From positions 1,632,001-1,696,000 of the forward strand of contig OZ242011.1 in assembly GCA_965204755.1 (NCBI GenBank): a stretch of 64,000 bases of DNA, given 5' to 3'. How positions within the stretch are numbered: the stretch's first letter is position 1; the number at the start of each line of letters is the position of its first letter. The notes below the pieces were generated by a model. That model saw nothing but the letters and a program-made list of their open reading frames with translations, made no database searches and was not told where the DNA came from. The position numbers and the translations under genes were made by a program. The stretch is from Candidatus Marinacidobacterium sp. Lineage in GTDB: Bacteria; Acidobacteriota; Vicinamibacteria; Marinacidobacterales; Marinacidobacteraceae. Shown here in pieces: positions 1 to 64,000 of this stretch.

Positions 1-1107
1 CAGGCGAAGCAGTGGGCGGAGCAGTCCGGGATTCCATACTGGCGCAACCCGGTCTCCAAGAACTCGCGCCCCTATCGCGGCCGGCGCGAATGCATCCGCT
101 GCGATACCTGCTCCATCTGCCCCACCGGGGCGAAGTACAGCCCGGACTTCACCTTCCGCCGGCTGCTCGACGAAGACCGGCTGACCCTCCACGACCGCAC
201 CATGGTGCGGCGACTCGTCACCGCGCCGGACTCGGACCGGATCGTCGAAGCGGAAGCGTTCCACCGGGACTCGCCGGACGAGACCGTCTCGGTGCGCGCC
301 CGCCATTTCGTCCTCGCCGCCGGCTACGCCTGGTCGTCCCACCTGCTGCTGGCTAGCGCCGGCGGCCGGTTCCCCGACGGTATCGCCAACCGGTCCGGAA
401 CGGTGGGCCGGTTCATCACCGGACACCGCTGGGTGAACGCCTTCGTCTCCGTCCCGATGCGGCTCTACCCCGGCGTGTACCGACAGGACAGCCTCCTCTC
501 GAAGCGTTTCCAGCACCGGGACGCCGAGGCCCAGCCGGACGGCAAGTACATCCGCCACGACCTCCGCATCTGGGAAGCGGACTACGGCCGCCGCGCCCGG
601 CTCCGCGACGACGACGGCCGGTTGCTGCTCGGGGACTCCGCGCTCGCCGACTGGCGGCGGCGCATCGAGACCGGATCGCTCCGAATGCGCGGCTACTACG
701 ATGTGATCCCCGCGCGGGAAAGCGCCCTCACCATCGAGCCGGGGCGAACGAATCCCTGGGGAATGCCGCTGCCGCGCATCGACTTCGCGGACGACCCGGT
801 CTCCGCCGACCTGCGCGGCTACACCGAGCAGAAGATCGAGGAGCGGTTCCGCAAAATCCTCCGCGCCGGCGGCGGCGAGTTGCTGGACATCGCGTTCGCC
901 TCCGACTACGACCACCCCGGCGGCGGCTGCCGGATGGGCGACGACCCGTCGGACAGCGTGGTGGATCCCTGGGGCCGGACGCACGACCACGAAAACCTCT
1001 GGATCGCCGGCGCCCCCACGATCGTCTCCTCCGGCTGCAACAACGGCACCCTCACCTTCTCCGCCCTCTCCCTCCGCACCGCCTCCCGCCTGGCCGCGGA
1101 ACTCTGA
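1..1107 (+). CDS. GMC family oxidoreductase (5'-partial)
   Basis: Frame open from base 1 (CIRCDTCSICPTGAKY...). GMC C-terminal motif HPGGGCRMGDDPSDSVVDPWGRTHDHENLWIAG. Confidence 0.9.
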   Translation, partial: QAKQWAEQSGIPYWRNPVSKNSRPYRGRRECIRCDTCSICPTGAKYSPDFTFRRLLDEDRLTLHDRTMVRRLVTAPDSDRIVEAEAFHRDSPDETVSVRARHFVLAAGYAWSSHLLLASAGGRFPDGIANRSGTVGRFITGHRWVNAFVSVPMRLYPGVYRQDSLLSKRFQHRDAEAQPDGKYIRHDLRIWEADYGRRARLRDDDGRLLLGDSALADWRRRIETGSLRMRGYYDVIPARESALTIEPGRTNPWGMPLPRIDFADDPVSADLRGYTEQKIEERFRKILRAGGGELLDIAFASDYDHPGGGCRMGDDPSDSVVDPWGRTHDHENLWIAGAPTIVSSGCNNGTLTFSALSLRTASRLAAEL

Positions 1108-1123
1108 GCACCCACCCTCTGCC

Positions 1124-3055
1124 GTGGCGAAGATCGAAGTAACCGGGACCGAACTGGTCTGGCCCGGAAAATACGACGACACCGGCCGACTCCGTCAGGC
1201 TCCTCGAGATGCACTGCCCTTCCAGATCATCGAAACAGTCAACGAGAGTCGAGTGGATCGGGAGCAGAGGAAGCGCCGCCGGCACTCCCTGTTCGATTAC
1301 TGGGAGGGCAAGGAAGGCGACACTTACGAGGAAGGATGGAGAAACAAACTGATCTGGGGAGACAACGAACTCGTCATGGGTTCGCTCTTGGAGAAGTTTG
1401 CGGGAAAGATCGATCTGATCTACATCGATCCGCCGTTCGCCACCCAGATGGACTTCTTGTTCAAGACCTATGTCGGGGAGGGCAAAACGGCGATCGACAG
1501 CAAGGGCTCGGCACGCGTGGTGTCCACCATGCAGCAGAAAGCCTATCGAGACACCTGGCGAGGCGGCTTGGACAGTTATCTCGAATACATGGTGCCGAGG
1601 CTTCAGTTGATGCGAGATCTCCTTTCTGCCCGCGGTTCGTTCTTCGTACATGTCGGCTTTCAGGTGAATCACTACTTGAGAGTCGCGATGGAGAACATTT
1701 TCGGCTCTGCGAATGTACTGGATGAGATCGTGTGGAGTTACGGTACTCCCTCAGGCGGTCGAGCGGCGGGCGACAAACTGATCAAGGCGCACGAGTACAT
1801 CATCTATGCCGTCAAGGAACGAGGAAGAAGCAAGTTCCACAAGACTCATCTCGAGTACTCCGAGAAGTACATCAGGGAGCGATTCAATCAGACCGATGAG
1901 GATGGACGCATCTATCGGACCCGCAAGCGAGGCGCGGTCGTTGAGCGTCAGTACTTGGACGAGAGCAAGGGTGTGCCTCTGTCAACCGTATGGTCAGACA
2001 TCAAGCAGACTTATGCCATGCATCTCGCCAAGAGAGCAAAGGAGGAGACCGGTTTCCAAACACAAAAGCCCGAGGCCCTGTTGTCGCGTATCATCGAATT
2101 GGCCAGCGACTCCGGCGATCTCGTAGCCGACTTCTTTTGTGGCTCGGGAACGACGGTGGCTGTCGCCGAGAGACTCGGACGCCGATGGATCGGGTGCGAT
2201 CTCGGTCGGTGGGGTATCCATGTTACGCGCAAGCGCCTGCTCGGTTTGCCCGGATGCCGACCGTTCGATGTGATGAATCTCGGCAAGTACGAACGCCAGT
2301 ACTGGCAGGGGGCGCAATTCGGCCTGAAGGAGGGCGCGGATGCGACTGAGCGGGTCATCTATGAGTACATCGCCTTTATCCTGAAACTCTACCGCGCCCA
2401 ACCAGTTGCGGGCATGAAGCATCTACACGGTCGCAAAGGAGCGGTCATGGTGCATGTCGGCGCCGTCGATGCGCCTGTCACCTTCGCCGAAGTGGAGAGC
2501 GCCGTGGAGGAGTGCCGCAAGGTCGGCCAGAAGGAACTTCATGTCTTGGGATGGGAGTGGGAGATGGGGTTGGCCGGCCCCAACAAGGAGGGGGAACGGG
2601 GCGGTCTGACACAGCAGCACGCCGAGCGAGACGGGATTCGGCTTCGGCTGAAGCGCATTCCTCAAGAGGTGATGGATGTGGCGGCTTCCGACAGGAGCGT
2701 CCGTTTCTTCGAACTGGCGTATGTGGACGCGGTGGCGAAGAGCGACGAAAGTGGGCGGGTTCACGTGCGACTTCGAGACTTCGTCGTACCGCACGGCGAT
2801 CCTGAGACCAAGGAGGTACGCGAGAAGATCACGAAGTGGATGGACTGGGTGGACTACTGGGCCGTTGACTGGGATTTTCGGGAGGACACCTTCCGGCAGG
2901 GGTGGGTGGCGTATCGGACTCGTACGGAGCGCTCTCTTCCGGAGCAGAGCGATCCGCATGAGTACGGTAAGCCGGGGAATTACCGAATTCTCGTGAAGGT
3001 CGTGGACATCTTCGGGAACGACACTTCGCTGCCGCTCGATGTGAAGGTCGGTTAG
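1124..3055 (+). CDS. mod: Type III-like R-M DNA methyltransferase (N6/N4 MTase, Mod)
   Basis: IDLIYIDPPF catalytic motif precedes TQKPEALL and DFFCGSGTT SAM motif (beta order). C-terminal extension ends VKVVDIFGNDT. Directly upstream of a Res-type helicase. Confidence 0.9.
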   Translation: MAKIEVTGTELVWPGKYDDTGRLRQAPRDALPFQIIETVNESRVDREQRKRRRHSLFDYWEGKEGDTYEEGWRNKLIWGDNELVMGSLLEKFAGKIDLIYIDPPFATQMDFLFKTYVGEGKTAIDSKGSARVVSTMQQKAYRDTWRGGLDSYLEYMVPRLQLMRDLLSARGSFFVHVGFQVNHYLRVAMENIFGSANVLDEIVWSYGTPSGGRAAGDKLIKAHEYIIYAVKERGRSKFHKTHLEYSEKYIRERFNQTDEDGRIYRTRKRGAVVERQYLDESKGVPLSTVWSDIKQTYAMHLAKRAKEETGFQTQKPEALLSRIIELASDSGDLVADFFCGSGTTVAVAERLGRRWIGCDLGRWGIHVTRKRLLGLPGCRPFDVMNLGKYERQYWQGAQFGLKEGADATERVIYEYIAFILKLYRAQPVAGMKHLHGRKGAVMVHVGAVDAPVTFAEVESAVEECRKVGQKELHVLGWEWEMGLAGPNKEGERGGLTQQHAERDGIRLRLKRIPQEVMDVAASDRSVRFFELAYVDAVAKSDESGRVHVRLRDFVVPHGDPETKEVREKITKWMDWVDYWAVDWDFREDTFRQGWVAYRTRTERSLPEQSDPHEYGKPGNYRILVKVVDIFGNDTSLPLDVKVG

Positions 3056-3057
3056 CC

Positions 3058-5817
3058 GTGGCGCGAGCACTCTTCGTCTATGACAGGCGCCTTCCGGAGA
3101 TCACCGGTCGGCGGCCGTGGGAAAAGCCAACTTCGCATCTGGTCAAGACGGACGAGGCGCCGGAGTGGAGTCGCGAAGACGGTCGGAGGCCGAGCGAGCG
3201 GTTGCTCGTGCCGAAGATCCGGGAGGCGGTGGACCGGTGGCGGGACGGGGGCTATTCGTCGGCGTCTGAAGTGACCCGGCGTCTCTTCCGCCACTGGTTC
3301 GAGGAAGATCACTCGGTGACCGGCTACGACCAACCGTTCCGGTTCCACTTCGGACAGCGGGAAGCCATCGAGACACTGGCTTGGCTCGTCGAGTGCTCCG
3401 GCGTCCGGGACACGAAGGCCCTGATTTCGCAGTACGGAAGCGTTGGGGACGCCGGTCTCTTCCAGAACCACGGTTGCTTCCAGACGACCATGGACGGAGT
3501 GCGGCAGTGGCTCGGGCCTTCGGGGTCGCAGGATCTGCCCGCCCGGAACCTGCGCCGCTACGCGTTCAAGATGGCGACCGGCGCCGGAAAGACCTGGGTG
3601 ATGGCGATGATCGTCGTGTGGGCGTGGTTCCACTCCCGGCGCGTTCCACGCTCTCCGCTGTCGAGGAACTTCCTGATCGTCGCGCCGAATGTCATCGTGT
3701 ACCAGCGTCTCGAGAAGGACTTCGCGAACGCTCGGCTCTTCCGCGACCTGCCCCTGATTCCGCCGGAATGGACGGGCGAATTCACTCCGCGGATCATCCT
3801 TCGCGGCGAGGCGACGGAGCCGAGCCCGTCCGGCAACATCTTCCTGACCAACATCCAACAACTGCACCAACGCGAGGAATCGTGGACACCGGCGAATCCG
3901 GTACAAAAGTGGTTGGGGCCGAAGCCGAAGCCGGGCCTGCTCGGCGGACTTCCGATGTTGGATCGGGTGAAGTCGTTGTCGGACCTGGTGGTCATGAACG
4001 ACGAAGCCCACCATGTCCACGACGAGGAACTCGCCTGGAACCGATCACTGGGCAGCCTCCATAACGCACTGCCGCACGGACTTTCGGCGTGGCTCGATTT
4101 CTCTGCGACGCCCAAGGACCAAAACGGGAACTACTTTCCTTGGACGGTCTGCGATTATCCGCTTGCGCAGGCGGTGGAGGATCGAATCGTCAAAGTGCCG
4201 CTTCTCGTGGATGCCCGATCTGCGGACGGAGGGGAGCCTCAAGATCCGGACGGACTCACTCGGGAAAATGTCGCGGAGAAATGCGACGACTGGCTGCAGG
4301 CGGCGACAGCACGCCTGCAGCGGCACGAGGAAGTGTGTCGAGAACTGGCGGTCCGTCCCGTCCTCTTCATCATGGCCGACAAGAACGCGCACGCGGATGC
4401 TATCGGCACCCATCTTCGCAAGTCGGATCAGTTCGATCTGAAGGAAGAAGAAGTCCTGGTGATCCATACCAAGGGTGACGGCGAGATCACGAAGGGTGAC
4501 CTGGAGAACGCGCGCCGGGCAGCCGGGAACATCGATAGCGCAACGAGCCGCATCCGGGTCATCGTCAGCGTAATGATGCTCCGGGAAGGGTGGGATGTCC
4601 GCAATGTCACCGTGGTTCTGGGGCTGCGCGCGTTTTCCGCCCAGTCGAAGATCCTCCCGGAGCAGGTGATCGGGCGCGGTCTGCGTCTGATGCGGGATGT
4701 GAGTCCTGACCGGACACAGACGCTGGAAGTCCTCGGCACGAGGAATCTGCTGGAGGTTCTACGCGAACAGTTGGAGGCGGACGGCGTAGGTATCGGCGCC
4801 GCGAGTGTCGCCGAACTACCACACGAACTCGTCATCCGGCCGGTCGCCGAGCGCATGAACTACGACATCGCCGTGCCGATCACCAAACCGAGCCTCACGA
4901 GGAATGTGCGGCGGCTGGACGAGTTGAGTCCTCTCGAACTGGATGCCGTCGGTGGCGATGTGGACCTATCGAGAGCCCATAGCATCAGTGTGTCCGTCAG
5001 GGAGCAAGTAACCGATGCGACCGTTCACACGGAGACCGTCAGCCGGGAGGCGGCGACGAGGTCGGAGGAGTCCGTGGCGGCCATCGTCCGTCAGGTCATG
5101 GATCGATGCGGCCTACCGACTGCGTTCTCGGTGCTGTACCCGAAGGTCAAGCAGTATGTGGAGCAGAAGTGCTTCGACAGATCGGTGTCCGTAGATGATG
5201 AGGTCGTCCGCTCGCACTTGGCGCGAGAAGAACTCCGGGAACGCATCGCGGCGTATCTCGTGGAAGTCGTCGGAGCCTTGACGGCGGAGCAGAAGCCGAT
5301 CGCCTTCAAGGAGGAGCGATTCCGGCTGTCGGGCACGAAGCCGTTCCGCTGGCGTCGGAACCTGCCGCCGCCGTGCGAGGCCACCAAGACGGTCTTCAAC
5401 TATGTGGCGACCTGGAACGACTTCGAGCGGCGGTTCGCCGGTTTTCTCGACCGGGCGAAGGACATCGCCCGTTTCTCGGCCTTGGGCACGACCGAGCAGG
5501 GGACCTCGGGAACGACCTTTCGGATCGACTATCTCAAGCCCAGCGGAGCGATCGGGTTCTACTACCCGGACTGGGTGGCCGTTCAGTCGACGGAGGATGG
5601 AGATATCCACTGGATCATCGAGACCAAGGGCCGCGTCTTTGCGGGCACGAAGGAGAAGGACGAAGCCATGCGCGCCTGGTGCGAGCGCGTAGAGGAGGCC
5701 ACTTCGGAGCCATGGCGGTATGTACGGATCAATCAGGGCGACTTCGACGAGTCCGCGGATGCGGAGACGCTCGCCCGGCTGTTGGAGAGCACCGGATCGC
5801 CGGGGATGCTCGACTGA
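3058..5817 (+). CDS. res: Type III restriction endonuclease subunit (SF2 helicase + PD-(D/E)XK nuclease)
   Basis: MATGAGKT, NDEAHH, FSATP, MLREGWD, EQVIGRGLR. C-terminal YYPDWV...IIETKG. Confidence 0.9.
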   Translation: MARALFVYDRRLPEITGRRPWEKPTSHLVKTDEAPEWSREDGRRPSERLLVPKIREAVDRWRDGGYSSASEVTRRLFRHWFEEDHSVTGYDQPFRFHFGQREAIETLAWLVECSGVRDTKALISQYGSVGDAGLFQNHGCFQTTMDGVRQWLGPSGSQDLPARNLRRYAFKMATGAGKTWVMAMIVVWAWFHSRRVPRSPLSRNFLIVAPNVIVYQRLEKDFANARLFRDLPLIPPEWTGEFTPRIILRGEATEPSPSGNIFLTNIQQLHQREESWTPANPVQKWLGPKPKPGLLGGLPMLDRVKSLSDLVVMNDEAHHVHDEELAWNRSLGSLHNALPHGLSAWLDFSATPKDQNGNYFPWTVCDYPLAQAVEDRIVKVPLLVDARSADGGEPQDPDGLTRENVAEKCDDWLQAATARLQRHEEVCRELAVRPVLFIMADKNAHADAIGTHLRKSDQFDLKEEEVLVIHTKGDGEITKGDLENARRAAGNIDSATSRIRVIVSVMMLREGWDVRNVTVVLGLRAFSAQSKILPEQVIGRGLRLMRDVSPDRTQTLEVLGTRNLLEVLREQLEADGVGIGAASVAELPHELVIRPVAERMNYDIAVPITKPSLTRNVRRLDELSPLELDAVGGDVDLSRAHSISVSVREQVTDATVHTETVSREAATRSEESVAAIVRQVMDRCGLPTAFSVLYPKVKQYVEQKCFDRSVSVDDEVVRSHLAREELRERIAAYLVEVVGALTAEQKPIAFKEERFRLSGTKPFRWRRNLPPPCEATKTVFNYVATWNDFERRFAGFLDRAKDIARFSALGTTEQGTSGTTFRIDYLKPSGAIGFYYPDWVAVQSTEDGDIHWIIETKGRVFAGTKEKDEAMRAWCERVEEATSEPWRYVRINQGDFDESADAETLARLLESTGSPGMLD

Positions 5818-5875
5818 GGGCCTTCGGGTCGCCGAAGAACACCGGAGGAAGTCCGTGGCGTTCGCGGTAGGGGCG

Positions 5876-6170
5876 CTACCCCCCCAGTTGACCCCTCCGG
5901 GCAGGCCGCTACCCCCCCCCCCCCCCCCCCCCCCCCCCAGTTGAGCCATCGCAGGGGGCTACCCCCCCAGTCGAACCTTCCAAGTGGACTTCGACCCCCC
6001 CAGTCGGGCCTCCGGACGGGACTCGCCCCCCCGGTCGAGCCTCCGGGCGGAACTCGACCCCCCCAGTCGAGCCTTCCGGGGCGGAACTCGACCCCCCCAG
6101 TCGGGCCTTCCGGGCGGAACTCGACCCCCCCAGTCGGGCCTTGCGGACGAGACTCGACCCCCCAGACGAG
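5876..6170. repeat. Tandem array of 9 units of ~33 bp with core (CT/CG)ACCCCCCCAGT(T/C)G
   Basis: Cores start at 5878, 5911, 5961, 5994, 6025, 6057, 6091, 6124 and 6157. Copy 2 carries a 27-C run. Confidence 0.9.
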
Positions 6171-6189
6171 CCTTGGAGGAAAACCCGGT

Positions 6190-7467
6190 ATGAACACGAC
6201 TCCCGGTCCCGCTTCCCGGTGGGCGGCATTCGCCTCCCGCCGCTGGGCGGCCGTCCTGCTGGTTCTGCTCGCCTCTTGCGGCGGCGAGCGCGGGCCCGCC
6301 GGCGGGTACCGCGAGGGGATGCTGGTCGTCAGCGCGTCCCGCGTCCTCGACGGGCGCGGCGGGGTACTCGAAGACCACGGCGTGGTGATCGAGGGTGATC
6401 GGGTCGCCGCGGTGGCGGCGAACGCGGACTTGCCGACGGATGTGCGGTGGCTGCACTTCGACGACGCCTCGATCCTTCCGGGATTGATCGATACCCATGT
6501 CCACCTCTCCTGGCACTTCGGCGCGGACGGGAAACTCGCGCGCGGCGACGCGCCCGAAGTCACGGCGCTCCACGCGGTGGAGAACGGGGTGAAGATGTTG
6601 CGCGCCGGCTTCACGACCGTGCAGAGCCTCGGGAACGCCGTGGACGGACCGGTGCGCGACGCAGTGAACCGGGGCCTCGTGCCCGGCCCCCGCATCCTGA
6701 CCTCCCTGGGCCAACTGTCCGCGCGCACCGGAGGGGCGGAGGAACTCGCGGCGGAAGCGGCCCGCCTGGCGGACGCCGGCGCCGACGCGATCAAGATCTT
6801 CGCTTCGGAGAGCATCCGGGTGGGCGGCGGGCCGACGCTCTCGCAGGAGGAACTCGACGCCGCCTGCGGCGCGGCGGCGGAGCGGGGGCTGCGAACGCTG
6901 GTGCACGCGCACGGGCCGGAGAGCGCGAGCCGGGCGTCCCGCGCCGGCTGCACCACCATCGAACACGGCGCATTGCTCGACCGGGAAACGCTCGACCTGC
7001 TGGCCGCGAACGGGACCTTCTACGACCCGAACACCTACCTCATCTTCGCCAACTACTTCGAGAACCAGGATCGTTACCTCGGCATCGGGAACTACACCGA
7101 GGAAGGGTTCCGGCAGATGGAATCCGGCGCCGAACGGGCGATGGAGACCTTCCGCGCCGCGCTGGAAACCGACGGACTGAAGATCGTGTTCGGCACCGAC
7201 GCGGTCGCCGGCGCGCACGGCCAAAACCTCCGGGAAGCGGTCGCCCGGGTGGAGCAGGGCGGGCAGGAACCCATGGGCGTGATCGTCGGGATGACTTCGC
7301 TCGCCGCCGAGTCGCTCGGACTCGGGAGCGAGATCGGGACGCTCGCGACGGGTTACGCCGCCGACCTGATCGTGGTGGAAGGCGATCCCGCGCAGGACAT
7401 CGAGTCCCTGGGGAATATCCGGCTGGTGATCGCCGGGGGCGAAGTCCGCTACTCGACGCCGCCGTAG
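6190..7467 (+). CDS. Amidohydrolase family lipoprotein (Xaa-Pro dipeptidase/imidazolonepropionase-like)
   Basis: GGAGGA RBS before ATG 6190. Lipobox LLASC. PGLIDTHVH, HAHG, IEHG, FGTDA, G..ADL motifs. Confidence 0.88.
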   Translation: MNTTPGPASRWAAFASRRWAAVLLVLLASCGGERGPAGGYREGMLVVSASRVLDGRGGVLEDHGVVIEGDRVAAVAANADLPTDVRWLHFDDASILPGLIDTHVHLSWHFGADGKLARGDAPEVTALHAVENGVKMLRAGFTTVQSLGNAVDGPVRDAVNRGLVPGPRILTSLGQLSARTGGAEELAAEAARLADAGADAIKIFASESIRVGGGPTLSQEELDAACGAAAERGLRTLVHAHGPESASRASRAGCTTIEHGALLDRETLDLLAANGTFYDPNTYLIFANYFENQDRYLGIGNYTEEGFRQMESGAERAMETFRAALETDGLKIVFGTDAVAGAHGQNLREAVARVEQGGQEPMGVIVGMTSLAAESLGLGSEIGTLATGYAADLIVVEGDPAQDIESLGNIRLVIAGGEVRYSTPP

Positions 7468-7580
7468 TCCCGGGGCGCGCCCGCCGGCGGCGGTCGGGCG
7501 CGGCGGGCCGCCGGGGGCGGCGCTCCGGAGGGGGTTTCTCGACCGACGCCGCCGGGCGCCGCGGGAATCGAACCCGAAGG

Positions 7581-8432
7581 TCAGGCCGCGGCGCGGCCGG
7601 CGCCCACTTCCCCGGTGCGGCTGCGGAGGCGCTCCACGACGAACAGCAGCGCCAGCGCGGTAACGATCAGGAAAGTCGCGGTCGCCAGGATCGCCGGGCT
7701 GATTTCCTCGCGGATTCCCGACCACATCTGGCGGGGGATGGTGCGTTGGTCGAGGCCGCCCATGAACAGGACGACCACCACTTCGTCGAAGGAGGCGGCG
7801 AAGGCGAACACCGCCCCGGAGACCACTCCGGGAGCGATGAGCGGCAACTGCACCCGGCGGAACGAAGTGAGGGCGTCCGCGCCGAGACTCTGCGCGGCGC
7901 GGGTCAGGTTGCGGTCGTAACCCGAGAGCGTCGCCGTAACCGTGATGACGACGAACGGCGCGCCCATCGCCGCGTGCGCGAGGATCAGGCCGATGTGCGT
8001 CTGCACCAGCCCCACATCGGAGTAGAAGAAGAACATCCCCGCCGCGGCGATCACCAGCGGGATCACCATCGGCGAGATGAGCACCGCGGTGACGAGCCGG
8101 CGCCCCGGCATCGCCGGACTGGACAGGCCGAGCGCGGCGACGGTTCCCAGCGTGGTCGCGAGCAGCGAAGCGGAGATGCCGATGAGCAGGCTGTTCGCGA
8201 GCGCCCGGGTCCAGACGCCGCCGGTGGCGATCTCCTCGTACCAACGAAGCGACCACGCGTCCGGGTCCAGCCGGAGCATTCCCGGCGTGAAGGTGAAGTA
8301 GGGCTCCGCGTTGAAACTGAGGGGGATGATGACCAAGATGGGCGCGATCAGGAACAGGAACACCAGCGCGCACCACAACCGGTAGGCGAGATGCCCCGGT
8401 CGGAGCCGGGAGAGGAGCGTCGCGAAAGTCAA
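7581..8432 (-). CDS. potC: Polyamine-type ABC transporter permease
   Basis: TM helices, EAA loop AAQSLGA, SFDE motif. Operon context. Confidence 0.85.
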   Translation of the reverse strand: MTFATLLSRLRPGHLAYRLWCALVFLFLIAPILVIIPLSFNAEPYFTFTPGMLRLDPDAWSLRWYEEIATGGVWTRALANSLLIGISASLLATTLGTVAALGLSSPAMPGRRLVTAVLISPMVIPLVIAAAGMFFFYSDVGLVQTHIGLILAHAAMGAPFVVITVTATLSGYDRNLTRAAQSLGADALTSFRRVQLPLIAPGVVSGAVFAFAASFDEVVVVLFMGGLDQRTIPRQMWSGIREEISPAILATATFLIVTALALLFVVERLRSRTGEVGAGRAAA

Positions 8433-8439
8433 GACCGCG

Positions 8440-9675
8440 TTACCCGAGCCGCAGGCTCATCGCGCCGACCAGGCGGTCGTAGATCACATAGAGCACGCCG
8501 ACGACCAGCAGCAGCACGCCGCCGAGCGCCCCGGCGAGCCCCCAGTTCAGCGAGGTCTGCATGTGGAAGGCGATCATGTTGGAGATCAACTGGCCGCTGC
8601 TGCCGCCGACCAGCGCCGGGGTGATGTAGTAGCCGATCGCCAGGATGAAGACCAGCAGCGCGCCGGCGCCGGTGCCCGGAAGCGTCAGCGGCCAATAGAC
8701 GCGGAAGAACGCCTGCCAGCGGCTCGCCCCCAGCGAAGTCGCCGCGCGCATGAAACTCGGCGGAATGCCCTTCATCACCGAATAGATGGGCAGCACCATG
8801 AACGGGAGCAGGACATGCGTCATCGCCACCAGCGTCCCGGTCAGGTTGTAGATCATCGCGATCCGGCCGTCGTCGGAGAGGATGCCGACGGCGACCAGCA
8901 GGTCGTTGATGACGCCGCGCGTCTGGAGCAGCACGATCCAGGAAGTCGTGCGCACCAGCAGCGAAGTCCAGAACGGGACCAGCACCAGCATCAGCAGCCA
9001 GCGGGCGGCGCGGGGCGGGGCGGAAGCGATCCGGTGCGCGATGGGGTACGCGAGCAACAGGCAGAACAGCGTAACCACCAAACTGATGAACAGCGTCCGC
9101 CACAGGAGCGGCAGGTGGACGCGCCGCTCCGGCGGCTGGCGGACGACGGCGCCGTCCTCGGCGCGTTCGAGGTCGAGCGCGTGCAGGTAGTGGCGGGCGG
9201 TGAAACGCTGTCCGGCGGTGCGGATCGCGCGCCAGGTCGAAACCTCGCCCCATTCCGCCCGCCCGGCGATCAGGGTTTCCCGGAACGAGGGGCCTTCGCC
9301 GGCTTCCAGCCGGGCGGCCGCGGCGCGAGCGCCCCGGGTGATGACGCTGCGCATCCCGCTTTCGACCCGGTTCACCCGGCCGCCGAGCATTCCCGACCGG
9401 CGTTCGGCGTCCGCCGCCGCCAACTCGCGCGCCGCGGCGGCGAACACCGCTTCGTCCGGAAGACTCCCGCCGTCCCAGTCCGAAAGGAGCGCCAGGGTCT
9501 GAGGCAGGGTGTCCGCGACCACCGGGTCGTACACGCTGCGGGCGAACATCGTCCACAGCGGCGCGAGGAAGGTGACCCCGATGAACGCCACCAGGGGAAG
9601 CGCGAGACCCGCGGCGCGAAGCCGCGCCCGCGCCGGGATGCGGACCCGCCCGGCGGCGCTCATCGGGAGAGCCAC
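8440..9675 (-). CDS. potB: Polyamine-type ABC transporter permease
   Basis: PFWTSLLVRT, LPFMVLPIY, AATSLGA, GYYITPALVGG. Confidence 0.85.
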   Translation of the reverse strand: MALPMSAAGRVRIPARARLRAAGLALPLVAFIGVTFLAPLWTMFARSVYDPVVADTLPQTLALLSDWDGGSLPDEAVFAAAARELAAADAERRSGMLGGRVNRVESGMRSVITRGARAAAARLEAGEGPSFRETLIAGRAEWGEVSTWRAIRTAGQRFTARHYLHALDLERAEDGAVVRQPPERRVHLPLLWRTLFISLVVTLFCLLLAYPIAHRIASAPPRAARWLLMLVLVPFWTSLLVRTTSWIVLLQTRGVINDLLVAVGILSDDGRIAMIYNLTGTLVAMTHVLLPFMVLPIYSVMKGIPPSFMRAATSLGASRWQAFFRVYWPLTLPGTGAGALLVFILAIGYYITPALVGGSSGQLISNMIAFHMQTSLNWGLAGALGGVLLLVVGVLYVIYDRLVGAMSLRLG

Positions 9676-10775
9676 GCCGAGAAGCGGTCGTTCATCTCGT
9701 CCAGGTTTTCACTCCACCATCTCCAGTCGCTCATGAGCGTCTTCGTCATGTTCTCCGGGGAAGTCGGGAGGTGCGGCTGCATGTCGATCCCGGTGATGTG
9801 GGTCGTGACGAAGGGGAGACCGGAACGGCGCGCCGGCGGATAGGAGATGCGGCGGGTCAAACGGGAAACGACTTCGGGCGAGGTGTAGTAGGCGACGAAC
9901 TCGAGCGCCCGCTCCAGGTTTTCGGTGCCGGCGACGATCCCGATCTGCCCCACATCGAGCACCTGCCCGTCCCACACGATGACGAACGGCTGCCCCTCGA
10001 CCACCTGCGCGTTGAAGATGCGGCCGTTGTACGCCGTGGACATGCCGACTTCCCGGTCGGCGAGCATCTGCGGCGGCTGGGCGCCGGCCTCCCACCAGAC
10101 CACCTGGTCGCGGATGCTGTCCAGTTTCGCGAAGGCGCGTTCGAGTCCCTCCGGGGTATCGAGCGCGCGGTACACCTCGTCGAGCGCCACGCCGTCGGCC
10201 ATGAGCGCCATCTCGAGGTTCACCAGCGGCGAGCGGCGCATCCCCCGGCGCCCGGGGAACCGCTCCAGGTCGAAGAAGTCCTCGATGGTGGAGGGCGGGT
10301 CGTCGGGAAAGGCGTCGGGGTGGTAGGCGTACATCGTCGAATAGAAGACGGTGCCGGCGCCGCACTCGGTCAGCGTCTCCGGGGCGAAGTCGTCCTCCGG
10401 GGCGCTCCCGTCCGCGCCCGGCGGCAGGATCTCCGGAGGGATCCGCTCGAGCAGTCCCTCGTCGCAGCCGCGCACGGCGTCGAAGATCTCCAGGTTGACC
10501 GCGTCCCAGTGGACCCGGCCGGTGTCCACCTGCGCCCGCACCTGCGCCAGCCCGCCGGAGTAGTCCTCCATGCGCACCTGCTTGCCGGACTCCGCTCGGT
10601 AGGGCGTCAGGATTTCGGCCTCTTCGGCGCGCCCGATGGCGCCGCCCCAGGAGACGAAAGTGAGCCTCGGTTCGCTCTCGCCGCAACCGGCGAGAACGAA
10701 GAGGCCGAGCGCGGGCGGCGCGAAGCGGCCGCCGATTCCTCCGAAGCGGCCGAGGCGCCGGCCGGCGTCCGTCAT
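9660..10775 (-). CDS. potD: ABC substrate-binding lipoprotein (PotD/PotF-like)
   Basis: Lipobox LAGC. FVSWGG, DFFDLERFPGRRG, LEMALMADGV, YNGR. Confidence 0.82.
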   Translation of the reverse strand: MTDAGRRLGRFGGIGGRFAPPALGLFVLAGCGESEPRLTFVSWGGAIGRAEEAEILTPYRAESGKQVRMEDYSGGLAQVRAQVDTGRVHWDAVNLEIFDAVRGCDEGLLERIPPEILPPGADGSAPEDDFAPETLTECGAGTVFYSTMYAYHPDAFPDDPPSTIEDFFDLERFPGRRGMRRSPLVNLEMALMADGVALDEVYRALDTPEGLERAFAKLDSIRDQVVWWEAGAQPPQMLADREVGMSTAYNGRIFNAQVVEGQPFVIVWDGQVLDVGQIGIVAGTENLERALEFVAYYTSPEVVSRLTRRISYPPARRSGLPFVTTHITGIDMQPHLPTSPENMTKTLMSDWRWWSENLDEMNDRFSAWLSR

Positions 10776-11938
10776 GTGCTTTCGGTCTCGTACTCGTGGT
10801 CGAGCGCGCGGCAGTCGGTGGGCGTCCAGCCGATGCGCACCCGGTCGCCGGCCAGCACCGCGCCGTGCCCCACGATGTTCGGGATCTTCACGATGAAGTC
10901 GTCGCGTCCGAGCAGGCGGACCAGCACCCGGATGTGGTCGCCGAGGAAGGTGAGTTCCTCCACATCGGCTTCGAACTCGTTGGCGAACATGCCTGCGTTC
11001 GGGGCGAGTTCGACGCGTTCCGGGCGGATGGACAGCGTCGTGGCTTCGCCGACTTCCCCCGGCGCGACGCGAAGCGCCCGGACCAACGAATCGCCGACCC
11101 GCACTTGGCAGAGCCCGCCTTCGACGCTCTCGATGGTTCCCTGCAGCCGGTTGTTCTCGCCGATGAACCGCGCCACGAAACTCCGCATCGGCTCTTCGTA
11201 CAACTCTTCCGGCGTGGCCACCTGCTGCAGCGTTCCGTCGTTGAACACCGCCACCCGGTCGGAGAGCACCATCGCTTCCTGCTGGTCGTGCGTCACATAG
11301 ACGAAGGTGACGCCGAGCGACCGCTGGATGCGGCGGATCTCGTACTGCATCTCCTCCCGCAGCCGCCGGTCCAGGGCACCGAGCGGTTCGTCCATGAGCA
11401 CCAGGTCCGGCTCGAACACCAGCGCGCGGGCGATGGCCACCCGCTGCTGCTGCCCGCCGGAGAGTTGCCCGGGCTTGCGGTCCTCGAAACCCTGCAGCCT
11501 CACGAGTTGGAGCGCCCGGTCCACCTGCTCCCGCCGCCGGGCCGGATCCACTTTCCGCACTTCGAGCGGGAACGACAGGTTCTGTCCTACCGTGAGATGC
11601 GGGAACAGGGCGTAGTTCTGGAACACCATCCCGATCCCGCGCTTCCGGGCCGGGGTATCGGCGATTTCCTGCCCGCGCAGGCGGATGGAACCGGTGGTCG
11701 GGACTTCGAAGCCGGCCAGCATCATCAGGCAGGTCGTCTTGCCGCTGCCGGAAGGCCCGAGCAGCGTCAGGAACTCCCCCTGCTGCACCTGGAGGTCGAG
11801 ACCGTCCACGACGAGGACCTTCCCGTCGTAGGTCTTGGTGACGCCCCGGAATTCGACATAGGCCGGGTCCGGCGCCGCGCCCTCGGCCGGCCGTTTCTGC
11901 TCGGAATCGTTCACTGCGTTCCCCGGGGTTTCACCCAT
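10772..11938 (-). CDS. potA: Polyamine ABC transporter ATP-binding protein
   Basis: GPSGSGKT, LSGGQQQR, LMDEP, C-terminal TOBE-like region. Confidence 0.88.
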   Translation of the reverse strand: MGETPGNAVNDSEQKRPAEGAAPDPAYVEFRGVTKTYDGKVLVVDGLDLQVQQGEFLTLLGPSGSGKTTCLMMLAGFEVPTTGSIRLRGQEIADTPARKRGIGMVFQNYALFPHLTVGQNLSFPLEVRKVDPARRREQVDRALQLVRLQGFEDRKPGQLSGGQQQRVAIARALVFEPDLVLMDEPLGALDRRLREEMQYEIRRIQRSLGVTFVYVTHDQQEAMVLSDRVAVFNDGTLQQVATPEELYEEPMRSFVARFIGENNRLQGTIESVEGGLCQVRVGDSLVRALRVAPGEVGEATTLSIRPERVELAPNAGMFANEFEADVEELTFLGDHIRVLVRLLGRDDFIVKIPNIVGHGAVLAGDRVRIGWTPTDCRALDHEYETEST

Positions 11939-12698
11939 CCACCGTCATGAGAAGCGCGTCGCCGCGCCATTCGACCTCAGCGGAAACATCATAGACGGCG
12001 CGCATCGCTTCCGCCGTTACCGCTTCCCGGGGCGGGCCGCCCCCGAGGATCCGTCCGCCGCGCATCCAGGCGATGCGGTCGGCGTAGCGGGCGGCGAGGC
12101 CGACTTCGTGGAGCACCACCAGCGCCCCCCCGCCGTCTTCGACGAATCCCCTCAGCCGCCGCATGACGCGCCGCGCGTGGGCCGGATCCAGCGAAGCCGC
12201 CGGCTCGTCGGCGAGCGCCAGCGGCGTCTCCGCGGCGAACATCCGGGCGCAGTGTACTAGCGCCAGTTCGCCGCCGGAGAGGGTGTCCGCCGCCCGGTCC
12301 GCCAGTCCTTCGAGGCCGCAGGAAGCGAGCGCCCGCTCCACCGCGGCTGCGTCCTCCGGCCCCGGCCGGCCGGGCGAAGCGCCGTAGGCGAAGCGGCCGA
12401 GCGCCACCAGGTCGGCCACCCGGGTCGGCCAGGCGAGCGGCCGCCGCTGCGGCAGGTAGGCGACCCGGCGCGCCCGCTCCCGGGGCCGGAACGAACCGGC
12501 GGGGCGGCCGTCGAGGGTGACCGAGCCGGAGGCGAGCGGGACCCGGCCGAGCGCCGCCCGCAGCAGGGTGGTCTTCCCGGCGCCGTTCGGGCCGAGGAGC
12601 GCCACCAACTCGCCGGACTCGACCGAGAGGTCGGCCCCGCGCAGCGCCTCCCGTCCGCCGAGCCGGACGCTCGCGCCTTCCGCCCGGAGGAGGGCCAC
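11931..12698 (-). CDS. ABC ATP-binding protein, cobalamin/iron-siderophore type
   Basis: GPNGAGKT, LSGGE, LADEP. GTG start at 12698 inferred just after the stop of the permease gene. Confidence 0.85.
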   Translation of the reverse strand: MALLRAEGASVRLGGREALRGADLSVESGELVALLGPNGAGKTTLLRAALGRVPLASGSVTLDGRPAGSFRPRERARRVAYLPQRRPLAWPTRVADLVALGRFAYGASPGRPGPEDAAAVERALASCGLEGLADRAADTLSGGELALVHCARMFAAETPLALADEPAASLDPAHARRVMRRLRGFVEDGGGALVVLHEVGLAARYADRIAWMRGGRILGGGPPREAVTAEAMRAVYDVSAEVEWRGDALLMTVDG

Positions 12699-12703
12699 CG
12701 CGC

Positions 12704-13714
12704 TCAGGCCTCCGGGGCGCGGCGCCGGGCCGCGATCCAGGCGAAGGCCGGCGCGCCGAAGAGCGCCGCCACCACGCCGAGTTTCAGTTCCACGGTCGTC
12801 GGCAGGAGGCGGACGAAGAGGTCGGAGACGGTGAGCAGCAGTCCGGCGAGGAGCGCCGAGGGCAGCAGGCTGCGGGCCGGGTCGTGGCCGGTGAGCGGGC
12901 GGGCCAGGTGCGGGGCCACGATGCCGACGAAGCCGATGACCCCGGCGAGCGAGACCGCCGCGCCGGTGGCCAGCCCGGCGCCGACCACCACCAGCCGGCG
13001 GTGCCGGCGCAGGTCGAGCCCGACGCCGGCGGCGGCCTCTTCGCCGAGGGTGAGCGCCGAGAGCCCCCGCCGGGAGGCGAAGAGGAGCGCCAGCCCGGCG
13101 GCGAGGAACGGGGCGGCGAGGAGCAGGTCGTCGAAACTGCGGTTCGCCACCGAGCCCAGCATCCACTGCACCAGGTCGGAGAGCGAGAAGGGATTCGGCG
13201 CCAGGTTGGTGAACAGCGCCATCACGGCCCCGGCGAAACTGGAGAGGCCGACGCCGATGAGGATCAGGGTTACCGTCGAACTCAGGCGGGAGGCGGAGAC
13301 GGCGATCAGCAGGGTCGCGGCGAGAGCGCCGAGGATCGCGGTCAGCGGGAGCGCCAAACCGCCGGGGCCGCCGGGGCCGCCGATGTTGCCGAGCCCGAAG
13401 GTGAGGGCGAAGGTAGCGCCGAGCGCCGAGCAGGCGGAGACGCCGAGGACTCCCGGTTCCGCCAGCGGGTTGCGGAGGAGTCCCTGGAGCGCCGCCCCGG
13501 AGGCGCCGAGCGCCGCGCCCACCGCGAAGGCGGCGAGCGCCCGGGGGAGGCGGACCGCTCCCACGATCAGGCGGTCGGCGGGGTCGCCCCCGCCGAAGAG
13601 GGCGGCGAGGGCGCGGCTCCCGGGGAGGTCGGAGGGGCCGAGGAGGCAGGCGGCGAGGAGCGCGGCGAGCCCGCCGGCGGCGAGCAGGGCGTTCGGGCGG
13701 GCGTCCGGGGTCAT
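12704..13714 (-). CDS. FecCD/BtuC family permease
   Basis: RLPRAL, LQGLLRNPLAEPGVLG, IGFVGIVAPH. Confidence 0.9.
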   Translation of the reverse strand: MTPDARPNALLAAGGLAALLAACLLGPSDLPGSRALAALFGGGDPADRLIVGAVRLPRALAAFAVGAALGASGAALQGLLRNPLAEPGVLGVSACSALGATFALTFGLGNIGGPGGPGGLALPLTAILGALAATLLIAVSASRLSSTVTLILIGVGLSSFAGAVMALFTNLAPNPFSLSDLVQWMLGSVANRSFDDLLLAAPFLAAGLALLFASRRGLSALTLGEEAAAGVGLDLRRHRRLVVVGAGLATGAAVSLAGVIGFVGIVAPHLARPLTGHDPARSLLPSALLAGLLLTVSDLFVRLLPTTVELKLGVVAALFGAPAFAWIAARRRAPEA

Positions 13715-14676
13715 CGGCGTTCGTTGGCCGGGGGGCGCGGCGGTTCGGCGCGCCGCTGCGGGAGGCGGGCGGCGGCCGCCAGCGCTTCGACCGCTTCGAC
13801 CACGAACCAGCCGCCGCAGGCGGTCCAGGCCCCGCTGAGCCGGGTGATGGGGACTTCGTCGAGGAGGGAGCGGACGAACGGGTGCCGCGCGGCGCTCCAG
13901 TGGCCGCCGTGCGCTTCCGGCGAGTCGTAGAACGCGGCGGCGACCCGGTCGGGGCGCTCGCGGGCGAGGCGCTCCAGCGGGACTTCCCGGAATCCGGGGC
14001 TCGCGGTGAAGTTGGCGAACCCGGCGGCGGCGAACAGTTCGTGGATCAGCGTGCCCGGCCCGGCGGTGGCTCCGCCGGGCGTCAGGTAGAGCGCCGCCGG
14101 CCGCTCGCCGGTCGCGGCGCGCCGTCCGCTCTCCGCCGCCTGCGCGAGCCGCCGGTCGAACTCCGCCGCGAGGGAGCGTCCGCGGCCCGCCGCCCCGAGG
14201 CTCTCCGCCGCCCGGAGCATCGAGTCCCGAACCCCGGCGAGGTCGGCGCCGAAGCCGATCTGCGCCACGCGCGCGCCGGCGCGCCGGTAGAACGAGGCCG
14301 CCCCCGGCCCGCCGCCGTAGGAACGAACCACCAGGTCGGGTTCGAGCGCGAGCACTTCCTCCGCGTTCGGCCGCACCTGCGGGAACCCCCGCGCCCGCTC
14401 CCGGTGGTAGGAAAAACTGCTCGCGGCATCCGGCGACAGCGCCGCGATCCGCTCCCGCGGAACGAACTCCAACACATACTGGTCAGCGCAGTAATCGAGA
14501 CTGACGACTCGCTCCGTCGTTGCGGCCATGGCCGGAGGACGAAACGCATCGCCGCCGCCACTGCAGGAAACCGCGGCGAGGGTCGCGGCGGCGGCCCATG
14601 CCGGTCGGCGGCTCCGTATCCCCGGGAGGGCATCGTGATGGCGAACCTTCGGGAGCCATACCCTGCGGGTGCTCAT
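13711..14676 (-). CDS. Periplasmic binding protein (BtuF/FhuD-like), probable lipoprotein
   Basis: RVVSLDYCADQ, EEVLALEPDLV. ATG 14676 with GGAGGG RBS. LAAVSC lipobox-like motif. Confidence 0.82.
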   Translation of the reverse strand: MSTRRVWLPKVRHHDALPGIRSRRPAWAAAATLAAVSCSGGGDAFRPPAMAATTERVVSLDYCADQYVLEFVPRERIAALSPDAASSFSYHRERARGFPQVRPNAEEVLALEPDLVVRSYGGGPGAASFYRRAGARVAQIGFGADLAGVRDSMLRAAESLGAAGRGRSLAAEFDRRLAQAAESGRRAATGERPAALYLTPGGATAGPGTLIHELFAAAGFANFTASPGFREVPLERLARERPDRVAAAFYDSPEAHGGHWSAARHPFVRSLLDEVPITRLSGAWTACGGWFVVEAVEALAAAARLPQRRAEPPRPPANERR

Positions 14677-15020
14677 CGCCCTCCGGAGGTATCGGTCGTC
14701 CCGGTTTCGGATTCCGTCGTTCCGCGAGGGGCGACCTCCGGGAACAGCCTCCGCCCGGACGACCGATTCGCGTTCAACCGGCGCTTCAGTTCCTCCATCT
14801 CTCCGGTATCCGCCGGCCAGTCCGCCGCAATCCATCGTTCGATCAGGGCGATGGCCCCGCGGTCGTCTTCTCCCGGCGGGAGTTTCCCCGGGGTCGGGTG
14901 AATGCCCTCGCTCCCGCCGCCATCGTCCTGCACGCGGGAAGCGCCGGCGCTCCCGTCGCTTCGGGGTGAACCGGTCGGCTCGGAGACCGACGACCCCCCG
15001 ACCCGTACCGGGCGCGTCAC
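14673..15020 (-). CDS. Small hypothetical protein, paralog B (antitoxin-like)
   Basis: GTG start overlaps the upstream TGA and its stop overlaps the next ATG. Motif AIALIERW...EMEELKRRLNANRSSGRRLFP is shared with its neighbour. Confidence 0.6.
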   Translation of the reverse strand: MTRPVRVGGSSVSEPTGSPRSDGSAGASRVQDDGGGSEGIHPTPGKLPPGEDDRGAIALIERWIAADWPADTGEMEELKRRLNANRSSGRRLFPEVAPRGTTESETGTTDTSGGR

Positions 15021-15322
15021 GGAAACAGTTTGCGGCCGGACATCCGATGCGCGTCGAGTTCGCGTTTCAGTTCCTCCAACTCGGCGGTCGTGTCCTCGCC
15101 GTCCTCGGCGTCCTCCTTCTTCCATGCCGCGAGGAGCGCCAAGGCTCCGGCGTTGTCCGGCGCCTCCCCCGGCGAACGCGTCGAATCGTTCGCCGATCCG
15201 CTCTCCCCGGAACGGGTATGCCGGTTCCCGGGGTCGCCGTGATCCTCGGTCCGGACTTCGGAGCGGGCGCGCCCCGGAGCGGCGGCCTTCGACGCGTTTT
15301 CGGAACGCTCGGCCCTATTCAC
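15017..15322 (-). CDS. Small hypothetical protein, paralog A (antitoxin-like)
   Basis: ALALLAAW...ELEELKRELDAHRMSGRKLFP. Overlaps both neighbouring genes. Confidence 0.65.
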   Translation of the reverse strand: MNRAERSENASKAAAPGRARSEVRTEDHGDPGNRHTRSGESGSANDSTRSPGEAPDNAGALALLAAWKKEDAEDGEDTTAELEELKRELDAHRMSGRKLFP

Positions 15323-15875
15323 CCGGAGGGCGGAGGTTCTTGACCGGTTGGGGGTCGTCGCCGGCGGGGGTGTTGTGCTGCATGATGATCTGCCAGCGGT
15401 CGCCGCGGTGGATGTAGGTCATCGTGTAGCGGCCTTCGTGGACGGTCATGCGCTGCTTGCCGTCGTAGAGGACGGAGAGCGCGTACTCGCCGTAGGCGAT
15501 GCCGGTGCCGCCGATCACCCGGTACTGCTCGTTGGAGGTGCGGAACTCGGCGCCGGTGGTGTTGTCGAAGAACAGGCGCCAATCTATGGCGCAGGCTTCG
15601 CGGCCCTGTTTCCCGGAGGTCGGGCCGCAGGCGTAGAACGACAGCGCCTCGTCGTGGACGGTGTCGAGGAAGCCGTCGAGGTCGCCGGAGTTCAGGGCGG
15701 CGACAGCGCCTTCGAAGGTCTCCTGGAGGGCGGCGACTTCGTCGGAGCGGTTTGCGGAGGCGGAGGCGATCCAGGACGCCAGCAGCAGGGCACCGGCGGC
15801 GAGGAGCGAGGCCGCGAGGCCCCGGTTCCGGCCGCAGCAGCGGCCCGTGGAGGGGGAAGAAGGGACGAAGATCAT
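15315..15875 (-). CDS. Secreted NTF2/SnoaL-like (DUF4440-type) protein
   Basis: Hydrophobic signal, then ALNSGDLDGFL...GRYTMTY...WQIIMQH. Start uncertain (15875 or 15896). Confidence 0.75.
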   Translation of the reverse strand: MIFVPSSPSTGRCCGRNRGLAASLLAAGALLLASWIASASANRSDEVAALQETFEGAVAALNSGDLDGFLDTVHDEALSFYACGPTSGKQGREACAIDWRLFFDNTTGAEFRTSNEQYRVIGGTGIAYGEYALSVLYDGKQRMTVHEGRYTMTYIHRGDRWQIIMQHNTPAGDDPQPVKNLRPPGE

Positions 15876-15956
15876 GGTCGCGCCGAACCCTACCACCGGA
15901 GGGGGCCGGCCGAAGGCGTCCGGACCGCCGGTCGGCGCGACGCCCCCGGCGGCGGG

Positions 15957-18170
15957 TCAGAAACTCTTCAGGTAGGTCAACTTCATCACCGCGGTGCGGC
16001 GGGTCCAGCGGCGGGCTCGGGGGTCGAGGTCGTCGTCGGTGAGGTAGCCGGTGTCGAGCACCAGGAACAGGTCGCTGCCCGGCGTGTGGATCCAGTCCAC
16101 GCGGATGTTGGCCTGCAACTCCTTCGACAGGTCGTCCCACTGGACGAGCGCGTTGGCGAAGAGTTTCCGGCTGACCGCGGCGCCGATGTCGAAAGCCAGC
16201 AGGGTGGCGGTGAAGTCGCCGTCGGGGACCGGCAGCGACACGGCGCTCCGGGAGAGTCGCGCCCCGACGGTCAGGTGCGGGCCGGTCTTCACCGTCAGGC
16301 CGCCCTCCAGACTGGTCCGGGTCCCGTTCCAGAAGCCGCCGGTGGTCAACTCCGCGCCTCCCGACAGCGCGCGGCTGTCGTTCGTCCGGAACTCCAGGTC
16401 GTAGGAGCGGAACCGGTAGTCGCCGGGCGCGAGCGTCCGGCCGCGGATCGAATCCGGCCCGCCCAAGCGCTCGAACCGGTCGTCCAACTCCACCTCCAAA
16501 CTGTCCCCCGACTCGAACTCGAAACCGAGTTCGGCATTGACCAGGCGGGACTGCAACTCGCCGTCCGTGCCGTGGATCCGCTCCCCGCCGAGCGAGAGCG
16601 CGGCTTCGCGGGCCCAGTCGCTCTGCTCGAATCTCGGCTCGAAACCGGTCCACAGGTACCAAGCGTCCTGGTCGGGCCGGCGGACGAAGCCGAGCGCCGG
16701 ATCGAAGTTCCGGCCGACATGCGATCTCCCGACGCTCAACGAGTACCGGTCGTTCTCCAGGTCGAGCGCCGCCTCCCCGGCGCGGCTGTCCGACCGGAAC
16801 TCGCCGGTGGTTTCGTCCCGGACCGCGGCGCCCCAGAGGCGGAGCGCCGAACTGGTGAAGAACCGGGCGTGGAGGTCCGCGCCGACCGCGCGGCTGCCCG
16901 CTTCGCCGTCCGGGTCGAGGCTGGTGGCGATGACTCCGAGGGTGGTGCGTTCCCGGAGGTCGGCGCGCAGGCGGAGCACCGAGTTCCACGCCGCGGAGGC
17001 CCGGTCGCCGTCCGGCGAGCCGGCGCCGGTGCGGAGCGCGAGCGCGCCGATGGAGAACGGGCCGGCCTGTCCGGTGAGCCGGCCGCCGCCCAGGATGCCG
17101 CCGTCGAGCCCGACCCGCCGGCTGAAGAAGACTTCGGTATCGCGCGAGTTACCGAACTGGAAGAGGCCGGCGCGTTCGAGGAAGAACTCGCGCTTCTCCG
17201 GGAAGAACAGGTCGAAGCGCGTCAGGTTGATCTGGACATTGTCGGACTCGACCTGCGCGAAGTCGGTATTCCAGGTGAGGTCGAGCGTCAGGTTCGGCGT
17301 CACCCGGTACTTGAGGTCCGCGCCCGCCTTCCCCTGCGCGTCGAACCCGGTTTCGCCGGCGGGCTGCTGCGCGCCGAGCGAACCGTAGGGTTTCAACTCC
17401 AGGTGCCGGCCCCGGCGCACGCCTTCGAGCCCGACGAGCGTCGCGTACTGCGATACCTGGGCGATGCCCGCCCGGTAGTCCTGCCCGATGTGCGGCCATA
17501 CCACCGTCTCGTTCTTCCGGCGGATGGAGCGCGAAAACGCGATGCCCATCACCGGCTCCTCCACATCGGCGAACCGGATCGTGGTGAAGGGGATCGCCAT
17601 CTCGAGGACCCAGCCGTCTTCGTCCACCGTGGTTTCGGTGGTGAAGACCCCGTCCCAATTCCAGTCTTCCCGGTCGAGGCTCTCGTCGGAGAGGAGGGCG
17701 TCGTCCTGGGTTCCGAGCGCGCCCACTTCGAAGATGTAGGCGTTCTTGCGGTCGTGGTAGGTGTCGAGGCCGATGATGACCCGGTCGTCCTTGTCTATGC
17801 GGCCGCCCCGTTCGAGGATCGCCCGCCGGATGCGTTCCGGTTCGGAGTCGAAGAAGCGGAAACCGAAGTAGAGCGCGTTCTCGTCGTAGGCGATCCGCAC
17901 TTCGGTCGGCTCGCTCGCGGGAGCCCCGTCCACCGGCGCGCGTTGGCGGAAGCCGGTGATCGACGGTATGCCGCGCCACGGGGAGTCGTCGAGCACGCCG
18001 TCGATTTCGGGCGGCGTCGAGACGCGGACGGCGCGAACGACCGGCGCCGAGTCCCGCCCGGCGGTCGGTTGGGCGGCGGCGGCGCATGGCGCGGCGAGCG
18101 CGACGAGCGCGGCAGGCGCGACGGGCAGGAGCGCGCCCGAAGTGAGCAGGGACGGAGGGCGGCGGGACAC
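15957..18170 (-). CDS. CBM9-like + DUF5916 outer-membrane protein
   Basis: PEIDGVLDD, TEVRIAYD, WVLEMAIPF, NTDFAQVESD, FFPEKREFFLE, terminal Phe. Start approximate. Confidence 0.82.
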   Translation of the reverse strand: MSRRPPSLLTSGALLPVAPAALVALAAPCAAAAQPTAGRDSAPVVRAVRVSTPPEIDGVLDDSPWRGIPSITGFRQRAPVDGAPASEPTEVRIAYDENALYFGFRFFDSEPERIRRAILERGGRIDKDDRVIIGLDTYHDRKNAYIFEVGALGTQDDALLSDESLDREDWNWDGVFTTETTVDEDGWVLEMAIPFTTIRFADVEEPVMGIAFSRSIRRKNETVVWPHIGQDYRAGIAQVSQYATLVGLEGVRRGRHLELKPYGSLGAQQPAGETGFDAQGKAGADLKYRVTPNLTLDLTWNTDFAQVESDNVQINLTRFDLFFPEKREFFLERAGLFQFGNSRDTEVFFSRRVGLDGGILGGGRLTGQAGPFSIGALALRTGAGSPDGDRASAAWNSVLRLRADLRERTTLGVIATSLDPDGEAGSRAVGADLHARFFTSSALRLWGAAVRDETTGEFRSDSRAGEAALDLENDRYSLSVGRSHVGRNFDPALGFVRRPDQDAWYLWTGFEPRFEQSDWAREAALSLGGERIHGTDGELQSRLVNAELGFEFESGDSLEVELDDRFERLGGPDSIRGRTLAPGDYRFRSYDLEFRTNDSRALSGGAELTTGGFWNGTRTSLEGGLTVKTGPHLTVGARLSRSAVSLPVPDGDFTATLLAFDIGAAVSRKLFANALVQWDDLSKELQANIRVDWIHTPGSDLFLVLDTGYLTDDDLDPRARRWTRRTAVMKLTYLKSF

Positions 18171-18315
18171 GGGGAGTCGCTGAGTCGGAACGCCGGCGGG
18201 GGTCTTCGGTTCCGATGGCGGCTCCGTGCGGCGCGGATGGTACGCCGCGCCGCGCGGCGAGTCCCCCGCTCCGTCCCGCTCTCCGCCCTTTGCTCCCGCC
18301 GCTACCCTTCGGGCG

Positions 18316-19038
18316 ATGTCCGCGCTCCGTTCCCTCCGCGTTCCCGCTCCGCGGTCCGTCTTCCGCCCTCTCGCCGCCGCCGCCGCCCTCGCCGCCGCCA
18401 TCTTCTCCGCGGCAACCGGCGCGGCCGGCGGCGGGAACGAACCGTCCCCGCGGCCCGCACAGGCGGAGGAACGCTCCGCGCGCGTGGTCTTCGAGACGCC
18501 GCGCGGGGAGATCGAAGTCGCCCTCCTTCCCGACCGCGCCCCGGTCTCGGTGGCGCAGTTCCTCCGCTATGTGGACGGCGGCCACTACGACGGCGCCGCC
18601 TTCTACCGCGCCACCCGCACCGCCTCCGGCGCGGCCTTCGACATCGTCCAGGGCGGCCTCCGCCGTCTCCCGATGCTCACCGGCGCCACCGGCGAAGCCG
18701 AAGAGGAGCCGCCGTTCCCGCCCATACCCCACGAGACCACGGACGAAACCGGCCTCCCGAACGAGCGCGGCGTCCTCGCCTACGCCCGCCGGGACCCCGG
18801 CACCGCCAACTCCGAGTTCTTCTTCAACCTGGGGCCGAACCGGGTGCTGGACAGCGGCGTGGACACTCCGGGACGGGACGGCTTCGGCTACGCCACCTTC
18901 GGCCGGGTGACCCGTGGCCTCGAAGTGCTCGACGCCATCCAGCAGTCGCCGACCGACGCCCCGACCGAGGTCGAAGTCGTCCGGGGCCAGATCCTGAACG
19001 ACCCCGTCCCCATCCTCCGCATCCGCCGGGTCGAGTAG
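18316..19038 (+). CDS. Cyclophilin-type peptidyl-prolyl isomerase (secreted)
   Basis: APVSVAQFLRYV..GHYDG..FYR, IVQGG, ANSEFFFN, GYATFGRV. Confidence 0.88.
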   Translation: MSALRSLRVPAPRSVFRPLAAAAALAAAIFSAATGAAGGGNEPSPRPAQAEERSARVVFETPRGEIEVALLPDRAPVSVAQFLRYVDGGHYDGAAFYRATRTASGAAFDIVQGGLRRLPMLTGATGEAEEEPPFPPIPHETTDETGLPNERGVLAYARRDPGTANSEFFFNLGPNRVLDSGVDTPGRDGFGYATFGRVTRGLEVLDAIQQSPTDAPTEVEVVRGQILNDPVPILRIRRVE

Positions 19039-19326
19039 TTCCCGCGGGCGGCGGCGCCTCGCCGTCCGACCCCGCCGGCGCCCCCGCCGAAGGGGTGACG
19101 GTTTTCGTCGTGGCCCTTACCGAGGGTTCCCGGCGGCTTCGAAGCGCTCGACGCCGGCGATGTCGAGCGCGCCGGCCATTCCCCGGCCGGCGGAATGGAA
19201 ATCCTGCGGACTCGGCAGACGGTCTCCGGGCAACGCGCCGCCGACCCGGCTCGACTCGAGGAAGATTCGGCGACGCCCGAGGAACCGCGCCACCTGCGGC
19301 GCAAAGGAAACGATCCAATACGCGTC

Positions 19327-22302
19327 ATGAACGAGAACGACACCGCGCTCGCCCGCGGCTACCTGTCGAACGCGATCCGTTCGGCCTTCAGTAACGACAA
19401 ACGCGCCATCGCCCTGGCCAAGTGGCTCCGCCGCTACGACGACGAACTGGAAGAAGACGGAATCGCCGACCTGCGGGCGCTGTGCGAGGCGCACCAGGAA
19501 TCCGCGGAGCAGGAATCCGAGCCGAAGGACGAGCCCCCGACGACCCTCTGGCGGCCTTCCGGCCCCGAGGCGCCTCTCGGCGAGGCGGCGAGGGCCCGAC
19601 ACCTGCTGTCCCGGGCGGACGCCGCGCTTCGAGCGGAGTCCGACGGCGCGTCGACCGACGAACACTTCCGGAACAGCCCGACGGCCCGGGCGGCCTCCCT
19701 GTTCGCCTCCCGCCTCGGCCTCGGCCCGGCGGCGGCCGCGGTGCTGCACCTGGGCCACCTGTATGTCGAGTGGAGCGCGGTCGAACACCTCTACGACCAC
19801 CTCCACGAAACGCGAAAGGACATGGCGGCCACCAGCGCGACGCTCCTCGGCGTCCGCCGGCGGGAAGTCACCGACGCGTTGCTCGCGCTGCTGGAGTTCG
19901 GCTTCGGCGACCGCAGTTACTGGTACTCGGACCGCGGCCTCGGGTCGTTCGCGAACGACATCGAAGCCATCTGGCAGCCTCCGGTACGGAACGACGCGGA
20001 ATTGCTGGAGCGCCTCGTGGGGCGTCCGTCCGAGCCTTCCCTCGATCTCGACGACTTCCCCCACCTGGACGCGCGGGACGACGCGGTCCGCCTCCTCGCC
20101 GGCGCGCTGCGGCAGTCCACGCCGGGCGTGAACATCCTGCTCCACGGACGCGCCGGGACCGGCAAGACCGAGTTCGCCAAGACGCTGGCCGCCGCGGCGG
20201 GAGGCCGCCTCTATTCCACCGGCGAGCCGGAGGCCGAAGGCGAATCCCGAGGCGGCAACCCGGGCATCGACCGGCGCAACGATCTCCGCCGGGCCGACCG
20301 CCTGCTCTGGACCGAAGGCGACGCCGTCCTCCTCTGCGACGAACTCGACGAGGTCTTCGACGCCGGCGAAAAGGGTTCCCGCGTGTCGCGGCTCCGCCTG
20401 CTGGAAGACAACCGCACGCCGACCATCTACACCGCGAACCGGATCGGCGACCTCGACGAAGCGGTCCTCCGCCGCTTCATGCTGATCGCGCGCTTCACCG
20501 CGCTTTCGCCCGGCCGCCGGACGGACATGAACCGCCGGATCCTGGCGGGCGCCGACCTTCCGAAAGTCGCCGACGCCGATGCGCTGGCGGCGCGCCTGTC
20601 CGACGAACTCGAAGCCGCGCCCGGAGTGCTGGCGCAGGCGATCCGGGTCACCGGCCTCACCGGGGGCGGGGACGACGAACTCTTCCGCCACGCCGAACGC
20701 ATCGAGCGCGCGATCTCCCGCAACCGGGCCCGCCCGCGGCTCGGCCCGCCGGTCGGGGCGAAACACCCGTGGTCGGCCTTCGCCCACCTCGGCAAGCACG
20801 CCCGGGATGTGCGCGACTCGCTGGCGGCCGCGGTCTTCGGCGGTGAAGACGGCGCCGGTTCCGGCGCCCGGGCGGAGCGCCGAACGGGCGTCAACCTGCT
20901 CTTCTACGGGCCTCCCGGCACCGGCAAGACCGAATTCGCGCGGACGCTCTGCGCCGAGATCGGCGCGCGGCTCTATTCCGTCGGCGAAAAGGAGTTCGGC
21001 CCCGACGCCCGCGCCGCCGCGGATCGCTTCGACAGTCTGGAGTACGCGCTCGAAGCGCTCGCCGACGAGCCGGGAACCGCGCTCCTCTTCGACGAGATGG
21101 AGGACCTGCCCGCGCTCATGCCCAAGCAGTGGCTGAACGGCGTGCTCGAAGCGAACCCGGTCCCCATCCTCTGGGCGGCCAACTCCACCGACTACTACCG
21201 GGAGGTCGAGCCGTTCTTCCTCGACCGGATGCTGCACGCCCTCGAGTTCCGCGCGGTTCCCGCCGTCCGGCGGAAGAAGATCTACGACCGCATCCTTTCG
21301 CGGCGCGGTCTCGCCGAGGAAGCGTCCGCGCAACTGGCCGGCGAGTTCGCCCGGATGCCCGATGTGACGCCGCGCCAGGTGACGCTCGCGTCCTCGTGGG
21401 CCGCGGTCCGCGACGGCGACGCCGACGGGATCCGTCGAAACCTCGCCCGGAAGCGCCGCCTCCGCCGCGGCGCCGCTCCGGCCGCGCCGCCTTCGCCGTC
21501 CCGCTACGACGCGAAACTCCTGCGCGCCGACTGCGACCTGGTGGAACTCGCCGACCGGATCGTGGCCGGCGGCCCCCGGCGCATGGGTCTGCTGTTCTCC
21601 GGGCCTCCCGGCGCCGGCAAGACCGCTTTCGTCCGCCACCTCGCGGAGCGCTGGGAGCGCGAGACGCTTTCCCGCCGCGCCTCCGACCTGCTCGGCCGGT
21701 ATGTCGGCGACAACGAGCGCAACCTCGCCCGCGCCTTCGAGGAAGCCCGCGACCTCGACGCGATCCTGGTGCTGGACGAGGCGGACTCCCTGCTCGCCGA
21801 CCGCCGGGGCGCCGACACGCACTGGCAGGTCGGACTGGTGAACGAACTCCTGAGCCAGATGGAGTCGCATCCGCTCCCCTTCGCCTGCACCACGAACCTC
21901 TCGGACGCGCTCGATCCGGCGTCGCTGCGGCGCTTCCTGTTCCGCGCGAAGTTCCGCTTCCTCGACGGCCCGCGCATCGCCCGCGCCTTCCGCCTGTTCT
22001 TCGACGCCGACGCTTCCCCCGAGGTGCGCGGCCTCCCCGGTCTCACCCCGGCGGACTTCGCGCTCGTCCGCGAACGCGCCGCGGTGCTGGACTTCCTCGA
22101 CGACGCCGACCGCATCACCGAGGAACTGCGCAAGGAGTCCGCCGTCAAGGAGCCCCGCCTCCCCCGCGCCGTCGGTTTCGCTCCGGTCGGCGACGGGAAG
22201 GACGCCGACCGCCCCGCCGCGCCCCGGACCGCGCCCCGGCCCGCGCCGCCGGCGCCGAGTCCCTGCCGGAAACGCGAACGCTCCCCCCGGAGTCCGCGAT
22301 GA
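19327..22302 (+). CDS. AAA+ ATPase with three tandem AAA modules
   Basis: Walker A: GRAGTGKT, GPPGTGKT, GPPGAGKT. Walker B: LLCDE, LLFDE, LVLDE. SRH: LDEAVLRRF and LDPASLRRF. Start inferred. Confidence 0.88.
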   Translation: MNENDTALARGYLSNAIRSAFSNDKRAIALAKWLRRYDDELEEDGIADLRALCEAHQESAEQESEPKDEPPTTLWRPSGPEAPLGEAARARHLLSRADAALRAESDGASTDEHFRNSPTARAASLFASRLGLGPAAAAVLHLGHLYVEWSAVEHLYDHLHETRKDMAATSATLLGVRRREVTDALLALLEFGFGDRSYWYSDRGLGSFANDIEAIWQPPVRNDAELLERLVGRPSEPSLDLDDFPHLDARDDAVRLLAGALRQSTPGVNILLHGRAGTGKTEFAKTLAAAAGGRLYSTGEPEAEGESRGGNPGIDRRNDLRRADRLLWTEGDAVLLCDELDEVFDAGEKGSRVSRLRLLEDNRTPTIYTANRIGDLDEAVLRRFMLIARFTALSPGRRTDMNRRILAGADLPKVADADALAARLSDELEAAPGVLAQAIRVTGLTGGGDDELFRHAERIERAISRNRARPRLGPPVGAKHPWSAFAHLGKHARDVRDSLAAAVFGGEDGAGSGARAERRTGVNLLFYGPPGTGKTEFARTLCAEIGARLYSVGEKEFGPDARAAADRFDSLEYALEALADEPGTALLFDEMEDLPALMPKQWLNGVLEANPVPILWAANSTDYYREVEPFFLDRMLHALEFRAVPAVRRKKIYDRILSRRGLAEEASAQLAGEFARMPDVTPRQVTLASSWAAVRDGDADGIRRNLARKRRLRRGAAPAAPPSPSRYDAKLLRADCDLVELADRIVAGGPRRMGLLFSGPPGAGKTAFVRHLAERWERETLSRRASDLLGRYVGDNERNLARAFEEARDLDAILVLDEADSLLADRRGADTHWQVGLVNELLSQMESHPLPFACTTNLSDALDPASLRRFLFRAKFRFLDGPRIARAFRLFFDADASPEVRGLPGLTPADFALVRERAAVLDFLDDADRITEELRKESAVKEPRLPRAVGFAPVGDGKDADRPAAPRTAPRPAPPAPSPCRKRERSPRSPR

Positions 22303-25300
22303 GGGTTCCCGACGGGTTGCTGGAGTCCGTCGTCGGTCTCGCCGCCGCGAGCGCCGGGAAGACCGGGCTACGCGCCGCCGTAAGCCGCGCGGCGATCGCC
22401 GGCCTGACCGCGGTCGGCCTTCCGTCGCGCCTGAGGGACCGGTACGGGGATACCGCGCTGTACCGCGCGGTCGATGCGAACCGGTCCCCGGAGACGCTGT
22501 CGGCGTTGCTCGCGGCCGGAGTGCCGGCGAACGCGCCCGAGGGGAGACGGGAAACGCCGCTGCATCGCGCGGCCAAGGACAACGCCGGGCCCGCCGTATT
22601 CGAAGTCCTGCTCCGGGCCGGAGCGGAGGTCGGCGCGACGGAGTGGGGCTCCGTGACGCCCCTCCACGACGCGGCGGCCCACTGTTCGGATCCGGCCGTC
22701 ATCGGGATCCTGCTGGCGGCGGGCGCGAAGGTCGATGCGAAGAGCCAGGAAGGGTTTCCGCTGCATCGGGCTGCCGGGAAGAACCCGAATCCCGCCGTCG
22801 TCGAGGCGCTGCTCGCCGCGGGTGCGGAGGTCAACGCGAAAAGTTGGAGGGAGAGGCCCCTGCATCGGGCAGCGGCGGACAACCCGAATCCCGCCGTCGT
22901 CGAGGCGCTGCTCGCCGCGGGTGCGGAGGTCAACGCGAAGAGTCGGAGGGGGACGCCTCTGCATCGGGCGGCGGCGGACAACCCGAATCCCGCCGTCATC
23001 GAGACGCTGCTCGCCGCCGGCGCGGAGGTCAACGCCACGCGCCGGGGAGAGACGCCTCTGCATCGGGCGGCCGCGCACAACCCGAATGCCGAGGTGATCG
23101 AAGTCCTCCTGGCGGCGGGAGCCGATACCGGCGCCCGCAGTGAGTACGGCCGAAACACGCCGCTCCATGAAGCCGCCGTCCACGGTCAGGACCTCGCCGT
23201 CATCGAGGCCCTCGTCGCCGGCGGCGCCGACCTCGACGCGACCGACGGTTTCGGACAGACGCCCCTGCACCGCTCCGCGTCGAGCGGTTCGCCGGAGGTG
23301 ATCGAGGCGCTCGTCGCCGCCGGCGCCGCCGTCGACTCCCGCGACCGCCTGGGGTGGACGCCGCTGCACACCGCGGCCTACGACAACTTCAACGCCGGAG
23401 TCGCGGAGATCCTCCTCAAGGCCGGCAGCGATCCGGAGGCCGGGGACCGGCGCGGCAGAACCCCGCTTCACCTGGCGGCCATGATCCGCCGTCCGCCGGC
23501 CTTGCCCTGCGCCCAAAGCGTGATACCCCGTCGCAAGGCGGTGAAGAACGCCCTCCTGGCCGCCGGCGCGGACACCGACGCGCGGGACAACGCCGACCGG
23601 CGCCCGTTCGACCGGAAGTCCGTAGAGCAGGAGATCCACCCCCCACGCGGGGAACGCGCGGACCGGACGCTGGTCGTCGGCGAATCGCAGGTCGCGGCGA
23701 TCGCGTTCGACGCTCCGGTCCGCGTGGAAGTGACGAACATCTCCGGATCCGTCGCCGTCGAGCCGTACCGCCGCCGCGGCGTCTTCCGCATCGTCGGCCG
23801 GAAACCCGGGCGCTCGGTCGTTCACTTCTTTCGAGGGGGCTGCTGGGGATCCGGCGAGTCGGCGGATGAGCCGGGCTCCCTGAGCGGTATCCGGCATACC
23901 CTCGGCAGTCGCTTCGGGCGGCGGCCGCGGTACGCGTTCACCTTGTCCTTCGAGGTGGTCTCGCCGCTCCTCGCGGCCGCCCGGAGGGATCCGAACCCGG
24001 AGGTCATCGCCGGACTGGTGGCCGCCGGGGAAGATCTGCGCGCATCCGACGAGCGCGGAAGGACGCTGCTCGACCTCGCCATCTCACGCGGGGGCGGAGC
24101 GCCGGGGGCGGTGGACGCGCTGCTCGACGCCGGCGTCGACGCCACTTGGACCAAGTTCGAGAACATGCCGCTGCACCGCGCCGCCCGCTACTCCACCCGG
24201 CCGGAAATCATCCGGTCACTCGTCTCCGCCGGCGCCGAAGTCGGCGCTCGCTGGCCGATCGTCAGCAAACACAACGAAACGCCGCTGCACTTCGCCGCCA
24301 GGCACAACCCGAACCCCGCGGTCATCGAGGAGTTGGCGGCGGCCGGGGCGAAGGTCGGGGCGCGCGCTCGGAACAAACGGACGCCGCTCCACCTCGCGGC
24401 GTCGCGGAACCCGAATCCGCAGGTCCTCCGGGCGCTCGCCAACCGGGGCGCGAAACTCGACGCCCGCGACCACCGGCGGCGGACGGCGCTGCGCCTCGCC
24501 GTCCTCCGCCGCGCGGAACCCGGAGTCCTCGCCGAGTTGCTGGCGGCGGGCGCCGACCCGAACGCCCGCGACGAGGACGGACGGACAGCGCTGCACCTCG
24601 CGGTTTCCCCGCCGCCGGAGGACGCGCGCTTCCCGCTGCCGGACGGCGAACGAATCCGGGAGACCGTCGGGATTCTCCTGCGCGCCGGCGCGGCCGTCGA
24701 CGCCCGGGACACGGGCGGCCGGTCGCCGCTCCACGACGCCGCGCGGGGTTCGCAGGATTCCCCGAGTTCAGCAGTCGGGATCGAGACGCTCGTGGATGCC
24801 GGCGCCGGCTTGGAGGATCGCGACCGCCACGGGCGCGCGCCGCTCCACCTGGCGGCGGCATACGGTTCGACGGCGCCCGTCGAAGCGCTCCTCCGCGCCG
24901 GCGCGGACCCGAATCGGCGCGACGACGGCGGCGAAACCGCGCTCCACGCCCTTGCCGCGCGGTGCGACGCGACGGCAGACGCCTTCGAGGCGCTCCTCGA
25001 CGCCGGCGGCCGGCGCGACCTCCGGAATCACCGGGGCGAAACCCCGGCCGAGCGCGGCGCGCTCCATCGGAACACGGCGGTCTTCGGGGCGCTTCACCCG
25101 GCGGCGGCGCTTCGAGACGCGGCGGCCGTAGAGGAGGCGAGGCGCTGGATCCGGCGCCACGCCAAACGATTGGGGCATTCTCGCGCCTTCTGCTCGAAGC
25201 GCCTCGGCGCCTGCGACGGGGTCATCCGGCCCCGACCGCTCGAAATCGTCCGAAGCGGCGAAGAGATTTCGCCCGAGGCCCGTCGACTGCTGGACGGTAT

Positions 25301-25787
25301 CGCCTGCCGCTGCGCCGGGCATCCGGCGGTGGGGAAGCGTTTCCTCAAGAAGGTCTGGATCTTCGAGCGGGTTCCTCCGCCGCCGGTCTTCCCTCCGCGC
25401 GGGCCGGCGCGAGATCCGATCTACCGGGGCGAGGAGGTCTTCTACGGACTGCGAAGCGGCCCCGCCGCGCGGCAGGCGATCCGCTGGCTCGACCGTCACG
25501 CGGAAGGTCTGCGGAGGCAGCCGTTCTTCTCGGGCCTTTCGTTCTCCGCGCGGGGGCCGGTGATGGCCCCGGACCTCTCGACCGTCGTCGAGCGTTGGGG
25601 CTTGTCCGATCCCTGGGAGGGGCTGACTTACCGGAGCCGGGAACTCCTCAAGCGTCTCCCGCGTCGGCGCGACGACCAGGTGTGGCCCCGTTTCGTGAGG
25701 ATCGCGAGGGTGTACCAGCGGACGAGCGTGGAGTTCTCCCGCAGCATGGCGGGGTCTTCGAGTCCGGATCGGGGAACGGCCCGATGA
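22299..25787 (+). CDS. Large ankyrin-repeat protein (~21 repeats) with an inserted beta domain and duplicated C-terminal domain
   Basis: Repeated TPLH.AA..N.NP.V.E.LLAAGA.VNA units. ATGA overlap with the AAA gene stop. Confidence 0.9.
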   Translation: MRVPDGLLESVVGLAAASAGKTGLRAAVSRAAIAGLTAVGLPSRLRDRYGDTALYRAVDANRSPETLSALLAAGVPANAPEGRRETPLHRAAKDNAGPAVFEVLLRAGAEVGATEWGSVTPLHDAAAHCSDPAVIGILLAAGAKVDAKSQEGFPLHRAAGKNPNPAVVEALLAAGAEVNAKSWRERPLHRAAADNPNPAVVEALLAAGAEVNAKSRRGTPLHRAAADNPNPAVIETLLAAGAEVNATRRGETPLHRAAAHNPNAEVIEVLLAAGADTGARSEYGRNTPLHEAAVHGQDLAVIEALVAGGADLDATDGFGQTPLHRSASSGSPEVIEALVAAGAAVDSRDRLGWTPLHTAAYDNFNAGVAEILLKAGSDPEAGDRRGRTPLHLAAMIRRPPALPCAQSVIPRRKAVKNALLAAGADTDARDNADRRPFDRKSVEQEIHPPRGERADRTLVVGESQVAAIAFDAPVRVEVTNISGSVAVEPYRRRGVFRIVGRKPGRSVVHFFRGGCWGSGESADEPGSLSGIRHTLGSRFGRRPRYAFTLSFEVVSPLLAAARRDPNPEVIAGLVAAGEDLRASDERGRTLLDLAISRGGGAPGAVDALLDAGVDATWTKFENMPLHRAARYSTRPEIIRSLVSAGAEVGARWPIVSKHNETPLHFAARHNPNPAVIEELAAAGAKVGARARNKRTPLHLAASRNPNPQVLRALANRGAKLDARDHRRRTALRLAVLRRAEPGVLAELLAAGADPNARDEDGRTALHLAVSPPPEDARFPLPDGERIRETVGILLRAGAAVDARDTGGRSPLHDAARGSQDSPSSAVGIETLVDAGAGLEDRDRHGRAPLHLAAAYGSTAPVEALLRAGADPNRRDDGGETALHALAARCDATADAFEALLDAGGRRDLRNHRGETPAERGALHRNTAVFGALHPAAALRDAAAVEEARRWIRRHAKRLGHSRAFCSKRLGACDGVIRPRPLEIVRSGEEISPEARRLLDGIACRCAGHPAVGKRFLKKVWIFERVPPPPVFPPRGPARDPIYRGEEVFYGLRSGPAARQAIRWLDRHAEGLRRQPFFSGLSFSARGPVMAPDLSTVVERWGLSDPWEGLTYRSRELLKRLPRRRDDQVWPRFVRIARVYQRTSVEFSRSMAGSSSPDRGTAR
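22761..23110 (+). repeat. Four 99-bp coding tandem repeats (recent ankyrin expansion)
   Basis: CTGCATCGGG recurs at 22761, 22860, 22959 and 23058 with near-identical intervening DNA. Confidence 0.9.
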
Positions 25788-26413
25788 CCTGGCTGCTGCT
25801 TCCGCTCGCTTTCGCCGCCGGAATGGCGCTCCGCCTGTGGTTGCTCCACCGGTGGGCGGAAGGCGCGCTGCGACACGAGTCCTTCTCCGAGGCCGTGTTC
25901 CAGCGTTGGCGGGGACGACCCATGGGAATGGTGTTCTCCGTGGCTTCGGGTTTCGCCGAGGAGAAGGAATTCGGCGTCCTGCTGGACGAGGTCCGCGAGA
26001 CCGTTCGCCTCTCGTCGGGTTCCCGACCGGATGAGAGGATCGGCGAGGAGATCGGCTCGTTGCTGCGCCTCCGGAGAATCGTCGAGGAGGCGATCTCGCC
26101 GAAGGGCGTCGAGGACGGAAGCCGCGGACCGCGCGCCGTGGAACTCGGCGACTCGCGGTCGGCCCTGCTGCTGCCGATCTACGCGGCCGCCCTGCCGCTG
26201 GTCGGGATCGCCATGGCCGGCGTTTGGATCTTCGCCCATGTGATGCCCACTTCCTGGATCGCCGGAAGGCTGGAGAAGAACTACGGCATCGACGCCTCGA
26301 AGGTCGTGGGTCAGGTCGGAGGCGTCACCCTCATGTTGGCCGACGACGACGACGAAGACGAAGCGGAAGAAGACGAGGACGAAGAGACGCCGGCCCCGGA
26401 GGACGACCGATGA
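25784..26413 (+). CDS. Hypothetical membrane protein with acidic C-terminal tail
   Basis: ATGA overlap. N-terminal TM MTWLLLPLAFAAGMALRLWLLHR, second TM LLLPIYAAALPLVGIAMAGVWIF, tail DDDDEDEAEEDEDEE. Confidence 0.75.
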   Translation: MTWLLLPLAFAAGMALRLWLLHRWAEGALRHESFSEAVFQRWRGRPMGMVFSVASGFAEEKEFGVLLDEVRETVRLSSGSRPDERIGEEIGSLLRLRRIVEEAISPKGVEDGSRGPRAVELGDSRSALLLPIYAAALPLVGIAMAGVWIFAHVMPTSWIAGRLEKNYGIDASKVVGQVGGVTLMLADDDDEDEAEEDEDEETPAPEDDR

Positions 26414-26709
26414 TCTGGTTCGCGCTTCCGGTGGCGTTCCTCCTGGGAATGGACTGTTGCCGGTGGCTCCTTCACCGCCGGGTGGGGCTGCGGTTGCGCG
26501 CCGCCGCCTCTTCCGGGGGCGCCGCCGCCGACGGAGGCTTCGCCGCGGCGTTCTGCGACCGCCTCGCCGCCGCCGGGCTCGTCGAGGACATCTCCGCCGT
26601 CGCGGGACTCAGGAATCGCGAAGGACGCGCCGAGAGGATCCGCGCCCTGCGCCGCTTCGAGGAGAACTCGAAGACCGATCGCGGGCCGGGCGCCCCGACG
26701 ACTCCGTAG
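26410..26709 (+). CDS. Small hypothetical membrane protein, N-terminus paralogous to the previous gene
   Basis: ATGA overlap. MIWFALPVAFLLGMDCCRWLLHRR. Confidence 0.65.
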   Translation: MIWFALPVAFLLGMDCCRWLLHRRVGLRLRAAASSGGAAADGGFAAAFCDRLAAAGLVEDISAVAGLRNREGRAERIRALRRFEENSKTDRGPGAPTTP

Positions 26710-26740
26710 CGGCGGGCGCCCCGTTCAGGCCGCCCGCCGC
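26709..26740. terminator. GC hairpin between convergent genes
   Basis: GCGGCGGGCG...CGCCCGCCGC 10-bp stem. No U-tract. Confidence 0.4.
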
Positions 26741-26747
26741 GGCGGGT

Positions 26748-27269
26748 TCACCGCGGGCGGGTCGAGCGGTCGGCCCGATCGCGGAGCGGGTATCGCCGGC
26801 GATACCCGGCCATGGCGATTCCCGCGGCGACGCTCACATTCAGGGAGTTGAACATCCACCTCATGGGGATGTGGGCGAAGGAACCGCACACGGCGCGGGC
26901 CTCCGGGGACAACTCCCGCTCCGAACCCAGGACCAGGGCGGCTTTCTCCGGGAGGTCGAATACCGTCGGGCAGTCCGGGTTCGGGTCGAGGCCGATGACC
27001 TGCCAACCCTTCTCCTTCAGGGAGACCAGGTCCGCCAGGAGGCGGTCACTCGTCTCCACCGGATGATGGGTGAGCGCCCCGGCGGCGCACTTCCGCACGA
27101 CTTTCACGAACCTCCCGTCCCTCGAGAACAGGTCGGCCGCGGCGAGGACCCGGAAGTCGAAAGCGGCGGCGGACCGAAGGATGGCGCCCAGGTTGCCGGG
27201 CTGGCGAATCTCGGGCACGACGAGGATCGGATCCTCCGGTCGGTCGGGCGTCGAAAGGTGCGGGGCCAT
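26748..27269 (-). CDS. TrmH/SpoU family RNA methyltransferase (catalytic domain)
   Basis: PGNLGAILRSA, LVLGSE, HIPM...SLNVSVAAGI. Start uncertain. Confidence 0.85.
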   Translation of the reverse strand: MAPHLSTPDRPEDPILVVPEIRQPGNLGAILRSAAAFDFRVLAAADLFSRDGRFVKVVRKCAAGALTHHPVETSDRLLADLVSLKEKGWQVIGLDPNPDCPTVFDLPEKAALVLGSERELSPEARAVCGSFAHIPMRWMFNSLNVSVAAGIAMAGYRRRYPLRDRADRSTRPR

Positions 27270-27492
27270 CTGCGAGACCGAAGACCGTACGGTCGAACCC
27301 CGCCCGCGGGCGGTTCCTTCACCGGAAGCGCCGGCTCGTTCATCGGACGGATATCGAGGCGGGAAGAACACCCGGCGTTCGCCCCGGAAGAGGACGACGA
27401 AGACCCTCTTCGGTGAACGGACGGGGGCGTCCCGTTGGTTTCCTCGGTATCCGCGTCGAGAGGCGGCAGAATCGCTCGCCCGGGAAAAACCA

Positions 27493-27855
27493 ATGACTTC
27501 CGAACTCACGACCATCGGCCGCCTCCGACGATTCTTCGTCCGGATGTTCGGATTCCAGGAGGTGCTCGAACTCGTCGGCCCGCGCTGCCCTCGGTGCTAC
27601 TCGATCGATCCGGATCACGCCGCGCACGGGGATGGCGACACCGAATGGTGGAAGTGTCGGCGGTGCCGCCATCGGTTCAGCGGCCCGGTAGGCCCGTGCT
27701 GGATGGGAGAAGAAAACCTCGGCCCGCGCTGCCCCGAATGTTTCGCTGCCGATCCGTTTCACTGGGTGAACGGGACCGACTGGACTTGCGAGAAATGCGG
27801 CCACAACTGGGATGAAGGCCCGACTCTGGACGCGTTTCTCCGACCCGACAGTTGA
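27493..27855 (+). CDS. Small protein with two tandem zinc ribbons
   Basis: GPRCPRC...WKCRRC and GPRCPEC...WTCEKC. Confidence 0.7.
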   Translation: MTSELTTIGRLRRFFVRMFGFQEVLELVGPRCPRCYSIDPDHAAHGDGDTEWWKCRRCRHRFSGPVGPCWMGEENLGPRCPECFAADPFHWVNGTDWTCEKCGHNWDEGPTLDAFLRPDS

Positions 27856-27914
27856 CCGGGTGTCGTTCTCCGGAAATCCGGAAACGAAGTCTGCGTTACC
27901 CGCTCCGGGCGCAC

Positions 27915-28364
27915 CTATACACGATTCGCGCCACCTATACACAATACGGGGCAGCTATACACAATTCCCGTCAGCTATACACAATTCCCGTCAGCTATAC
28001 ACAATTCCAGTCAGCTATACACAATTCCCCTCGGCTATACACAATTCGGCGGCAGCTATACACAATTCCGCGCCGGCTATACACAATTCGCTCGCACCTA
28101 TACACAATTCCGCGTCGGCCATACCCGGTCGATCCTGTCCGTAAACGATCCGCCACTTCACCCTCAGGGCTCGTTTTCGGCCTTACGAGCCCCCGGAGGC
28201 GACATCCATGGGCGCACTTCGGTCGCCGGCGAGTACTTGCGCAGGGTTGCGCGCCGCGCCGCCGCGCCGCGCCCGACCGAACCCGGCCACCTATACACAA
28301 TTCCCGATGCAGCTATACACAATTCGCGCCGGCTATACACAATTCGGGCAGCTATACACAATTC
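27915..28364. repeat. Phased direct-repeat array, 14 x CTATACACAATT in two clusters (10 + 4)
   Basis: Copies at 27915, 27935, 27955, 27975, 27995, 28015, 28035, 28056, 28077, 28098, then 28291, 28313, 28333, 28352. Variable GC-rich spacers of 7-10 bp. Confidence 0.95.
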
Positions 28365-28471
28365 GCGCCGGCCTTCGCGGCGCCGAACGAGCCACTCCCG
28401 TCGCGTGGAAGAACGCTCGGCGCTCGCGCCGGACGACCGGCGGTCGGGCGCGTCGAGCCGGACCTGGATCG

Positions 28472-29140
28472 TCAGAGTATCGCGCCCCGGTATCCACACC
28501 CCATCCGCAACTTGAGGAGCAGTACCGTGCGACCGCCCGTGTCGACTTCCAACCCGTTCGGGTCGTCGAAGTCTTCTTCGAAGATCAAGCCGTTGGGGTC
28601 GGACAAGACCACGGCCGCATGGTCGGGGGTTCCCGCCAAGTTGGCCTGGACGAGTTCCGCCGGGTGGGTTCGATACCACGCCTCCTCGTCTTCAACGAGG
28701 AGGTTGAAGCGATTCAACCACAGGCAATCGAAGCGATACGCCGGTTCTTCGGCGCGGAAGGGAGTGAACACCAAGGCGCCGCAGGCCCCAAGGCTCCTTC
28801 GCTGGTTCCGACCCGGAGTCGTCTCGTTCACCGAGTCCAGTGCCCTTTTGAACCTGGACAACAGGTCGGGGCAGGCCCCGCCCCGTTCCTCGATTTCCGG
28901 GAAGATGCTCCACCTCTCCCGATTCTTTCCGAAGGACTTGATGTGGCGGATCGACTCGTCCCGAAAATCGTGGAGCCAGGAGCACTTCGCAGCGTCCGTC
29001 ACCGGCAGGAGGAGGCGATGCGTGTACTCCTCTCCCGTATACCGGATGATCTCGTCGGGGCGGAATCGAGGAACGAACGAAAGGCGATCGATTCCGTCGC
29101 GCCTGGGGTTGCGCGTGAAGACGGTGTCCAGGTGGATCAT
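28472..29140 (-). CDS. Hypothetical protein
   Basis: 222-aa ATG ORF with protein-like composition. No family recognised. Confidence 0.6.
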   Translation of the reverse strand: MIHLDTVFTRNPRRDGIDRLSFVPRFRPDEIIRYTGEEYTHRLLLPVTDAAKCSWLHDFRDESIRHIKSFGKNRERWSIFPEIEERGGACPDLLSRFKRALDSVNETTPGRNQRRSLGACGALVFTPFRAEEPAYRFDCLWLNRFNLLVEDEEAWYRTHPAELVQANLAGTPDHAAVVLSDPNGLIFEEDFDDPNGLEVDTGGRTVLLLKLRMGCGYRGAIL

Positions 29141-29227
29141 GCGGGGACCTGCTCTGCGGTTTCGCTCGAGAGGGATCGAGGACGGGATGTCCTTCCCGGC
29201 CCCGGCGGCGTTGGTGTCGGTGGAGAG

Positions 29228-29304
29228 TGGTAGGCCCGACTGGACTTGAACCAGCGCCCTCCGGTTTATCAGACCGGCGATCTAACCTGCTGATCTACGG
29301 GCCT
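29228..29304 (-). tRNA. tRNA-Ile: tRNA-Ile (GAT)
   Basis: AGGCCCG TA GATC AGCAGGTTA GATC G CCGGT CT GAT AA ACCGG AGGGC GCTGG TTCAAGT CCAGT CGGGCCT A CCA forms a full cloverleaf with encoded CCA. Confidence 0.95.
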
Positions 29305-29413
29305 GACCGGAGACGGTAGCCCCGAATCCCGCCGGCGGGGGCGCGGTTCATCGGACGCGCCGGTTCGTTAATCGAAATGGATCGAGAGGGGATCGGCCCC
29401 CGGCTCGCTTCGC

Positions 29414-30595
29414 TCAGCCGGGAGGACGGAGGGGCAGGGCCGCGACGCGGGCGAGCGGGAGCGCGGTGATCCGGTCGCCCAGCGGATACTCGGCGTCCCC
29501 CGGATACACGACGAACAGGTGTTCGAGGTCGAGGTCCTTCGCCACCACATGCATGGACTTCGTGGTCTTCGGGGCGTCGGTGCACTGGAACTCGAAACCC
29601 CACCGGCGTCCGCGGCGAAACAGCAGCAGGTCGAGTTCCGCGCCGCGCTGCGTCCGGTAGTAGAACGCCCGGCGTTCGCCGTGGGCGGCCAGCGTCTGTT
29701 CGAGCGCGAACCCTTCCCAACTGGCGCCGTACCGCGGGTGGAGCGCCAGTTCCGCGAAGTCCTCGATCTCCAGCAGGTGGTGGAGGATGCCGCTGTCGCG
29801 GAAGTAAGTCTTCGGGGACTTCACCAGCCGCTTGCCCAGGTTCTCGAACCACGGCGGCAGCACCCGGAGCAGGAACGCGCCGGCGAGCAGGTCGCGGTAC
29901 CGATTCACGGCGGCCGGACGCGAGTCCACCGACCGGGCGAGTTCCGCCGCGTTCCAGGTCCGGCCGTGGTAGTGCGCCAGCATCCTCCACAGCCGCGAGA
30001 GCGCCGGCGCGGGCGGCGCGCCGGCGAGCAGCGGCAAGTCCCGCTCCACGAAGGTCGCGGTGAAGGTGTCCATCCACCGGGTCCAGGCGTCGTAGGAGTC
30101 CGCCAGGAAGGCGCGCGGGAAACCGCCCCGGAGCCAGAGACGCGTCAGCCGTTCGGGCCCCACTTCGCCGAGCGAAAGTCCACCGAGATTCACGAACAGG
30201 ATGCGTCCGGCGAGGCTCTCGGAAACCCCCCGCACGAGATCCGGCGAAGCGCTGCCGAGGACCAGGAACACCGCCCGGCGATCCGGATCGTCACAGACCG
30301 GGCGCAGCACCTCGAAGAGCGCCGGCAGCCGCTGGATCTCGTCGAGGACGACCAGCCCCTCCTGCTCTCGCAGGAGGCGGTCGGGGGTCGCGGTCAGCGC
30401 CTCGCGGTCGGCCGGACGCTCCAAGTCGAAGCGCGTCGTCGGGCCGTCCCAAGTCGCCGCGATTTCTCGCGCCAGCGTCGTCTTCCCCACCTGGCGCGCC
30501 CCGAGGAGCGCGGCCACCGGGCTCTCCGAGAGCGCCTGTCTCGTCGCGTCGAAGGGGGCCTCGCGACGGATCCGGTCGGATCGAGGTTGTTGCAT
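29414..30595 (-). CDS. AAA_14 ATPase + DUF4143 (PD-(D/E)XK-like) protein
   Basis: GARQVGKT, LDEIQ, LGSAS, ESLAGR, GGFP, KRLVKSPK.YFRDSG, ELDLL. Confidence 0.9.
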   Translation of the reverse strand: MQQPRSDRIRREAPFDATRQALSESPVAALLGARQVGKTTLAREIAATWDGPTTRFDLERPADREALTATPDRLLREQEGLVVLDEIQRLPALFEVLRPVCDDPDRRAVFLVLGSASPDLVRGVSESLAGRILFVNLGGLSLGEVGPERLTRLWLRGGFPRAFLADSYDAWTRWMDTFTATFVERDLPLLAGAPPAPALSRLWRMLAHYHGRTWNAAELARSVDSRPAAVNRYRDLLAGAFLLRVLPPWFENLGKRLVKSPKTYFRDSGILHHLLEIEDFAELALHPRYGASWEGFALEQTLAAHGERRAFYYRTQRGAELDLLLFRRGRRWGFEFQCTDAPKTTKSMHVVAKDLDLEHLFVVYPGDAEYPLGDRITALPLARVAALPLRPPG

Positions 30596-30626
30596 ATCGG
30601 TCAGAACTCTGGTCGATATGCAACAA
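30587..30626. promoter_or_regulatory. Inverted repeat (putative operator) over the start codon of the DUF4143 ATPase
   Basis: TTGTTGCATATCG-N14-CGATATGCAACAA, perfect 13-bp arms. Confidence 0.6.
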
Positions 30627-30688
30627 TAACGACCCGCTCACACGAACGCAAGACTCCACCCGCACCCCGACTCCGGGGCGCGCGGCCC

Positions 30689-32290
30689 CTACGGCGCGGG
30701 AGGAGGCGCGGAGTCGGCGGCGGGGGCGGGCTCGTCCACCCGGACGCCGCGCTGCGAACCCCGGGCGACGGCGATCCCGGCGGCCCACTTCTCCTCGTCG
30801 GTGCGCTCCTCCACGGTAGGCACATGGAACCAGTCGTTCTGCACCCGGTCGCGCCGCACATCCAGCACGCAGTAACCCCGGTGGTATCCCTCCCCGAACT
30901 TCATGTGCGGGTTCGCCGCCAACTGGTCCTCCACCGCCTGCGCCACCGCCGCTTCCGTTTCCAGCCGCCGCAGGAAGGAACTCGGCGAAGAGATCGCGGT
31001 CGTGACGAAGTCCACGCCGTACGACCCGGCGCCGGTATCCCGGTCGTAACCCGACAGCGGCGACCGCGGGAGGTCCATACCCCAGGACTGGTGGACATCG
31101 CCGGTCAGCACCACCAGGTCCCCGATGCGCTCGCGCTCCAGGAAGTCGAACAGCCGGTCGCGGCTCGCCCGGTAACCGTCCCACTGGTCCGGGTTCATCG
31201 GGCGCCCGTGTTCGTCCAGCATCGGCCCCATCATCACCTGCTGGCCGAGCACCGGCCAACGAACGCCGGCGGCCTTCAGGCCGGCGAGTTCGCCGTAGAG
31301 CCACCGCTCCTGTTCCGGCCCGAGCAGCGTCCGCGACGGGTGCGCCATCGCTTCCGTGTCACCCCACGCCGCCTGCCGCGACCGCCCGATCAGGCGCGTG
31401 TCGAGCATGATGAGGTCGAGGAGGCGGCCGAAGCGGAAACTGCGGTAAGTGCGCTGGCTCGGCCAGGGCTCCGGTTCGCGGATCGGCATCCACTCGAAGT
31501 AGGCGCGGACGGCGGCTTCGCGCCGGACGAACCAGTCGCCTTCTTCTTCCTCGACCTGGTGGTTCTGCGCGCCGTCGGTGTAGGCGTTGTTGGTGATCTC
31601 GTGGTCGTCCCAGACGCAGACGAACGGATGCTGCCGGTGGAGTTCCTGCAGGTCGGGGTCGGCCTTGTACTGGGCGTGCCGCGTCCGGTAGTCGGAGAGC
31701 GTGACGATCTCCCGGTTCGGCGTCGGGACCCGGTCGAAACGGCTGCCGTCGCCGTAGTCGCGGTTCGTGTACTCGTAGAGGTAGTCGCCGAGATGCAGCA
31801 CCGCGTCGAGGTCGTTGCGCTCGGCGATGCGCCGGTAGGCGTTGAAGTAGCCGAAGGGGAGGTTGGAACAGGAGGCGAACGCGAACCGCGCCTGTTCCGG
31901 GTCGCTCGGGAGCGTGCGCGTCCGCCCGACCGGGGAGCGCTCGCCGCCCGCCTCGAACCGGTAGTAGTAAACGGCGCCCGGCCGGAGTCCGGCGGCGACC
32001 GCCTTCACGGTGTAGTCCCGATGCGGCCCGGTGGCGGCGATCCCTTCCGCCACGATCTCCCGCATCCCCGGGTCCCGCGCCGCCTGCCAGGAGCAGGGCA
32101 CGCTGTCGCGGCCTTCCTGCCCGGAGACGCGCGTCCACAGGAGCACCCGGTCGGTGAGCGGGTCGCCGCTCGCCACCCCGTGCGCGAAGACGCTCGACTG
32201 GCCGAGCAGGGGGAACGGGCGGGCGAACGGCAGCGCGAGCCCGGTTCGCGCCGCCGCGCCCAAGAACTTCCGGCGCGGTACGGTCATCAT
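30689..32290 (-). CDS. phoD: Alkaline phosphatase D, Tat-exported
   Basis: RRKFL Tat motif. FAHGVASGDP, LHLGDYLYE, WDDHE, DQWDGY, LTGDVH. Confidence 0.92.
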   Translation of the reverse strand: MMTVPRRKFLGAAARTGLALPFARPFPLLGQSSVFAHGVASGDPLTDRVLLWTRVSGQEGRDSVPCSWQAARDPGMREIVAEGIAATGPHRDYTVKAVAAGLRPGAVYYYRFEAGGERSPVGRTRTLPSDPEQARFAFASCSNLPFGYFNAYRRIAERNDLDAVLHLGDYLYEYTNRDYGDGSRFDRVPTPNREIVTLSDYRTRHAQYKADPDLQELHRQHPFVCVWDDHEITNNAYTDGAQNHQVEEEEGDWFVRREAAVRAYFEWMPIREPEPWPSQRTYRSFRFGRLLDLIMLDTRLIGRSRQAAWGDTEAMAHPSRTLLGPEQERWLYGELAGLKAAGVRWPVLGQQVMMGPMLDEHGRPMNPDQWDGYRASRDRLFDFLERERIGDLVVLTGDVHQSWGMDLPRSPLSGYDRDTGAGSYGVDFVTTAISSPSSFLRRLETEAAVAQAVEDQLAANPHMKFGEGYHRGYCVLDVRRDRVQNDWFHVPTVEERTDEEKWAAGIAVARGSQRGVRVDEPAPAADSAPPPAP

Positions 32291-32343
32291 GGGCGCAACT
32301 CTACGCGTTCCGGGTTTTTCCGCGCGAGCGGCGGCGTCGAGGG

Positions 32344-33036
32344 CTATTCGCCGCGGCGGTTCGGCCCGATCTCGATCTCGGTGACATGGAGGCTGAGCCC
32401 GGCGCCGGCGCGGATCCCGATCACCCCGTCGAGCGGCAGCCGTTCCGCCGGCAGCGCCGCCATCCGGTCGCCGTTGACGAGGAACACCACTTCGTCCGCC
32501 CGCGCGTCCACCGCCAGCACATTCTCGACCGGCCCCGCCGCATCCTCGGCGAGGGTGGCGATCCCCTCGTGCTCGGTCCACGGCGCCAGGTCGCGGCTGT
32601 CGCCGCCGGAATGCTCGGCGACGCGGAACCGCCCGGCGCTGTCGATCTGGAAGGAGACGAACACCGGCGCGTCCCCTTCGAGATCCCGCCCGGCAAGGAA
32701 GAGCCCGAACGGCGCATCGAGCCGCGCGGAACCGGACTCTTCCGGGTCCCCCTCCGGGAACAGGTAGATCGTGCTGCTGACCGAGTAGTTCCCCGACGCG
32801 AAACTCCCCGGATCCCAGAACACGCCGCCGGGCCCGGCGAACACATGCCACCCCGGCCGCATCACCACGAACCGCCGCTCCTCGGTCGTCTGCGCGTCGT
32901 CGTACCGCACCTTCCAGTGCGCGGGGCGTTCCAAGTTGTGTCCCGACTGCGCGGTGGCGAGTCTTGAAGCGTTGACAAGAGACAACACCGCTATCGCCAC
33001 ACCGGTCAACACGACGGAGCGGTTGGAGAACGACAT
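32344..33036 (-). CDS. Secreted hypothetical protein (beta-rich)
   Basis: Signal-like N-terminus. M.PGWHV..GPG motif, FLVNG. Confidence 0.7.
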   Translation of the reverse strand: MSFSNRSVVLTGVAIAVLSLVNASRLATAQSGHNLERPAHWKVRYDDAQTTEERRFVVMRPGWHVFAGPGGVFWDPGSFASGNYSVSSTIYLFPEGDPEESGSARLDAPFGLFLAGRDLEGDAPVFVSFQIDSAGRFRVAEHSGGDSRDLAPWTEHEGIATLAEDAAGPVENVLAVDARADEVVFLVNGDRMAALPAERLPLDGVIGIRAGAGLSLHVTEIEIGPNRRGE

Positions 33037-33067
33037 CCGAAATCTCACGCCCGCTTCGTCCTTCCGT

Positions 33068-34075
33068 TCACTTTTTCTTGGGGTGCAGGGGAGAGTCTTC
33101 CTTCGCCACCGACCGGAGAGTGTCTTCGAAGCCGGTACCGAGTATCCATCCCTCTTCCCCAGCCACCGCGTCTCGGTGATCTTCTCTGTGCAGACGCTTG
33201 AGAATAGCGTCCAAGTCAAACAGATCCTTCAACTTGCCTTGTGTGTCGAGATTCTTGAACGCACGCGCGTTCTCCAAGACTTGCGCACGATCCGGGATCG
33301 TGTCCCCGAGTCCCTTCGTTATGAGCGAGGGGTAGATTTCGGCGACGACGATGCGGGGTTGCGTCTTCGAGAGAGCCTGTAAGTCAAACGGCCAAACGGC
33401 GATGTGTTCGCCCAGGACCTCGTCCTGTCTCAGGCTCTCGAGCTGTGGAATGCCGACGAGAGATTGGGATCCGACAGAACCCGTGTAATGCAACTGCCAG
33501 ACAGTCTTGGCAGTTCCGACCCTAAGGTCAGAAAGGCGCTTTTCTCCGAAGGAACGTTCCGAGAAGTCAAACACCGGTTTGCCTGTCGAGACCTTCTCCT
33601 TTGGCGGGGTCGTCTCTCCTTTGGGTTTGTAGCGTCCCCAAAACGGTCCGAGATCAGCGTTGCCACTGATTGCCATGTTGATCTCTGCGGCGACAACAAA
33701 CCGGTTGTTGTCGTTCCTCCGGTCGTCTTCGACGCGCTTGTAGAGCCACTGCCACATCGCGATGGCGGGATTTGCGTCGGGCCCCGACCGGGGAAAGTCC
33801 GCGATTCCGCTCCGAAGGGTCTCAACGAAACCCCGCGGGTAGCCGAACGCGAAGTCGAAACCAGCCAGCACGCGCTGGCCGGCGCCCACGGCACGAACCA
33901 AGAGCTGCCGAATCGCATCGATCGCGTCGGACCGCGTGCGTTCGTACCGAACCTCGGGTCGCGTGCCTTCAGGACGGAGAGCCGCCCACCAGATGGCGTC
34001 GCGACTCTCCTTCACGGGCGAGGGCTTCTTGCGAGAGGACCAGTCCACCATCAGGTAGGTGTCGAACATCGACAT
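33068..34075 (-). CDS. Predicted RNase H-fold nuclease-like protein (DUF429-like)
   Basis: GGAGG RBS. VDWS...AIW, GFDFAFGYP, SVGSQ, VWPF, AEIYPS, EGWILG. Lower GC than its neighbours. Confidence 0.65.
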   Translation of the reverse strand: MSMFDTYLMVDWSSRKKPSPVKESRDAIWWAALRPEGTRPEVRYERTRSDAIDAIRQLLVRAVGAGQRVLAGFDFAFGYPRGFVETLRSGIADFPRSGPDANPAIAMWQWLYKRVEDDRRNDNNRFVVAAEINMAISGNADLGPFWGRYKPKGETTPPKEKVSTGKPVFDFSERSFGEKRLSDLRVGTAKTVWQLHYTGSVGSQSLVGIPQLESLRQDEVLGEHIAVWPFDLQALSKTQPRIVVAEIYPSLITKGLGDTIPDRAQVLENARAFKNLDTQGKLKDLFDLDAILKRLHREDHRDAVAGEEGWILGTGFEDTLRSVAKEDSPLHPKKK

Positions 34076-34119
34076 GTAGTGTGTTCCTCCTTGAGGATCG
34101 ATGGTAGTTGGCGGGAAGG

Positions 34120-36672
34120 TTACCGACTCGGCGGTGAGTCCGTCACCTCGCCCCGGGGCGAAGCGTTCTTCACATAGTGCTCCAGCCACCGGTGTTGCTC
34201 CCACAGCGTGTGCATCACCGACTCGCGCGCTGCGTAGCCGTGGCTCTCGTGGGGCAGCATCACCAGCCGCGCCACCGCCCCGTGCCCCTTCAGCGCGTGG
34301 TAGAAGCGGCGGCTCTGCAACGGAAAGGTCCCGGAGTTGTTGTCCGCGGCGCCGTGGATCAGCAGGATGGGCTCGTTCACCCGGTCGGCGTGCATGAACG
34401 GCGACATCCGGAAATACACCTCCGGCGCCTGCCAGAAAGTCCGCTGCTCGCTCTGGAACCCGAACGGCGTCAGCGTCCGGTTGAACGCGCCGCTGCGGGC
34501 GATCCCGGCGCGGAAGATGTCCGAGTGCGCCAGGAGGTTCGCCGTCATGAACGCCCCGTAGGAATGGCCGGCGATGGCGGCGCGGTCGGGATCGGCGACG
34601 CCGCGCCGCGCCGCTTCGTCCACCGCGGCCTGCCCGCTCGCCACCAACTGCTCCACATAACTGTCGTTCGGCTCTTCGTCGCCCTCGCCGATGATCGGCA
34701 TCGTGGCGTTCTCCATCACCGCGTAACCCTGCGTCAGCCAGTAGAGCGCCGAACCCCACCGCACGAAACTGAACCGCTGCGGCGAGTCGCGCACCTGCGC
34801 CGCCGCCGCCGCGCTCTTGTACTCCCGCGGATAGGCCCACACCAGCAGCGGCAGCCGCCCGTCACGCTCCCGGTCGTAACCCGGCGGCGTGTGGAGGAGC
34901 GCGGTCAACTCCACCCCGTCGCTGCGCGTGTAGCGGATGAGTTCCCGCCCGGCGCCTTCGAGGTCGGGATACGGATGGCCGAAGTCCGTGATGGCCCGCG
35001 CCTCGCCTTCACCGGAAGACAGGTCGCGCAAGTAGTAATTCGGCGCCGTCTCCCGCGTCTCCCGCCGCGTCAGCAGCAACCCGGAGTCGGCGTCGAGCAG
35101 CGACAGCGGGACCTCGAACGCGTCCGCCGACGACCGGAAGAGGCGCCGCGTTTCCCCGGTCTCCAGGTCCCACTCGTCCACGAACGGCCGGTTCCCCTCC
35201 GGAGAAGCGCCTTCCGCGGTCAGGTACGCCTTCGTCCCGTCCTCCGAAGTCAGCAGCACCCGCGCGCCGCGTTCGTTCCTCGTGGTCAGCGGCATTCCCG
35301 GCGCGGCGTAGCGATCCTCGTAGGAAGTGTCGTGCGCCAGCATCGGTTCGCCCGTCCCCGCCGGCGGCAGGCTCCATACCTGCTCGGAGCGATCCTGCCA
35401 CCACCGGGTGATCGCCACGCCGCGGCCGGAACCGAACAGCGCCTGCGTCAGCCGCAGCGGAACCTGCAGCGCCACGACCGCCTCGCCGTCGAACGGGGCG
35501 GCCAACTGCATGAGTTCGTCGCGCACCGACGCCTCGGCGTAGGGGTCGCCGCCGTCGCGCGCCTCCGTCCATACCAGCGTGGCGTCTTCGTCGCCGCGCC
35601 AGCCGACCGCGCGCGGCCCGACGGGCGCGGAGTCCCGGCCGATCGGGATCTCTTCCATCAGCGGCAGGTCGGCGAGTTCGTGGACGACCTCGCCGCTCCG
35701 GTCGCGCACTTCGATCCGCTGCGGGAAACGCGAATACGGCACGATGTAGGAGAACGGCTCGTGGATCGTCGTAACCAGCAGGAAACGTCCGTCCGGCGAC
35801 GGAACCGCGTCCCGGACGATCGCCGGCCCGGCGATCTCGGTCGCGTGTCCGTTCAGATCGACCGTAACCACCCGCGCCGTCCCGTGCGCCACGAAGAGTT
35901 CTTCGTCGCGCGGGCCGGTGAGCAGGTCCTGGTAGGTGCGCGCCGGCGCCGCCCGCCCGGTGGTTTCCTGGATCACCGGGGAGATCGGGAGCGGGTCCGA
36001 GTGGTCGCGCAGCCGGTCGTCCGCGGTGCGGGCCGCGAGTCCGGCGGCGCCGGGCAGGAACCGGGAAACGGTCCGCGCCACGCCGGCGACCTCCGCCATC
36101 GCGCCCTCGGCGACCGCCGCCCGCGTCACGAATCCGGAACCGTCGGGAAGCCAGTGGTAAGGCGAGTCGCGGAACATCGCCCGCACTCCGGCGAGCACCC
36201 GCCGCGCCTCCCCGCCGCCGGACTCCGCGACCCACAGTTCGACGCCGTCGTCGCGGGTATGGGTGAACGCGAACCGGGCGCCGTCCGGCGACCAGGAGAA
36301 GTGGTCACCGCGCAGCGGCTCCGGCAGGCCCGCGAGCGGGAGTTCGGCGCCGTCGGCGAGCCGCTTCAGCGTGATCCCGTCCCAGGTGCGGCGCCGGCTC
36401 GCGGCGCTCGTGGCCGGGTCCAGCCGCAGCCCGGCGATGCGGAGTTCCGGCTTCGCCAGTTCCCGGAGCGGGAGCAGGCTGGCGCGGTGCAGCAGCGCGG
36501 CGTGGGCGGCGCCGGGAGCGACGGTGATGCCCGGCGTCGGCGGCGCTTCCGCGATGCGGGCGATCGCCTCCGGCGGCGTCCGGTACCCGGTCTGCGCGAG
36601 CCCCGGAGCGGCGGCGAACAGCGCGGCGCCGGCGAACGCGGCGCCCGCGCGGGGAAGAAGGAATCGGCTCAT
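34120..36672 (-). CDS. S9 family peptidase (glutamyl-endopeptidase-like)
   Basis: Signal peptide, beta-propeller region, GHSYG nucleophile, DNNSG, HESHGY. Confidence 0.9.
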   Translation of the reverse strand: MSRFLLPRAGAAFAGAALFAAAPGLAQTGYRTPPEAIARIAEAPPTPGITVAPGAAHAALLHRASLLPLRELAKPELRIAGLRLDPATSAASRRRTWDGITLKRLADGAELPLAGLPEPLRGDHFSWSPDGARFAFTHTRDDGVELWVAESGGGEARRVLAGVRAMFRDSPYHWLPDGSGFVTRAAVAEGAMAEVAGVARTVSRFLPGAAGLAARTADDRLRDHSDPLPISPVIQETTGRAAPARTYQDLLTGPRDEELFVAHGTARVVTVDLNGHATEIAGPAIVRDAVPSPDGRFLLVTTIHEPFSYIVPYSRFPQRIEVRDRSGEVVHELADLPLMEEIPIGRDSAPVGPRAVGWRGDEDATLVWTEARDGGDPYAEASVRDELMQLAAPFDGEAVVALQVPLRLTQALFGSGRGVAITRWWQDRSEQVWSLPPAGTGEPMLAHDTSYEDRYAAPGMPLTTRNERGARVLLTSEDGTKAYLTAEGASPEGNRPFVDEWDLETGETRRLFRSSADAFEVPLSLLDADSGLLLTRRETRETAPNYYLRDLSSGEGEARAITDFGHPYPDLEGAGRELIRYTRSDGVELTALLHTPPGYDRERDGRLPLLVWAYPREYKSAAAAAQVRDSPQRFSFVRWGSALYWLTQGYAVMENATMPIIGEGDEEPNDSYVEQLVASGQAAVDEAARRGVADPDRAAIAGHSYGAFMTANLLAHSDIFRAGIARSGAFNRTLTPFGFQSEQRTFWQAPEVYFRMSPFMHADRVNEPILLIHGAADNNSGTFPLQSRRFYHALKGHGAVARLVMLPHESHGYAARESVMHTLWEQHRWLEHYVKNASPRGEVTDSPPSR

Positions 36673-36838
36673 CGGACTCTCCCGTGGTGATCTCCGTTCG
36701 GAGGGGCCGGCCATCGTATCCGCCCGGCGCCGGGCGGCGCGAATACGATCCCCGACCCCGGCCGGCGTTCGCGGCGCGGCGCGGCGTCCACCCCCGCCCG
36801 GCCCGCCGCCGGATCGGCCTCCGCCGAGGACTCGCCAC

Positions 36839-38440
36839 ATGCGCCCCGAATCCCGCTCCACTCCGCCGCTGCCGAACGCCGGCGCCCTCCGCCGCGCGGC
36901 CCCGGTCGCCGGACTGCTCGCCCTCGCCCTCGCCTGCGGCGGCGCCGCGCCGGAACCCGAACCCGAACCGGCCGCCGAAGCGCCGGTCCGCACCGCGGAT
37001 CCGTTCGCCCGAGGGCTCACCGAGGCCGACTTCCCCCGCACCCGGGAACTCGCGCCCGGCGTCCATTCCTACGAACAACTGCGCGCCGCCGGGGAGGAGT
37101 TGTTCACCACGGTCAGCCTGTTCGTGGTCACCGACGCCGGCGTCCTCGTCGCCGACGGGCAGGGAAACTTCGAGGAAACCGCCCGGCTGGTGGCCGAGAT
37201 CGGCGCGATCACCGACCGGCCCATCACCCATGTCGTCGTCGCTTCCGACCACGGCGACCACACCGCCGGGAACGCGGCGTTCCCCGAAGGCGTGGAATTC
37301 ATCGTCCACGAGAACTCCGTCCCGGCGATGGAGGCGCTCGGCGAACGCATCCCCGACCTGCCGATGCCGCAGACGGTGATCGGCGACGCGCACGACCTCG
37401 ACCTCGCCGGCCGCCGCATCGAGATCCGGTTCCTCGGCCGCGCCCATACCGGCGGCGACCTCGTGGTCCACCTCCCGGTGGAGGGCGTCCTGTTCCTGAC
37501 CGAGGCCTACCTCCACCGGATCTTCCCCGCGATGCGGTCGGCGTATCCGTCGGAGTGGGTCGCGATGCTGCGCCGCGCGCAGGCGCTCGACGCCGAGTGG
37601 AACATCCCCGGCCACGGTTTCGTGGACGACCCGGAAGTCCTGCGCGAAGAACTCGGCGCCGCCGTCGCCGCGCTGGAGACCGTGATCGCCGAAGCCACCC
37701 GCCTCCACGGCATGGGCCTCAGCCTCGAAGAGGCGGAGCAGCAGGCGGACTTCGGCGACCTCGAGACCTGGTCGCTCCGCGACAGCCAGCGCGCCGGCGC
37801 CATCGCCCGCGTCTATATGGAGTTGAACGGCGAACTCCCCGACTCGCCGTCACGCGGCCCGGGAGCGCCGGTATCCTCCGCTTCCCCCGCCTCTTCTTCC
37901 GAAACCCGAGACACCCGAACACCGGAGGGCCGACCGATGACCGCACCTGACAACGCCAACCCGACCCGCGCCGCCGACGGGGAGACCCCCGAGAGCGTCG
38001 TGGCGGCGCTGTACGCCTCCGTTACCGGCCCGGCCGGCGCGGAGAGGGACTGGGCGCGGTTCCGGTCGCTCTTCGCGCCGGGCGCCCGGCTGATGATGGT
38101 CCTCCCCGGCGAGGACGGCCGCAACACCGTGAGGCGCCTCACCCCGGAGGAGTACGAGTCCGAAGCGATGGAACACCGCGCGTTCGACGGCGGCTTCTTC
38201 GAGTACGAGACCGGCGGCGTCTCCGAAGCGCACGGCGCCATCGCGCACCGTTTCGGCAGTTACGCCGTCTATCGCTCGAAGGACGACGAAGAACCGCTGG
38301 GCCGGGGCCTCACCACCTCCCAGTTCGTCCACGACGGGGAGCGCTGGCGCCTGCTCTCGTTCCTCTGGCAGGACATCGCCCCCGGCGACCCGCTCCCCGC
38401 CCGCTACCTGGACACCCCGCCGGCCGCGGACCCGCGCTGA
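36839..38440 (+). CDS. MBL-fold hydrolase lipoprotein reading in-frame into an NTF2-like domain
   Basis: Lipobox LALAC. SDHGDH, AHTGGD, IPGHG. Internal RBS + ATG at 37937 begins a DWARFRSLF-type domain. Confidence 0.75.
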   Translation: MRPESRSTPPLPNAGALRRAAPVAGLLALALACGGAAPEPEPEPAAEAPVRTADPFARGLTEADFPRTRELAPGVHSYEQLRAAGEELFTTVSLFVVTDAGVLVADGQGNFEETARLVAEIGAITDRPITHVVVASDHGDHTAGNAAFPEGVEFIVHENSVPAMEALGERIPDLPMPQTVIGDAHDLDLAGRRIEIRFLGRAHTGGDLVVHLPVEGVLFLTEAYLHRIFPAMRSAYPSEWVAMLRRAQALDAEWNIPGHGFVDDPEVLREELGAAVAALETVIAEATRLHGMGLSLEEAEQQADFGDLETWSLRDSQRAGAIARVYMELNGELPDSPSRGPGAPVSSASPASSSETRDTRTPEGRPMTAPDNANPTRAADGETPESVVAALYASVTGPAGAERDWARFRSLFAPGARLMMVLPGEDGRNTVRRLTPEEYESEAMEHRAFDGGFFEYETGGVSEAHGAIAHRFGSYAVYRSKDDEEPLGRGLTTSQFVHDGERWRLLSFLWQDIAPGDPLPARYLDTPPAADPR

Positions 38441-38464
38441 GGACCACCCTCGGGGCGGCTCCGC

Positions 38465-38908
38465 TCACTCGATTCGGCAGGCGTCCCGCGTCAGCAGTCT
38501 CTTGTTTCTCGCGCCGGAGTAGATCTTGCCTCGCGGTTCTCCGAGGATCTTCCGGTTCTTGAAGTCGGCGATCAGATCTGCGTCACCGCTGTACAACAAG
38601 CGCGCTCCGCTCACCTTGGCGAGAGCGAGCACATGAGTGTCGTTCGATCGGGTGACACCCTCCGACTTCAGTCTGCGCACTTCGTCCTCTACCTGCTCGT
38701 CGGGAACTCTGCTCGCCTGTCCGGCCCGCGAATATTCCAAGAGTCGGCTCTTCGCGGCCCGATACAGTTCGTCTGCGAATGCGCCGCCCGTTGAGAACGC
38801 CAAGTTGCCCCACCCTCTTCGCAGCCACCGATGAATCGGCGCCGCATCGGGAGTTTCCGGCTTCGCCAAGAAATCGCCCAAGCGGTTCGTATCCACGATC
38901 ATGCACAT
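38465..38908 (-). CDS. PIN-like domain protein
   Basis: MIVDTN, SNDTHVLALA, LLYSGD..L..DF. Confidence 0.75.
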   Translation of the reverse strand: MCMIVDTNRLGDFLAKPETPDAAPIHRWLRRGWGNLAFSTGGAFADELYRAAKSRLLEYSRAGQASRVPDEQVEDEVRRLKSEGVTRSNDTHVLALAKVSGARLLYSGDADLIADFKNRKILGEPRGKIYSGARNKRLLTRDACRIE

Positions 38909-38918
38909 GATGGGGCGC

Positions 38919-40265
38919 TCAGCTTCCGAAACCGAGCACCAGGTCGGTCTCGCGCAGGAAGAAGTCTCGGTATCCGGCAGGGGCGTTCCGGATGTTTCCG
39001 TAATCGTCCAACCGAAGGTCGTGGATCTTCACCGCGTTCTTCTTCGGCTCGAAATAGAGGATGGACACATCGTTGGCGCTGATCAACTTCTTCCGCACGG
39101 ACACACGGATCCGATCCACGATGTAGTCGCTGTGAGTCTCAACGAAGAAGCGGTGGCGCCGACTGCGTACCGAGTTGACGAAGAAGGTCCCGAGTTCCGC
39201 TTGGCCTCGGGGGTGCAGATGCACCTCCGGCTGCTGCATCAGGAACAGGGACGGCTGACGATGACGGGTTCGCCGCGCCAACCCTCCGTTGACTCCCGGC
39301 GCCAGGAGTTCGACCAAGATGGGAAGACTCTGGCTCACGCCATAGCCCACATCCATGAGGTTTGCATGCGAGCCGGAATGCGCCTTGACTTGCAATTGGA
39401 AGGGATCACTGATCTGCTTTCCGTGACGCTTCACGCGGATGTCGGAGAACAGCCCGGCCGCTCGTCCGAATTCAACGAGATCTCTCTGGAGTTCGGCCCA
39501 CGCCGGGCCTTCCGAGTGGTCAAGGCGCATCATGAGCATCGGGATGTGCTCGCCCTCGGGCGTAGCGGCTTCCCGGATGGGATCGTAAGTCCGACGCGGT
39601 TTGGCTCGAAGCGGGGCGACCGGTACCAAAGGAAGGCCGGGTGACAGGTTGTCGAGAACAGTCCGGCGACGGCCGTCGGAGGGCTTCGTCAACCGCCGAA
39701 CGAACTCGGTGACAGGTCGGATATCGGGATAGCGTCGCTCGAGGGGATCGCCCACATCCGATACGAAGAAGGGCAGTGTCGCGAGCGAGAACGGGAGGTC
39801 GGTTTCAGCTCGATGGCCGTCAATGGCGACGATCGTGCCATCTTGGGCGTCAGGTCGGAACTCCAGGAATCCTTCGGAACCGAATTCGTAGCGCCAAGAC
39901 ATCAGGGTCGGTTGGGATCCTTCCTCTCGGAAGGTGGCGACGACTCGATACGGCCGTGCTATCCCGTCGGCCGCGCTGGGCATTCCGAAGCCGATCCTGA
40001 ACTCGCGGATGCGCCCGGCGCTGCCGCGACGGGAACGAACGATGTCCCGGAACGAGCCCATCGAGAACGGTTCGAGATTGAAGTCGACCGGAGGCGCACC
40101 GAAGTGCGCTTCCAGCATTCGGTGCAGTGCGCTGTAACAGCCGAGGAAGGTGGTTTTCCCCGTGCTGTTTTCTCCCACGAGAAGGGTGATCGGGCTCAGG
40201 CGTGCCCGTTGAACACCCTGGAAGCACCGAACATCTTCCAGAAGGAGTTCTGTCGGTGGGGACAT
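38919..40265 (-). CDS. ABC-type ATPase (AAA_21/DUF3696-like)
   Basis: LVGENSTGKTT, DVGYGVSQ, LMQQPEVHLHP, VETHSD. Confidence 0.88.
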   Translation of the reverse strand: MSPPTELLLEDVRCFQGVQRARLSPITLLVGENSTGKTTFLGCYSALHRMLEAHFGAPPVDFNLEPFSMGSFRDIVRSRRGSAGRIREFRIGFGMPSAADGIARPYRVVATFREEGSQPTLMSWRYEFGSEGFLEFRPDAQDGTIVAIDGHRAETDLPFSLATLPFFVSDVGDPLERRYPDIRPVTEFVRRLTKPSDGRRRTVLDNLSPGLPLVPVAPLRAKPRRTYDPIREAATPEGEHIPMLMMRLDHSEGPAWAELQRDLVEFGRAAGLFSDIRVKRHGKQISDPFQLQVKAHSGSHANLMDVGYGVSQSLPILVELLAPGVNGGLARRTRHRQPSLFLMQQPEVHLHPRGQAELGTFFVNSVRSRRHRFFVETHSDYIVDRIRVSVRKKLISANDVSILYFEPKKNAVKIHDLRLDDYGNIRNAPAGYRDFFLRETDLVLGFGS

Positions 40266-40465
40266 GACGCCTACGATATCTTGAGGACGGGCTACAGCCG
40301 GTGAGGAGAGTCGAGGAGCGGGACGCAGCGGCCGCTCGGTGGAACCGGGAGGTTACCGAATCGGCGTCGTCGGCGCGACTGACGGATCGGCGTCGGTCGG
40401 GCCCGCACGCGGGAGTGGCCGACCGCAGCGGCGCGGCTCGTCCGGAGCGCCCGTGGCATTCGTCC

Positions 40466-41683
40466 CTACCCCAGCAATCCCAAAACCCGCGCCAGTTGGC
40501 GGACCGACAGGCCGGAGATCACCAGCACCACGATGACGCCCAGCACATTGGCGAGCCGGGAGTTGCAGTACTTCCCCATGATCCGTTCGCGGTTCACGAC
40601 GATCAGCAGCAGCACCAGCGTGAGCGGCAGGACGATGCCGTTCCCGGCCTGCGCGAGCAGGATCACCTGGTAAGGCGACGCGCCGAGCGTCACGCCGCAG
40701 ACGATCCCGGTCAGCAGCACGAACGCCCACAGCATCCGGAACCGGGGGCTCTTGAGGTCCGAGCCCCAACCGAGCGCGCCGGAGGCGGCGTAGGCCCCGG
40801 CGAGCGGCGCGGTGATCGCGGAAGTCAGCCCCGCCGCGAACAGCCCCAACCCGAAGAACAGCGGCGCCGCGCGGCCGAGCAGCGGTTCGAGGCGCTGCGC
40901 CACCGTCGCCGCGTCGGCGGCTTCCGCTCCCTGCCCGAGCAGCGGCGAAGCGGACACCACCACCGCCGCCGTGATCAGGCCGCCGAGCGCCACCGAGAAC
41001 ACCGTGTCCGAACGGCTCTCGCGGATGTTGTCGTCGTTCTTGGACGCGTCCGGCCAGCGCTCCATCGTGGTGCTGGCGTGGAGGAACAGGTTGTAGGACA
41101 CCACCGTCGTCCCGATGAGCGCGAGTACCGGCAGGAGCGCGCCGTCGGGAATGCTCGGGATGAACAGCCCGGACAGCAGGTCGCCGGGCGACGGGAAGGT
41201 CAGCACCGCGACCAGCAGGAAGACGATGCTCATCAACCCGACCAGCGCCACGAGCACATTCTGGATGGCCTTGTAGGTGCCGGTGAGCAGCAGCGCCCCG
41301 GCGAAACCGCCCACGACCAGCACCAGGACCTCCTGCGGGAGCCCGCTCAGCAGGCTGACGCCGAGCGACGCGCCGAGCAGGTTGCCGGTCTGGAAGGCGG
41401 CGTTCCCGACGAGGATGGTTACCGCGATCAAACCCAGCACGATCACCCGCGCCGTGGGATCCGCCAGACTGTCGCGGATCGCCTCGGCGAGGCCGCGCCG
41501 TCCGGCGAGTCCCACCCGCGCCGCCATGTCCTGCAGGATCATGGTGGCGATCACCGAGAAGAGGACCGCCCACAGCAGCGCGGTGCCGTAACCGGCGCCG
41601 GCGCGGCTGGCGGTGACGATCGTCCCCGGCCCGATGAAGGCGGCGGTGACCAGGAAGCCGGGGCCGACTCGAAACTTGCTCAT
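40466..41683 (-). CDS. Nramp-family divalent metal transporter
   Basis: AAFIGPGT, multiple TMs, GTTVVSYNLFLH, AQAGNG. Confidence 0.88.
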   Translation of the reverse strand: MSKFRVGPGFLVTAAFIGPGTIVTASRAGAGYGTALLWAVLFSVIATMILQDMAARVGLAGRRGLAEAIRDSLADPTARVIVLGLIAVTILVGNAAFQTGNLLGASLGVSLLSGLPQEVLVLVVGGFAGALLLTGTYKAIQNVLVALVGLMSIVFLLVAVLTFPSPGDLLSGLFIPSIPDGALLPVLALIGTTVVSYNLFLHASTTMERWPDASKNDDNIRESRSDTVFSVALGGLITAAVVVSASPLLGQGAEAADAATVAQRLEPLLGRAAPLFFGLGLFAAGLTSAITAPLAGAYAASGALGWGSDLKSPRFRMLWAFVLLTGIVCGVTLGASPYQVILLAQAGNGIVLPLTLVLLLIVVNRERIMGKYCNSRLANVLGVIVVLVISGLSVRQLARVLGLLG

Positions 41684-41705
41684 GGAGGGGTCCTCCCGTG
41701 CCTAT

Positions 41706-41731
41706 GTTGACAGGCGGGGTTGACAGGCGGG
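41706..41731. repeat. 13-bp tandem duplication GTTGACAGGCGGG
   Basis: Two adjacent copies in the intergenic gap. Confidence 0.7.
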
Positions 41732-41745
41732 GCCGGTGGGGGCGG

Positions 41746-43365
41746 TCAGTTTCGCAGGTCGGCGGCGATCACGCGCGCCGCGTTGCGCCCGGAGATGAGG
41801 TGGAGGCCGCCGTACGGCGCCGTTCCCGGCCCGGCGAGGTAGAGCCCGCCGACCGGCGTCCGATGCCGCGCGAATCCGGGAACCGGACGCAGCGAATACA
41901 GCTGGTCGAGCGTCGGCTCCCCCTGGTGGAAACTGCCCTCGGCCAGGCCGAACCCGGTCTCCAGCGCCGCCGGCGAGACCACCCGGCGCCCGATGACCAG
42001 GTCGCGGATCCCGGGGAAGGCGCGTTCCAGCATCCGGAGCGCCGCCTCCGCCAGGCGCTCCTCGGCCCGGCGGGCCGGGGTTCCCCAGCCCCCGTCCTCC
42101 CGGAGGTCGTAGGGCGCGGACTGGACGGTCGCCGCCAGCGTGTGCCGCCCCGGCGGGGCGAGGCCGGAGGCGTGGGCCGAGGGGAGGAACGCGAAGACCA
42201 GCGGGTCGGCGGCGATCCGGCCGTACTTCGCCGCGTCCGCCGCCCGCTCCAGGTGGTCGAGGGTGGCGCCGATCTGGACGATCCCGTCCAGGCGCGGGTC
42301 GTCCGCTTCCCCCGCCGGCGCGTCGGCGAATCGCGGCCGGCCGGAGAGCGCGAACCCGATCCGGGCGGCCGTTCCCCGGTAGCGGATGCGCCGCGCCTCG
42401 TGGACGAACTCCGGTTCCAGCCGGGCCGCGCCCACCCATTCGAGCAGCGTGGCCCTCGGCGAGGCGTCGGAGACCACGGCGCCGCAGCGCGCCGTCCGCC
42501 CGTCCCGGAGTTCCACGCCGACCGCGCGCGGGCGGCCGCCGGGGCCGGGTTCCGTCAGGACGCGGCGAACCCCGCCGGAGCCGCTCTCGAAGTGGACTCC
42601 GGCGGCGCGCGCCGCTTCCCGGAGCGCCTCCCCCACCGCGGTCGCGCCCCCCTTCGGCGGCCGCAGGAAGCCCAGCGGCTCCGACGAACCGAAGGCGTGG
42701 AAGTGGAGGAAGAGCCCGGCGGTCCCCGGCGCCCGCGGCCCGAGCCGGATCCCGGTGAGCGCCGGCCCGGCCAGCGCCGCCTTCAGCGGTTCGGACTCGA
42801 ACCGGTCGTCCAGGTAGTCCCGGAGGGCCATCGGCAGCGCTTGGAGCAGCGCGCCGATCCCCCGGCCGCCGAGCCCCAGCGCCGAGACCGCGGCCCGCGC
42901 CGCTTCCGGCAACTTCGAGTCCAACTCGAGCGGCGGGCGGAGCGCCAGCCCGCGCAGGAAGTTGGCGGCGGCGTCCAGTTCCGCGGCGAACTCCGGGAAC
43001 CGGGAGGCGTCGGCGGCCGAGAGTCCGCCCGCCGCGCGCCGCGCCGCTTCCCGGCCGCGCGGCAGGCTGAAGGTCTCCCCGGTCTCCGGCGAGACGACGG
43101 TCAGCGCGGGGTCGGGAGCGAGGAACTCGAGACCGTGTTCCGCGAGTCCCAGTTCGCCGGCGGCGGTCGGGTCGAACGACGGCAGCGTCTCCGGCGCGAC
43201 CGGGAGGAGGAAGCCGGGCGCGATCTCGCAACTCGCCGCGACGCCGCCGGGTCGTCCGCGTTCGCCGACGACCAGCGCGCTCCGCCCGCCGCGGGCGAGC
43301 AGGATCGCCGCCGCGAGCGCGTCCGGGCCCCCGCCGACGGCGACGAGGTCGTAGCGGTCGCGCAT
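41746..43365 (-). CDS. Phytoene-dehydrogenase-like FAD oxidoreductase (divergent paralog)
   Basis: VGGGPDAL, GG..AV..AL, LYLAGPGT..YGG...ISGRNAA. Confidence 0.85.
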   Translation of the reverse strand: MRDRYDLVAVGGGPDALAAAILLARGGRSALVVGERGRPGGVAASCEIAPGFLLPVAPETLPSFDPTAAGELGLAEHGLEFLAPDPALTVVSPETGETFSLPRGREAARRAAGGLSAADASRFPEFAAELDAAANFLRGLALRPPLELDSKLPEAARAAVSALGLGGRGIGALLQALPMALRDYLDDRFESEPLKAALAGPALTGIRLGPRAPGTAGLFLHFHAFGSSEPLGFLRPPKGGATAVGEALREAARAAGVHFESGSGGVRRVLTEPGPGGRPRAVGVELRDGRTARCGAVVSDASPRATLLEWVGAARLEPEFVHEARRIRYRGTAARIGFALSGRPRFADAPAGEADDPRLDGIVQIGATLDHLERAADAAKYGRIAADPLVFAFLPSAHASGLAPPGRHTLAATVQSAPYDLREDGGWGTPARRAEERLAEAALRMLERAFPGIRDLVIGRRVVSPAALETGFGLAEGSFHQGEPTLDQLYSLRPVPGFARHRTPVGGLYLAGPGTAPYGGLHLISGRNAARVIAADLRN

Positions 43366-43402
43366 CGGCGGCGTCAGGCGGGAGCCGGAGTGCGCCGGTC
43401 GC

Positions 43403-44986
43403 TCACGCGGCGGCGAGCATGGCGTCCGCGCCCAGTTTCCCCGGCGCGCCCATCACGCCGCCGCCGGGATGCGCCCCCGAACCGCACAGGAACAGCCCGC
43501 GCAGGGGCGTCGCGAACTGCGCCCAGCCCGGCGCCGGGCGGAGGAAGAACAACTGCTCCAGGCCGAGTTCCCCGGCGAAGATGTTGCCCTCGGTCAGCCC
43601 GGTGCGGCGCTCGATGTCCAGCGGCGTGAGTACCTGCCGCTCCAGAATGAGGTCCGGCAGGTTGGGCGCGTACTCGGCGAGCGTTGCGATCACGGTGTCG
43701 CCGAAGGCGTCCCGCTGCGCGTCCCAGTCCCCGTCCGCCGGGTCGAGGTGGTAGGGCGCGTACTGGACGAAGATGGACATCACCTGTTTGCCCGGCGGCG
43801 CCATACCCGGGTCGAGCAGCGACGGGATCAACACATCCAGGTAGGGCCGGCGGGAGAACCGTCCGTACTTGGCGTCGTCGTAGGCGCGCTCCATCGTTTC
43901 CCGGTCCGGGCTGATGGAGATGGAGCCGGCGAGGTGCGGCCCCGACCCGGGCAGCGCGGTGAAGTCGGGCAACCCGTCGAGCGCCAGGTTCACCTTGCCC
44001 GACGAACCGCGCAGCCGGTATCGCCGGATGCCGCGAACGAAGTCCTCCGGGAGTTCGTCGGGATCGAGCAACCGGAGGAAGGTGCGGTGCGGGTCGAGGC
44101 TGGAAGCGGTCTGCGCGGCGTAGATCTCTTCGCCGGACTCCAGGACGACCCCGGCCGCCCGTCCGGAGTCGTTCAGGATGCGGGTGACGCCGGCGCCGGT
44201 GCGTATTTCCGCGCCGAACGCTCGGGCGGCGGAGGCCAGCGCGTCCGCCACCGCGCCCATCCCGCCGCGCGCGAAACCCCACGAGCGGGAAGCGCCGTCT
44301 ATCTCGCCCATGTAGTGGTGGAGCAGGACATACGCCGTTCCCGGCGAAGAAATGCCGAGGAAGGTCCCGATGATGCCGCTGGCCGACATGGTGGCCTTCA
44401 GCGGCTCCGACTCGAACCAGCGGTCGAGGTAGTCGCTCGCGCTCGCCGTCATCAACTTCGCCAACTCGTGGAGCCGCCGGGGCCCGAGGCGCGAGAACCG
44501 CCCGCCCACCCGCGCCAGCCCGGCGAGTTCCGCCGGCCGGAGCGAACCGATGTCGGGCGGCCGGGTCATCAGCAGGTCGCGCACCGCCCGGCTGAGGTGG
44601 TGCATGTGGAGGCCGAACCGGGGGTAGTTGTCGGCGTCCCGCCGGGAGAAGCCGAGCAGCGATTCGCGGGTCTTCGCCGGATCGTGCCAACGGGTCAATG
44701 CGCGCCCGTCGGGCAGCGGGGTGAAGGTTCCGTCGAGGGGTTGCAGATGCAGCCCGTGCCGGGCGAGGTCGAGGTCCGCGATGATCTGCGGCCGCAGCAG
44801 GCTGACCACATAGGAGAAGACGGAGACGGTGAACCCGGGGAGGATCTCCTCGCTGAAGGTGGCGCCGCCGACGCGCTCGTTCTTCTCGACGAGAACCACC
44901 CGCTTCCCGGCCCGCGCCAGGTACGCCGCCGTAATGAGCCCGTTGTGCCCCCCGCCGATAACGACGGCGTCGTAGCGCTGGCTCAC
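43403..44986 (-). CDS. Phytoene-dehydrogenase-like FAD oxidoreductase
   Basis: IGGGHNGL, PGTAYVLLHH, GGMG, LCGSGAHPGGGVMG. Confidence 0.9.
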   Translation of the reverse strand: MSQRYDAVVIGGGHNGLITAAYLARAGKRVVLVEKNERVGGATFSEEILPGFTVSVFSYVVSLLRPQIIADLDLARHGLHLQPLDGTFTPLPDGRALTRWHDPAKTRESLLGFSRRDADNYPRFGLHMHHLSRAVRDLLMTRPPDIGSLRPAELAGLARVGGRFSRLGPRRLHELAKLMTASASDYLDRWFESEPLKATMSASGIIGTFLGISSPGTAYVLLHHYMGEIDGASRSWGFARGGMGAVADALASAARAFGAEIRTGAGVTRILNDSGRAAGVVLESGEEIYAAQTASSLDPHRTFLRLLDPDELPEDFVRGIRRYRLRGSSGKVNLALDGLPDFTALPGSGPHLAGSISISPDRETMERAYDDAKYGRFSRRPYLDVLIPSLLDPGMAPPGKQVMSIFVQYAPYHLDPADGDWDAQRDAFGDTVIATLAEYAPNLPDLILERQVLTPLDIERRTGLTEGNIFAGELGLEQLFFLRPAPGWAQFATPLRGLFLCGSGAHPGGGVMGAPGKLGADAMLAAA

Positions 44987-45267
44987 GGGGAACGGGGCGG
45001 AGCGGCGGTCTCCGGTGGCGCCGGCGGCGCGCCGGGCGCGACGCCCCTGCCGGTTGACCTCGACTCCCGCTCCGTGGATAGAATAAACGCCGGACGGGGT
45101 GGATCAAGAGTGCCGGCGCGCGCGTACGGAGAGGTGATCCGATCTGCGGCCTTTACCGACGGCTTGGCGCGTCGCCGACTTGGAGCATCCAGACGGCAGG
45201 CGCTCGGTAGAGCCGAGCGCGATTCCGCGGCCGGCGGTGGGTCGGAGTCTGACTCCGGAGATGAATC

Positions 45268-45972
45268 GTGATGAAGGGCGACATCCCTCACTACTTCCAC
45301 CGTGGTTTGAAGTGTTGGATGCGCCGTATCCACGAGGGGCAGTTGACGCTTCCGACCTTTCGGCCCGGTTCCGTGTGGGGCATCGGCCAAACCAAAAGCC
45401 TGATCGATTCGCTGTTTCGGGACCGTCCGGTCGGCACGGTTCTCCTGATGCCGACGGATGAAGAGCGATTTGACTCGCGCCCGATCCCGGGCGCGGCTGC
45501 AGCGACGCCGTCGGCCGGTAACGGCGAACTGATCTTGGACGGTCAGCGGCGCCTATCGGCGTTCTGGAGAGCCTTCCACGATGAGCCGGAGCCGCTCTTC
45601 GTCAGGATCAACGACTGGACCGCCGACTTCCTCGCCGTACTCGAGGTCGGGTCAGCCGCGGACCTCCGACTTCGCTTGGTGAAGGACGCGCATGCGGACG
45701 CGGCGATCTTGTTCGAAAGTCGGTGCATCCCGTTCGCGGTCCTCGGAATCGATTGCGTCACGCAATCGGATGGCGCAACATGGGACTGGTGTGATCTGGC
45801 CCTGCCGAATGACGAAGACCGCGCAAGACGCTTGTCCTTCCGCATTCAGCGAGATGTGGCGGGGCCGTTTCTGTACCGGGGACTGTGGCGCCTGACGCTG
45901 CCGAGTGGAATCTCGAAAGAGGAGGCCATCGAGATCTACACACGGGCCAACGAATCTTCCGCCGTGACCTGA
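45268..45972 (+). pseudogene. DUF262 (GmrS/ParB-like) domain, truncated or degenerate
   Basis: LPTFRPGSVW (canonical FQR), LIDSL, ILDGQRRL (canonical DGQQR), IYTRAN, then an immediate stop. No C-terminal nuclease domain. Confidence 0.55.
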
Positions 45973-46125
45973 ACCTGCCAGAGATGCGGCGAATCGCTGT
46001 CGCAAGTTCATCGTGGCGCTCACGAATGATGGGAACGGCGGTGAGGGCTCTGATCGCAGGGAAGGTGACACTGACAGACGACTGAGCGGGAGTAGAGCCG
46101 CGATCGCGGAGGAAGCCACGGTCAC
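45973..46125 (-). pseudogene. Possible vapC toxin remnant
   Basis: GTG overlaps the vapB TGA and reads MTVASSAIAALL (cf. VapC M.vDsSal.ail). The catalytic Asp is absent and similarity is lost downstream. Confidence 0.35.
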
Positions 46126-46379
46126 TTCGGCAGTCCCCGCTCGTCGTAGAGGAAGTCACCGATACCGGCGGAGGACGGCCCCGGCCGGAGCGCCTTCGCG
46201 CATCGCTCACCGATGGCGCGGATGTCGGCGATCAGGGTCGGATCGTTCCTGCGTCGCTTCTCGCGCTCGAGTCGTTCGCGCACGGAGTCGGTGATGACTT
46301 CGGTGGCGGTGCGGCCCGTGAGGGAAGCGAGTTCGCGGACGAGACGGCAGGTCTCTTCGTTCTCGATGTTCAGACTCAT
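46122..46379 (-). CDS. vapB: VapB antitoxin (Rv0623-like)
   Basis: MSLNI....CRLVRELA.LTG...TEVI...VRERL; C-terminal LYDERGLPK. Confidence 0.85.
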   Translation of the reverse strand: MSLNIENEETCRLVRELASLTGRTATEVITDSVRERLEREKRRRNDPTLIADIRAIGERCAKALRPGPSSAGIGDFLYDERGLPK

Positions 46380-46383
46380 ACGG

Positions 46384-47592
46384 CTACCCTCGCCCCAGTC
46401 GTGTGGAACCGCAGGCGTTTGCGCTCACGGATCGAATCTTCTTCGGCAACAGGTCGAAGGTGTCCCCGTAGAGGTCGGTCAGCAGGTACGCGTCCCGATA
46501 GAGCAACCGTTCCTCCCGGACGGCGCGGACGACCGTCTCTGCGAATCGACGGCCGATCCGCCACCGTTGGGCGTTCCAGAACGCGGCCCCGTCGGTGGCC
46601 GCCGGCGCCGCCTTCGCCGAGAGTCGGCATTTTCGATAGCAGGCCCGGAACCGGTCGCCGCTGAGGTAACCCAGATCGAGAGCCCGGCGAGCGCTGACGA
46701 CGGGGCTGACCCGGAAACGCTGGGCCACCGAATCGAGCGGATTGTCCTGCGTGGCGATTCTCCGCCAATACGCTCGGAATTCGGTCTCCGGTAAGAGGAG
46801 TTCACCGGCAGCGCGGTCGCACAAGCGCTCGTTTCCGGGGTGGCCGGTCTGGAACTGCTCGAACCCGGAGACGCCGGATCGGCCGAGGGCCAAGTGCGCC
46901 AACTCGTGCGCCAGGGTGAACATCTGCGCCGCCTCGGAATCGGCGCCGTTGACGAACACGAGGGGGGCGTGCGGATCGAAAAGCGCGAATCCCTGGAACT
47001 CGTCGGGATCCAAGGCGCGGCCGGCGTCGTTCCCGACGACGCCGCTGAAGGTCACGAGAATACCGGCGGCTTCAGCGCGGTCACGCAATTTGTCGAACGC
47101 CTCCCTCCAACCGGCGGTCGGCGAAGCCCAGCCGTCACCGAGGTCCAGCGCCTCGCGGATCGTGCGGGCGACGGCGCGGGGCGTGTCGGTGGGCGTGTGC
47201 GAAGCGACGAAGGTCACCGGCGCCGCTCCCGAGTCGGCGAGTTCGTCTCGCATCCACGCCTGCCGTCGCAGCATGTCCCCGATGACCTCCATCAACTCCG
47301 GGCTCGCCAGGTCCACGGAGTCTCCGTCCCGCGTTCGATAGTCCGGAACGGGAAGGCCTTCTTCGGGCGGGCGGGACAAGTAGAGGAATCCGAAGGGCGT
47401 CCGCGTCTCGGACGACAGAGCCTCGATTTCGACCGGGCTCACCATTCCGGTTCGCTCCCACCCGGATACTCGCTCGGGCGCGACGGCCATCGCCCCCGCC
47501 AACTGCGTGATCGAAAAACGCGCTCGCTTGCGCGCCCACCGCAGCACATCCGGCTGCAACCTGAGTTGCGTTCGAGGCGCGCCGGAACTCAT
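46384..47592 (-). CDS. HTH + ImmA/IrrE metallopeptidase
   Basis: VLRWAR HTH, PDYRT, EFQGFAL, FTLAHELAH. Confidence 0.88.
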   Translation of the reverse strand: MSSGAPRTQLRLQPDVLRWARKRARFSITQLAGAMAVAPERVSGWERTGMVSPVEIEALSSETRTPFGFLYLSRPPEEGLPVPDYRTRDGDSVDLASPELMEVIGDMLRRQAWMRDELADSGAAPVTFVASHTPTDTPRAVARTIREALDLGDGWASPTAGWREAFDKLRDRAEAAGILVTFSGVVGNDAGRALDPDEFQGFALFDPHAPLVFVNGADSEAAQMFTLAHELAHLALGRSGVSGFEQFQTGHPGNERLCDRAAGELLLPETEFRAYWRRIATQDNPLDSVAQRFRVSPVVSARRALDLGYLSGDRFRACYRKCRLSAKAAPAATDGAAFWNAQRWRIGRRFAETVVRAVREERLLYRDAYLLTDLYGDTFDLLPKKIRSVSANACGSTRLGRG

Positions 47593-47660
47593 GCGACGAG
47601 ACTCTATCTCCGACTTCCGGCAAACCGTCGGTCTCCTCTGAACGAGGCGGAGTGGGCAGA

Positions 47661-47701
47661 ATGATTATCGAAAACAATATAATGATGACTACGATAATCA
47701 T
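47661..47701. promoter_or_regulatory. Inverted repeat flanking a TATAAT box and overlapping the ATPase start codon
   Basis: ATGATTATCG-N21-CGATAATCAT, with TATAAT at 47678-47683. Confidence 0.6.
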
Positions 47702-49082
47702 GCGTTTCCTCGACCGTGGCGACGAATTCCGGCGGCTGGATGCCGCCTTGGCGCGACCGGGCGGGTTCGCCGCGATTTGGGGGCGGCGGCGGGTGGGGAA
47801 GACCCGGCTGCTGGTGGAGTGGTCGAAGCAGCGGGACGGCCTCTACGCCGTCGCGGACGCATCGGCAGCGACGGTCCAGCGGCGGTATCTCGCCGAGGCG
47901 ATCGCCACTCGATTCCCCGGTTTCGCCGATGTCGAGTATCCCGACTGGCGGTCGCTGCTGGAGCGCGTGCGCGCCGAAGCCGCCGCGTCCCGGTGGCCGG
48001 GGCCGCTGATCCTCGACGAACTGCCCTATGTGATCGCGGCGGATCCGTCGTTCGTCGGCGTCCTGCAGAACTGGCTCGACCGGCCCGGCCCCCGTCCGGT
48101 GCTGGTAGTCAGCGGTTCGAGTCACCGGATGATGGCCGACGCCCTGTTCGACGCCGCCGCGCCGCTCTACGGTCGGACGGCGGAGGCCTTCGCGGTCCGC
48201 CCGCTGCGCCCCGGCCATCTCGCCGAGGCGTTTCCCGGTTCCTCCGCCGCCGAGCAGGTGTCCCTCCATGCGCTCTGGGGCGGGATGCCGCGCTACTGGG
48301 AACTCGCCGCGCCATTCGGGACCGACCTCGCCGGGGCGGTGGACGCGCTGGTCCTCGATCCCGCCGGGCCGCTCCACGACGAACCCGACCGCCTCCTGCG
48401 GCAGGAAATGCCGTCCGCGATATCGCTCCGGCCCGTGCTGGATGTGATCGGCGCGGGAGCGCACCGGCTCAGCGAAATCGCCGGCCGGTTGGGCAAGCCG
48501 GGGTCGAGCCTCTCCGGGCCGCTGGCGCTGCTGCAGGAGATGGAGTTCGCGCTCCGCGAGACCCCGTTCGGCAGCCCTCCCCGCTCCGGGAAACGCAGCC
48601 TCTACCGGTTGGCCGACCCGTTCCTGCGCCTGTGGTTCCGCGTCGTGGCGCCTCGCCGCGCCGCCTTGGCCGCCGCTCCGCCGGAAACCCGCCCGGCGTA
48701 CTGGAACCGGGTCCGCCGCTCACTCGAAGCGTCCGCTTGGGAAGAACTCTGCCGCCTCGCCGCGCCGACGCTCCACCGTGGCGATTCGCCCCTCGGCGCC
48801 CTCGGCCCCTGGGAGCCGGCGCAGCGCTATTGGCGCGGAAACGAACCGGAACTCGACCTCGTGGCCCGCTCCGTGGACGGCAAACGCCTCCTCGTCGGCG
48901 AAGCGAAGTGGCCGGCCGCAAGCCGCGCGACCGGCAAACCCCCTCTTCCCGATCCCTCCCGCCTACCGGGAGTCGAGCGGTATGAAGTCGTCCACGCTTA
49001 CTTCACGCCGCATAGGACCCGCCGGAAACGCGGCGATGTCCACTTCGTGGACGCCGAAACAGTCCTCGCCGCGCTTGCCTGA
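47700..49082 (+). CDS. Archaeal-type ATPase with DUF234 / PD-(D/E)XK C-terminus
   Basis: FLDR..E, GRRRVGKT, ILDELPY, PLYGR, GGMPRY, DPFLRLWF, ELDLV...GEAKW. Confidence 0.88.
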   Translation: MRFLDRGDEFRRLDAALARPGGFAAIWGRRRVGKTRLLVEWSKQRDGLYAVADASAATVQRRYLAEAIATRFPGFADVEYPDWRSLLERVRAEAAASRWPGPLILDELPYVIAADPSFVGVLQNWLDRPGPRPVLVVSGSSHRMMADALFDAAAPLYGRTAEAFAVRPLRPGHLAEAFPGSSAAEQVSLHALWGGMPRYWELAAPFGTDLAGAVDALVLDPAGPLHDEPDRLLRQEMPSAISLRPVLDVIGAGAHRLSEIAGRLGKPGSSLSGPLALLQEMEFALRETPFGSPPRSGKRSLYRLADPFLRLWFRVVAPRRAALAAAPPETRPAYWNRVRRSLEASAWEELCRLAAPTLHRGDSPLGALGPWEPAQRYWRGNEPELDLVARSVDGKRLLVGEAKWPAASRATGKPPLPDPSRLPGVERYEVVHAYFTPHRTRRKRGDVHFVDAETVLAALA

Positions 49083-49149
49083 ACCGCCGGCCGTCGAACC
49101 GCCGACGGGGAATGCGGTCACATTCCGCGAAGGCGCTCCGTCCCGGCGC

Positions 49150-50241
49150 CTACCTCCGCAGCGCCAGGCCCCAGGGTGAAGCGCCGGCGGGGAGGCGGGC
49201 GATTACGGTGAGGGAGGCGGTGTCGAGGACGCTGACATCGTTGGAGGGGCCGTTCGCGGTATAGACGAAGCGGCCGTCGGGGGAGACGGCGATACCCCAA
49301 GGGCGTTCGCCGACTTCGACATCGGCGGTGACTTCGCCGGTGGCGAGCGCCACTACCGAGACGGTCTTCGAGCGGCCGTTCGCCACATAGAGCGTCCCGG
49401 AGTCGGGCGACAGCGCGACGCCCATGCTGCGGGAGCCTTCCGGCAGCGTGATCGTCCGGCTGACGCGGTTTTCGGCGACGACGATTTCGGACACCGTGCC
49501 GTCGATCTCCGCCGACACATACGCGAACTGCCCGTCGGGGGTGAACACGGCGTCCCGCGGGCGGTGGCCGACGCCGATGCGGGCGATCTCGTCGCCGGTC
49601 GCCGTGTCGAGGACGGTGACATCGTGGTCGGTTTCGCCGGTCACATACGCCAGCGTCCCGTCGGGGCTGATGCGGACGCCCTCCGGTTCCCGGCCGACCG
49701 GCACGGTGCGGAAGATTTCGCCGGAGGCGAGGTCCACCAGACTGGCTTCGTCGGAGTCCTCGTTGGACACGACGATGCGCATTCCGTCCGGCGTGATGTC
49801 GAAGGTCTCCGGGTCGGAGCCTCCGGGGAGGATGCGGGTGCGCTCCGCCGACCGGAGGTCCACTTCGGCGATGCCGTCGAGGGTCTTGTCCGGTTCGGCG
49901 CATTCCTCTTCCTCCATCCACGGCGGACACTTCGGCGAGCCGGAGAGCGCCACATAGGCGAACTCGCCGCCGGGAGCCACGCGCACGCCGCGCGGGCGGG
50001 TGCCGACTTCGATCTCCGCCGTTACTTCGCCGGTTTCGAGCGCGATGAGGCTGATCGTTCCCGCGTCCTCGTTCGAGACGAGCAGCGTGCCTTCGCCGTA
50101 CGAGCCGGAAACCGCCGGCGCGTCCGGCGACCCCGCGTCACCCGCCGGCGCTTCGCCGCCGGGCGCGCCGCACCCGCCGAAGACCAAACCGCCGAGCGCC
50201 GCGGCGAAGAGCCGCCGCAGAACCGTCGTCCTCCGGTTCAC
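49150..50241 (-). CDS. YVTN-type beta-propeller lipoprotein (PQQ-catabolism associated)
   Basis: GTG overlaps the upstream stop. Lipobox FGGC. Repeated VG..P.G..SPDG..YV.N units. Confidence 0.85.
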   Translation of the reverse strand: MNRRTTVLRRLFAAALGGLVFGGCGAPGGEAPAGDAGSPDAPAVSGSYGEGTLLVSNEDAGTISLIALETGEVTAEIEVGTRPRGVRVAPGGEFAYVALSGSPKCPPWMEEEECAEPDKTLDGIAEVDLRSAERTRILPGGSDPETFDITPDGMRIVVSNEDSDEASLVDLASGEIFRTVPVGREPEGVRISPDGTLAYVTGETDHDVTVLDTATGDEIARIGVGHRPRDAVFTPDGQFAYVSAEIDGTVSEIVVAENRVSRTITLPEGSRSMGVALSPDSGTLYVANGRSKTVSVVALATGEVTADVEVGERPWGIAVSPDGRFVYTANGPSNDVSVLDTASLTVIARLPAGASPWGLALRR

Positions 50242-51881
50242 TCGTTCTCTCCCGCGCCGCCTCCGTCCGCGCCGCCCACGAGACCGAAGGTGAACAGCGA
50301 CTGGCCCGTCGCGACCGTGATGAACTGTTCCCCGTCCAGCGCGAAGGACATCGGCGCCGCGCGCACGCCGCCGCCGGTTTGGAAGTCCCACAGCGGCTCG
50401 CCGGTATCGGCGTCCAGCGCGAACACATTGCCCTCGTTCGTCCCGCTGAAGACCAGCCCGGAAGCGGTCGCCAGGACGCCGGACACCGCCGGCGTCAACT
50501 GCTTGAACTCCCACCGGAGGTCGCCGGTGAGCGCGTCGAGCGCCCGCACCGCGCCGTAGGTCTCCTCCGTCTCCGGCCGCCGCTCGCCGCCGCCGAGGAA
50601 CGGCGTCCCGGGGACATACTCCACATCGCTCTTGAAGTAGATCGAAGACATCTCCCGGGTGGGAACGAACAGCGTCTGCCGGTTCGGGTCGTAGGCCGGG
50701 CTGTACCAATTCGTCGCGCCGGCGAGACTCGGCCAAACCAGCGTGCCCTCCTCGGACGGGTCCATACCCGGAATGAGGATCGGGCGCCCGTTCTCGTCTA
50801 TCCCTTCGGCCCAGGTCTGCGTGGCGTACTGCGTCGCCCGCAGGAACTGGCCGGTTTCCCGGTCGAGCACATAGTAGAAGGCGTTGCGGTTGGCGAGGAT
50901 CACCAGTTTGCGCGGCGTCCCTTCCCATTCCGCGTCCACCAGCACCGGGATCTGGTTCGCGTCCCAGTCGTGGGTGTCGTGCGGGGTGAACTGGAAGTGC
51001 CAGCGCAACTCGCCGGTCTCCACATCCAGCGCCAGGATCGAGCAGGTGTAGAGGTTGTCGCCGGGCCGCACATCGCCGTTCCAGTCCGGAGCGGGGTTGC
51101 CGATGCCCCAATAGAGCAGCCCCAGTTCGGGGTCGTAGGAACCGGTGAGCCAGGTCGCGCCGCCCCCGGTCTTCCAGGCGTCGCCTTCCCAGGTATCGCC
51201 TCCCGGTTCGTCCGGCGACGGGACGGTCCAGAACCGCCAGGCCCGCTCGCCGGTCTCGGCGTCGTAGGCGTCGAGGAAGCCGCGCACGCCGGCCTCGCCG
51301 CCGCTCATGCCCACGATGACCTTCCCGTCCACCGCGAGCGGCGCGGCGGTGATCGCGTAGCCGACCGCGTTGTCGGCCATCGGCACGCTCCACCGGACAT
51401 CGCCCGTAGCGCGGTCGAGCGCGATGACCCGCGCGTCCAGCGTCCCGAAGAACACCGATTCGCCGAGCAGCGCCACCCCCCGGTTCGCCCGCGGGAACCC
51501 GATGTTCAGGGTTTCCTCCGGGACCACCGGGTCGTAACGCCAGAGCCGGCGCCCGGTATGGGCGTCCAGCGCGGCGACGGTGCTGGGCGGCTCGCTGATG
51601 TACATGACGCCGTCCACCACCAACGGGGTCACTTCGACCCGCCCGGCCGTGCCGGTCTGGTAGATCCACGCCGGGCGCAGCCGGGAGACATTCCCCGGCG
51701 TGATCCGGTCGAGGCGGGAGTAGCGCTCCGACCGGTAGTTGCCGTTGTAGTGGAGCCAGTCGGACGGCTCGTCATCGGTTGCGACCAGTTGCGAGTACGA
51801 AACCTGGGCCGCGCCCGGCAGGGCGAAGAGCCCGGAGAGGAGGGCGGCCAGCGCGCCGCCCGCGAGAGTTCGAGTAGTCAT
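50238..51881 (-). CDS. PQQ-dependent dehydrogenase (alcohol/methanol family-like)
   Basis: Signal peptide, TPLVVDG, W-repeats, YWGIGNP, HFQFTPHDTHDWD, GATNW. Confidence 0.9.
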   Translation of the reverse strand: MTTRTLAGGALAALLSGLFALPGAAQVSYSQLVATDDEPSDWLHYNGNYRSERYSRLDRITPGNVSRLRPAWIYQTGTAGRVEVTPLVVDGVMYISEPPSTVAALDAHTGRRLWRYDPVVPEETLNIGFPRANRGVALLGESVFFGTLDARVIALDRATGDVRWSVPMADNAVGYAITAAPLAVDGKVIVGMSGGEAGVRGFLDAYDAETGERAWRFWTVPSPDEPGGDTWEGDAWKTGGGATWLTGSYDPELGLLYWGIGNPAPDWNGDVRPGDNLYTCSILALDVETGELRWHFQFTPHDTHDWDANQIPVLVDAEWEGTPRKLVILANRNAFYYVLDRETGQFLRATQYATQTWAEGIDENGRPILIPGMDPSEEGTLVWPSLAGATNWYSPAYDPNRQTLFVPTREMSSIYFKSDVEYVPGTPFLGGGERRPETEETYGAVRALDALTGDLRWEFKQLTPAVSGVLATASGLVFSGTNEGNVFALDADTGEPLWDFQTGGGVRAAPMSFALDGEQFITVATGQSLFTFGLVGGADGGGAGENE

Positions 51882-52711
51882 CGGGACGGCCCTCCCTCGG
51901 GACCGCGCAGCGTGGCCAAGTAAGCGACCAGGTCGTCGAGTTCGTCGTCGCCGAAGTCCGCGTAACTCATCATCAGGCTCTCCTCCGGCAGGAGTTCGAA
52001 CCGGCGGATCTCGGTCTTGCGGAACGACCGCAGTCGGCCCGCCTGGTCGAGGATCTGGATGGTGAAGGTGTCTTCGTTCATCCGGACGCCCATGGTTTCG
52101 GCGCCGCCGGCGTCTTCCACGAGGACGGTCCGGTAGCGCGGCGTCACCGAGGCGGCGGGATCGCGGATGGACTCCCGCAGGTGTTCGCTCCCGCGAAGGA
52201 GCCCGATGTCGGAGAGGTCGGGGCCGAAGGCGATGCCTTCGCCGTTCACCACATGGCAGGTGGAACAGAGCGTCGCGTCGTAGAGGTCCCGTCCCCGCGC
52301 CGGGTCGCCGGGCAGGTCTTCGCGGGCCACCGTGCCGAGCGACCGCACATAGGCGGCCACGCCCCGGATCTCCTGCCCGTTCAGCGTCCACGCGCCGGGC
52401 ATGTCGGTCCCGTCGATGCCGTCCTCCACGATGGACAGCAGCGCTTCGTCGGTCGTCGAACGCCGCAGGTTCTCCCGCATCAGGTTGGGCCCTTCGCCGC
52501 CGACCCCGCCGAGGCCGTGGCACCGGGAGCAGTGGATGTCGAAGAGGCGTTGCCCCTGCGTCAGTTCCTCCGGCGCGGCTTCGTCGAGCGGCGGGCCGGT
52601 CTGTCGTTCGGCCGCGGCGGCCCCGGCGGGGGCCGCGGCGAGCGCCGCGCCCAGCAGCCAGGCGCCTCCGGCGCGCCCGCCCCGTTCCGGGAGTCGGATG
52701 AGTCTTTCCAT
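51878..52711 (-). CDS. Di-heme cytochrome c
   Basis: CSRCH and CSTCH motifs, GPDLSDIG. Overlaps the PQQ gene start. Confidence 0.88.
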   Translation of the reverse strand: MERLIRLPERGGRAGGAWLLGAALAAAPAGAAAAERQTGPPLDEAAPEELTQGQRLFDIHCSRCHGLGGVGGEGPNLMRENLRRSTTDEALLSIVEDGIDGTDMPGAWTLNGQEIRGVAAYVRSLGTVAREDLPGDPARGRDLYDATLCSTCHVVNGEGIAFGPDLSDIGLLRGSEHLRESIRDPAASVTPRYRTVLVEDAGGAETMGVRMNEDTFTIQILDQAGRLRSFRKTEIRRFELLPEESLMMSYADFGDDELDDLVAYLATLRGPEGGPSR

Positions 52712-52803
52712 TGGTCGCTCGCTCCTGTTCCGCGGACTGTACCAACCCCCTCCGGCCGACTACCATTCGGCGGCTTCCCCGCCCGCTGTCCCGAACCGGC
52801 GCC

Positions 52804-54003
52804 ATGCCCCGCGGCACCCCCTTCCACTCCCGCACCGCCCCGCTCTGCGGCAGTTACCGCTGGAAGGAGTGGGCCGGCTACTTCGTGGTGGAAGCCTTCG
52901 ACCGCTTCCACGATCCCGAATACCACGCCGTGCGCTCGGGCGCGGCGCTCTTCGATGTGTCGCCGCTCCACAAGTACGACATCCGGGGGCGGGACGCGAC
53001 GGCGTTCACCGACCGGCTCATCACGAGGAATGTGGCGCGGTCGAAACCCGGGCAGGTGCTCTACTCCGGGTGGTGCTCGTCGGACGGGAAACTGCTGCAG
53101 GACGGTTGCTTCCAGCGGTTCGCCGACGACCATGTCCGCGCCACCGCGGTGGACCCCACGCTGCCGTGGTTCGAATCGGTCGCCGAAGGCTTGGACGCGC
53201 GGATCGAAGATGTTTCGGAGGAACTCGCCGCGCTCGCGCTCCAGGGGCCGGCTTCGCACGCCGTCCTGAACGCGCTGGCCGACGACGACCTGTCCGGTCT
53301 CGGTTTCTTCCGGCTGCGCGAAACGCGGCTCGGCGGGCTCGCCGTCGTCGTGACCCGCACCGGCTATACCGGCGATCTCGGCTACGAACTCTGGGTGGAG
53401 CGTGATGCGGCGCCGGCGCTCTGGGACCTGCTGCTCGGAGCCGGGGAACCCATGGGTCTCCGTCCCGCGGGAATGCTCGCGCTCGACCGCGCCCGGGTGG
53501 AGGCCGGTTTCCCGTTGATCGATGTGGACTTTTGGAATGCCGACCACGCGCTCACCGAGGCGCAGAAGTCCACGCCGTTCGAGGTGGGGCTCGGCTGGGC
53601 GGTGAGCGCGAAGAAAGGCCCGTTCATCGGTCAGGCGGCGCTCGCGGCGGAGCGGGTGGGCGGGCCGGAACGATTCTTCGTCGGCATCGAAACCTCCATC
53701 CTCGAGTTGGAGCGCTTGTTCGCGCCGGATGGTCTGGCGCCCGAAGTCGGCGACGAAGTGGATCGGCGCGGCGTCCCGGTGTATTCCGGCGGTGAGCAGG
53801 TCGGACGCGCCACCAGCGTCTGCTGGTCGCCGCTGTTGAAACGCCTGCTCGCGCTCGCCACCGTGGATCGGGGTTACCAAGAACCGGGCACGCCGGTGGA
53901 GATCGAAGTCACCGTGGAGTACGAGCGCCGCCGCGCCCGCTCGAGGGTCGCCGCGCTGCCGTTCTTCGACCCGCCGAGGAAGCGCCGCGCGCCCGCCGCC
54001 TGA
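52804..54003 (+). CDS. GcvT-family aminomethyltransferase/demethylase
   Basis: EYHAVR..AALFDVS, LALQGP, RTGYTGDLGYE, RVEAG, PFFDP. Confidence 0.9.
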   Translation: MPRGTPFHSRTAPLCGSYRWKEWAGYFVVEAFDRFHDPEYHAVRSGAALFDVSPLHKYDIRGRDATAFTDRLITRNVARSKPGQVLYSGWCSSDGKLLQDGCFQRFADDHVRATAVDPTLPWFESVAEGLDARIEDVSEELAALALQGPASHAVLNALADDDLSGLGFFRLRETRLGGLAVVVTRTGYTGDLGYELWVERDAAPALWDLLLGAGEPMGLRPAGMLALDRARVEAGFPLIDVDFWNADHALTEAQKSTPFEVGLGWAVSAKKGPFIGQAALAAERVGGPERFFVGIETSILELERLFAPDGLAPEVGDEVDRRGVPVYSGGEQVGRATSVCWSPLLKRLLALATVDRGYQEPGTPVEIEVTVEYERRRARSRVAALPFFDPPRKRRAPAA

Positions 54004-55127
54004 TGCCCGCGCCGGCGACTTACTCGGATACCCGGCCGGAGGCGCCGGCCGACGCGAAGACGCTGCCGGCGCGCTACTACACCGACCCGGGGATATTCCT
54101 CCGGGAACGGGAGCGCATCCACCGGGCGATGTGGACGGCGGTCTGCCGCAGCGAGGAGTTGCCGGAAGCCGGGAGTTACCGGCTGGTCGAAGTCGCCGGC
54201 GACTCCCTGGTCGCGCTGCGCGACGCCGACGGGAGGGCGCGCGCCCACCACAATGTCTGCCGCCACCGGGGAACGCGGTTGCTCGAAGAGGACGCGGGAC
54301 GCCTTCCCGGCGCGGTTTCCTGTCCCTACCACGCGTGGACCTACGGTCTCGACGGCTCGCTCCGCAGCGCGCCGCACATGGAGCGGGCGCCGGGTTTCGA
54401 TCCGGCGGACTACCCGCTGGTCTCCGCGGACTGCGGCGAGTGGGGCGGTTCGGTGTTCTGCCGCGTCGAGCGGGGCGGCGAATCCCTCGCCGAACAGTTG
54501 GGCCCGGCGGCGGAGCGGCTCGCTCCGTGGGGCCTGGAATCGCTGACGAGTGTCCGTTCCATCGAGTACGACCTGCGGGCGAACTGGAAACTCGTGCTGC
54601 AGAACTTCTCCGAGTGTCTCCATTGCCCGGTGATCCATCCGCAACTGCAGCGCGTCTCGCACTACCTGAGCGGCGAGAACTATCCGGTGACGCCGGGAAC
54701 CGTCGGCTCGGCGATGGATCTCGCCGACGGCGCCGAGACCCTGACCGCGGACGGCCGCCGGGTCGCGCCGCCGCTGCCGGGCGTCGGCCCGGAAGACCGC
54801 CGCCGGGTCCTGTACTTCGTCCTCCTGCCGAACCTGCTCCTGTGCCTCCATCCCGACTACGCGGTGACCGGCCGTCTCGAACCGCTGGCGGTGGATCGCA
54901 CGCGCATCCGTTGCGACTGGCTCTTCGCGCCGGAATCCGCCGCCGCGCCGGGATTCGACCCCGCCCCGGCGGTCGAGTTCTGGGACGCGACGAACCGCCA
55001 GGACTGGCGCGTCTGCGAATCCGCGCAGGCGGGGATCGCTTCTTCCGCCTACCGCCCCGGCCCCTACTCCAACCGCGAAGACCAACTCTGGGAGATCGAC
55101 CGCCTGGTCCTCGACCGCCTCTCCTGA
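54003..55127 (+). CDS. Rieske oxygenase alpha subunit (choline/betaine monooxygenase-like)
   Basis: NVCRHRG...CPYHAW Rieske motif. NWK...ECLHC..IH and QD non-heme iron ligands. Confidence 0.9.
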   Translation: MPAPATYSDTRPEAPADAKTLPARYYTDPGIFLRERERIHRAMWTAVCRSEELPEAGSYRLVEVAGDSLVALRDADGRARAHHNVCRHRGTRLLEEDAGRLPGAVSCPYHAWTYGLDGSLRSAPHMERAPGFDPADYPLVSADCGEWGGSVFCRVERGGESLAEQLGPAAERLAPWGLESLTSVRSIEYDLRANWKLVLQNFSECLHCPVIHPQLQRVSHYLSGENYPVTPGTVGSAMDLADGAETLTADGRRVAPPLPGVGPEDRRRVLYFVLLPNLLLCLHPDYAVTGRLEPLAVDRTRIRCDWLFAPESAAAPGFDPAPAVEFWDATNRQDWRVCESAQAGIASSAYRPGPYSNREDQLWEIDRLVLDRLS

Positions 55128-55143
55128 ACCGCCGCGCGGCGAT

Positions 55144-56325
55144 TCAGTTCGGCGGTTCGTCTTCCGGGGCGCGCCCCTCCAGGATGTCGAGGAGGCGGTC
55201 GTAGGCGAAGACGCGCTCGCGCTTCCCGCCGGCGGTTTCGGCCAGCAACCCGATCCCCTGGAGCCGCGCCACGGCGCCGGTCGCGCGCCCCCGGGAGCCA
55301 TCCAGCACGGTTTGGGCGTCGCCGATCGACAGGAATGGCCGGAGGCGGGCGAACTCGAACACCGCGAGCGCGGACGGCGCGGCCCGGGCCATTTCCCGGA
55401 TCCGCGCCCGGTCCGCGTCGAACAGCGCGAGCAGCCGCCGCCCGGTCTCGACCGCGTGGCGGGCGGTTTCGACGACGCCCTGCAGGAAGAACCGCATCCA
55501 GCCCTCCCAGTCGCCGGAGACGCGCACTGCGTTCAGCCGGTCGTAGTACTCCCACTGGTGTGCGAGGAAGTACCGGCTGAGGTAGAGCAGCGGCGAGCGC
55601 AGGACTTCCGCCTCGCTGAGGAGCAGCGCGATGAGCGCCCGTCCGGCGCGCCCGTTCCCGTCGAGGTACGGATGGATCGTCTCGAACTGGACATGCGCGA
55701 GTCCCGACTTCACCAGCGGCGGCAGGTTCGATTCCGCGTGGAAGAACTCCTGCAGGTCGCCCATGAGATCGGGCACCCGGTCGGGCGGAGGCGGGACGAA
55801 CCGCGCGAGACTCGGACGAGGCCCGCCGATCCAGACATGACTCCGGCGCAACTCTCCGGGCGTCTTCCTCGTCTGTCCGCGGAGCAGGACCCCGTGGAGT
55901 TCGCAGAGGAGGTTGGTCGAAGTCGGAAACCCCGCCCGAAGCCGATCGAGGCCGTAGTCCAGCGCCTCCGCGGCCGCCTGCGTCTCCCGCGTGTCCGCCG
56001 GATGCCGCCCGCCCGGCCCGAAGCCCGCCCGGAACCGGAGGACATCGGAAACGGACGACTCGATCCCCTCGATCCACGACGAGCAGACCGCCTCCTTCAC
56101 GGCGAACAGCGGCGCGAGCGACTCCCCCGCCCGCCTCTCCAACTCGGCGAGCCTCCCGAGTTCCCGGTGCGCCTTCCCGATGAGCGCCAGCATCCCCTCC
56201 ACCCGCAGCGGCGGCGCCGGCGGCAGCGCATCCGGCACGAACGCCTCCACCCGCTCCCCGGCCACGGTCGTGGCGATGGTGGTCCCCACGCTGCGGCGCG
56301 GGACAGTCGGGATCGTGGGGAGCAT
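55144..56325 (-). CDS. Fic family protein (class II)
   Basis: HPYLDGNGRAGR catalytic motif. N-terminal inhibitory SSWIEG motif. Confidence 0.92.
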   Translation of the reverse strand: MLPTIPTVPRRSVGTTIATTVAGERVEAFVPDALPPAPPLRVEGMLALIGKAHRELGRLAELERRAGESLAPLFAVKEAVCSSWIEGIESSVSDVLRFRAGFGPGGRHPADTRETQAAAEALDYGLDRLRAGFPTSTNLLCELHGVLLRGQTRKTPGELRRSHVWIGGPRPSLARFVPPPPDRVPDLMGDLQEFFHAESNLPPLVKSGLAHVQFETIHPYLDGNGRAGRALIALLLSEAEVLRSPLLYLSRYFLAHQWEYYDRLNAVRVSGDWEGWMRFFLQGVVETARHAVETGRRLLALFDADRARIREMARAAPSALAVFEFARLRPFLSIGDAQTVLDGSRGRATGAVARLQGIGLLAETAGGKRERVFAYDRLLDILEGRAPEDEPPN

Positions 56326-56448
56326 CGGAGACTCTCTTCTGGACTACGCGGTCACTCTACCGTCCCGGATGCGACCGCGCTATCTCCGGCTGAGTAGAAT
56401 TCCGCGCCCGCCGGGACGAAACCGCGCGGCGCCGGCGGAGGCTCCACC

Positions 56449-58254
56449 ATGAAGTCCGACAATCCCACATTGAAGCAACTCTTCGAAGGAGAAAAGGAGT
56501 ACCGCGTTCCGCTGTACCAGAGGCTCTATGTGTGGAACGAGGCGGACCAGTGGGCGCCGTTGTGGGAGGACATCACCGGGATCGCAGCCAGACTGGCCGA
56601 AACGGAGACGGTCACTCCTCATTTCTTCGGCGCCATCGTGCTGAAGATCGGCGGCATCACGCCGGAGGAGTCGAGTGTCTGGCGCGTGATCGACGGGCAA
56701 CAGCGTCTGACCACCATGCAACTCGTCATCGCCGCCGTCGCCGACGAATTTGCCAGCCAGCAGGAAGACCCGAAGTCCGTCGCGCGTTTGAGAGAACTCA
56801 CCGAGAACCCCCGGCATGCGTGGCCCGGGCGCCGCTACAAGATGCGGCACAGCGGCAACAACTACGCGTTATTCGCCGATGTGATGGGCGCCGGCGGTGA
56901 CGAGGAGGTCATCCACCAACTGGACAACACGATGGCCGGCGGTCAACCGAACAGCGCGATGGCCGAGTGCTATCTGTACTTTCGGAATGCTGCGCGCCGT
57001 TGGCTGCAGTCTGCGACAGACGACAACGCCGCAGAGCGTCTCACCGACACGCTGCGCACGAAGTTACAGACCGTGGCCATCTATCTCGAACCGGACGAGC
57101 CGGAGCACCTGATCTTCGAGACGCTGAATGCGCGCGGCGCTGCCTTGACCGAATGGGACAAGATCAGGAACTACTTGTTCTATCGGATCCAAGAGGACCA
57201 AGATGGTCTGTTCCGCAAACTGTCGGATTTCGACGAGGACTGGTGGCGCGAGGAATCCGGGAAGGGTCAGGACAGGCGACCTCGGACGGATCGCTTCGTG
57301 GACTACTGGTTGGAGTCGAAGATCGAGGTATCGGTCGGGGCGTCTCGCGTCTTCCGGGAGTTCAGGGTACGGGCGGAGAGTCTCGATCAAGAGGGCTTGG
57401 GCTCGTGGATCGAGTCCTTGGCGGATGACGCGAAGCACTATCTGGAATTCGAGAGCGGGATCGAACACCCGAACCAGGACAGTGTGGAGCGACTTTTCCA
57501 CGAGCGACGGCGCTGGATGGAAATCGGCTCGGTCTGGCCCTTCCTGCTCCGTCTCCGCAGGGCCGATCTCGACCGAAACCGGTACCACTCGGTGCTGTCG
57601 ACCTTGGAGAGTTGGTGGGTCAGACGCTGGATTCGAGGGCACCGAGGTCACTCCTACCCGGATCGCGCCCTCGACCTGCTGCGGCGAGTGTCGAGAACAA
57701 AAGGGGGCCCCGATGTCCCGGGTGTCGTCTTGGATCGGCTCGCCGAGTTGGCCGATGCCGGCGGTCGGTGGCCGGGGGATGTCGAAGTGAAGACGGCGGT
57801 GGTGGAGAATTTTCATTCCCTTCGCCTACGCCGCTTGATTCTGGAGGCTGTCGAACGACACCTCACGCCGCCGAGAGCCGAAAAGGATCCGCCGAAGCAC
57901 GGTGTCCTGCAGATCGAGCACATCATGCCCGTGGCGTGGAAGCCGGATGCTTGGCCTATCGGTAAGGACACGCCGGAGGCCAAGGAGGAAAGAGAAGGGT
58001 GGATCGAGACGCTCGGCAACCTCACCTTGGTCCACGAGAAACTGAATCCGGGCATGGGCAACAACGCCTGGAAGAAGAAGCAGAAGGCGATCTTCGAGAA
58101 CAGCAACTTGTTCTTGAACAAAGACCTCCTCCGGCGAGCGCCCGACACCTGGGACGAGGGCGCCATCCGCAAGCGCGGCGAGTGGCTGGCGGAGCAGGTC
58201 TGTGAGATCTGGCCTCACGCCGAAGTGCTGAGGCAGCGGCTCGGAGAGCCGTAG
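56449..58254 (+). CDS. gmrSD: GmrSD-family (DUF262 + DUF1524/HNH) modification-dependent restriction protein
   Basis: VPLYQRLYVW, IDGQQR, IFETLNARG, IEHIMP, LGNLTL...N. Confidence 0.88.
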   Translation: MKSDNPTLKQLFEGEKEYRVPLYQRLYVWNEADQWAPLWEDITGIAARLAETETVTPHFFGAIVLKIGGITPEESSVWRVIDGQQRLTTMQLVIAAVADEFASQQEDPKSVARLRELTENPRHAWPGRRYKMRHSGNNYALFADVMGAGGDEEVIHQLDNTMAGGQPNSAMAECYLYFRNAARRWLQSATDDNAAERLTDTLRTKLQTVAIYLEPDEPEHLIFETLNARGAALTEWDKIRNYLFYRIQEDQDGLFRKLSDFDEDWWREESGKGQDRRPRTDRFVDYWLESKIEVSVGASRVFREFRVRAESLDQEGLGSWIESLADDAKHYLEFESGIEHPNQDSVERLFHERRRWMEIGSVWPFLLRLRRADLDRNRYHSVLSTLESWWVRRWIRGHRGHSYPDRALDLLRRVSRTKGGPDVPGVVLDRLAELADAGGRWPGDVEVKTAVVENFHSLRLRRLILEAVERHLTPPRAEKDPPKHGVLQIEHIMPVAWKPDAWPIGKDTPEAKEEREGWIETLGNLTLVHEKLNPGMGNNAWKKKQKAIFENSNLFLNKDLLRRAPDTWDEGAIRKRGEWLAEQVCEIWPHAEVLRQRLGEP

Positions 58255-58262
58255 GCGCCGCA

Positions 58263-58330
58263 GACGGGGCGTGCATGCCCCGTCCACCGAGCGCGGAGGC
58301 GGGCGCGCCGGGCCGAGCGGCGCGCCCGCC
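58263..58330. terminator. Two GC hairpins between convergent genes
   Basis: GACGGGGC/GCCCCGTC (58263-58284) and GGCGGGCGCGCCG/CGGCGCGCCCGCC (58298-58330). Confidence 0.45.
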
Positions 58331-58344
58331 CGCGGGCGGGCGGC

Positions 58345-61300
58345 CTACTCGCCCGCTTTCTTCGCCTCCACGCGCACCAAGCCCGGGACGCCCTCCGCCT
58401 CCAAGGTGCGGTTGAGTTCCGGCAACTGGGATTCCAGGACGCCGGCGAGTTCCGACTGGGCGGCGGTGAGGCGCTCCTTCAGGACCCCGTGGACTTCGCG
58501 CATCTGGTCGGTCGGGCGGAAGTCGGCGGTGGCGACGGCGCCGGCGAGGTAGGAGATGCGGCCGGCGAGTTGGGCGGGCCAGCGGACGGTGTCCTGGCCG
58601 GTGCCCGTGGTGTAACGCTGGATCAGGCGGTTCTCCACGGCGATCAGCGAGCCGTCGAAGCCGTCCACCGCGGAAGCCACCGCCTCGGCCTGCCCGGTTT
58701 CCTCGGCGAGCGCCTGCAGGTCGAGCAACTGGCGGCGCAGCCATTCGATCTCGTTCACCATCACCGCCACCGCTTCGAGGTCGCCGCGGAGTTCCCGCAG
58801 CATCGCGTCCTGCTCGGCGATGTCCGCGGCGCCGCCTTCGCTGCGGGGATCCTTCAGCACCGTCAGCGACTGCGTCTGCTCGTCGCCGTCGCCGACCTTC
58901 AGCGCGATCTCGTATTCGCCCGGCGGGGCGAGGATGGCGATCCGGCCTTCCGGCGCGGAACGCGAACGATCCTCGTCCAGCACTACCCAGTCGGCGTGCG
59001 CCGGCTTCGTGCGGAGGCGCATCTCCGTCGTCTGTTCCTCGCGGAGGTTCCACCAGACCCGGTTCAGCCCGGCGTCGCCGCCGGCCTCCAGTTCGCGGAT
59101 CGTCTCGCCGGCGGCGTTCCGCACCACGAGCGAGACCTCTTCCGCCTCCGAACCCAGCCAGTAACTCAGCGAAGCCCCGTACGGCGGGTTCTCCCCCGCC
59201 GACCAGTCGTCGAACTGCGCGAACGGCGCGGTGATCGGGTGGAACCGGTACGCCCGGCGCGGCTCGAACAGGTGCGCCTCCTTCTCCGCGATCTCGTCGC
59301 TCCACTGCTGCAGCGGGCCGATGTCGTCCATGATCCAGAAGCCGCGCCCGTAGGTGCCGACCACCAGGTCGCCGAAGTGCTCCTGCACCGCGATCCAGTA
59401 CATCGGGCTCGGCGGCAGACCGTTGGCCAGGCGCTGCCAGTTGTCGCCGTCGTCGAAACTCACATAGAGGAAGTTCTCCGTGCCGAGGTAGAGCAAACCG
59501 GGCCGGGCCGGATCCTCCCGCACATTCCGCGTGTAACTCAGCGGGCTGTCGGTGACGCCGTTCACGATCTTCGTCCAACTCCCGCCGAAGTCCTCGGTCC
59601 GGTACACATACGGCGCGAAGTCGCCCACCTGGTGCGCTTCGACGGTCATGTACGCCTTCCCGGCGCTCCACTTCGAGGCGTCCACATTGCGCACCACGCC
59701 GTCCGTCGGCATGTCCGGCACATTCTCCGTGACATTCGTCCAGGTTTCCCCGCCGTCCCGGGTGACCTGGATCCGTCCGTCGTTCGTCCCGGCCCAGATG
59801 ACGCCGCGCTCCACCGGGCTCTCGTCGATCGCATAGACCACGCAGCAGTACTCGACCCCGATGTTGTCCGGGGTCAGGCCGCCGGAGATCGTCTGCCGAC
59901 TGAGGTCGTTCGTGGTCAGGTCGGGGCTGATCTCCTCCCAACTCTGGCCGCCGTTCGTCGTCCGGTGGACATGCTGGCTGCCCACATAGAGCGTGTTCCG
60001 GTCGTGCGGCGAGATGAGCAGCGGGAACACCCACTGGAAGCGGTAGCGAAGACCCTCCGCCGGCCAGCCCAGCGTGCTCTCCGGCCAGACCTCGACCTGC
60101 CGGAACTGCCGGGTGCGCTCGTCGTAACGCACGACGATTCCTCCGGCGGCGCCCGCGCCGGAGGCGCTCGACCACACGATGTTCGGGTCCTCCGGGTCGG
60201 GCGTGGCGAAACCGCTCTCGCCGCCGCCCACGCCGTGCCACATGCCGCGGGGAATGCCGGAACCGAAGAAGCCGCCGGTAAACGCCCGGCTCGGCCCGCG
60301 CGTCGAAGGCCCGTCCTGACGATTCCCGAGCACATTGTAGGGAATGTCGTTATCTACGGTCACATGGTACATCTGCGCGATCGGCAACTGCACCTTGAAC
60401 CAACTCTTCCCCCGGTTCTCGGAAATGGAAACGCCGCCGTCGTGCGCGACCGCCATCCGGTTCGCGTCGGTATGGTCGATCCACATGTCGTGGTGGTCCC
60501 AGCCCGGCGCCTCCGCGCGACCGTGCACCCGGTGCGTCTTCCCGGCGTCCAGCGTGGAGGCGAACGAAGCGGTCAGGAAGTACGCCTCGTCCCGGTCGTC
60601 CGGCGCGGCGGCGCAGCGCGAGTAGTAGGCGCTTCGTCCGGCGAGGTTGCGGTTGTGCGTCTGGATCGTCCAGGTCTTGCCGCCGTCGCTCGTGGCCCAG
60701 AGTTCGCCGCTCTCCGCTTCGCCGCCGTCCCAGGGCACGCCGTCGCTGGTTTCGATGAGCGCGTACACCCGGCGGGAGTCGGACTTGCTCATGCAGAGCG
60801 CGATCTTGCCCACATCGTGTTCGGGCAGCCCGTTGCCTTCGAGGCGGGTCCAGTCGTCGCCGCCGTTCACGGTCATGTACAGCCCGCTCCCCGGGCCGCC
60901 GCTCACCCGGCCCCAGGTGCGGATGGCGAGTTGCCACATGCCGGCGAACAGGATGCGCGGGTTGTTCGGGTCCATCACCAGGTCGGAGGCGCCGGTCTCC
61001 TCGTCCACCGCGAGCGCCAGTTCCCAGGTCTCCCCGCCGTCGGCGGTGCGGTACACGCCGCGTTCGGGCTGCGGCGCGTAGGCGTGGCCGAGCGACGCCG
61101 CGTACACGATGTCCGGGTTCGTCGGATGGATGACGATGCGGCCGATGCGGGCGCTCGCTTCGAGCCCCATCGCCCGCCAGGTTTCGCCGGCGTCGGTGGA
61201 CTTGAAGACGCCGGTGCCGATGGAGACATTGGCGCGGATGAAGGTCTCGCCGGTGCCGGCCCAGACGATGTTGGGATCGGACTCGGACACCGCCAGCGCC

Positions 61301-61572
61301 CCGATCGCGTGGACTTCCTGGTCGTCGAACACCGGACGCCACTTCAGCCCGGCGTCCTCGGTCTTCCAGATGCCGCCGGTGGCGGCGCCGGCGTAGTAGG
61401 TCTCCCGGTCGCCGGGGACGCCGGCGACGGCGAGCGTCCGGTTGCCGACCGGGCCGATGTGGCGGAACTTCAGGCCGCCCAACTGCTCGGGGGCGGGTTG
61501 GCCGGAGGCGGCCGCGGCGGCGAGGAGCGCGGCGGCGAAGGCGGCGGCGAGAACGCGGAGTCGAACGAACAT
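58345..61572 (-). CDS. VPS10/BNR-repeat glycosyl hydrolase-like secreted protein
   Basis: Signal peptide, FRHIGP, many S/T.D.G.TW Asp-boxes. GGAGG RBS before ATG 61572. Confidence 0.88.
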   Translation of the reverse strand: MFVRLRVLAAAFAAALLAAAAASGQPAPEQLGGLKFRHIGPVGNRTLAVAGVPGDRETYYAGAATGGIWKTEDAGLKWRPVFDDQEVHAIGALAVSESDPNIVWAGTGETFIRANVSIGTGVFKSTDAGETWRAMGLEASARIGRIVIHPTNPDIVYAASLGHAYAPQPERGVYRTADGGETWELALAVDEETGASDLVMDPNNPRILFAGMWQLAIRTWGRVSGGPGSGLYMTVNGGDDWTRLEGNGLPEHDVGKIALCMSKSDSRRVYALIETSDGVPWDGGEAESGELWATSDGGKTWTIQTHNRNLAGRSAYYSRCAAAPDDRDEAYFLTASFASTLDAGKTHRVHGRAEAPGWDHHDMWIDHTDANRMAVAHDGGVSISENRGKSWFKVQLPIAQMYHVTVDNDIPYNVLGNRQDGPSTRGPSRAFTGGFFGSGIPRGMWHGVGGGESGFATPDPEDPNIVWSSASGAGAAGGIVVRYDERTRQFRQVEVWPESTLGWPAEGLRYRFQWVFPLLISPHDRNTLYVGSQHVHRTTNGGQSWEEISPDLTTNDLSRQTISGGLTPDNIGVEYCCVVYAIDESPVERGVIWAGTNDGRIQVTRDGGETWTNVTENVPDMPTDGVVRNVDASKWSAGKAYMTVEAHQVGDFAPYVYRTEDFGGSWTKIVNGVTDSPLSYTRNVREDPARPGLLYLGTENFLYVSFDDGDNWQRLANGLPPSPMYWIAVQEHFGDLVVGTYGRGFWIMDDIGPLQQWSDEIAEKEAHLFEPRRAYRFHPITAPFAQFDDWSAGENPPYGASLSYWLGSEAEEVSLVVRNAAGETIRELEAGGDAGLNRVWWNLREEQTTEMRLRTKPAHADWVVLDEDRSRSAPEGRIAILAPPGEYEIALKVGDGDEQTQSLTVLKDPRSEGGAADIAEQDAMLRELRGDLEAVAVMVNEIEWLRRQLLDLQALAEETGQAEAVASAVDGFDGSLIAVENRLIQRYTTGTGQDTVRWPAQLAGRISYLAGAVATADFRPTDQMREVHGVLKERLTAAQSELAGVLESQLPELNRTLEAEGVPGLVRVEAKKAGE

Positions 61573-61616
61573 GGGGACCTCCCGGAGACGGGGTGGAAGC
61601 GGGTCGGGGGAACCGA

Positions 61617-62957
61617 TTATGCCGATTCGCCGCCGGGTTCCGTCCCCGGGGGCGGCGAATCGCGGCGGAACCACCGGTAGAGCGGGACGCCGGCGGCGGT
61701 GATTCCGAGGCCGACCAGCGCGTCGCGCGGGTCGGTGAGCAGCGTGTTGACCAGCAGCGCCGCCGAGAACACCGTGAACAGCGCCGGGAGGAGCGGATAC
61801 CCGAAGGCGCGGTACGGACGGGGCAGGTCGGGGCGGCTGCGGCGCAGGGCGAAAACCGCCGCGCTGCCGAGGCCGTAGAACAGCCACGAGACCACCACGA
61901 CATAGGTGAACAACTGGTCGTAGGTCCCGGTGAGCGCGATGGCGGCCGCCCAGACCCCCTGCGCCAGGGTGGCGCTGCGGGGGGCGCCCCCGGCGCCCAG
62001 CCGTCCGAACGACCGGAAGAACACGCCGTCGCGGGCCATCGCGTAATAGACCCGGGCGCCGGTGAAGATGAACCCGTTGGCGGCGGCGAAGCAGGAGACC
62101 ATCACCGCCGCCGAGACCAGCCGGCTCCCGAAGGGGCCGGCCACCGCGCGGGCGGCGTCGGCGGCCACGGTCTCCGTCCCGACGAAGTCGGCGAGCGGCA
62201 GCGCCCGGAGGTAGGCGAGGTGCAGCAGCAGGTAGATGCCGATCAGCGCCAGCAGGCTCACCGAAATCGCCCGGGGCAGGAACCGCTGCGGGTTCCTCAC
62301 CTCGCCGCCGACGAAGGTGATGCTGATCCAGCCGTCGTAGGCCCAGAGCGCCGCGATCATCGCCGCCCCCCACCGCGCCGCGGTCCCGCCTTCCACCGGC
62401 AGCCGGGCGGAGGCGATCTCCCCCGCCGGCTGCCCGCCCCAGAAGACGCAGAGCGCGATGACGGCGCCGGTCATCGCCAGTTTGGCGATCGTGGTCACAT
62501 TCTGCGTCCGCGCCGAACGGCGGACGCTGCGGCAGTTCCAGACCGAGAGGGCGAGGATCAGGCCGACGGCGGCGGCTTTCCGCGCCGGCGGGGTCAGGCC
62601 GACGAAGTCGCCGGCGTATTCCACGCAGATGACCGCCACCGCCGCGATGGAGGCGGTCTGGATCACCGCGAACAGGCTCCACCCGTAGAGGAACCCGACG
62701 AGCGGGCTCCAGGCGCGCTCCAGGTACACATACTCCCCGCCGGCCCGGGGGAACAGCGCCGCCAGTTCCGCGATGGCGAACGCGCCGCACAGCGAGATCG
62801 CCCCGGCGGCGACCCACACCAGCCCCGCCCCGAAGGCGCCGCCGGTCGCGGTCACCACATGCGCCGGCACCACGAACGCGGCGGACGCGAGGATCGTCCC
62901 GATGTTGATCAGGAGCGCGTCCGGGAGCCGCAACTCCCGCCGCAGGCCGCCGCCCAT
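61617..62957 (-). CDS. APC family amino acid permease
   Basis: AGGEYVYL, WAYDGW, GEVRNPQR.LP, R..YAMARDG, RPYR..GYP. Confidence 0.9.
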   Translation of the reverse strand: MGGGLRRELRLPDALLINIGTILASAAFVVPAHVVTATGGAFGAGLVWVAAGAISLCGAFAIAELAALFPRAGGEYVYLERAWSPLVGFLYGWSLFAVIQTASIAAVAVICVEYAGDFVGLTPPARKAAAVGLILALSVWNCRSVRRSARTQNVTTIAKLAMTGAVIALCVFWGGQPAGEIASARLPVEGGTAARWGAAMIAALWAYDGWISITFVGGEVRNPQRFLPRAISVSLLALIGIYLLLHLAYLRALPLADFVGTETVAADAARAVAGPFGSRLVSAAVMVSCFAAANGFIFTGARVYYAMARDGVFFRSFGRLGAGGAPRSATLAQGVWAAAIALTGTYDQLFTYVVVVSWLFYGLGSAAVFALRRSRPDLPRPYRAFGYPLLPALFTVFSAALLVNTLLTDPRDALVGLGITAAGVPLYRWFRRDSPPPGTEPGGESA

Positions 62958-63038
62958 CCGGCGAAGTATCCGCGCCCGCCGGGGGTCTTGTCTTCGGGGC
63001 GCGCGGCGCCGCCGGCATTCGGCGGCGGGCCGCCGGGG

Positions 63039-64000
63039 TTACCGCGCCGGAACCGCTCGGAGGATGTAATCCATCAGGCTGGGTATGCCGGGTTCCCAAT
63101 CCGGCATGCCGTCCGTCCGCCAGACGAAACCCAAGTGACGGAACTCCTGCTCGGCAGCCTCCGCCTCGTCATCGCCGGCGGCCTCGCCGAAACCCCGAAG
63201 GATGGCGGCGTCCAGTTCGCTGTCGGAGATGACGGAGCGCGACTCGAAGGCCTCCGCGACCGCCCGCGCCGGCCGTAGCAGTCTCCGTTCCTTCAGTTCG
63301 TCGTAGCGCTGGGAGTAATAGCGGTTCCTCTGTTTCTCGAAGACGGCCTGGCAAGCCGGCGCATCGTCGGAGACGATGCGTTCGCGGGATTCCGCGCGGG
63401 CTCGCACCCAAACGGCCTCGCCCCACAGTTGGACGAAGAAGGGATACGCGTCGCTCTCGCGAACGATGTGCTCCAGGGCGCCGTCCGTGATGGTGATGTC
63501 ATCTTCCCGGAGCGGCCTCCGGATCGCCTCCGCCGCGGCGCGTTCGTCGAGCCTCCCCAAACCGATGATCCGGCTGCGGCTCCGGAACGAAGATCCGAGC
63601 GTTCCCAAGCGGGAACACAGATCCGGGGTTCCCGCAAGCACCAGCAGGAACGGGGCATCCCGTCCTGCGAGTTGGGCCGCGTCGAGCAGGGCTCGGCCGA
63701 TCCCGGGTTGGAGCATGTGCGCTTCGTCCAGCAGGATCGCCAGCGGCTTCCGGTTGGCGCGTACGGAGAGGACGGATCGGATCCGGGGCGCCGGCCCGCT
63801 CCCGCCGGGCCGCCAGGTGAAGCCGCGAATCGCGTTCTCCTGCGGCCTTACGGTCTCCCACCAGCACTGGGGCAAAAGGAATTCGGCCAATTCCAACTCC
63901 GAATCGAAGTCCGAGGGCGTCAACTCCAGCACATCCACGCCGGAGAAAACCGCCCCTTCTTCTTGCACCCACGCCAGAAGCGCCGTCTTGCCGTTGCCGC
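63039..64000 (-). CDS. AAA/STAND-like ATPase (5'-partial)
   Basis: Walker A fragment GNGKT at the window edge. ILLDEAH, LAGTP, YPFFVQ. Confidence 0.8.
   Translation of the reverse strand, partial: GNGKTALLAWVQEEGAVFSGVDVLELTPSDFDSELELAEFLLPQCWWETVRPQENAIRGFTWRPGGSGPAPRIRSVLSVRANRKPLAILLDEAHMLQPGIGRALLDAAQLAGRDAPFLLVLAGTPDLCSRLGTLGSSFRSRSRIIGLGRLDERAAAEAIRRPLREDDITITDGALEHIVRESDAYPFFVQLWGEAVWVRARAESRERIVSDDAPACQAVFEKQRNRYYSQRYDELKERRLLRPARAVAEAFESRSVISDSELDAAILRGFGEAAGDDEAEAAEQEFRHLGFVWRTDGMPDWEPGIPSLMDYILRAVPAR

What the first reader, a model, noticed from the sequence alone, without database searches (positions are those of the whole stretch)
1..64000. Near-complete purge of the palindromes AGCT and ACGT across the window
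Seen: despite high GC, Glu/Gln/Lys-Leu junctions are written GAA CTC, CAA CTG, AAA CTC or GAG TTG. Asp/Tyr/His/Asn-Val junctions are written GAT GTG, TAT GTC, CAT GTC, AAT GTC (e.g. near 18568, 19762, 37229, 52954, 54252). These are the AT-richer codons exactly where the GC codon would create AGCT or ACGT. By eye (not exhaustive) I found ACGT only at 2763, 33554 and 35785, and AGCT only at 33441, 33903, 38921, 39807 and seven times in the 27.9-kb array. A zero-order estimate at ~70% GC gives on the order of 170 of each. GATC, CATG, TCGA, CCGG, GGCC and GCGC are common. Known: AluI-type (AGCT) and HpyCH4IV/MaeII-type (ACGT) R-M specificities exist and cause site avoidance, usually only partial. 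Inference, two alternatives: (a) long-term m5C deamination, since AGCT>AACT/AGTT and ACGT>ATGT/ACAT are the observed replacements; or (b) strong selection, for example self/non-self discrimination by motif absence against a nuclease or DNA-modifying toxin with poor protective methylation. The type III system in this window normally targets asymmetric sites, so it is unlikely to be the cause.
Basis: partly seen in the sequence, partly recalled or inferred. Interest (0 to 1): 0.88.

Follow-up and report, generated by a model that had tools for sequence, protein, structure and literature searches.

The report
Genome-wide ban on AGCT and ACGT
This marine acidobacterium has removed almost every copy of the four-letter DNA words AGCT and ACGT from its whole genome, recoding thousands of codon junctions and even thinning out certain amino-acid pairs, most likely because long-resident DNA-cutting defence enzymes made those words dangerous to carry.

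Summary
In the window, AGCT occurs 12 times and ACGT 3 times, against Markov expectations of 120 and 137. Across the 3.98-Mb genome the observed/expected ratios are 0.045 and 0.037. In codon-shuffled coding sequence they fall to 0.010 and 0.016.

Asp, Asn, His and Tyr before Val use the T-ending codon about 99% of the time, against 6-14% elsewhere. The [DNHY]-Val dipeptides are themselves halved.

The sites survive at normal density in 16S rRNA, in tRNAs and in nine repeat arrays. This argues against an assembly artefact and shows the sites are tolerated.

The depletion is lineage-specific:
- Both words are depleted in this genus (sister species 0.10 and 0.13).
- Only ACGT is depleted in two neighbouring genera.
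- Neither is depleted in four other genera of the family or in other Acidobacteriota sampled.

Sites are also removed by changes to the flanking bases. Deamination products are not enriched in intergenic DNA. Five of the six C5 methyltransferases have a Vsr gene close by. Together these favour selection against the words over m5C decay.

The agent is not identified. The best candidates are two old cassettes, each a C5 methyltransferase with a GHKL ATPase and a Vsr. However, homologous cassettes in other genomes show no depletion.

This is an extreme example of a known phenomenon.

The parts
1..64000 (.). Window-wide depletion of AGCT (12 observed, 120 expected) and ACGT (3 observed, 137 expected). 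The stretches 1-27000 and 42001-64000 together hold no AGCT and one ACGT.
27915..28372 (+). Bipartite tandem array of a 20-bp unit (core CTATACACAATTC; 10.3 + about 4 copies). It carries 7 of the window's 12 AGCT sites, at the unit junction CAG|CTATAC. It is one of nine such arrays in the genome.
33441..41903 (.). Lower-GC stretch (33001-42000, GC 0.683) holding the other 5 AGCT (33441, 33903, 38921, 39807, 41900) and 2 ACGT (33554, 35785). It includes a peptidase S9 gene and an AAA_15/AbiEii-like ATPase gene. The AGCT at 41900 reads AACT in contigs of three other runs.
2763..2766 (.). Single residual ACGT, inside the type III Mod gene.
52711..54000 (+). Example of a recoded gene: GAT GTG at 52954. 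The next gene has AAT GTC at 54252. Genome-wide, Asp/Asn/His/Tyr before Val use the T-ending codon in 98.7-99.1% of cases.
1124..5817 (+). Type III restriction-modification pair (Mod, N6_N4_Mtase, 1124-3055; Res, ResIII helicase plus endonuclease domain, 3058-5817). This is context only and is not implicated in the palindrome purge.

Best explanation
AGCT and ACGT are 'taboo words' in this lineage. I propose that restriction-type activities recognising these two 4-bp palindromes have been resident for a long evolutionary time. Each chromosomal copy would then carry a small risk of self-cleavage whenever protective methylation lags, so purifying selection has acted against the words themselves.

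Selection removed roughly 14,000 sites by any available synonymous route. Because new [Asp/Asn/His/Tyr]-Val and [Glu/Gln/Lys]-Leu junctions can hardly arise in a GC-biased codon background without creating the word, it also thinned those dipeptides. Sites survive where sequence is constrained (rRNA, tRNA, repeat arrays) or recently imported (low-GC islands), presumably under methylation.

Shown:
- The depletion, under composition, Markov and codon-shuffle controls.
- Its restriction to this lineage.
- Its action on the whole word rather than only on the C.
- The footprint in the proteome.

Inferred:
- That a nuclease is the agent.
- That the agents are the two methyltransferase cassettes conserved in position with the sister species. 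Each is a C5 methyltransferase with a MutL/MORC-like GHKL ATPase and a Vsr-family endonuclease: MT3 at genome 1.26 Mb and MT6 at 1.52 Mb. I give this cassette assignment only about 0.25.
For: 1. Strength and specificity. AGCT and ACGT are the two lowest of 256 tetramers genome-wide (0.045 and 0.037), and 0.010 and 0.016 against codon shuffles. The six-letter words that contain them are at expectation given the inner tetramer, so the target is exactly 4 bp.

2. Recoding. GAT is 1666 of 1684 Asp codons before Val, against 10.4% before other residues. GAA is 3089 of 3100 Glu codons before CTN Leu, against 32.6% before non-Leu residues. TTG is 1866 of 1904 Leu codons after NAG. AGC before T is 16 of 5671 and ACG before T is 17 of 3720.

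3. The word is selected against, not only the C. In phase 3, where both possible deaminations change the amino acid, GCT after an A-ending codon is 11 of 5119 (0.2% against 3.5%). CGT after an A-ending codon is 15 of 4382 (0.3% against 3.9%).

4. Dipeptides. Pooled [DNHY]V is 3735/6970 = 0.54 and [EQK]L is 6758/8772 = 0.77 in this genome. The same ratios are 0.50 and 0.75 in the sister species, and 0.68 for [DNHY]V in the ACGT-only genome G005. They are 1.05 and 0.98 in 11 stretches from non-depleted family members, and 1.00 and 1.03 in six other high-GC Acidobacteriota. Asp-Ile (0.96) and Asp-Met (0.58) are not raised.

5. Intergenic gaps (757 gaps, 96 kb). AGCT is 16/131 and ACGT 5/121. AACT, AGTT, ACAT and ATGT are at 0.88-1.25.

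6. Repair is present. There are six Vsr hits in this genome, one broken by a TGA. Intact copies lie 0.05-6 kb from MT1, MT2, MT3, MT5 and MT6.

7. Lineage pattern.
- G001, same genus: 0.13 and 0.10 over 200 kb.
- G005: ACGT 0.15, AGCT normal, over 180 kb.
- G007: ACGT 0.25, AGCT 0.96, over 71 kb.
- Genera g2, g3, g4 and g6 and two other families of the order: near 1. The one low value is ACGT 0.74 in G009.

8. Candidate cassettes. MT3 with its GHKL ATPase and the 297-aa PDC-M33B-type protein is syntenic in G001 (72/59/54% identity). MT6 sits at the same chromosomal position in G001, and the whole cassette is in G005 (MT6 core 78% identical). The other C5 methyltransferases (MT1, MT2, MT5) have no counterpart among G001's three. 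CCWGG, the usual EcoRII site and so the presumed site of the G000-only EcoRII-like system, is at 0.94. This fits the published rule that only long-lived systems leave avoidance (PMC4687349, passages read).

9. Cassette type. The GHKL ATPase matches PADLOC PDC-M33A at E 6e-93. Its model (pLDDT 73.5) best matches Hsp90 and the MutL N-terminal fragment. Neighbourhoods of a GHKL ATPase, a cytosine methylase and a Vsr-family endonuclease were predicted to be R-M systems (PMC2292703, passages read).
Against: - No enzyme of AGCT or ACGT specificity was identified, and no tool here assigns methyltransferase specificity.
- Homologous cassettes in other Acidobacteriota are not accompanied by depletion. 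G301 has an intact MT3-like gene (60%) with both partners: AGCT 0.96. G424, G392 and G192 carry MT6-like genes (61, 60 and 53%): ACGT 1.11, 1.08 and 0.94.
- In G001 the MT6-position methyltransferase is only 42% identical, with a very different variable region (18-34% identity in those blocks). Yet G001 is ACGT-depleted.
- No C5 methyltransferase was found in G007, which is ACGT-depleted (86% complete, 410 contigs).
- Neither partner protein of MT3 shows a recognisable nuclease fold. The 297-aa protein gave only beta-sandwich matches, with none at E <= 0.001.
- The genome has 25 N4/N6 methyltransferase hits. Many other candidates therefore exist, and the 'two old cassettes, two words' match may be coincidence.
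- Whether the pressure is still acting was not shown.
Confidence: 0.55

Rival explanations
1. Mutational decay. AGCT and ACGT are methylated at C5 by resident methyltransferases, and frequent deamination of m5C to T has eroded the sites, as in vertebrate CpG loss. No selection against the words is involved.
For: - The genome has six C5 methyltransferases.
- The words most over-represented in coding DNA are the deamination products: ATGT 2.40, AGTT 1.94, AACT 1.75.
- Where the sister species keeps a site and this genome does not, 12 of 20 AGCT cases read AGTT or AACT, and 8 of 17 ACGT cases read ATGT or ACAT.
- One 16S position reads ATGT in the three ACGT-depleted genomes compared and ACGT in two others.
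Against: - In coding DNA the transition products are also the only synonymous escapes, so their excess does not discriminate between the two hypotheses.
- Phase-3 sites, where both deaminations change the residue, are still depleted 11- to 17-fold through changes of the flanking bases.
- ACG before T is replaced by ACC and ACT, not by ACA.
- [DNHY]V dipeptides are halved, yet the predicted sinks Asp-Ile and Asp-Met are not raised.
- Intergenic AACT, AGTT, ACAT and ATGT are at 0.88-1.25.
- Vsr repair genes lie 0.05-6 kb from five of the six C5 methyltransferases, including MT3 and MT6.
- From my own knowledge: a 30- to 100-fold depletion in a GC-biased genome is far beyond what m5C hot spots produce in bacteria.
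Confidence: 0.12
2. Relic. The words were purged by restriction systems that the lineage has since lost or replaced. What is seen now is a slowly relaxing footprint, not a pressure that still acts.
For: - Avoidance is expected to outlast the system by a very long time (PMC4687349, discussion passages).
- The sister species is less depleted (0.10 and 0.13).
- The sister's cassette at the MT6 position is a divergent one, lying in an ACGT-rich stretch (18 sites in 20 kb).
- No cognate nuclease was found.
Against: - In stringently called genes the ratio is 0.010-0.016, and 1658 of 1773 genes have no site at all. That is close to the floor rather than a relaxing state.
- G000 and G001 align at roughly 71-85% nucleotide identity yet both still lack the words. 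Keeping this needs continued constraint in both lines, or very slow regain.
Confidence: 0.13
3. Selection from outside the cell's own R-M pairs. The words are avoided because of one of the following:
- methylation-dependent (type IV) nucleases acting on AGmCT or AmCGT made by invading methyltransferases;
- sequence-specific nuclease toxins of neighbouring cells;
- an advantage in exchanging DNA among strains that carry different systems.
For: - A GmrSD-type type IV enzyme lies beside MT4.
- The genome is extremely rich in R-M genes.
- The organism, or close strains, is held by runs labelled sponge or marine metagenome (labels only). From my own knowledge, defence systems are dense in that habitat.
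- Homologous cassettes elsewhere leave no depletion, which leaves room for an agent outside them.
Against: - No specific gene or target links these ideas to AGCT or ACGT.
- About 600 sites persist, including dense ones in rRNA and tRNA genes, so the words are not lethal.
- The pattern is tied to lineage rather than habitat. Sister genera of the same family, whose GenBank record titles suggest similar habitats, are not depleted.
Confidence: 0.08
4. Technical artefact. Systematic miscalling of methylated AGCT and ACGT during sequencing or polishing removed the words from the assembly.
For: From my own knowledge, long-read consensus errors at methylated motifs are typically C/T and G/A, which is the replacement seen here.
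Against: - Sites are read normally where they are conserved: 6 AGCT + 4 ACGT in the 16S gene (relatives have 4-7 and 4-5), and 27 + 5 in 67 tRNA genes, including the TAGCTCAG D-arm.
- Replacements are almost all synonymous. An artefact would turn half of GAC GTN into GAC ATN, yet Asp-Ile and Asp-Met are not raised. CTC after Glu/Gln/Lys stays at 46.5%, against 51.5% elsewhere.
- Three other assemblies show graded versions of the pattern.
- An 8704-base contig from a run of a different study matches window 41883-50586 with no differences.
Confidence: 0.02

Closest known systems
Avoidance of restriction-modification recognition sites in host genomes (Gelfand and Koonin 1997 and Rocha et al. 2001, recalled; Rusinov et al. 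2015, PMC4687349, passages read)
   Same: Short palindromes are under-represented. The effect is tied to long residence of a system in the lineage, and recently acquired systems leave no trace. Here CCWGG is at 0.94 although an EcoRII-like pair is present.
   Different: The degree is extreme. That paper calls a site avoided below a ratio of 0.78, whereas here two tetramers are at 0.04 genome-wide and 0.01 in genes. The T-ending codon is used about 99% of the time at the affected junctions, and the dipeptide composition is measurably shifted. The cognate enzymes are not identified.
AluI-type (AGCT) and MaeII/HpyCH4IV-type (ACGT) type II systems. A review table lists AGCT methyltransferases of the m4C and m5C kinds and a predicted m5C ACGT enzyme (PMC11033074, passages read).
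   Same: The recognition words are exactly those purged here, and the target is the bare tetramer.
   Different: Membership could not be tested. No sequence library of enzymes with known specificity was available, and none of the genes beside the candidate methyltransferases resembles a known type II nuclease.
MORC/paraMORC GHKL-ATPase restriction-modification neighbourhoods (Iyer, Abhiman and Aravind 2008, PMC2292703, passages read); PADLOC candidate system PDC-M33
   Same: A cytosine methyltransferase sits with a GHKL+S5 ATPase and a Vsr-family endonuclease. The profile match is strong (E 6e-93) and the fold matches Hsp90 and MutL.
   Different: As far as I could find, these systems are only predicted and have no known specificity or phenotype. 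Their link to the purge is circumstantial, and homologous cassettes in four other genomes leave no depletion.
CpG loss by m5C deamination, and CTAG depletion attributed to very-short-patch repair in E. coli (Bhagwat and McClelland 1992, recalled)
   Same: Both are methylation-linked distortions of short-word frequencies. CTAG is also low here (0.13) and across the whole family.
   Different: Here the loss occurs through flanking-base changes too, the products are not enriched in non-coding DNA, and repair genes are present. Over-correction by Vsr would enrich the methylated word rather than deplete it.

Membership tests
R-M recognition-site avoidance | A short palindrome far below the composition-controlled and codon-controlled expectation | tested here: met
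   Markov ratios 0.045 and 0.037; codon-shuffle ratios 0.010 and 0.016.
R-M recognition-site avoidance | The genome or lineage encodes a system with that specificity | tested here: inconclusive
   There are 6 C5 and 25 N4/N6 methyltransferase hits, but no specificity could be assigned.
R-M recognition-site avoidance | Avoidance follows the presence and age of the system among relatives | tested here: inconclusive
   MT3 is found only in the AGCT-depleted genus, and MT6-like genes are in G000 and G005. However, G301, G392, G424 and G192 carry homologues without depletion. G007 is depleted with no C5 methyltransferase found.
R-M recognition-site avoidance | Sites persist where sequence is constrained or recently acquired | tested here: met
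   16S gene 10 sites, tRNA genes 32 sites, arrays 70 AGCT. 48-65% of sites lie where local GC is below 0.68, against 14% of random positions.
m5C deamination decay | Loss confined to C-to-T / G-to-A routes, with the products accumulating | tested here: not met
   Phase-3 sites are lost through flanking bases. Intergenic products are at 0.88-1.25. There is no Asp-Ile or Asp-Met gain.
m5C deamination decay | Weak or absent T:G mismatch repair | tested here: not met
   Six Vsr hits, five of them intact, lying 0.05-6 kb from MT1, MT2, MT3, MT5 and MT6.
AluI-type / MaeII-type type II R-M | A methyltransferase and nuclease related in sequence to enzymes of proven AGCT or ACGT specificity | not testable with these tools
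   No REBASE-like library was available. Pfam, NCBIfam and PADLOC gave no specific family for the neighbouring genes.
paraMORC / PDC-M33 predicted R-M system | A GHKL+S5 ATPase encoded beside a cytosine methyltransferase and a Vsr-family endonuclease | tested here: met
   PDC-M33A E 6e-93 and PDC-M33B E 2.5e-40. Foldseek best matches are Hsp90 and MutL-N. The Vsr gene lies about 3 kb downstream of the PDC-M33B gene.
paraMORC / PDC-M33 predicted R-M system | Restricts DNA that carries a defined site | not tested
   No experiment was possible. No nuclease fold was found in the two partner proteins.
Sequencing artefact at methylated motifs | The motif is missing everywhere, regardless of function or coding | tested here: not met
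   rRNA and tRNA sites are intact, replacements are synonymous, and an independent contig is identical.

The most novel reading that the evidence does not exclude
The MutL/MORC-like GHKL ATPase + C5 methyltransferase + Vsr cassettes (PADLOC candidate type PDC-M33) are working restriction systems with 4-bp specificity: AGCT for the MT3 cassette and ACGT for the MT6 cassette. Their self-protection is leaky enough that, after long residence, they have made two tetramers effectively forbidden. This rewrote about 14,000 codon junctions and shifted the proteome's dipeptide composition. The family would then be a natural series for measuring how a defence system reshapes its host genome: both words lost, one word lost, or none.
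Probability: 0.2. Interest if true: 0.8.

Novelty: new member of a known kind. Interest (0 to 1): 0.58.

Why it matters
Palindrome avoidance is a textbook trace of restriction systems, but it is usually mild. Whether it comes from selection or from mutation is also usually hard to tell. Here the effect is close to total for two tetramers, and it is confined to a few related genera that have unaffected sister genera. It is also strong enough to separate word-level selection from deamination, through codon phases, intergenic products and dipeptides. It shows that a DNA-level 'taboo' can alter protein sequence statistics: [DNHY]-Val is halved.

The lineage offers a graded natural series (G000, G001, G005, G007, and non-depleted genera). 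This could be used to date and quantify the cost of carrying a site. It could also be used to test whether the uncharacterised GHKL-ATPase/methyltransferase/Vsr cassettes are the agents.

On the practical side, the bias will distort k-mer binning and codon-usage models for these genomes.

Tried and rejected

Names for MT3 and its partners: the search for homologous proteins gave many homologues but no informative names. The ESM Atlas gave only 'hypothetical protein' clusters.

Specificity by association:
- I looked for MT3-like and MT6-like carriers among 400 Acidobacteriota genomes each and sampled their genomes. None was depleted, so the test did not support the assignment.
- A metagenome scan with MT3 found only 3 distant loci (26-30% identity) and was useless.

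Nuclease search:
- Pfam, NCBIfam and PADLOC on the genes beside the methyltransferases gave a nuclease only for MT1 (EcoRII-like) and MT4 (weak PD-(D/E)XK).
- The structure models of the two MT3 partners showed a GHKL ATPase and a beta-sandwich protein, and no nuclease.

Phylogeny: an RpoB tree left the family's genera as an unresolved polytomy (4 forks under 80% support). I therefore cannot say whether the ACGT loss in g1, g5 and g7 is shared or independent.

Population test: read laying printed only 40 of 1188 differences among strains. None of the 40 creates a word (1.2 expected) and one removes the AGCT at 41900. This is too few to test ongoing selection.

Expression: no RNA holder was listed, so nothing can be said about expression.

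Methylation from reads: all runs are kept as contigs, so no miscall or kinetic signal could be sought.

Ideas considered and dropped:
- Vsr over-correction, as for CTAG in E. coli. It would need T-to-C changes giving AGCC/GGCT or ACGC/GCGT, which are not enriched. It would also raise rather than lower a methylated word.
- Host immune sensing of CpG motifs, because AGCT has no CpG.
- A general T-before-T codon effect. It exists for all codon families but is far too weak: 4-22% T-ending, against 99%.

Literature: searches for 'Marinacidobacterium' and 'PDC-M33' found no papers. A search for AGCT + ACGT + restriction-modification + avoidance found one review. I therefore know of no published description of this purge, within those searches only. 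Supplementary files were not consulted.

Full report
OBSERVATION

The window (64 kb, 69.5% GC) holds 12 AGCT and 3 ACGT. The zero-order expectation is 180 for each word. The second-order Markov expectations are 120 and 137.

The window lies in a single-contig genome of 3,975,858 bp at 71.7% GC. Genome-wide, ACGT is 265 against 7147 (0.037) and AGCT is 332 against 7446 (0.045). These are the two lowest of all 256 tetramers. CTAG follows at 0.13.

The six-letter palindromes built on the two words are at expectation once the inner tetramer is accounted for, so the target is the bare 4-mer.

CODON-CONTROLLED TEST

I called 1773 ORFs with strict GC3 criteria, covering 63.7% of the genome. I then shuffled synonymous codons within each gene 20 times. 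AGCT is 56 against 5763 (0.010) and ACGT is 71 against 4463 (0.016).

The recoding is nearly absolute:

| Context | Codon | Count | Share elsewhere |
|---|---|---|---|
| Asp before Val | GAT | 1666 of 1684 | 10.4% |
| Asn before Val | AAT | 710 of 719 | 5.7% |
| His before Val | CAT | 567 of 572 | 14.4% |
| Tyr before Val | TAT | 753 of 760 | 9.5% |
| Glu before CTN Leu | GAA | 3089 of 3100 | 32.6% |
| Leu after NAG | TTG | 1866 of 1904 | 4.3% after other residues |
| Ser before T | AGC | 16 of 5671 | 25.7% |
| Thr before T | ACG | 17 of 3720 | 38.0% |

PROTEOME FOOTPRINT

The dipeptides whose GC-preferred spelling contains a word are themselves depleted. DV is 0.48, HV 0.50, NV 0.62 and YV 0.64, which are among the lowest of all dipeptides. 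EL is 0.73 and KL 0.74. QL is barely affected at 0.93.

| Genomes | [DNHY]V | [EQK]L |
|---|---|---|
| G000 (this genome; ratios summed by me) | 0.54 | 0.77 |
| G001 (sister species) | 0.50 | 0.75 |
| G005 (ACGT-only) | 0.68 | 0.85 |
| 11 stretches of non-depleted family members | 1.05 | 0.98 |
| Other families of the order | 1.14 | 0.93 |
| Six other high-GC Acidobacteriota | 1.00 | 1.03 |

The gene calls in those samples are crude ORF calls of my own.

WHERE THE REMAINING SITES ARE

- 47 of 199 20-kb bins have no site, and the 30 richest bins hold 55% of all sites.
- The 16S gene keeps 6 AGCT and 4 ACGT. Four relatives have 4-7 and 4-5.
- The 8-kb rRNA region holds 25 + 6 sites.
- 67 tRNA genes hold 27 + 5 sites, mostly the TAGCTCAG D-arm.
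- Nine dispersed repeat arrays hold 70 of the 332 AGCT. One is at window 27915-28372.
- Only 115 of 1773 strict genes carry any site.
- 48% of AGCT and 65% of ACGT sites lie where local GC is below 0.68, against 14% of random positions.

The sites are therefore tolerated where they are constrained or newly imported. This, the synonymous nature of the changes, the graded pattern in other assemblies, and an identical 8.7-kb contig from a run of another study rule out an assembly artefact.

WHO SHARES IT

GenBank record titles of close relatives name Acidobacteriota, Vicinamibacteria and 'Candidatus Marinacidobacterium' MAGs.

| Genome(s) | AGCT O/E | ACGT O/E | Sample |
|---|---|---|---|
| G001 (same genus; about 71-85% nucleotide identity in alignable stretches; 16S 98.8%) | 0.13 | 0.10 | 200 kb |
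| G005 (genus g5) | 49-65 per 20 kb (normal) | 0.15 | 180 kb |
| G007 (genus g7) | 0.96 | 0.25 | 71 kb |
| Genera g2, g3, g4, g6; two other families of the order; nine other Acidobacteriota | about 1 | about 1 | various |

The one low value in the last row is ACGT 0.74 in G009. An RpoB tree does not resolve the genera. Shared or independent origin of the ACGT loss therefore stays open.

MUTATION OR SELECTION

Deamination of m5C predicts loss only through C-to-T or G-to-A changes. Four results go against that:

- In phase 3 (NNA|GCT and NNA|CGT) both such changes alter the residue, yet these sites are depleted 17- and 11-fold through flanking-base choices.
- ACG before T is replaced by ACC and ACT, not by ACA.
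- The halving of [DNHY]V is not matched by a gain in Asp-Ile (0.96) or Asp-Met (0.58).
- In 757 short intergenic gaps the words are at 0.12 and 0.04, while the four deamination products are at 0.88-1.25.

Six Vsr hits, five of them intact, lie 0.05-6 kb from MT1, MT2, MT3, MT5 and MT6.

My inference for the dipeptide loss is that a strict ban on the word blocks the creation of new Asp-Val junctions in a background that is 90% GAC, while losses go on as usual. That is a consequence of selection against the word, not of a hypermutable base.

WHAT IMPOSES IT

This part is inferred. The genome is very rich in modification genes, with 6 C5 and 25 N4/N6 methyltransferase hits.

**The MT3 and MT6 cassettes**
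- Of the C5 enzymes, only two are conserved in position with the sister species.
- MT3 is followed by a 657-aa protein and a 297-aa protein. These match PADLOC PDC-M33A and PDC-M33B at E 6e-93 and 2.5e-40. A Vsr gene lies downstream. The cassette is syntenic in G001 at 72/59/54% identity.
- MT6 follows three unannotated genes and is followed by a Vsr gene. The whole cassette is in G005, with the MT6 core 78% identical. In G001 a divergent version (42%) occupies the same chromosomal position.

**Partner proteins**
- The 657-aa protein models as a GHKL ATPase with a transducer domain and a C-terminal beta-sandwich. Its best matches are Hsp90 and MutL-N.
- The 297-aa protein is a beta-sandwich plus helices, with no significant match.
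- Neighbourhoods of this kind were predicted to be R-M systems (PMC2292703, passages read).

**The other C5 methyltransferases**
- MT1 with its EcoRII-like nuclease has no counterpart in G001.
- CCWGG, the usual EcoRII site, is at 0.94.
- This agrees with the published finding that only long-lived systems leave avoidance (PMC4687349, passages read).

AGAINST THE CASSETTE ASSIGNMENT

- Homologous cassettes in G301, G392, G424 and G192 leave AGCT and ACGT at 0.87-1.11.
- G001's MT6-position enzyme has a very different variable region.
- No C5 methyltransferase was found in the incomplete G007 assembly.
- No nuclease fold beyond Vsr is visible in the cassettes.
- Many N4/N6 enzymes remain untested.

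I therefore hold 'restriction-type selection against the words' at 0.55 and the specific cassette assignment at about 0.25.

COMPARISON AND VERDICT

This is restriction-site-like palindrome avoidance, which is a known kind. It is unusual in four ways:
- its extreme degree for two tetramers at once;
- its confinement to a few genera;
- the decoupling of the two words among relatives;
- a measurable effect on protein dipeptide composition.

My searches found no published description. The agent remains to be shown by a methylome and by cloning the two cassettes.

Noticed in passing
window 27915-28372 (also genome positions near 357.9, 756.0, 1208.0, 2045.5, 2895.4, 2970.8, 3119.1 and 3494.2 kb): Nine dispersed bipartite arrays of a 20-bp unit with the invariant core CTATACACAATTC. 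Each has 9-14 copies in two blocks about 190 bp apart, and the flanks are unrelated between arrays. They are AT-richer than the genome and look like iteron or protein-binding arrays. Their function is unknown. Together they hold 70 of the genome's 332 AGCT sites.
   Followed up: partly
window 1124-5817: Type III restriction-modification pair: Mod (N6_N4_Mtase) and Res (ResIII helicase plus endonuclease domain). It is one of 25 N4/N6 methyltransferase hits in the genome.
   Followed up: partly
whole genome (G000:C1): Other palindromes are moderately to strongly depleted: GTCGAC 416/2076 (0.20), CTCGAG 0.50, CCCGGG 0.57, GGWCC 0.64, GTAC 0.65. These are probably footprints of further restriction systems.
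   Followed up: no
L170:4500-13000 (G001, same chromosomal position as the MT6 cassette of G000, L141:5018-10110): In the sister species the cassette at this position is a divergent one (methyltransferase 42% identical). It lies in a stretch with 18 ACGT in 20 kb, which looks like a recent replacement of the cassette.
   Followed up: partly
L136-L141 (around the six C5 methyltransferases of G000): Four of the six C5 methyltransferases (MT3, MT4, MT5, MT6) sit beside GHKL/HATPase-type ATPases, and five have a Vsr gene within about 6 kb. MT4 also has GmrSD and an N4/N6 methyltransferase beside it. The non-depleted relatives G004 and G008 have C5 methyltransferases but no Vsr hit.
   Followed up: partly
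G000:C1:507404-539206 (outside the window): A single open reading frame of 31.8 kb (about 10,600 codons, GC3 0.94), with only 3 AGCT/ACGT sites.
   Followed up: no
all sampled genomes of the family (e.g. L037-L050): CTAG is strongly depleted throughout the family and in other high-GC Acidobacteriota (ratios about 0.04-0.5), independently of the AGCT/ACGT purge.
   Followed up: partly
whole genome, strict ORFs: T-ending codons of every four-fold family are several times more frequent before codons that start with T or C than before A or G. For example, Ala GCT is 10.8% before T against 0.8-1.5% before A or G. This is a general context bias of unknown cause.
   Followed up: no
window 41901: The AGCT at 41900 is polymorphic. 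Contigs of three other runs read A instead of G at 41901, giving AACT.
   Followed up: partly

Follow-up and report, generated by a model that had tools for sequence, protein, structure and literature searches.

A triple-AAA ATPase gene heads a four-gene operon with ankyrin and small hydrophobic protein genes in Candidatus Marinacidobacterium

Genes for a AAA+ ATPase, an ankyrin protein, and two small hydrophobic proteins follow one another in the genome of a Candidatus Marinacidobacterium sp., which raises the question of whether the four products act together as one system or are encoded side by side only. The genes, P0001 to P0004, are located on the plus strand of the window, the 64,000-nucleotide stretch of contig OZ242011.1 that was analyzed. 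The first ATG is at position 19327, and direct reading of the sequence places ATGA stop/start overlaps at 22299, 25784, and 26410, with Shine–Dalgarno-like GGAG motifs upstream of the overlapping starts. The frames of P0001, P0002, P0003, and P0004 are stop-free over 991, 1162, 209, and 99 amino acids, respectively, and have a G+C fraction of 0.84–0.90 at the third codon position. The chain of three overlaps described in an earlier note on this DNA is thus confirmed: the four-gene operon is real, and its genes are tightly coupled. A plus-strand open reading frame at 15348–19394, which overlaps the start of P0001, was rejected as a gene, being a shadow frame rich in arginine, glycine, and proline.

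The operon is followed by a SpoU methylase gene on the minus strand (26748–27515), convergent with P0004. The 38-nucleotide gap between them contains a G+C hairpin with a 10-base-pair stem (26710–26741, arms 26710–26719 and 26732–26741), which had been proposed to close the operon. The stem does exist after the last stop codon, but it is not a canonical terminator, since it has no T run, is not called by the terminator scan, and is no more stable than expected (z = -0.97, with 37 of 200 shuffled sequences folding as well or better). On the upstream side, a DUF5916/CBM9 gene is syntenic with a genome of the same genus. An origin of the locus as a mobile island was rejected because of this synteny and the flat G+C content across the region.

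P0001 (19327–22302, plus strand) is a 991-residue ATPase composed of a helical N-domain (approximately residues 1–250), three classical AAA modules, and a disordered tail rich in proline and arginine (943–991), as delineated by Pfam, motif alignment, an AlphaFold2 model, and a fold search. Classical AAA modules (PF00004) are marked by Walker A GxxGxGK[ST], Walker B hhhhDE, a sensor-1 asparagine, and a second region of homology with one or more arginine fingers. PF00004 matches P0001 in three stretches (E = 8.9e-43), the best of which covers residues 755–876, and the Walker A motifs are at approximately 274–281, 528–535, and 759–766. The Walker A lysine, Walker B aspartate–glutamate pair, sensor-1 asparagine, and arginine finger are present in all three modules, in 43–44 of 44 aligned homologs. 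The AlphaFold2 model (pLDDT 80.4) has an all-helical N-domain followed by three α/β modules. The triple-AAA architecture claimed earlier therefore holds. The N-domain has columns that are invariant across the 44 sequences, and one homolog, L034, aligns to residues 4–953 of the query.

An aromatic-hydrophobic-glycine pore loop 1 threads substrate in classical AAA ATPases. In P0001, an aromatic-valine-glycine loop (residues 792–794) is present only in the third module, D3 (approximately residues 735–945; 21529–22161, plus strand), and D1 and D2 have no aromatic loop. The aromatic position of the D3 loop is occupied by tyrosine in 23, tryptophan in 15, phenylalanine in five, and leucine in one of the 44 sequences. 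Judging from this pattern, D3 is likely the threading ring.

P0002 (22299–25787, plus strand), which begins in the ATGA overlap with the stop codon of P0001, is a 1162-residue protein built largely of ankyrin repeats, tandem 33-residue helix-turn-helix units (PF12796/PF00023). Ank_2 matches it in ten stretches (E = 3.9e-92), and the paired helices are modeled at pLDDT 60–90. Pfam and the model delimit two arrays, at approximately residues 50–430 (22446–23588, plus strand) and 565–925 (23991–25073, plus strand). The arrays are separated by an insert (approximately residues 454–553; 23658–23957, plus strand) that is predicted to be rich in β-strands, at a pLDDT of only 22–42; it has no Pfam match, and tblastn against 80 metagenome loci with ATPase homologs found nothing similar. 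The C-terminal domain (residues 926–1162, 237 amino acids; 25074–25784, plus strand) was delimited by homolog search and the model, in which it appears helical with low confidence (pLDDT under 50, as for the insert). It shows a weak internal duplication (15 of 48 residues identical, E = 0.001) and had no usable match in the ESM Atlas; its homologs comprise five clusters, 89–97% identical and all from near relatives. The number of repeats in the first array differs between strains: one variant of the ankyrin protein, P0168, is missing residues 120–286, and one contig from run X3 is missing 22782–22880, 99 nucleotides corresponding to one repeat. The 90% identity cluster of P0002 contains 21 members of 1162–1166 amino acids.

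P0003 (209 amino acids; 25784–26413, plus strand), whose start overlaps the stop codon of P0002, begins with a hydrophobic helix, followed by a charged region, a second and strong transmembrane segment, an amphipathic stretch that is conserved, and a tail of acidic character. Hydropathy analysis delimits its two hydrophobic segments to residues 1–22 and 124–160. P0003 has no match in Pfam, PADLOC, or NCBIfam and no usable match in the ESM Atlas, and its homologs form only 14 clusters of 77–98% identity. P0004 (99 amino acids; 26410–26709, plus strand), whose start overlaps the stop codon of P0003, has one weak hydrophobic segment at residues 2–21, similar to that of P0003, and is otherwise soluble and rich in alanine and arginine. 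It has no family match in Pfam, PADLOC, or NCBIfam and no match in the loci searched. Fifteen distinct P0004 sequences, with 92–98 of 99 residues identical, are all exactly 99 amino acids long, which argues that even the smallest frame of the operon is a real gene. The two small proteins had been called paralogous, and their first 23 residues are indeed alike (13 of 23 identical), but no similarity extends beyond residue 23. Their start regions have a mean column identity of 79% over 141 columns at the DNA level. A tblastn search of the genome at E values up to 10 gave no significant match that would indicate a further copy of P0003 or P0004. Complex prediction for residues 926–1162 of P0002 with P0003 and P0004 gave a score of 0.12, with P0004 as the partner, against a mark of 0.32, and weighs neither for nor against an association. 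Small membrane proteins that form lesions are known as holins, which usually have a lysin partner.

The closest structural relatives of P0001 are the type II classical AAA unfoldases Cdc48/p97/VAT, AFG2, and Rix7/NVL, which likewise have stacked AAA modules with Walker A and B motifs, sensor-1, and arginine fingers. Of the proteins with a solved structure, they match best by sequence (E about 1e-22 on D3), and Cdc48, p97, AFG2, NVL, and Rix7 are also the top fold matches of the model (E about 1e-15). An aromatic pore loop in the last ring is common to P0001 and the Cdc48/p97 type. However, P0001 has three modules instead of two, and D1 and D2 lack that loop. Cdc48/p97 proteins (TIGR01243) have a double-psi-barrel N-domain and exactly two rings, unlike P0001, whose N-domain is all-helical and family-specific, and whose score of 75 bits falls below the cut-off of 802.65.

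The resemblances to AAA proteins of described systems raise the possibility that the operon is a diverged form of IetAS, CBASS TRIP13–HORMA, type VII EccA, or a Cdc48-like proteasome or segregase module. PADLOC matched P0001 below threshold to IetA (84.5 bits, on D3), TRIP13 (41.8 bits, a weak match), mad8, and DolB, and the IteA, CDC48, and EccA models of NCBIfam match D3, with scores of 84, 75, and 57 against cut-offs of 510, 803, and 467. IetA, a single classical AAA module in defense, is the best match of P0001 in both PADLOC and NCBIfam (IteA), but only D3 is matched, and the length and architecture of the proteins differ. Against such a descent stand the scores far below the cut-offs, their restriction to one AAA module, the all-helical N-domain, and the gene content of the operon and its flanks. 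Pfam searches there found no protease domain, such as that of the IetS-type serine protease adjacent to IetA, no TPR or ESX genes of an EccA context, none of the CBASS partners HORMA and CD-NTase, and no proteasome gene. We regard this explanation as very improbable and already close to refuted.

For P0002, PADLOC returned PDC-M72A (E = 4.1e-76), PDLC02908 "Ankyrin", and MzaA; these matches, at E values of 4e-76 and 3e-39, run through the repeats alone, and the sigma-factor part of MzaA has no counterpart in P0002. None of P0001–P0004 is matched in PADLOC by PDC-M72 components other than A. We read the PADLOC matches as probably reflecting the common AAA core or ankyrin repeats. The expectation that PADLOC would give no hit was correct in that nothing exceeded the threshold, but sub-threshold matches exist for both P0001 and P0002. 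The statement that no named system has this composition is upheld, as no match reaches a curated or known-system threshold.

Among the four proteins, P0001 alone appears to belong to a broad family, one of Cdc48/Vps4-like classical AAA ATPases, which is uncharacterized and patchily distributed, with a helical N-domain and two to three AAA modules. A query of its N-domain and D1 had matches, all partial, in only 3 of the 300 other genomes searched within the phylum. In the tree the triple-AAA forms are one clade among double-AAA forms. A same-strand WYL gene follows the ATPase homolog just downstream in 37 of 80 metagenome loci, directly downstream in 34 of the 58 loci whose downstream sequence extends for 1.2 kb or more, and in 25 of 48 after merging of loci at 90% or higher nucleotide identity; these neighborhood counts cover metagenome loci, and homologs 45–48% identical to P0001 also occur in large genomes. 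When ten downstream frames were tested in Pfam, four contained WYL and WCX, and a fifth WCX alone. Nuclease and established defense genes are often close by, and other neighbors of the ATPase homologs include McrBC, PD-(D/E)XK/PDC-S26, RES, Fic, Cas4-like DUF2779, and MBL genes, Azaca ZacA/ZacC, and phage and relaxase genes.

The genome also encodes a paralog of P0001 (64% identical), with WYL-WCX, DEDDh exonuclease, Vsr, and Dcm genes downstream. The only WYL homologs of the genome are at C1:1858330, the paralog locus, and C1:2091428, outside the window. FastTree groups P0001 and the WYL-linked paralog as sisters (SH-like support 99), with the gene of the same-genus genome outside both, so the tree does not fix the order of events. 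Relatives of P0001 and its own paralog resemble the WYL-regulated defense and DNA-damage modules (BrxR of BREX, CapW of CBASS, PafBC, DriD, and SiwR) in having an HTH-WYL-WCX gene, located after the ATPase, unlike the P0001–P0004 operon, which has no WYL gene. WYL proteins are described, in the available text of PMC10693628, as nucleotide- or single-stranded DNA-sensing regulators of DNA-damage and phage-defense genes. The context of WYL regulators, nucleases, and defense genes favors a role of the family in conflict. There is neither a WYL gene nor a nuclease gene at the P0001–P0004 locus, so the defense context of the relatives may not transfer to it.

The earlier note had regarded the four genes as a candidate system. 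A conserved system is not supported, as the homologs fail to occur together, the outcome that the note had named as refuting. No ankyrin, P0003, or P0004 gene is present in any of the 80 metagenome loci with an ATPase homolog, and no homologs of P0003 or the C-terminal domain of P0002 were found by sequence search outside a narrow clade of near-identical strains. A single-protein search of genome contigs returned one locus, in the same-genus genome. This is the only one among 18 loci, of relatives and the own-genome paralog, with an ankyrin gene near the ATPase; in 16 of 17 loci of relatives, the paralog included, the ATPase has none. Its ankyrin protein resembles P0002 through the repeats only and has neither the insert nor the C-terminal domain. 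An opposite-strand gene for a DUF4143 ATPase stands between its ATPase and ankyrin genes, and neither P0003 nor P0004 was detected in this genome, which indicates that the linkage is unstable even within the genus. In nine loci of the same family, a conserved block on the minus strand follows the ATPase gene at a distance of 1.9–7.2 kb. On the upstream side, eight of these loci have an M14 peptidase gene and L023 only a fragment of one, and the genes between the ATPase and the block differ from locus to locus, PEPCK being one example.

Alternatively, the genes may be co-transcribed and form no system. P0001 would be a stand-alone ATPase with its own client, P0002 one of many eukaryote-like symbiont proteins, and the small frames passengers in a variable slot, with the overlaps due to compact packing in a high-G+C genome. 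The separate occurrence of the ATPase, the unrelated genes in the downstream slot of relatives, and the intervening gene in the same genus speak for this. So do the 14 ankyrin-repeat open frames of the genome, which make adjacency of ATPase and ankyrin genes weak evidence, since chance neighbors would not be rare. The three successive overlaps with their GGAG motifs speak against it, as do the intact genes in the same order in strains from several studies and the lack of homologs elsewhere for the downstream genes (for P0004, in the loci searched); the three look as if they arose or were fixed jointly. We consider this explanation rather unlikely, while giving it appreciable weight.

The conservation among strains comes from sponge- and marine-metagenome runs, in which the locus was found in 19 rows from seven studies. 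Near-identical strains keep the whole array, with intact genes in the same order, in several of these studies. Intact copies in the population amount to 21 ankyrin, 15 P0004, and 14 P0003-like clusters or members. Searches with the different genes returned longest contigs of equal size (e.g., 68646, 72511, 159664, 120804, and 143370), which we take to be the same contigs, linking the genes. Contigs of an independent sponge-metagenome run cover 18000–22811 and 22910–27987 with the same gene order. This sponge habitat favors an interaction with the host.

P0002 could be an effector that is passed into sponge cells, where it might dampen phagocytosis, for instance, with the ATPase unfolding or priming it and the small proteins providing a holin-like or other unconventional exit. 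Beyond the habitat, the ankyrin-rich genome fits such a role, and a 2026 report (PMC13747020) states in its available text that single eukaryote-like proteins enable bacterial escape from sponge phagocytosis. P0002 resembles the ankyrin eukaryote-like proteins of sponge symbionts in its long arrays and in its ankyrin-rich, sponge-associated genome, but differs from them in its translational coupling to an ATPase and membrane proteins, its β-rich insert, and its orphan C-terminus. It has no hydrophobic N-terminal segment or secretion signal, as no 19-residue window reaches a hydropathy of 1.4, so that export, if any, would need an unconventional route. Pfam and NCBIfam identify no known secretion component in the operon; the Legionella Dot/Icm ankyrin effector models of NCBIfam (T4SS_Ank*) match P0002 only through repeats and far under their cut-offs (best AnkY, 186 bits versus 600); and no exported proteins are seen among the other neighbors of the ATPase family, which are regulators and enzymes acting on nucleic acids. 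We find a host-directed effector improbable.

We tentatively favor, at slightly less than an even chance, an accessory operon that is specific to the lineage and has a single conserved gene as its base, in which genes for an ankyrin scaffold and membrane proteins have come to follow that of a Cdc48-like unfoldase associated with conflict. The three orphan genes would fill a variable slot downstream of the ATPase, where other organisms typically carry WYL-WCX, nuclease, and defense or mobile genes. P0001 would form a stacked hexamer whose third ring alone threads substrate via the pore loop, while ATP binding and hydrolysis by D1 and D2 may serve assembly or control. The ankyrin arrays of P0002 may act as a target-binding adaptor or scaffold, and P0003 and P0004 may anchor the assembly at the cytoplasmic membrane or be a membrane-acting output. 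P0001 would then unfold or remodel the cargo held by P0002, or the partner proteins themselves. The analysis shows the gene structure, the integrity of the motifs, the pattern of conservation, and the family context; we infer this cooperation, its direction, and its role, which is most likely in conflict between organisms, i.e., defense against phages and mobile elements or dealing with the sponge host.

The AAA–WYL pairing is a more general lead than the four-gene operon. We speculate that the ATPase is part of an undescribed, widespread conflict module of two or three genes, located in defense islands and mobile elements and made up of a multi-ring AAA unfoldase, a WYL-WCX regulator with a sensor function, and in many cases a nuclease. 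The operon in the window would be a variant in which the nucleic-acid-directed parts were swapped for a protein-binding ankyrin sensor and membrane-acting outputs, a device for defense or host interaction that no organism other than a sponge symbiont has; we think this bolder proposal possible but doubtful. The literature searched, as far as its available text extends, contained no description of the AAA–WYL pair or of the combination of AAA, ankyrin, and membrane protein genes. Neither "ankyrin" nor "CDC48" occurs in Kaur et al. 2020, and no literature on Marinacidobacterium was found.

If the genes are merely neighbors, the locus represents an ordinary case of a lineage gaining its own genes at a variable position of the chromosome. 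The ATPase family itself occurs across many metagenome lineages, usually with WYL among defense genes, which makes it a candidate for a new defense or stress module, and the ATPase–WYL module is not named in PADLOC 2.0 or NCBIfam. An unfoldase working with an ankyrin adaptor at a membrane is familiar from eukaryotic AAA biology and, to our knowledge, has not been described in bacteria. If the four products cooperate, the operon would provide such a case for a bacterial Cdc48-like unfoldase, and the bacterium concerned lives in symbiosis with an early-branching animal.

The array is composed of four chained genes on the forward strand of a 64-kb window from a single-contig genome of 3.98 Mb with about 70% G+C. 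The ATPase P0001 (19327-22302, 991 residues) is followed by the ankyrin protein P0002 (22299-25787, 1162 residues) and by two small hydrophobic proteins, P0003 (25784-26413, 209 residues) and P0004 (26410-26709, 99 residues). The chaining by three ATGA overlaps claimed in the earlier note is confirmed at 22299, 25784 and 26410, where the last bases of the ATG of P0002, P0003 and P0004 are the first bases of the preceding gene's TGA stop. Third-position G+C is 0.84-0.90 for all four genes, precisely in these frames. The array is flanked upstream by a cyclophilin gene (18226-19038, forward strand) and downstream by a convergent SpoU-type methylase gene (26748-27515, reverse strand). A forward open reading frame of 1348 codons (15348-19394), the last 68 nt of which extend past the true start of P0001, was rejected as a gene; its translation is Arg/Gly/Pro-rich nonsense, and it is the shadow of minus-strand DUF5916/CBM9 and SnoaL-like genes in 70% G+C DNA. 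The hairpin proposed to close the array exists as a G+C stem of 10 bp 3' of the P0004 stop, but it does not resemble a canonical terminator: a T run is missing, a terminator scan did not report it, and shuffled sequences fold just as stably (z = -0.97).

P0001 contains AAA modules in three stretches according to Pfam, named D1, D2 and D3. In an alignment of 44 full-length homologs, the Walker A lysine, the Walker B Asp-Glu pair, the sensor-1 Asn and an arginine finger are kept in all three modules in 43-44 sequences, which bears out the proposed triple-AAA ATPase. The aromatic-Val-Gly pore loop is present solely in the third module, with Tyr in 23, Trp in 15, Phe in 5 and Leu in 1 of the 44 homologs. 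The second region of homology of D1 and D3 has an Arg-Arg-Phe form, which we take to be reminiscent of the Vps4/spastin group. The AlphaFold2 model built on the same alignment (mean pLDDT 80.4) is formed by an all-helical N-domain of about residues 1-250, three α/β modules and a disordered tail. Its Foldseek matches are Cdc48, p97, AFG2, NVL and Rix7 (E about 1e-15), and a sequence search of solved structures matched p97, Cdc48 and VAT to the third module (E about 1e-22). Homologs of P0001 number 749 at E ≤ 0.001. No NCBIfam family reached its cut-off with P0001: IteA scored 84 bits (cut-off 510), CDC48 75 (803) and EccA 57 (467). These scores agree with the claim that no named system has this composition, and we consider it very unlikely that the array belongs to a described system. 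P0001, the sole conserved gene of the four, is a predicted Cdc48/Vps4-like unfoldase of an unnamed family.

The ankyrin array expected next to the ATPase is in fact two arrays, with Ank_2 in 10 stretches. They are separated by a β-rich insert of roughly 100 residues, encoded at about 23658-23957, and followed by a C-terminal domain of 237 residues, encoded at 25074-25784; confidence in the structure model is confined to the arrays. A word-seeded search with the C-terminal domain (residues 926-1162) against 5.8 billion proteins matched five clusters, all of them ankyrin proteins of 897-1166 residues that are 89-97% identical, and the same query had zero matches in the Atlas search. The number of repeats varies from strain to strain: one protein variant lacks residues 120-286 (167 residues), and one contig lacks 22782-22880, exactly 99 nt or one ankyrin repeat; assembly collapse of near-identical repeats may also account for such differences. 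The whole 4-Mb genome has 42 Ank_2 matches within 14 open frames, a count in keeping with published accounts of sponge symbionts as rich in ankyrin. Further ankyrin sites on its contig C1 include 1630262, 1762315-1764603, 1864979-1873150 and 2938703-2948813, several of them less than 250 kb from the window.

Two hydrophobic segments (residues 1-22 and 124-160) and an acidic tail characterize P0003, and P0004 has a single weak hydrophobic segment at residues 2-21. The earlier description of two paralogous membrane proteins thus holds for the hydrophobic segments, but not for paralogy beyond the first 23 residues, to which the likeness of the two proteins is restricted (13 identical). Neither protein has a match in Pfam, PADLOC or NCBIfam. 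P0003 has 14 homologous clusters, 77-98% identical throughout, in which residues hardly vary within the second membrane segment and just behind it. P0004 is represented by 15 distinct sequences, every one 99 residues long, with 92-98 identical residues. Because of this pattern of conservation, both look like real genes that are very young or very fast-evolving.

The locus is present in 19 rows of sequencing runs from seven studies, labeled sponge metagenome, marine metagenome or coded organisms; none of the rows is RNA. In one sponge-metagenome run, contigs cover 18000-22811 and 22910-27987 with unchanged gene order and about 1.6% differences. The ATPase, ankyrin, P0003-like and P0004-like clusters share matching lengths of their longest contigs in many assemblies and, judged by length, are presumably on the same contigs. 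The shared gene order and matching contigs indicate that the four-gene array is stable within one narrow clade. The sponge habitat would suit an effector directed at the host and assisted by an unfoldase; the array has no recognisable export part, however, and we consider this reading improbable.

Outside the narrow clade, the array dissolves. A near-full-length triple-AAA gene (E ≤ 1e-190) is present in 13 of 24 other genomes of the family, and three further ones have partial or two-module forms. The 16 genomes from the two other families of the order gave nothing above a generic AAA match. When 300 further genomes of the phylum were queried with the N-domain plus D1, three matched, each partially. 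Homologs with NCBI names from Gemmatimonadota are 45-48% identical to P0001, as near as those of its own family. This closeness, together with absence of the gene from 297 of the 300 genomes sampled within its phylum, suggests that P0001-type genes moved between phyla. By tblastn, P0003 and P0004 were found in none of 18 fetched loci and an ankyrin gene in one (ankyrin HSPs of at least 80 bits only), that of another Candidatus Marinacidobacterium genome (Acidobacteriota, Vicinamibacteria). There, an opposite-strand DUF4143 ATPase gene separates the triple-AAA and ankyrin genes, and the ankyrin protein resembles P0002 via its repeats only. The window also contains a DUF4143/AAA_14 ATPase gene (29414-30595, reverse strand; PADLOC candidate PDC-S01, E 2e-83), and DUF4143 homologs occur near two-module ATPase homologs in three other genomes of the family. 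Between the SpoU-type and DUF4143 genes lies a putative forward reading frame (27852-29249, 465 codons, or 341 from the ATG at 28208) with no Pfam or PADLOC match. In one relative (G004), a divergent HEC-01A-type ATPase gene (L017:3995-5443, reverse strand; PADLOC E 1.5e-140; AAA_21/AAA_15) lies upstream of the triple-AAA gene.

Genes downstream of the ATPase in other genera encode RNase_H_2-like proteins, a PD-(D/E)XK protein, PEPCK and unknowns. In nine loci a conserved block on the minus strand is located 1.9-7.2 kb downstream of the ATPase gene, with an M14 peptidase gene upstream in eight and a fragment only in the ninth (L023). The gap between the ATPase and this block is a variable slot. 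Mere co-location in such a slot of an ankyrin-rich genome is the main rival explanation of the array, and we regard it as possible but rather unlikely. Owing to the tight coupling and retention of the genes, co-function of the four products is the best single reading, which we hold tentatively. The slot 3' of the ATPase is here occupied by the ankyrin scaffold and the two small membrane proteins. Under co-function, P0002 would act as a target-binding adaptor, D3 as the motor, and P0003 and P0004 as a tether or output. The array is a new form of a known theme, the pairing of NTPase and repeat protein.

Metagenome contigs scanned with a profile-seeded search yielded 361 stretches confirmed by tblastn, from which 80 loci were kept. 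The majority encode an ATPase of roughly 700 residues with the N-domain and two modules. No ankyrin, P0003, P0004, P0002 insert or P0002 C-terminal domain lies nearby in any of the 80, which speaks against the supposed co-occurrence of the four genes. A WYL gene is immediately downstream on the same strand in 37 of the 80 loci, in 34 of the 58 with at least 1.2 kb downstream, and in 25 of 48 after merging of loci 90% or more identical. Ten downstream frames were tested by Pfam; four contain WYL and WCX, and a fifth WCX alone. The pairs, among loci L033-L109, consist of an ATPase with two or three modules and a 3' HTH-WYL-WCX regulator gene, as at L037:7293-10458 and L047:7275-10588. This AAA-WYL pair has no name in PADLOC 2.0 or NCBIfam, and a limited search of open-access article text found no description of the pair or of the four-gene combination. 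WYL regulators are described, in an excerpt of PMC10693628, as nucleotide- or ssDNA-sensing switches of DNA-damage and phage-defence genes. Recurrent nucleases near the ATPase are PD-(D/E)XK_4 (PADLOC candidate PDC-S26), DUF2779/Cas4-like and metallo-β-lactamase-fold proteins, each kind in about 6-9 partly redundant loci. Among 63 scanned neighbors from 15 loci (of 196 candidate frames in 22 loci) are McrBC, RES, Fic, a UvrD-nuclease fusion and SNF2-type helicases, as well as phage capsid, terminase, relaxase and housekeeping genes. Azaca ZacA and ZacC adjoin one ATPase locus (PADLOC).

The genome with the array itself carries such a pair (G000:C1:1851808-1859313), the ATPase of which is a paralog 64% identical to P0001. 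Its locus (L013, G000:C1:1845000-1863000, genes at 4943-16884) starts with a divergent AAA_22/AAA_16 protein, followed by the triple-AAA paralog, an unknown 332-residue protein, a five-segment membrane protein and the WYL-WCX protein. A DEDDh/RNase_T exonuclease gene overlapping the WYL stop, a Vsr endonuclease and a C5 cytosine methylase complete it. A FastTree phylogeny of 70 proteins places the 14 with three modules in a single clade (support 100) among two-module ones. P0001 groups there as the sister of the paralog linked to WYL (support 99), and the same-genus gene is outside both. Since the tree is midpoint-rooted and has several long branches, we do not use it to order the events.

The ATPase family keeps company with a ligand-sensing WYL regulator, nucleases, and genes of defence and mobile elements. 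Both this company and the patchy distribution of the family suggest functions in inter-genome conflict or DNA stress. Confinement of the four-gene array to one narrow lineage limits its reach, and the AAA-WYL association is the wider, testable lead.

Follow-up and report, generated by a model that had tools for sequence, protein, structure and literature searches.

Phased two-block repeat arrays on a marine acidobacterial chromosome and a candidate winged-helix protein that may dock on them

RESULTS

Two blocks of direct repeats between convergent genes

The window analyzed here is a 64,000-nucleotide stretch of a Candidatus Marinacidobacterium sp. genome that consists of one contig (3.98 Mb, 71.7% GC, 89% completeness). 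It contains 14 matches to the 12-mer CTATACACAATT, 12 of them exact and 2 with one mismatch, all on the plus strand between positions 27915 and 28363. Shuffling gives an expectation of 0.17 matches, none of 100 shuffles reached 14, and TRF reports the same two blocks in the window. Block 1 (27915 to 28110, plus strand) holds ten direct copies of a 13-bp core, CTATACACAATTC, at a period of 20 to 21 bp with variable GC-rich linkers; block 2 (28291 to 28364, plus strand) holds four direct copies of the core at a period of 19 to 22 bp. The middle segment (28111 to 28290) is GC-rich, measures 193 bp from core to core, and lacks an IHF consensus. The original prediction of separate clusters of ten and four repeats in one orientation, phased at 19 to 22 bp, is thus borne out. 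It had also given the core as 12 bp and nearly invariant; the invariance stands, but the length does not, because a C follows the 12-mer in all 104 genomic copies, making the core 13 bp. The two blocks are predicted to be tandem binding sites, and the middle segment is predicted to form a loop or wrap that joins them.

As originally described, the array lies between two convergent genes. On its left, a 120-amino-acid open reading frame (ORF; 27493 to 27855, plus strand) has two zinc-ribbon-like motifs, both sub-threshold matches, and 7 of its 11 listed strain differences fall at third codon positions. It is probably a real gene; no connection between it and the array was found. On the right, a 222-amino-acid ORF (28472 to 29140, minus strand) converges on the array; it has no Pfam or PADLOC match. 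A tRNA-Ile(GAT) gene (29228 to 29304, minus strand) is the only Rfam match in the window, with no CRISPR family found. The closeness of the array to this tRNA gene, part of the original description, holds here (865 bp) but not for the other eight arrays of the genome described below, which lie 5 to 140 kb from a tRNA. We therefore dropped a connection that is peculiar to the window copy. A coding role for the array was rejected as well, since the ORFs overlapping it have no Pfam match and single-base indels within it separate the strains.

Three further features of the window are recorded here. A gene with AAA_14 and DUF4143 domains (29414 to 30595; PADLOC PDC-S01) has paralogs that recur beside several arrays and candidate tether genes. 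At 19195 to 25787, a gene for a 1035-amino-acid triple-AAA ATPase overlaps one for a 1162-amino-acid ankyrin-repeat protein. A 33-bp tandem repeat of 6.6 copies (5961 to 6174) comes just after a 27-base C run.

Cores are conserved between strains while linkers change

Near-identical DNA is present in marine and sponge metagenome runs. In one independent sponge metagenome (run X11), a 16.5-kb contig spans the window locus with a 60-bp (three-unit) deletion, and block 1 has seven copies in this strain. The existence of this contig indicates that the array is not an assembly artifact. Between 27972 and 28400, the X11 strain differs from the window by 13 substitutions; among the 11 listed, 8 lie in linkers, 3 in the middle, and none in a core. 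Spacer turnover differs from that of the cores, with 0 of 143 core bases changed versus 8 of 67 linker bases (p = 8e-5, or p = 0.002 if both unlisted substitutions lay in cores). The difference between the cores and the left flank, in which 14 of 512 bases are substituted, is smaller (p = 0.05). Across three runs, 0 of 25 substitution rows fall in a core, although some of the rows derive from sister-array contigs. Part of the divergence in linkers could be due to shuffling of units. The cores are kept while the linkers change, which argues against a neutral minisatellite.

Nine arrays of one family around the chromosome

A scan of the whole genome at one mismatch or fewer found 104 copies of the core, all inside nine loci and none elsewhere. 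These arrays, which we call family A (A1 to A9), lie at 358, 756, 1208, 1660 (the window array), 2045, 2895, 2971, 3119, and 3494 kb, on both chromosome arms. Every one has two blocks of 4 to 10 direct copies separated by 153 to 235 bp, for 9 to 14 repeats per array, and 13 core positions are essentially invariant. Within blocks, 81 of 86 intervals measure 19 to 22 or 29 to 32 bp, corresponding to two or three helical turns, and the linkers (0 to 28 nucleotides) contain recurrent words. The middles are rich in GC and show partial homology to one another (pairwise z of at most 7.3, with many pairs near zero); that of the window array is distantly homologous to those of A2, A3, and A7 (z of 5.0, 6.4, and 6.6), with z near zero against A5, A6, and A9. 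None of the nine contains an IHF-consensus site at one mismatch or fewer. Regular spacing of the arrays around the chromosome is not significant (p = 0.07), and their strand polarity relative to dnaA is mixed.

Family A arrays are flanked by unrelated genes, such as aroB-aroA, hisF, and one for an amidohydrolase. At all three of these junctions the congener G001 has no family A array, and G004, G013, G014, or G003 also lack one at one or more of them, indicating that family A arrays are lineage specific. The exact tandem core was found in none of 40 relatives and in none of the viral contigs searched; near-matches in G029 and G040 proved to be single copies within multi-copy IS-like coding sequence and were discarded. 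Among species genomes, a looser pattern matched at least 141 stretches that resemble oriC boxes or plasmid iterons or are satellites, with the 12-mer in none of the matches listed, and a metagenome scan returned 19 matches, mostly AT-rich and unrelated to the array. G018 carries, at two sites, a family A relative with one block (AGCTATACGCATT), for which no gene was identified. Separately, a Nitrospirales metagenome-assembled genome (L036 to L055 and others) carries multi-kilobase TATACAC satellite-like DNA with a 10-bp period, which may be host contamination.

Such a distribution could also be produced by selfish or near-neutral repeats that expand by slippage and spread on insertion sequences, with any protein at most regulating itself and solo arrays having no function. 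The empty orthologous sites at three loci favor this explanation, as do the copy-number difference between strains and the homologous yet diverged middles. Further, the end of an IS3-type element lies within 8 to 285 bp of an array in six of its eight copies, facing the array with its terminus (246.0, 358.3, 755.7, 1207.9, 2895.8, and 2970.7 kb). A full copy of this element in G013 encodes HTH_Tnp_1; we take it to be IS3-type from this match together with its end sequences. Against the explanation, the core is nearly invariant in solo arrays far from the candidate gene described below, the window array keeps its cores between strains while linkers change, and the four arrays examined share no terminal inverted repeats. 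The window array itself has no IS3-type end beside it. A second repeated end-like motif, presumably IS21-like, occurs near A1, A7, and A8.

MITE or REP elements were rejected, with no common terminal arms at the four of nine arrays examined and a core that is not palindromic. The accessible part of a report on REP/BIME elements describes them as targets of insertion sequences (PMC1525189). Like these, the arrays are intergenic repeat clusters with IS elements accumulating alongside; they differ from what is described there in their non-palindromic direct repeats, nine loci, and pairing of each family with a winged-helix gene, and in having IS ends that abut arrays rather than interrupt palindromes.

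DnaA, replication origin, and CRISPR readings

The sequence CTATACACA matches the E. coli DnaA consensus TTATnCACA at eight of nine positions, and the original prediction had proposed a DnaA titration or loading site. On this reading the arrays would serve, as clusters of DnaA boxes (datA, DARS, or DBC-like), to titrate or recycle the protein. The match retains the TnCACA part, which is the portion read by the DnaA recognition helix according to the accessible text of PMC5742627. Among the matches listed, origins of Veillonella and others have such boxes at a 20- to 22-bp period, and the genome's own dnaA-dnaN boxes are degenerate, so arrays could outcompete them. Several observations weakly oppose the reading. 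The boxes of relatives between dnaA and dnaN are of the TTTTCCACA type, to which CTATACACA matches at only six of nine positions, and in this genome they drift to degenerate, CACA-less forms (1824.7 to 1825.2 kb). The dnaA gene lies at 1.823 to 1.825 Mb, and the 102 copies of CTATACACA in the genome all lie away from it. In G001 (87% complete, one contig), the DnaA recognition helix is the same, yet no core occurs at two mismatches or fewer. The invariant core is 13 bp rather than 9, the family A middles lack IHF sites, and the cores of sister families that share this layout do not resemble DnaA boxes. Compared with datA and DARS as described in the accessible part of PMC5742627, the arrays likewise have a box match and several sites away from oriC, but they have a longer invariant core, 9 to 14 copies, no IHF site in family A, and no covariation with DnaA. 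The window array is probably not a DnaA site, a role we consider quite improbable for the family, and it is not oriC. As a separate observation, a loop of DnaA domain IV is shortened by one residue in the family members aligned, whose Pfam DnaA_C scores are lower than those of sister families.

The original comparison with plasmid iterons would make the arrays extra chromosomal replication origins. The direct repeats at a two-turn period are compatible with this, as are plasmid-like 22-bp Firmicutes repeats that share part of the core (among the matches listed), an IHF-like site before block 2 in a sister family, and the weak, irregular GC skew. However, no Rep3_N match at an E value of 1 or less was found in the genome (89% complete), and no rep-like gene was recognized among the flank genes scanned. 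The window array seems to have no distinct AT-rich element; its lowest 25-bp GC is 0.44, within a range of 0.36 to 0.60 over the nine arrays and compared with 0.36 at oriC. The genome has a conventional dnaA-dnaN-gyrB locus, parAB, and one parS-like site, with a dif-like site half a genome away at 3.80 Mb. GC skew gave no usable origin signal and shows no switch at the window array. We give little credence to the iteron reading, less than to that of DnaA boxes.

Three observations concern partition elements. In the parS-like site (1,819,116), CGCG replaces the central ACGT-containing word. Two more ParB-domain genes are present, one with a ParA-like neighbor beside the 3.80-Mb dif-like site and one in a 2.67-Mb island (L371 and L372). 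Genus g2 (L299 to L302 and L306) has a conserved element at a gene end with four to six direct 21-bp repeats that contain a parS-like half, possibly iterons or a partition site.

CRISPR arrays carry unique spacers of about 25 to 45 nucleotides between repeats of 23 to 47 nucleotides. The short-spacer, CRISPR-like transcribed array suggested originally was discarded: the core is only 13 bp, the linkers are short and recurrent, and the repeat near the genome's Cas1 gene is unrelated.

A candidate cognate protein encoded beside a sister array

A gene that we call pA (2,046,014 to 2,047,135; 373 amino acids; Pfam Fic-like_C/HTH_20) lies 96 bp from array A5. BLAST identifies three paralogs in the genome, pA, pB, and pC, each next to an array of a different family. 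pB lies 104 bp from B3, one of the five two-block loci of family B (core AAAGACACAGGCT; 245.5, 588.0, 1046.7, 2291.7, and 3356.8 kb), where an AT-rich, IHF-like site immediately precedes block 2; the pB-B3 pairing is also present in G001. pC lies 78 bp from the 2588-kb array of family C, whose long GATC-containing arrays are found at 340 to 341.7, 2587.9 to 2589.9, and 2780.8 to 2782.4 kb and also at 1840 and 2162 kb; a short C array adjoins A2. By a rough estimate, the chance of each gene-array adjacency is 0.002 to 0.003. The window array is 385 kb from pA and has no pA-type gene beside it.

The structure model of pA shows amphipathic N-terminal helices (residues 17 to 149; low confidence, pLDDT 40 to 73), a disordered Pro-rich linker (150 to 282), and a confident C-terminal winged helix (291 to 369), which aligns with winged helices in a structure search (Z of about 10; root mean square deviation of 1.3 to 2.4 Å over about 60 residues). 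This winged helix is nearly invariant across eight orthologues with overall identities of 84 to 91%. In the N-terminal 140 residues of 24 homologues, 52 to 93% of windows have a hydrophobic moment above 0.4, compared with 11% on average and 46% at most in 339 background proteins; one further homologue row, with its start missing, has 16%. pA contains no hydrophobic stretch of transmembrane length and strength; its hydropathy over 19 residues peaks at 0.71. pA has no DUF536 match, and no NTPase gene was recognized beside it. The candidate binding protein and the conservation of cores over linkers together support the original suggestion of a protein-bound, centromere-like site, as far as sequence can indicate.

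Long amphipathic helices joined to a DNA-binding end would also suit a tether to storage granules instead of the cell membrane, like PhaF, PhaM, or MLDS-like proteins. Those tethers bind DNA without sequence specificity, and the PHA synthase N-terminal domain is absent from all five genomes searched, with a working control. We therefore consider a granule tether most improbable.

The main rival explanation is defense or addiction, in which the arrays would hold a membrane-active pA on intact DNA and loss or cutting of the chromosome, as by phage, would free pA to damage the membrane. A type II methyltransferase gene sits two genes away from pA, and the gene after pB resembles a cytosine methyltransferase by eye. 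Short palindromes occur within many cores, and the otherwise avoided AGCT (0.045 of expectation genome-wide) has 70 of its 332 sites in the family A arrays. The N-terminal hairpin model of pA aligns with helical hairpins of pore formers at a Z of about 11, but for long helices the tool counts only higher values as meaningful, and helices of chemoreceptors give similar scores. Also against this explanation, PADLOC gives only a weak winged-helix match for pA (and no significant match for pC), and pA lacks a membrane-spanning segment. Independently of these points, a 198-amino-acid gene without a family match (L259:7632-8225) overlaps the pA stop codon and converges on the type II methyltransferase gene, and both ACGT and AGCT occur at about 4% of expectation across the genome.

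Core class tracks the winged helix across the family

The pA protein family occurs in 22 of 28 genomes of the taxonomic family, with up to 10 matches each. It was not found in 400 genomes from elsewhere in the phylum, for each of which only 10 candidates were scored. No relatives were found in 72,556 plasmids or in the viral contigs searched. A profile search with the N-terminal region returned about 50 family-like clusters, followed by long coiled-coil or tape-measure proteins that match by composition. From among the family matches we read 62 distinct winged-helix domains; duplicates were set aside, as were two weak fragments and a pseudogene that lacks the domain. A phased array is present in the flank of 53 of these 62 genes (1.5 to 2.5 kb examined per gene; one of the 53 is three copies at a contig end), as opposed to 5 of 114 control flanks; the remaining 9 genes have none in the flank examined. 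Loci with two array types were resolved by assigning the array to the gene by proximity, and cores were sorted by eye into 18 classes.

Mapped on a tree of the winged helices (84 columns, many forks open), core class requires 18 changes, where the minimum is 17 and shuffled data average 40 (lowest, 37). Core class tracks winged-helix clade. Since a gene and its adjacent array are inherited together, this result alone cannot tell coevolution from linkage, and dispersed array copies were therefore examined. The ATGGTCA class has two blocks with a period of about 20 bp and a gap of 170 to 221 bp. At least five matches to it occur in 8 of the 28 genomes and at most one in each of the remaining 20; the helices read from 6 of these 8 array-bearing genomes include the corresponding one, and a seventh has genes beside such arrays. 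In the complete genome G006 this class occupies about eight loci, one of them adjoining its gene, as in family A, and its two-block layout with gene-side and dispersed copies is present in two genera. The TATCGACCGGA class is found in 13 of 16 genus-g2 genomes, and its gene is among those read from 6 of them; in the three g2 genomes lacking TATCGACCGGA, none of the 6, 5, and 5 paralogs read has the matching helix. Similarly, the pA recognition helix is seen in none of the 61 other domains read, matching the absence of the family A core from the relatives searched.

These comparisons also bear on the rival explanations. Many family arrays sit upstream of their gene in an operator-like position, as the selfish-repeat explanation would have it. 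However, the ATGGTCA and GCTGGGG families have the array 3' of the gene, away from the promoter, and families whose cores are unrelated share the two-block layout and the phasing. We therefore regard selfish or near-neutral repeats as unlikely. In G003, an IS3 end abuts a GCTGGGG-class array (L359). For the defense explanation, the family is patchy and multi-paralog with quick turnover, and DNA modification and restriction genes recur among the neighbors; the enrichment is modest, with PADLOC matches for 33 of 120 neighbors versus 15 of 94 evenly spaced genome samples (p = 0.05, from counts that are not independent between genomes). Defense or addiction is, in our estimate, an equally unlikely explanation.

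DISCUSSION

Array anatomy, phasing, core conservation, gene-array adjacency, and the matching of helix to core type all point to pA as the likely reader of the family A core. Judged from sequence and structure models, binding of pA to family A arrays is quite probable, and a membrane-tether role, given such binding, is reasonably so. The combined explanation, that the nine arrays are likely docking sites for pA and that its predicted amphipathic N terminus would tether these segments to the inner membrane, is evenly balanced in our estimate. In this model, the pA winged helix would bind the cores along a single face of the DNA, with each repeat taking roughly one protein, and proteins on the two blocks would bridge the middle to form a loop of about 190 bp. 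The amphipathic N terminus would grip the inner membrane, and the many tails on each array would make that binding avid. Nine chromosome segments would thereby be held at the membrane, which may help chromosome positioning or segregation, and the window array would be a remote docking site for pA made 385 kb away. Gene-plus-array cassettes are gained and lost quickly, and solo arrays spread to new intergenic sites. Against a tether, the patchy distribution of the family, the orthologous sites without arrays, and the presence of parAB would be odd for an essential segregation system.

The predicted arrangement works like several described systems. RicO of Staphylococcus aureus, in the accessible part of its report (bioRxiv 10.64898/2026.03.06.710092), combines a DNA-binding domain with an amphipathic membrane helix and bridges DNA to the membrane at nine chromosomal ricS sites. 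Likewise, pA is predicted to unite DNA-binding and amphipathic parts in one chain, and its candidate sites number nine. As described in that text, RicO has an N-terminal DNA-binding domain and a short C-terminal helix, whereas pA has the reverse order and an amphipathic part of about 135 residues; ricS is a single 18-bp non-repeat motif within about 700 kb around oriC, whereas here two-block arrays of 9 to 14 repeats lie on both arms and several paralogs have their own motifs.

Streptococcus pneumoniae RocS and pSK1 Par, in the portion of PMC11500499 available, pair a winged helix with an amphipathic helix and are proposed to position DNA at the membrane, with RocS membrane binding requiring multivalency and pSK1 Par binding specific repeats. 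pA resembles them in its predicted winged helix, its amphipathic helices, and the lack of an NTPase. According to that text, they have a MerR-type N-terminal winged helix, a coiled coil with DUF536, and a C-terminal helix; in pA, by contrast, the winged helix (Fic-like_C/HTH_20) is C-terminal, the linker is Pro-rich and disordered, and DUF536 gives no match.

StbA of plasmid R388 binds stbS, two sets of direct repeats beside its gene, as related in the accessible part of bioRxiv 10.1101/2022.04.29.490116, which also describes TubR/tubC and ParR/parC. As with stbS, the arrays are phased on one face, more repeats lie elsewhere on the replicon, and A5 lies close to pA. The stbS repeats described there are plasmid borne, with 9-bp units at an 11-bp period, and StbA has an N-terminal PadR-like domain, whereas the present arrays are chromosomal, with a 13-bp core at two or three turns and blocks about 190 bp apart. 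Unlike the TubR and ParR systems as described in that text, no gene for a partner NTPase (TubZ or ParM) was recognized beside pA, and the plasmids and viral contigs searched hold no relative. The family thus likely works like RicO, RocS, pSK1 Par, and StbA yet belongs to none of them; we do not file it as a member since the defining domain order or location of each differs here. The literature searched, with subscription journals largely outside its scope and supplements not included, holds no description of this array-protein system.

An extension of the docking model, which we hold only tentatively, is an orthogonal tether code. Each paralog would read its own core through a fast-evolving winged helix, and each core would be sown over many chromosomal sites as looping two-block arrays, so that one cell could anchor several independent sets of loci. 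Cassettes might move between genera and arrays might settle at new sites, by analogy with rapidly coevolving pairs of satellites and centromere proteins. The roughly 18 helix-to-motif pairs, 11 of them in two or more genes, form a natural, testable table and, if this reading is true, could be used as orthogonal parts for labeling or tethering DNA. If instead the defense reading is true, the double-stranded repeat arrays would form a sensor of chromosome integrity. If the docking model is true, one rule would account for several separate repeat families in the genome, and chromosome-membrane anchoring with multiple sites and multiple paralogs would occur outside the Firmicutes, the home of RicO, RocS, and Par.

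Follow-up and report, generated by a model that had tools for sequence, protein, structure and literature searches.

An island-borne, redundant tRNA-Ile(GAU) with an A11:U24 D-stem pair in a Candidatus Marinacidobacterium genome depleted of AGCT and ACGT

Described systems closest to the locus

The D-stem of bacterial tRNA-Ile(GAU) usually carries the pair C11:G24 and with it the tetranucleotide AGCT, and Y11:R24 is semi-invariant in elongator tRNAs. The pair A11:U24 is a hallmark of bacterial initiators, where it discriminates fMet among CAU tRNAs and serves as a secondary formylase determinant of tRNA-fMet (PMC1635315 and PMC4611024). The same position matters to the enzymes that form t6A: PMC13276492 describes TsaD as contacting C11:G24, with the change to U11:A24 costing ~35% of t6A activity, and according to PMC8887486 the KEOPS of yeast and of human forms no t6A when the pair is A11-U24. 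As for isoleucylation, the determinants of bacterial IleRS include U12-A23, and t6A37 is a determinant for bacterial-type IleRS (PMC9976931).

Avoidance of short palindromes and restriction sites is established in phages and plasmids (PMC6286503 and PMC10359461) and occurs in some genomes, and AGCT-free pandoraviruses are on record (bioRxiv 10.1101/712018). In these systems, as in the genome studied here, a 4-bp palindrome has been nearly eliminated from the replicon; the published work consists of site counts, mostly in coding DNA, whereas our subject is a tRNA D-stem, and a limited search of the literature on tRNA genes and restriction-site avoidance found no report of avoidance reshaping tRNA D-stems. 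Accessory tRNAs of islands, phages and plasmids offer another comparison, being like our gene extra, divergent, carried on lineage-specific DNA and redundant with a native isoacceptor; unlike those typical of mobile DNA, ours is a single tRNA outside any array, on an island without a recognised integrase, phage or conjugation gene. The nearest match in the D-stem itself is found in the tRNA-Ile of a Legionella clade (L. anisa, L. steelei) and of Planctomycetaceae (Fuerstiella, Alienimonas), which have the same GAUC/GAUC strands, GAU anticodon and A73 but are native, essential genes of the rRNA operon beside tRNA-Ala(UGC), in genomes with an AGCT observed/expected ratio (O/E) of 0.71-0.84, and match our tRNA at 54-57 of 77 positions.

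The window, by which we mean the whole 64,000-nucleotide stretch of DNA that was analysed, contains one tRNA gene according to ARAGORN (anticodon gat), a tRNA-Ile(GAU) at 29228-29304 on the minus strand with an encoded CCA and its anticodon at 29268-29270. The Rfam tRNA model RF00005 matched it over model positions 1-71 with 70.7 bits against a cut-off of 29, a score that ranks seventh among the 45 tRNA matches of the genome, above 38 of the 44 others. In the RNA sense the gene reads AGGCCCG-UA-GAUC-AGCAGGUUA-GAUC-G-CCGGU-CUGAUAA-ACCGG-AGGGC-GCUGG-UUCAAGU-CCAGU-CGGGCCU-ACCA, the D-arm part being ...GUAGAUCAGCAGGUUAGAUCG... By fixed-offset numbering, the 5' strand of the D-stem (nt 10-13, GAUC) lies at 29292-29295, with A11 at base 29294, and the 3' strand (nt 22-25, also GAUC) at 29279-29282, with U24 at base 29280, both on the minus strand. 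The four pairs G10:C25, A11:U24, U12:A23 and C13:G22 all form in the minimum free energy (MFE) fold, and AGCT is absent. ARAGORN, Rfam, the sequence and the MFE fold therefore agree with the original prediction that this D-stem had acquired A11:U24 with its pairing kept and AGCT removed; relative to the usual GCUC/GAGC, the two differences, C>A and G>U, are transversions, as had been claimed.

This tRNA is intact in its four stems and in its conserved loop positions, the usual tertiary positions U8, A14, G18G19 and the GGUUCAAGUCC T-arm are present in the sequence, and the GAU anticodon is followed by A37 and A38 in the loop CUGAUAA. Judged by the list in Table 1 of PMC9976931, it has the bacterial IleRS determinants A73, C4-G69 and U12-A23, while the minor determinants C29-G41 and G16 are replaced by G29-C41 and C16 (same list); the native tRNA-Ile of this genome also has C16 but retains C29-G41. 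With A11:U24 it departs from the Y11:R24 pattern of elongators and resembles initiator tRNA-fMet, including this genome's own initiator. In the other initiator features compared it differs: the run G29-G31:C39-C41 is lacking from its anticodon stem (CCGGU/ACCGG), the anticodon is GAU and A1:U72 is paired, so that it is an elongator and not an initiator. We surmise that the gene is probably functional, reading AUC/AUU beside the native copy of the rRNA operon.

Motif depletion and the native structural RNAs

The genome is a single contig of 3,975,858 bp with 71.7% GC. Under a maximal-order Markov model it holds 332 AGCT sites vs. 7446 expected (O/E 0.045) and 265 ACGT sites vs. 7147 expected (O/E 0.037), a depletion of the two of about 25-fold, with about 96% of expected sites gone, which bears out the AGCT depletion that accompanied the original prediction. 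CTAG is reduced as well (385 vs. 2942, O/E 0.13), and GATC, TCGA and TGCA are at about 1 or above. A same-genus genome, G001, gave AGCT O/E of 0.15-0.18 and ACGT of 0.08-0.19 in samples of 60 kb and 20 kb; among 11 other genomes of the family AGCT O/E ran from 0.64 to 1.12 (20-kb samples), among seven from other families of the order from 1.01 to 1.34, and one family member, G005, showed depletion of ACGT only (0.08). The AGCT/ACGT purge is thus real and limited to the genus.

Six PF00145 m5C methylase genes are present in the genome, one adjoining an EcoRII-like nuclease gene and one adjoining Vsr. The neighbours expected from deamination, AGTT/AACT and ATGT/ACAT, are raised 1.5-1.7, and AGCA/TGCT is raised too, at 2.0; since other neighbours are also raised, we set aside the deamination signature as a guide to cause, as it does not split mutation from selection.

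Among the 47 tRNAs of the genome (45 Rfam matches plus Ser(GGA) and SeC from ARAGORN), 19 keep TAGCTCA and 23 contain AGCT, with 27 sites in all, so that tRNA genes, which make up ~0.1% of the genome, hold 8% of the 332 surviving AGCT sites. The pair 11:24 is C:G in 36 of the 47, U:A in six and A:U in three, these last being the accessory tRNA-Ile, the initiator and Ser(GGA); Y11:R24 is present in 42 of 47 by the fixed-offset table, or 43 once Lys(UUU) is re-registered, the G:G entry of Lys(UUU) reflecting an ARAGORN start shifted by one added 5' base. The rRNAs retain AGCT at the expected frequency, with six sites vs. 6.8 expected in 16S and 16 vs. 15.9 in 23S. Native tRNA-Ile(GAU), which was matched in 21 of 26 genomes at 96-99% identity within the family and 87-91% within the order, reads TAGCTCAG at all 21 of these relative loci. 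Two native tRNAs, Gly(GCC) and Val(CAC), do lack AGCT, by way of A10:U25, and for each of them the D-arm TAACTCAG recurs in 25 of 25 relatives, a set that includes genera without the depletion and, for Val, one locus from G033.

These data show that the purge has left the native structural RNAs as they were: neither the core tRNAs nor the rRNAs have been touched, and the core machinery has not been rewritten, since the organism's own tRNAs and rRNAs retain AGCT. The original prediction had gone further, in proposing selection against the motif strong enough to alter a core RNA, and had named retention of the motif by other tRNAs as the observation that would count against it. On that ground, and with the rRNAs and the relatives pointing the same way, the proposal in its strong form fails. 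The altered gene, moreover, is redundant and borne by an island.

The canonical tRNA-Ile(GAU), which has TAGCTCAG, is a separate gene at C1:2268065-2268142, ~606 kb from the accessory one, and is followed by tRNA-Ala(UGC); both sit between the sole 16S and 23S genes found by Rfam, which make up a single rRNA operon. Rfam found no rRNA in the window, so the accessory gene does stand alone, as had been noted of it. It is identical to the native tRNA-Ile at 56 of 77 positions and to any native tRNA at 57 of 77 at most, and so is no recent duplicate. When its 77 nt were compared with 40 relatives by BLAST, no orthologue was found, the best matches being tRNA-Arg(CCU) and CAU tRNAs at 72-79% identity. 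Viral contigs yielded no relative, phages and plasmids gave at most ~80% identity, and two JGI metagenome scans, by an exact 28-mer and by acceptor plus D-arm, found none; the tRNA does occur in Logan contigs from sponge and marine runs. The closest sequences found match it at 61 of 77 positions, a tie between tRNA-Ile genes of the Aeromicrobium contig described below and of a Clostridium metagenome-assembled genome (MAG). The gene is an extra, island-borne copy and not part of the core set.

The island and other tRNA-Ile genes with A11:U24

In tblastx and blastn comparisons, positions 1-22088 of the window, and those from 29424 on, run collinear with G001, and the intervening 22089-29423 (7.3 kb, GC 62-70%) corresponds to 377 bp there; no tRNA was found in the 60 kb of G001 examined. 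On the left, the island is flanked by a conserved multi-AAA ATPase gene (19195-22302, plus strand) and on the right by a conserved AAA_14/DUF4143 ATPase gene (29414-30595, minus strand), both identified by profile search and syntenic with G001, the latter followed by a PhoD phosphatase gene (30689-32851). A distance of 110 nt separates the tRNA, which sits at the very edge of the island, from the conserved flank. The island is not an assembly artefact: it is covered by contigs from four public runs that belong to different studies, one identical and three at ~98-99% identity. No RNA run was among those listed for this stretch.

The island carries a gene for a large ankyrin-repeat protein (22300-25787, plus strand, start approximate), part of the ORF 21129-25787, with Pfam matches to Ank_2 (5.4e-89) and Ank (2.2e-85) and 99-nt repeats. 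A SpoU-family RNA 2'-O-methyltransferase gene (26748-27515, minus strand; Pfam SpoU_methylase 3.4e-25) is RlmB/TrmH-like by Pfam and NCBIfam but below equivalog cut-offs, and its best match in G001, by genome search, is only a 33% paralogue. The plus-strand ORF at 27070-27855 ends in CxxC...CxxC motifs, with weak zinc-ribbon hints in profile searches; its true start is probably later, as its 5' part overlaps the methylase gene. Between the tRNA and these genes lies a 222-aa orphan ORF (28472-29140, minus strand), which is co-oriented with the tRNA, begins 87 nt downstream of it and has no family match. This ORF had four homologues in 5.8 billion proteins, three of them at 63-80% identity, none in 54 other genomes of the order and no usable match in the ESM Atlas. 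No integrase, phage, plasmid or conjugation gene was recognised in the island with Pfam, PHROGs or NCBIfam. We consider it more parsimonious that the island was gained in this lineage than that it was lost in G001, as the methylase and the 222-aa ORF are without orthologues in relatives.

Outside its repeat arrays the island is free of both motifs (AGCT 0 vs. 8.2 expected; ACGT 0 vs. 14.9 expected), which would mean that island and host genus share a history of this double avoidance. The arrays, on the plus strand, are iteron-like and in two parts: ten copies of CTATACACAATTC at a spacing of 20-21 bp (27915-28110), with five of the 12 AGCT sites of the window, and four copies in the same orientation (28291-28364), with two more, for a total of 14 copies. 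Nine such arrays in the genome account for 70 of its 332 AGCT sites, and a tblastx and blastp comparison of the conserved genes beside them gave mostly translated-repeat noise. AGCT is therefore tolerated within the island, at the seven array sites located 0.9-1.3 kb from the tRNA, as it is in arrays genome-wide.

To place the D-stem more widely, a single genome per species, for 185,579 species in all, was scanned with the pattern TAGATCAG-N(3-8)-AGATCG-N5-CTGATAA, which was present in 40: 18 Legionella species, 13 Planctomycetota (Fuerstiella, Alienimonas and Planctomycetaceae MAGs), six DPANN archaea, one gammaproteobacterial MAG, one Clostridium MAG and one Aeromicrobium. ARAGORN called tRNA-Ile(GAU) at 39 of these loci; a contig end cuts the last of the 40. 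A tRNA-Ala(UGC) with TAGCTCA adjoins the A11:U24 gene in 13 of 13 planctomycete loci and in three of Legionella, identifying these as the tRNA-Ile of the rRNA spacer, and AGCT is not depleted in the hosts sampled (40-kb samples: two Legionella species with O/E 0.84 and 0.80, a Planctomycetaceae MAG with 0.71). The genomes of the DPANN, Clostridium and gammaproteobacterial carriers are rich in TAGCTCA. A11:U24 can thus arise without AGCT pressure, being fixed in Legionella and Planctomycetota and found in the TAGCTCA-rich DPANN and Clostridium carriers, and this too tells against the original prediction, which was to be refuted by an A11:U24 ancestral in undepleted lineages, in so far as the pair is fixed in such lineages.

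Within the phylum, the stem is rare. We hand-picked 40 places from 301 genomes, taking a single one from each genus when we could, adding six whose anticodon stems were odd and using none of G202, G074 or G099; six of the 40 were chance matches or 3' tRNA fragments, and all 34 complete tRNA-Ile(GAU) genes read TAGCTCA. An AGCT-less tRNA-Ile(GAU) was accordingly seen in 0 of 34 genes of the phylum sample and 0 of 21 relatives.

The Aeromicrobium gene offers an independent parallel, being an accessory tRNA-Ile in nearly AGCT-free DNA that shares both the D-stem and the AGGGC variable loop of ours. Its contig, C3 (329,557 bp, ~330 kb; 64% GC), has one AGCT vs. ~345 expected in nine 20-kb samples (180 kb), and three other contigs of this Aeromicrobium, at 72% GC, have AGCT O/E of 1.05-1.36. 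The assembly contains 53 TAGCTCA, with none on C3 among the matches listed, and AGCT is found in 0 of 29 tRNAs of the array on C3. From the ArdC-like, FtsK/terminase-like, transposase, DNA methylase, RtcB and RNA ligase proteins that C3 is predicted to encode, we take it to be a plasmid- or phage-like replicon, unrelated to the present genome. It differs from our island in having a large tRNA array, in avoiding AGCT but not ACGT and in residing with an undepleted host chromosome.

Origin of the A11:U24 pair

Our preferred reading, to which we give just short of an even chance, is that this is an accessory tRNA-Ile on a 7.3-kb lineage-specific segment, whose A11:U24 is a product of AGCT/ACGT avoidance. 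C11:G24 would have been replaced by A11:U24 with G10:C25, U12:A23 and C13:G22 kept, and, the copy being redundant DNA, the replacement would have been fixed under the same purge that cleared the rest of the island and the genome, whether this acted in the present lineage or in a donor that avoids these motifs too. We surmise that a redundant copy may survive the mismatched intermediate which single-copy native tRNAs and rRNAs could not, leaving the latter with their AGCT. The motif spans A9-G10-C11-U12, and a change at 11:24 removes it with U12:A23 and G10:C25 untouched; that U12:A23 is an identity element for Ile would explain why 11:24 was changed rather than 12:23. Replicon and island are both depleted, while the other structural RNA genes have not lost the motif, so what may stand of the proposed selection against AGCT is a weaker form confined to an accessory gene, to which the rarity of the stem, the clean island and the parallel on C3 lend some support. 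More generally, we postulate that avoidance reaches only dispensable tRNA genes, and that accessory tRNA-Ile(GAU) genes in AGCT-purged DNA converge on A11:U24 as the one D-stem rewrite that destroys A9-G10-C11-U12 with U12:A23 and G10:C25 kept, a generalization that we regard as possible but somewhat short of evenly likely.

Several observations sit uneasily with the avoidance reading, namely the AGCT sites in the arrays of the island, the occurrence of A11:U24 in undepleted lineages and a link that consists of two coincidences noticed post hoc; in addition, 11:24 matters to t6A enzymes, and G29:C41 replaces the determinant C29:G41.

It is also quite possible, if in our view somewhat doubtful, that A11:U24 is a neutral compensated variant inherited from a donor, whose lack of AGCT merely coincides with the depletion of the host. 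At least four undepleted lineages have the identical stem (Legionella, Planctomycetaceae, DPANN archaea and a Clostridium MAG, there in a tRNA array), the native tRNAs display no AGCT-driven change, and the bacterial t6A synthase tolerates swaps of D-stem pairs, at a loss of ~35% of activity for C11:G24 to U11:A24 (PMC13276492). What a neutral variant would leave to chance is the low base rate of AGCT-less tRNA-Ile(GAU) in the phylum and among relatives, the absence of AGCT and ACGT from the whole island outside its arrays, and the occurrence of two of roughly seven independent origins of the stem in nearly AGCT-free DNA; this tally, made post hoc, is suggestive of more than chance and is not a test. 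A decaying or unused relic of a mobile element, its D-stem odd through relaxed constraint, seems unlikely to us. Such a relic would be redundant with the native gene, as this one is, would be free to deviate from the Ile identity set at 29:41 (PMC9976931), and would fit a scan near the tRNA that gave zero sigma-70-like promoters and zero intrinsic terminators, for which the consensus may not fit this host. Decay, however, is hard to reconcile with compensated D-stem changes, intact stems and conserved loops, an Rfam score above most other tRNAs of the genome, and the strain comparison, where none of the 40 differences listed (378 further exist) falls inside 29228-29304 in three diverged strain assemblies whose flanks differ by ~1-2%.

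The remaining two accounts we regard as far less probable. That genome-wide selection against AGCT rewrote a core tRNA would be in keeping with the extreme AGCT/ACGT depletion and with a compensated double transversion that removes the motif, but it is very improbable given the tRNAs that keep TAGCTCA, the 27 AGCT sites held by tRNA genes, the undepleted rRNAs and a native tRNA-Ile with AGCT that shares 96-99% identity with its counterparts in undepleted relatives, the altered gene itself not being core. Least probable of all is that the tRNA gene served as the attB of island integration, an account which its place at the island edge, so near the conserved flank, might suggest; the empty site in G001 is without a tRNA, and no integrase was found by Pfam or PHROGs. 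A search of the window for a repeat of the tRNA 3' end (up to 3 mismatches) and of the borders for direct repeats longer than 11 bp also came up empty, and we rejected the attB reading.

Had the strong form been true, avoidance of a 4-base word would override the conservation of a core translation RNA, which is not so here; rather, core RNAs left untouched despite the loss of ~96% of expected sites set a limit on the strength of the purge. The elongators of Legionella and Planctomycetaceae that naturally have A11:U24 are of interest because the pair is taken as an initiator hallmark and because the t6A synthase makes contact at 11:24, and they could be one ground for a systematic survey; the AGCT-free replicon with 29 tRNAs could be a second. 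For tRNA genes that are redundant or mobile, recoding against restriction-type motifs is a possibility, with A11:U24 as the route available to tRNA-Ile. If this is true, mobile tRNA genes would be shaped by motif avoidance in a way not remarked on before, and a D-arm without AGCT would point to a tRNA with a past on restriction-exposed DNA.

A11:U24 and atypical tRNA genes

Although usually described as an initiator hallmark, the A11:U24 pair, which forms part of the D-stem in the accessory tRNA-Ile(GAU) gene (window 29228-29304, minus strand), was also found in the rRNA-spacer tRNA-Ile(GAU) of a clade of Legionella species and of Planctomycetaceae of the Fuerstiella/Alienimonas type (loci L046-L085). 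In the Candidatus Marinacidobacterium sp. genome, the tRNA-Gly(CCC) gene at OZ242011.1:3426459-3426534 reads TATCTCAG...GAGT by fixed-offset numbering, on which it would be assigned a U10/U25 mismatch, and carries two AGCT sites elsewhere in the gene. Separately, we noticed that three genomes of the phylum harbor 3' halves of tRNA genes fused to unrelated 5' sequence, two from tRNA-Ile(GAU) (L251 and L252) and one from a tRNA with a GAU anticodon (L231); integrating elements commonly leave such 3' fragments behind.

Two-part arrays of an invariant 13-mer

The invariant 13-mer CTATACACAATTC is present in 100 exact copies within nine two-part arrays of Candidatus Marinacidobacterium sp., one inside the window (27915-28110 and 28291-28364) and the others on OZ242011.1 near 357893, 756030, 1207929, 2045498, 2895447, 2970772, 3119130 and 3494174. 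The copies, spaced at 20-21 or ~30 bp, share a single orientation within each array, and the two halves are parted by a spacer of ~160-250 bp. These arrays were found in this genome only, with no copy of the 13-mer in 40 relatives, the same genus included, and a search for a conserved gene neighbouring the nine arrays found none. Judged by its layout, the array looks like a putative protein-binding array of the iteron or centromere type. A second conserved motif, GTCCACGAAAGCGGGG..., flanks 4 of the 9 arrays in either orientation (OZ242011.1 ~357850, ~1208400, ~2895830 and ~2970740), and possibly delimits a more extensive repeated element. The same letters as this flank motif are carried by a sponge-metagenome contig at its loose end, at window position 28028.

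A nearly AGCT-free replicon in Aeromicrobium

A 330-kb contig (64% GC) of an Aeromicrobium sp. assembly, examined at loci L198, L199, L202 and L206-L211, contained one AGCT vs. ~345 expected in the 180 kb sampled, with no AGCT depletion in the remaining contigs of that assembly. This contig, which resembles a plasmid or phage replicon, encodes RtcB and RNA ligase genes together with a 29-tRNA array in which none of the 29 tRNAs contains AGCT.

AGCT and ACGT depletion in the genus

Across the whole Candidatus Marinacidobacterium sp. contig, the observed/expected ratios were 0.045 for AGCT, 0.037 for ACGT and 0.13 for CTAG, with tRNA genes, the nine repeat arrays and the rRNA operon together accounting for ~36% of the remaining AGCT sites. 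Six m5C DNA methyltransferase genes were identified in this genome, one adjoining an EcoRII-like restriction nuclease and another a Vsr mismatch endonuclease. These two methyltransferase genes (OZ242011.1:1048715-1049710 and 1860858-1861865) lie in 20-kb bins that rank among those having 6-7 AGCT sites; within the corresponding 4-kb loci, there was one AGCT in L212 and none in L213.

Within the family and order, as sampled here, extreme depletion of both AGCT and ACGT is confined to the genus: the second genome of the genus is depleted too, but more weakly, and AGCT depletion was absent from 18 other genomes sampled. One relative in the family showed 3 ACGT vs. 36.9 expected in a 20-kb stretch (G005 C1:300001-320000, L088), with AGCT not depleted; because this genome is depleted in ACGT only, avoidance of AGCT and avoidance of ACGT are separable within the family.
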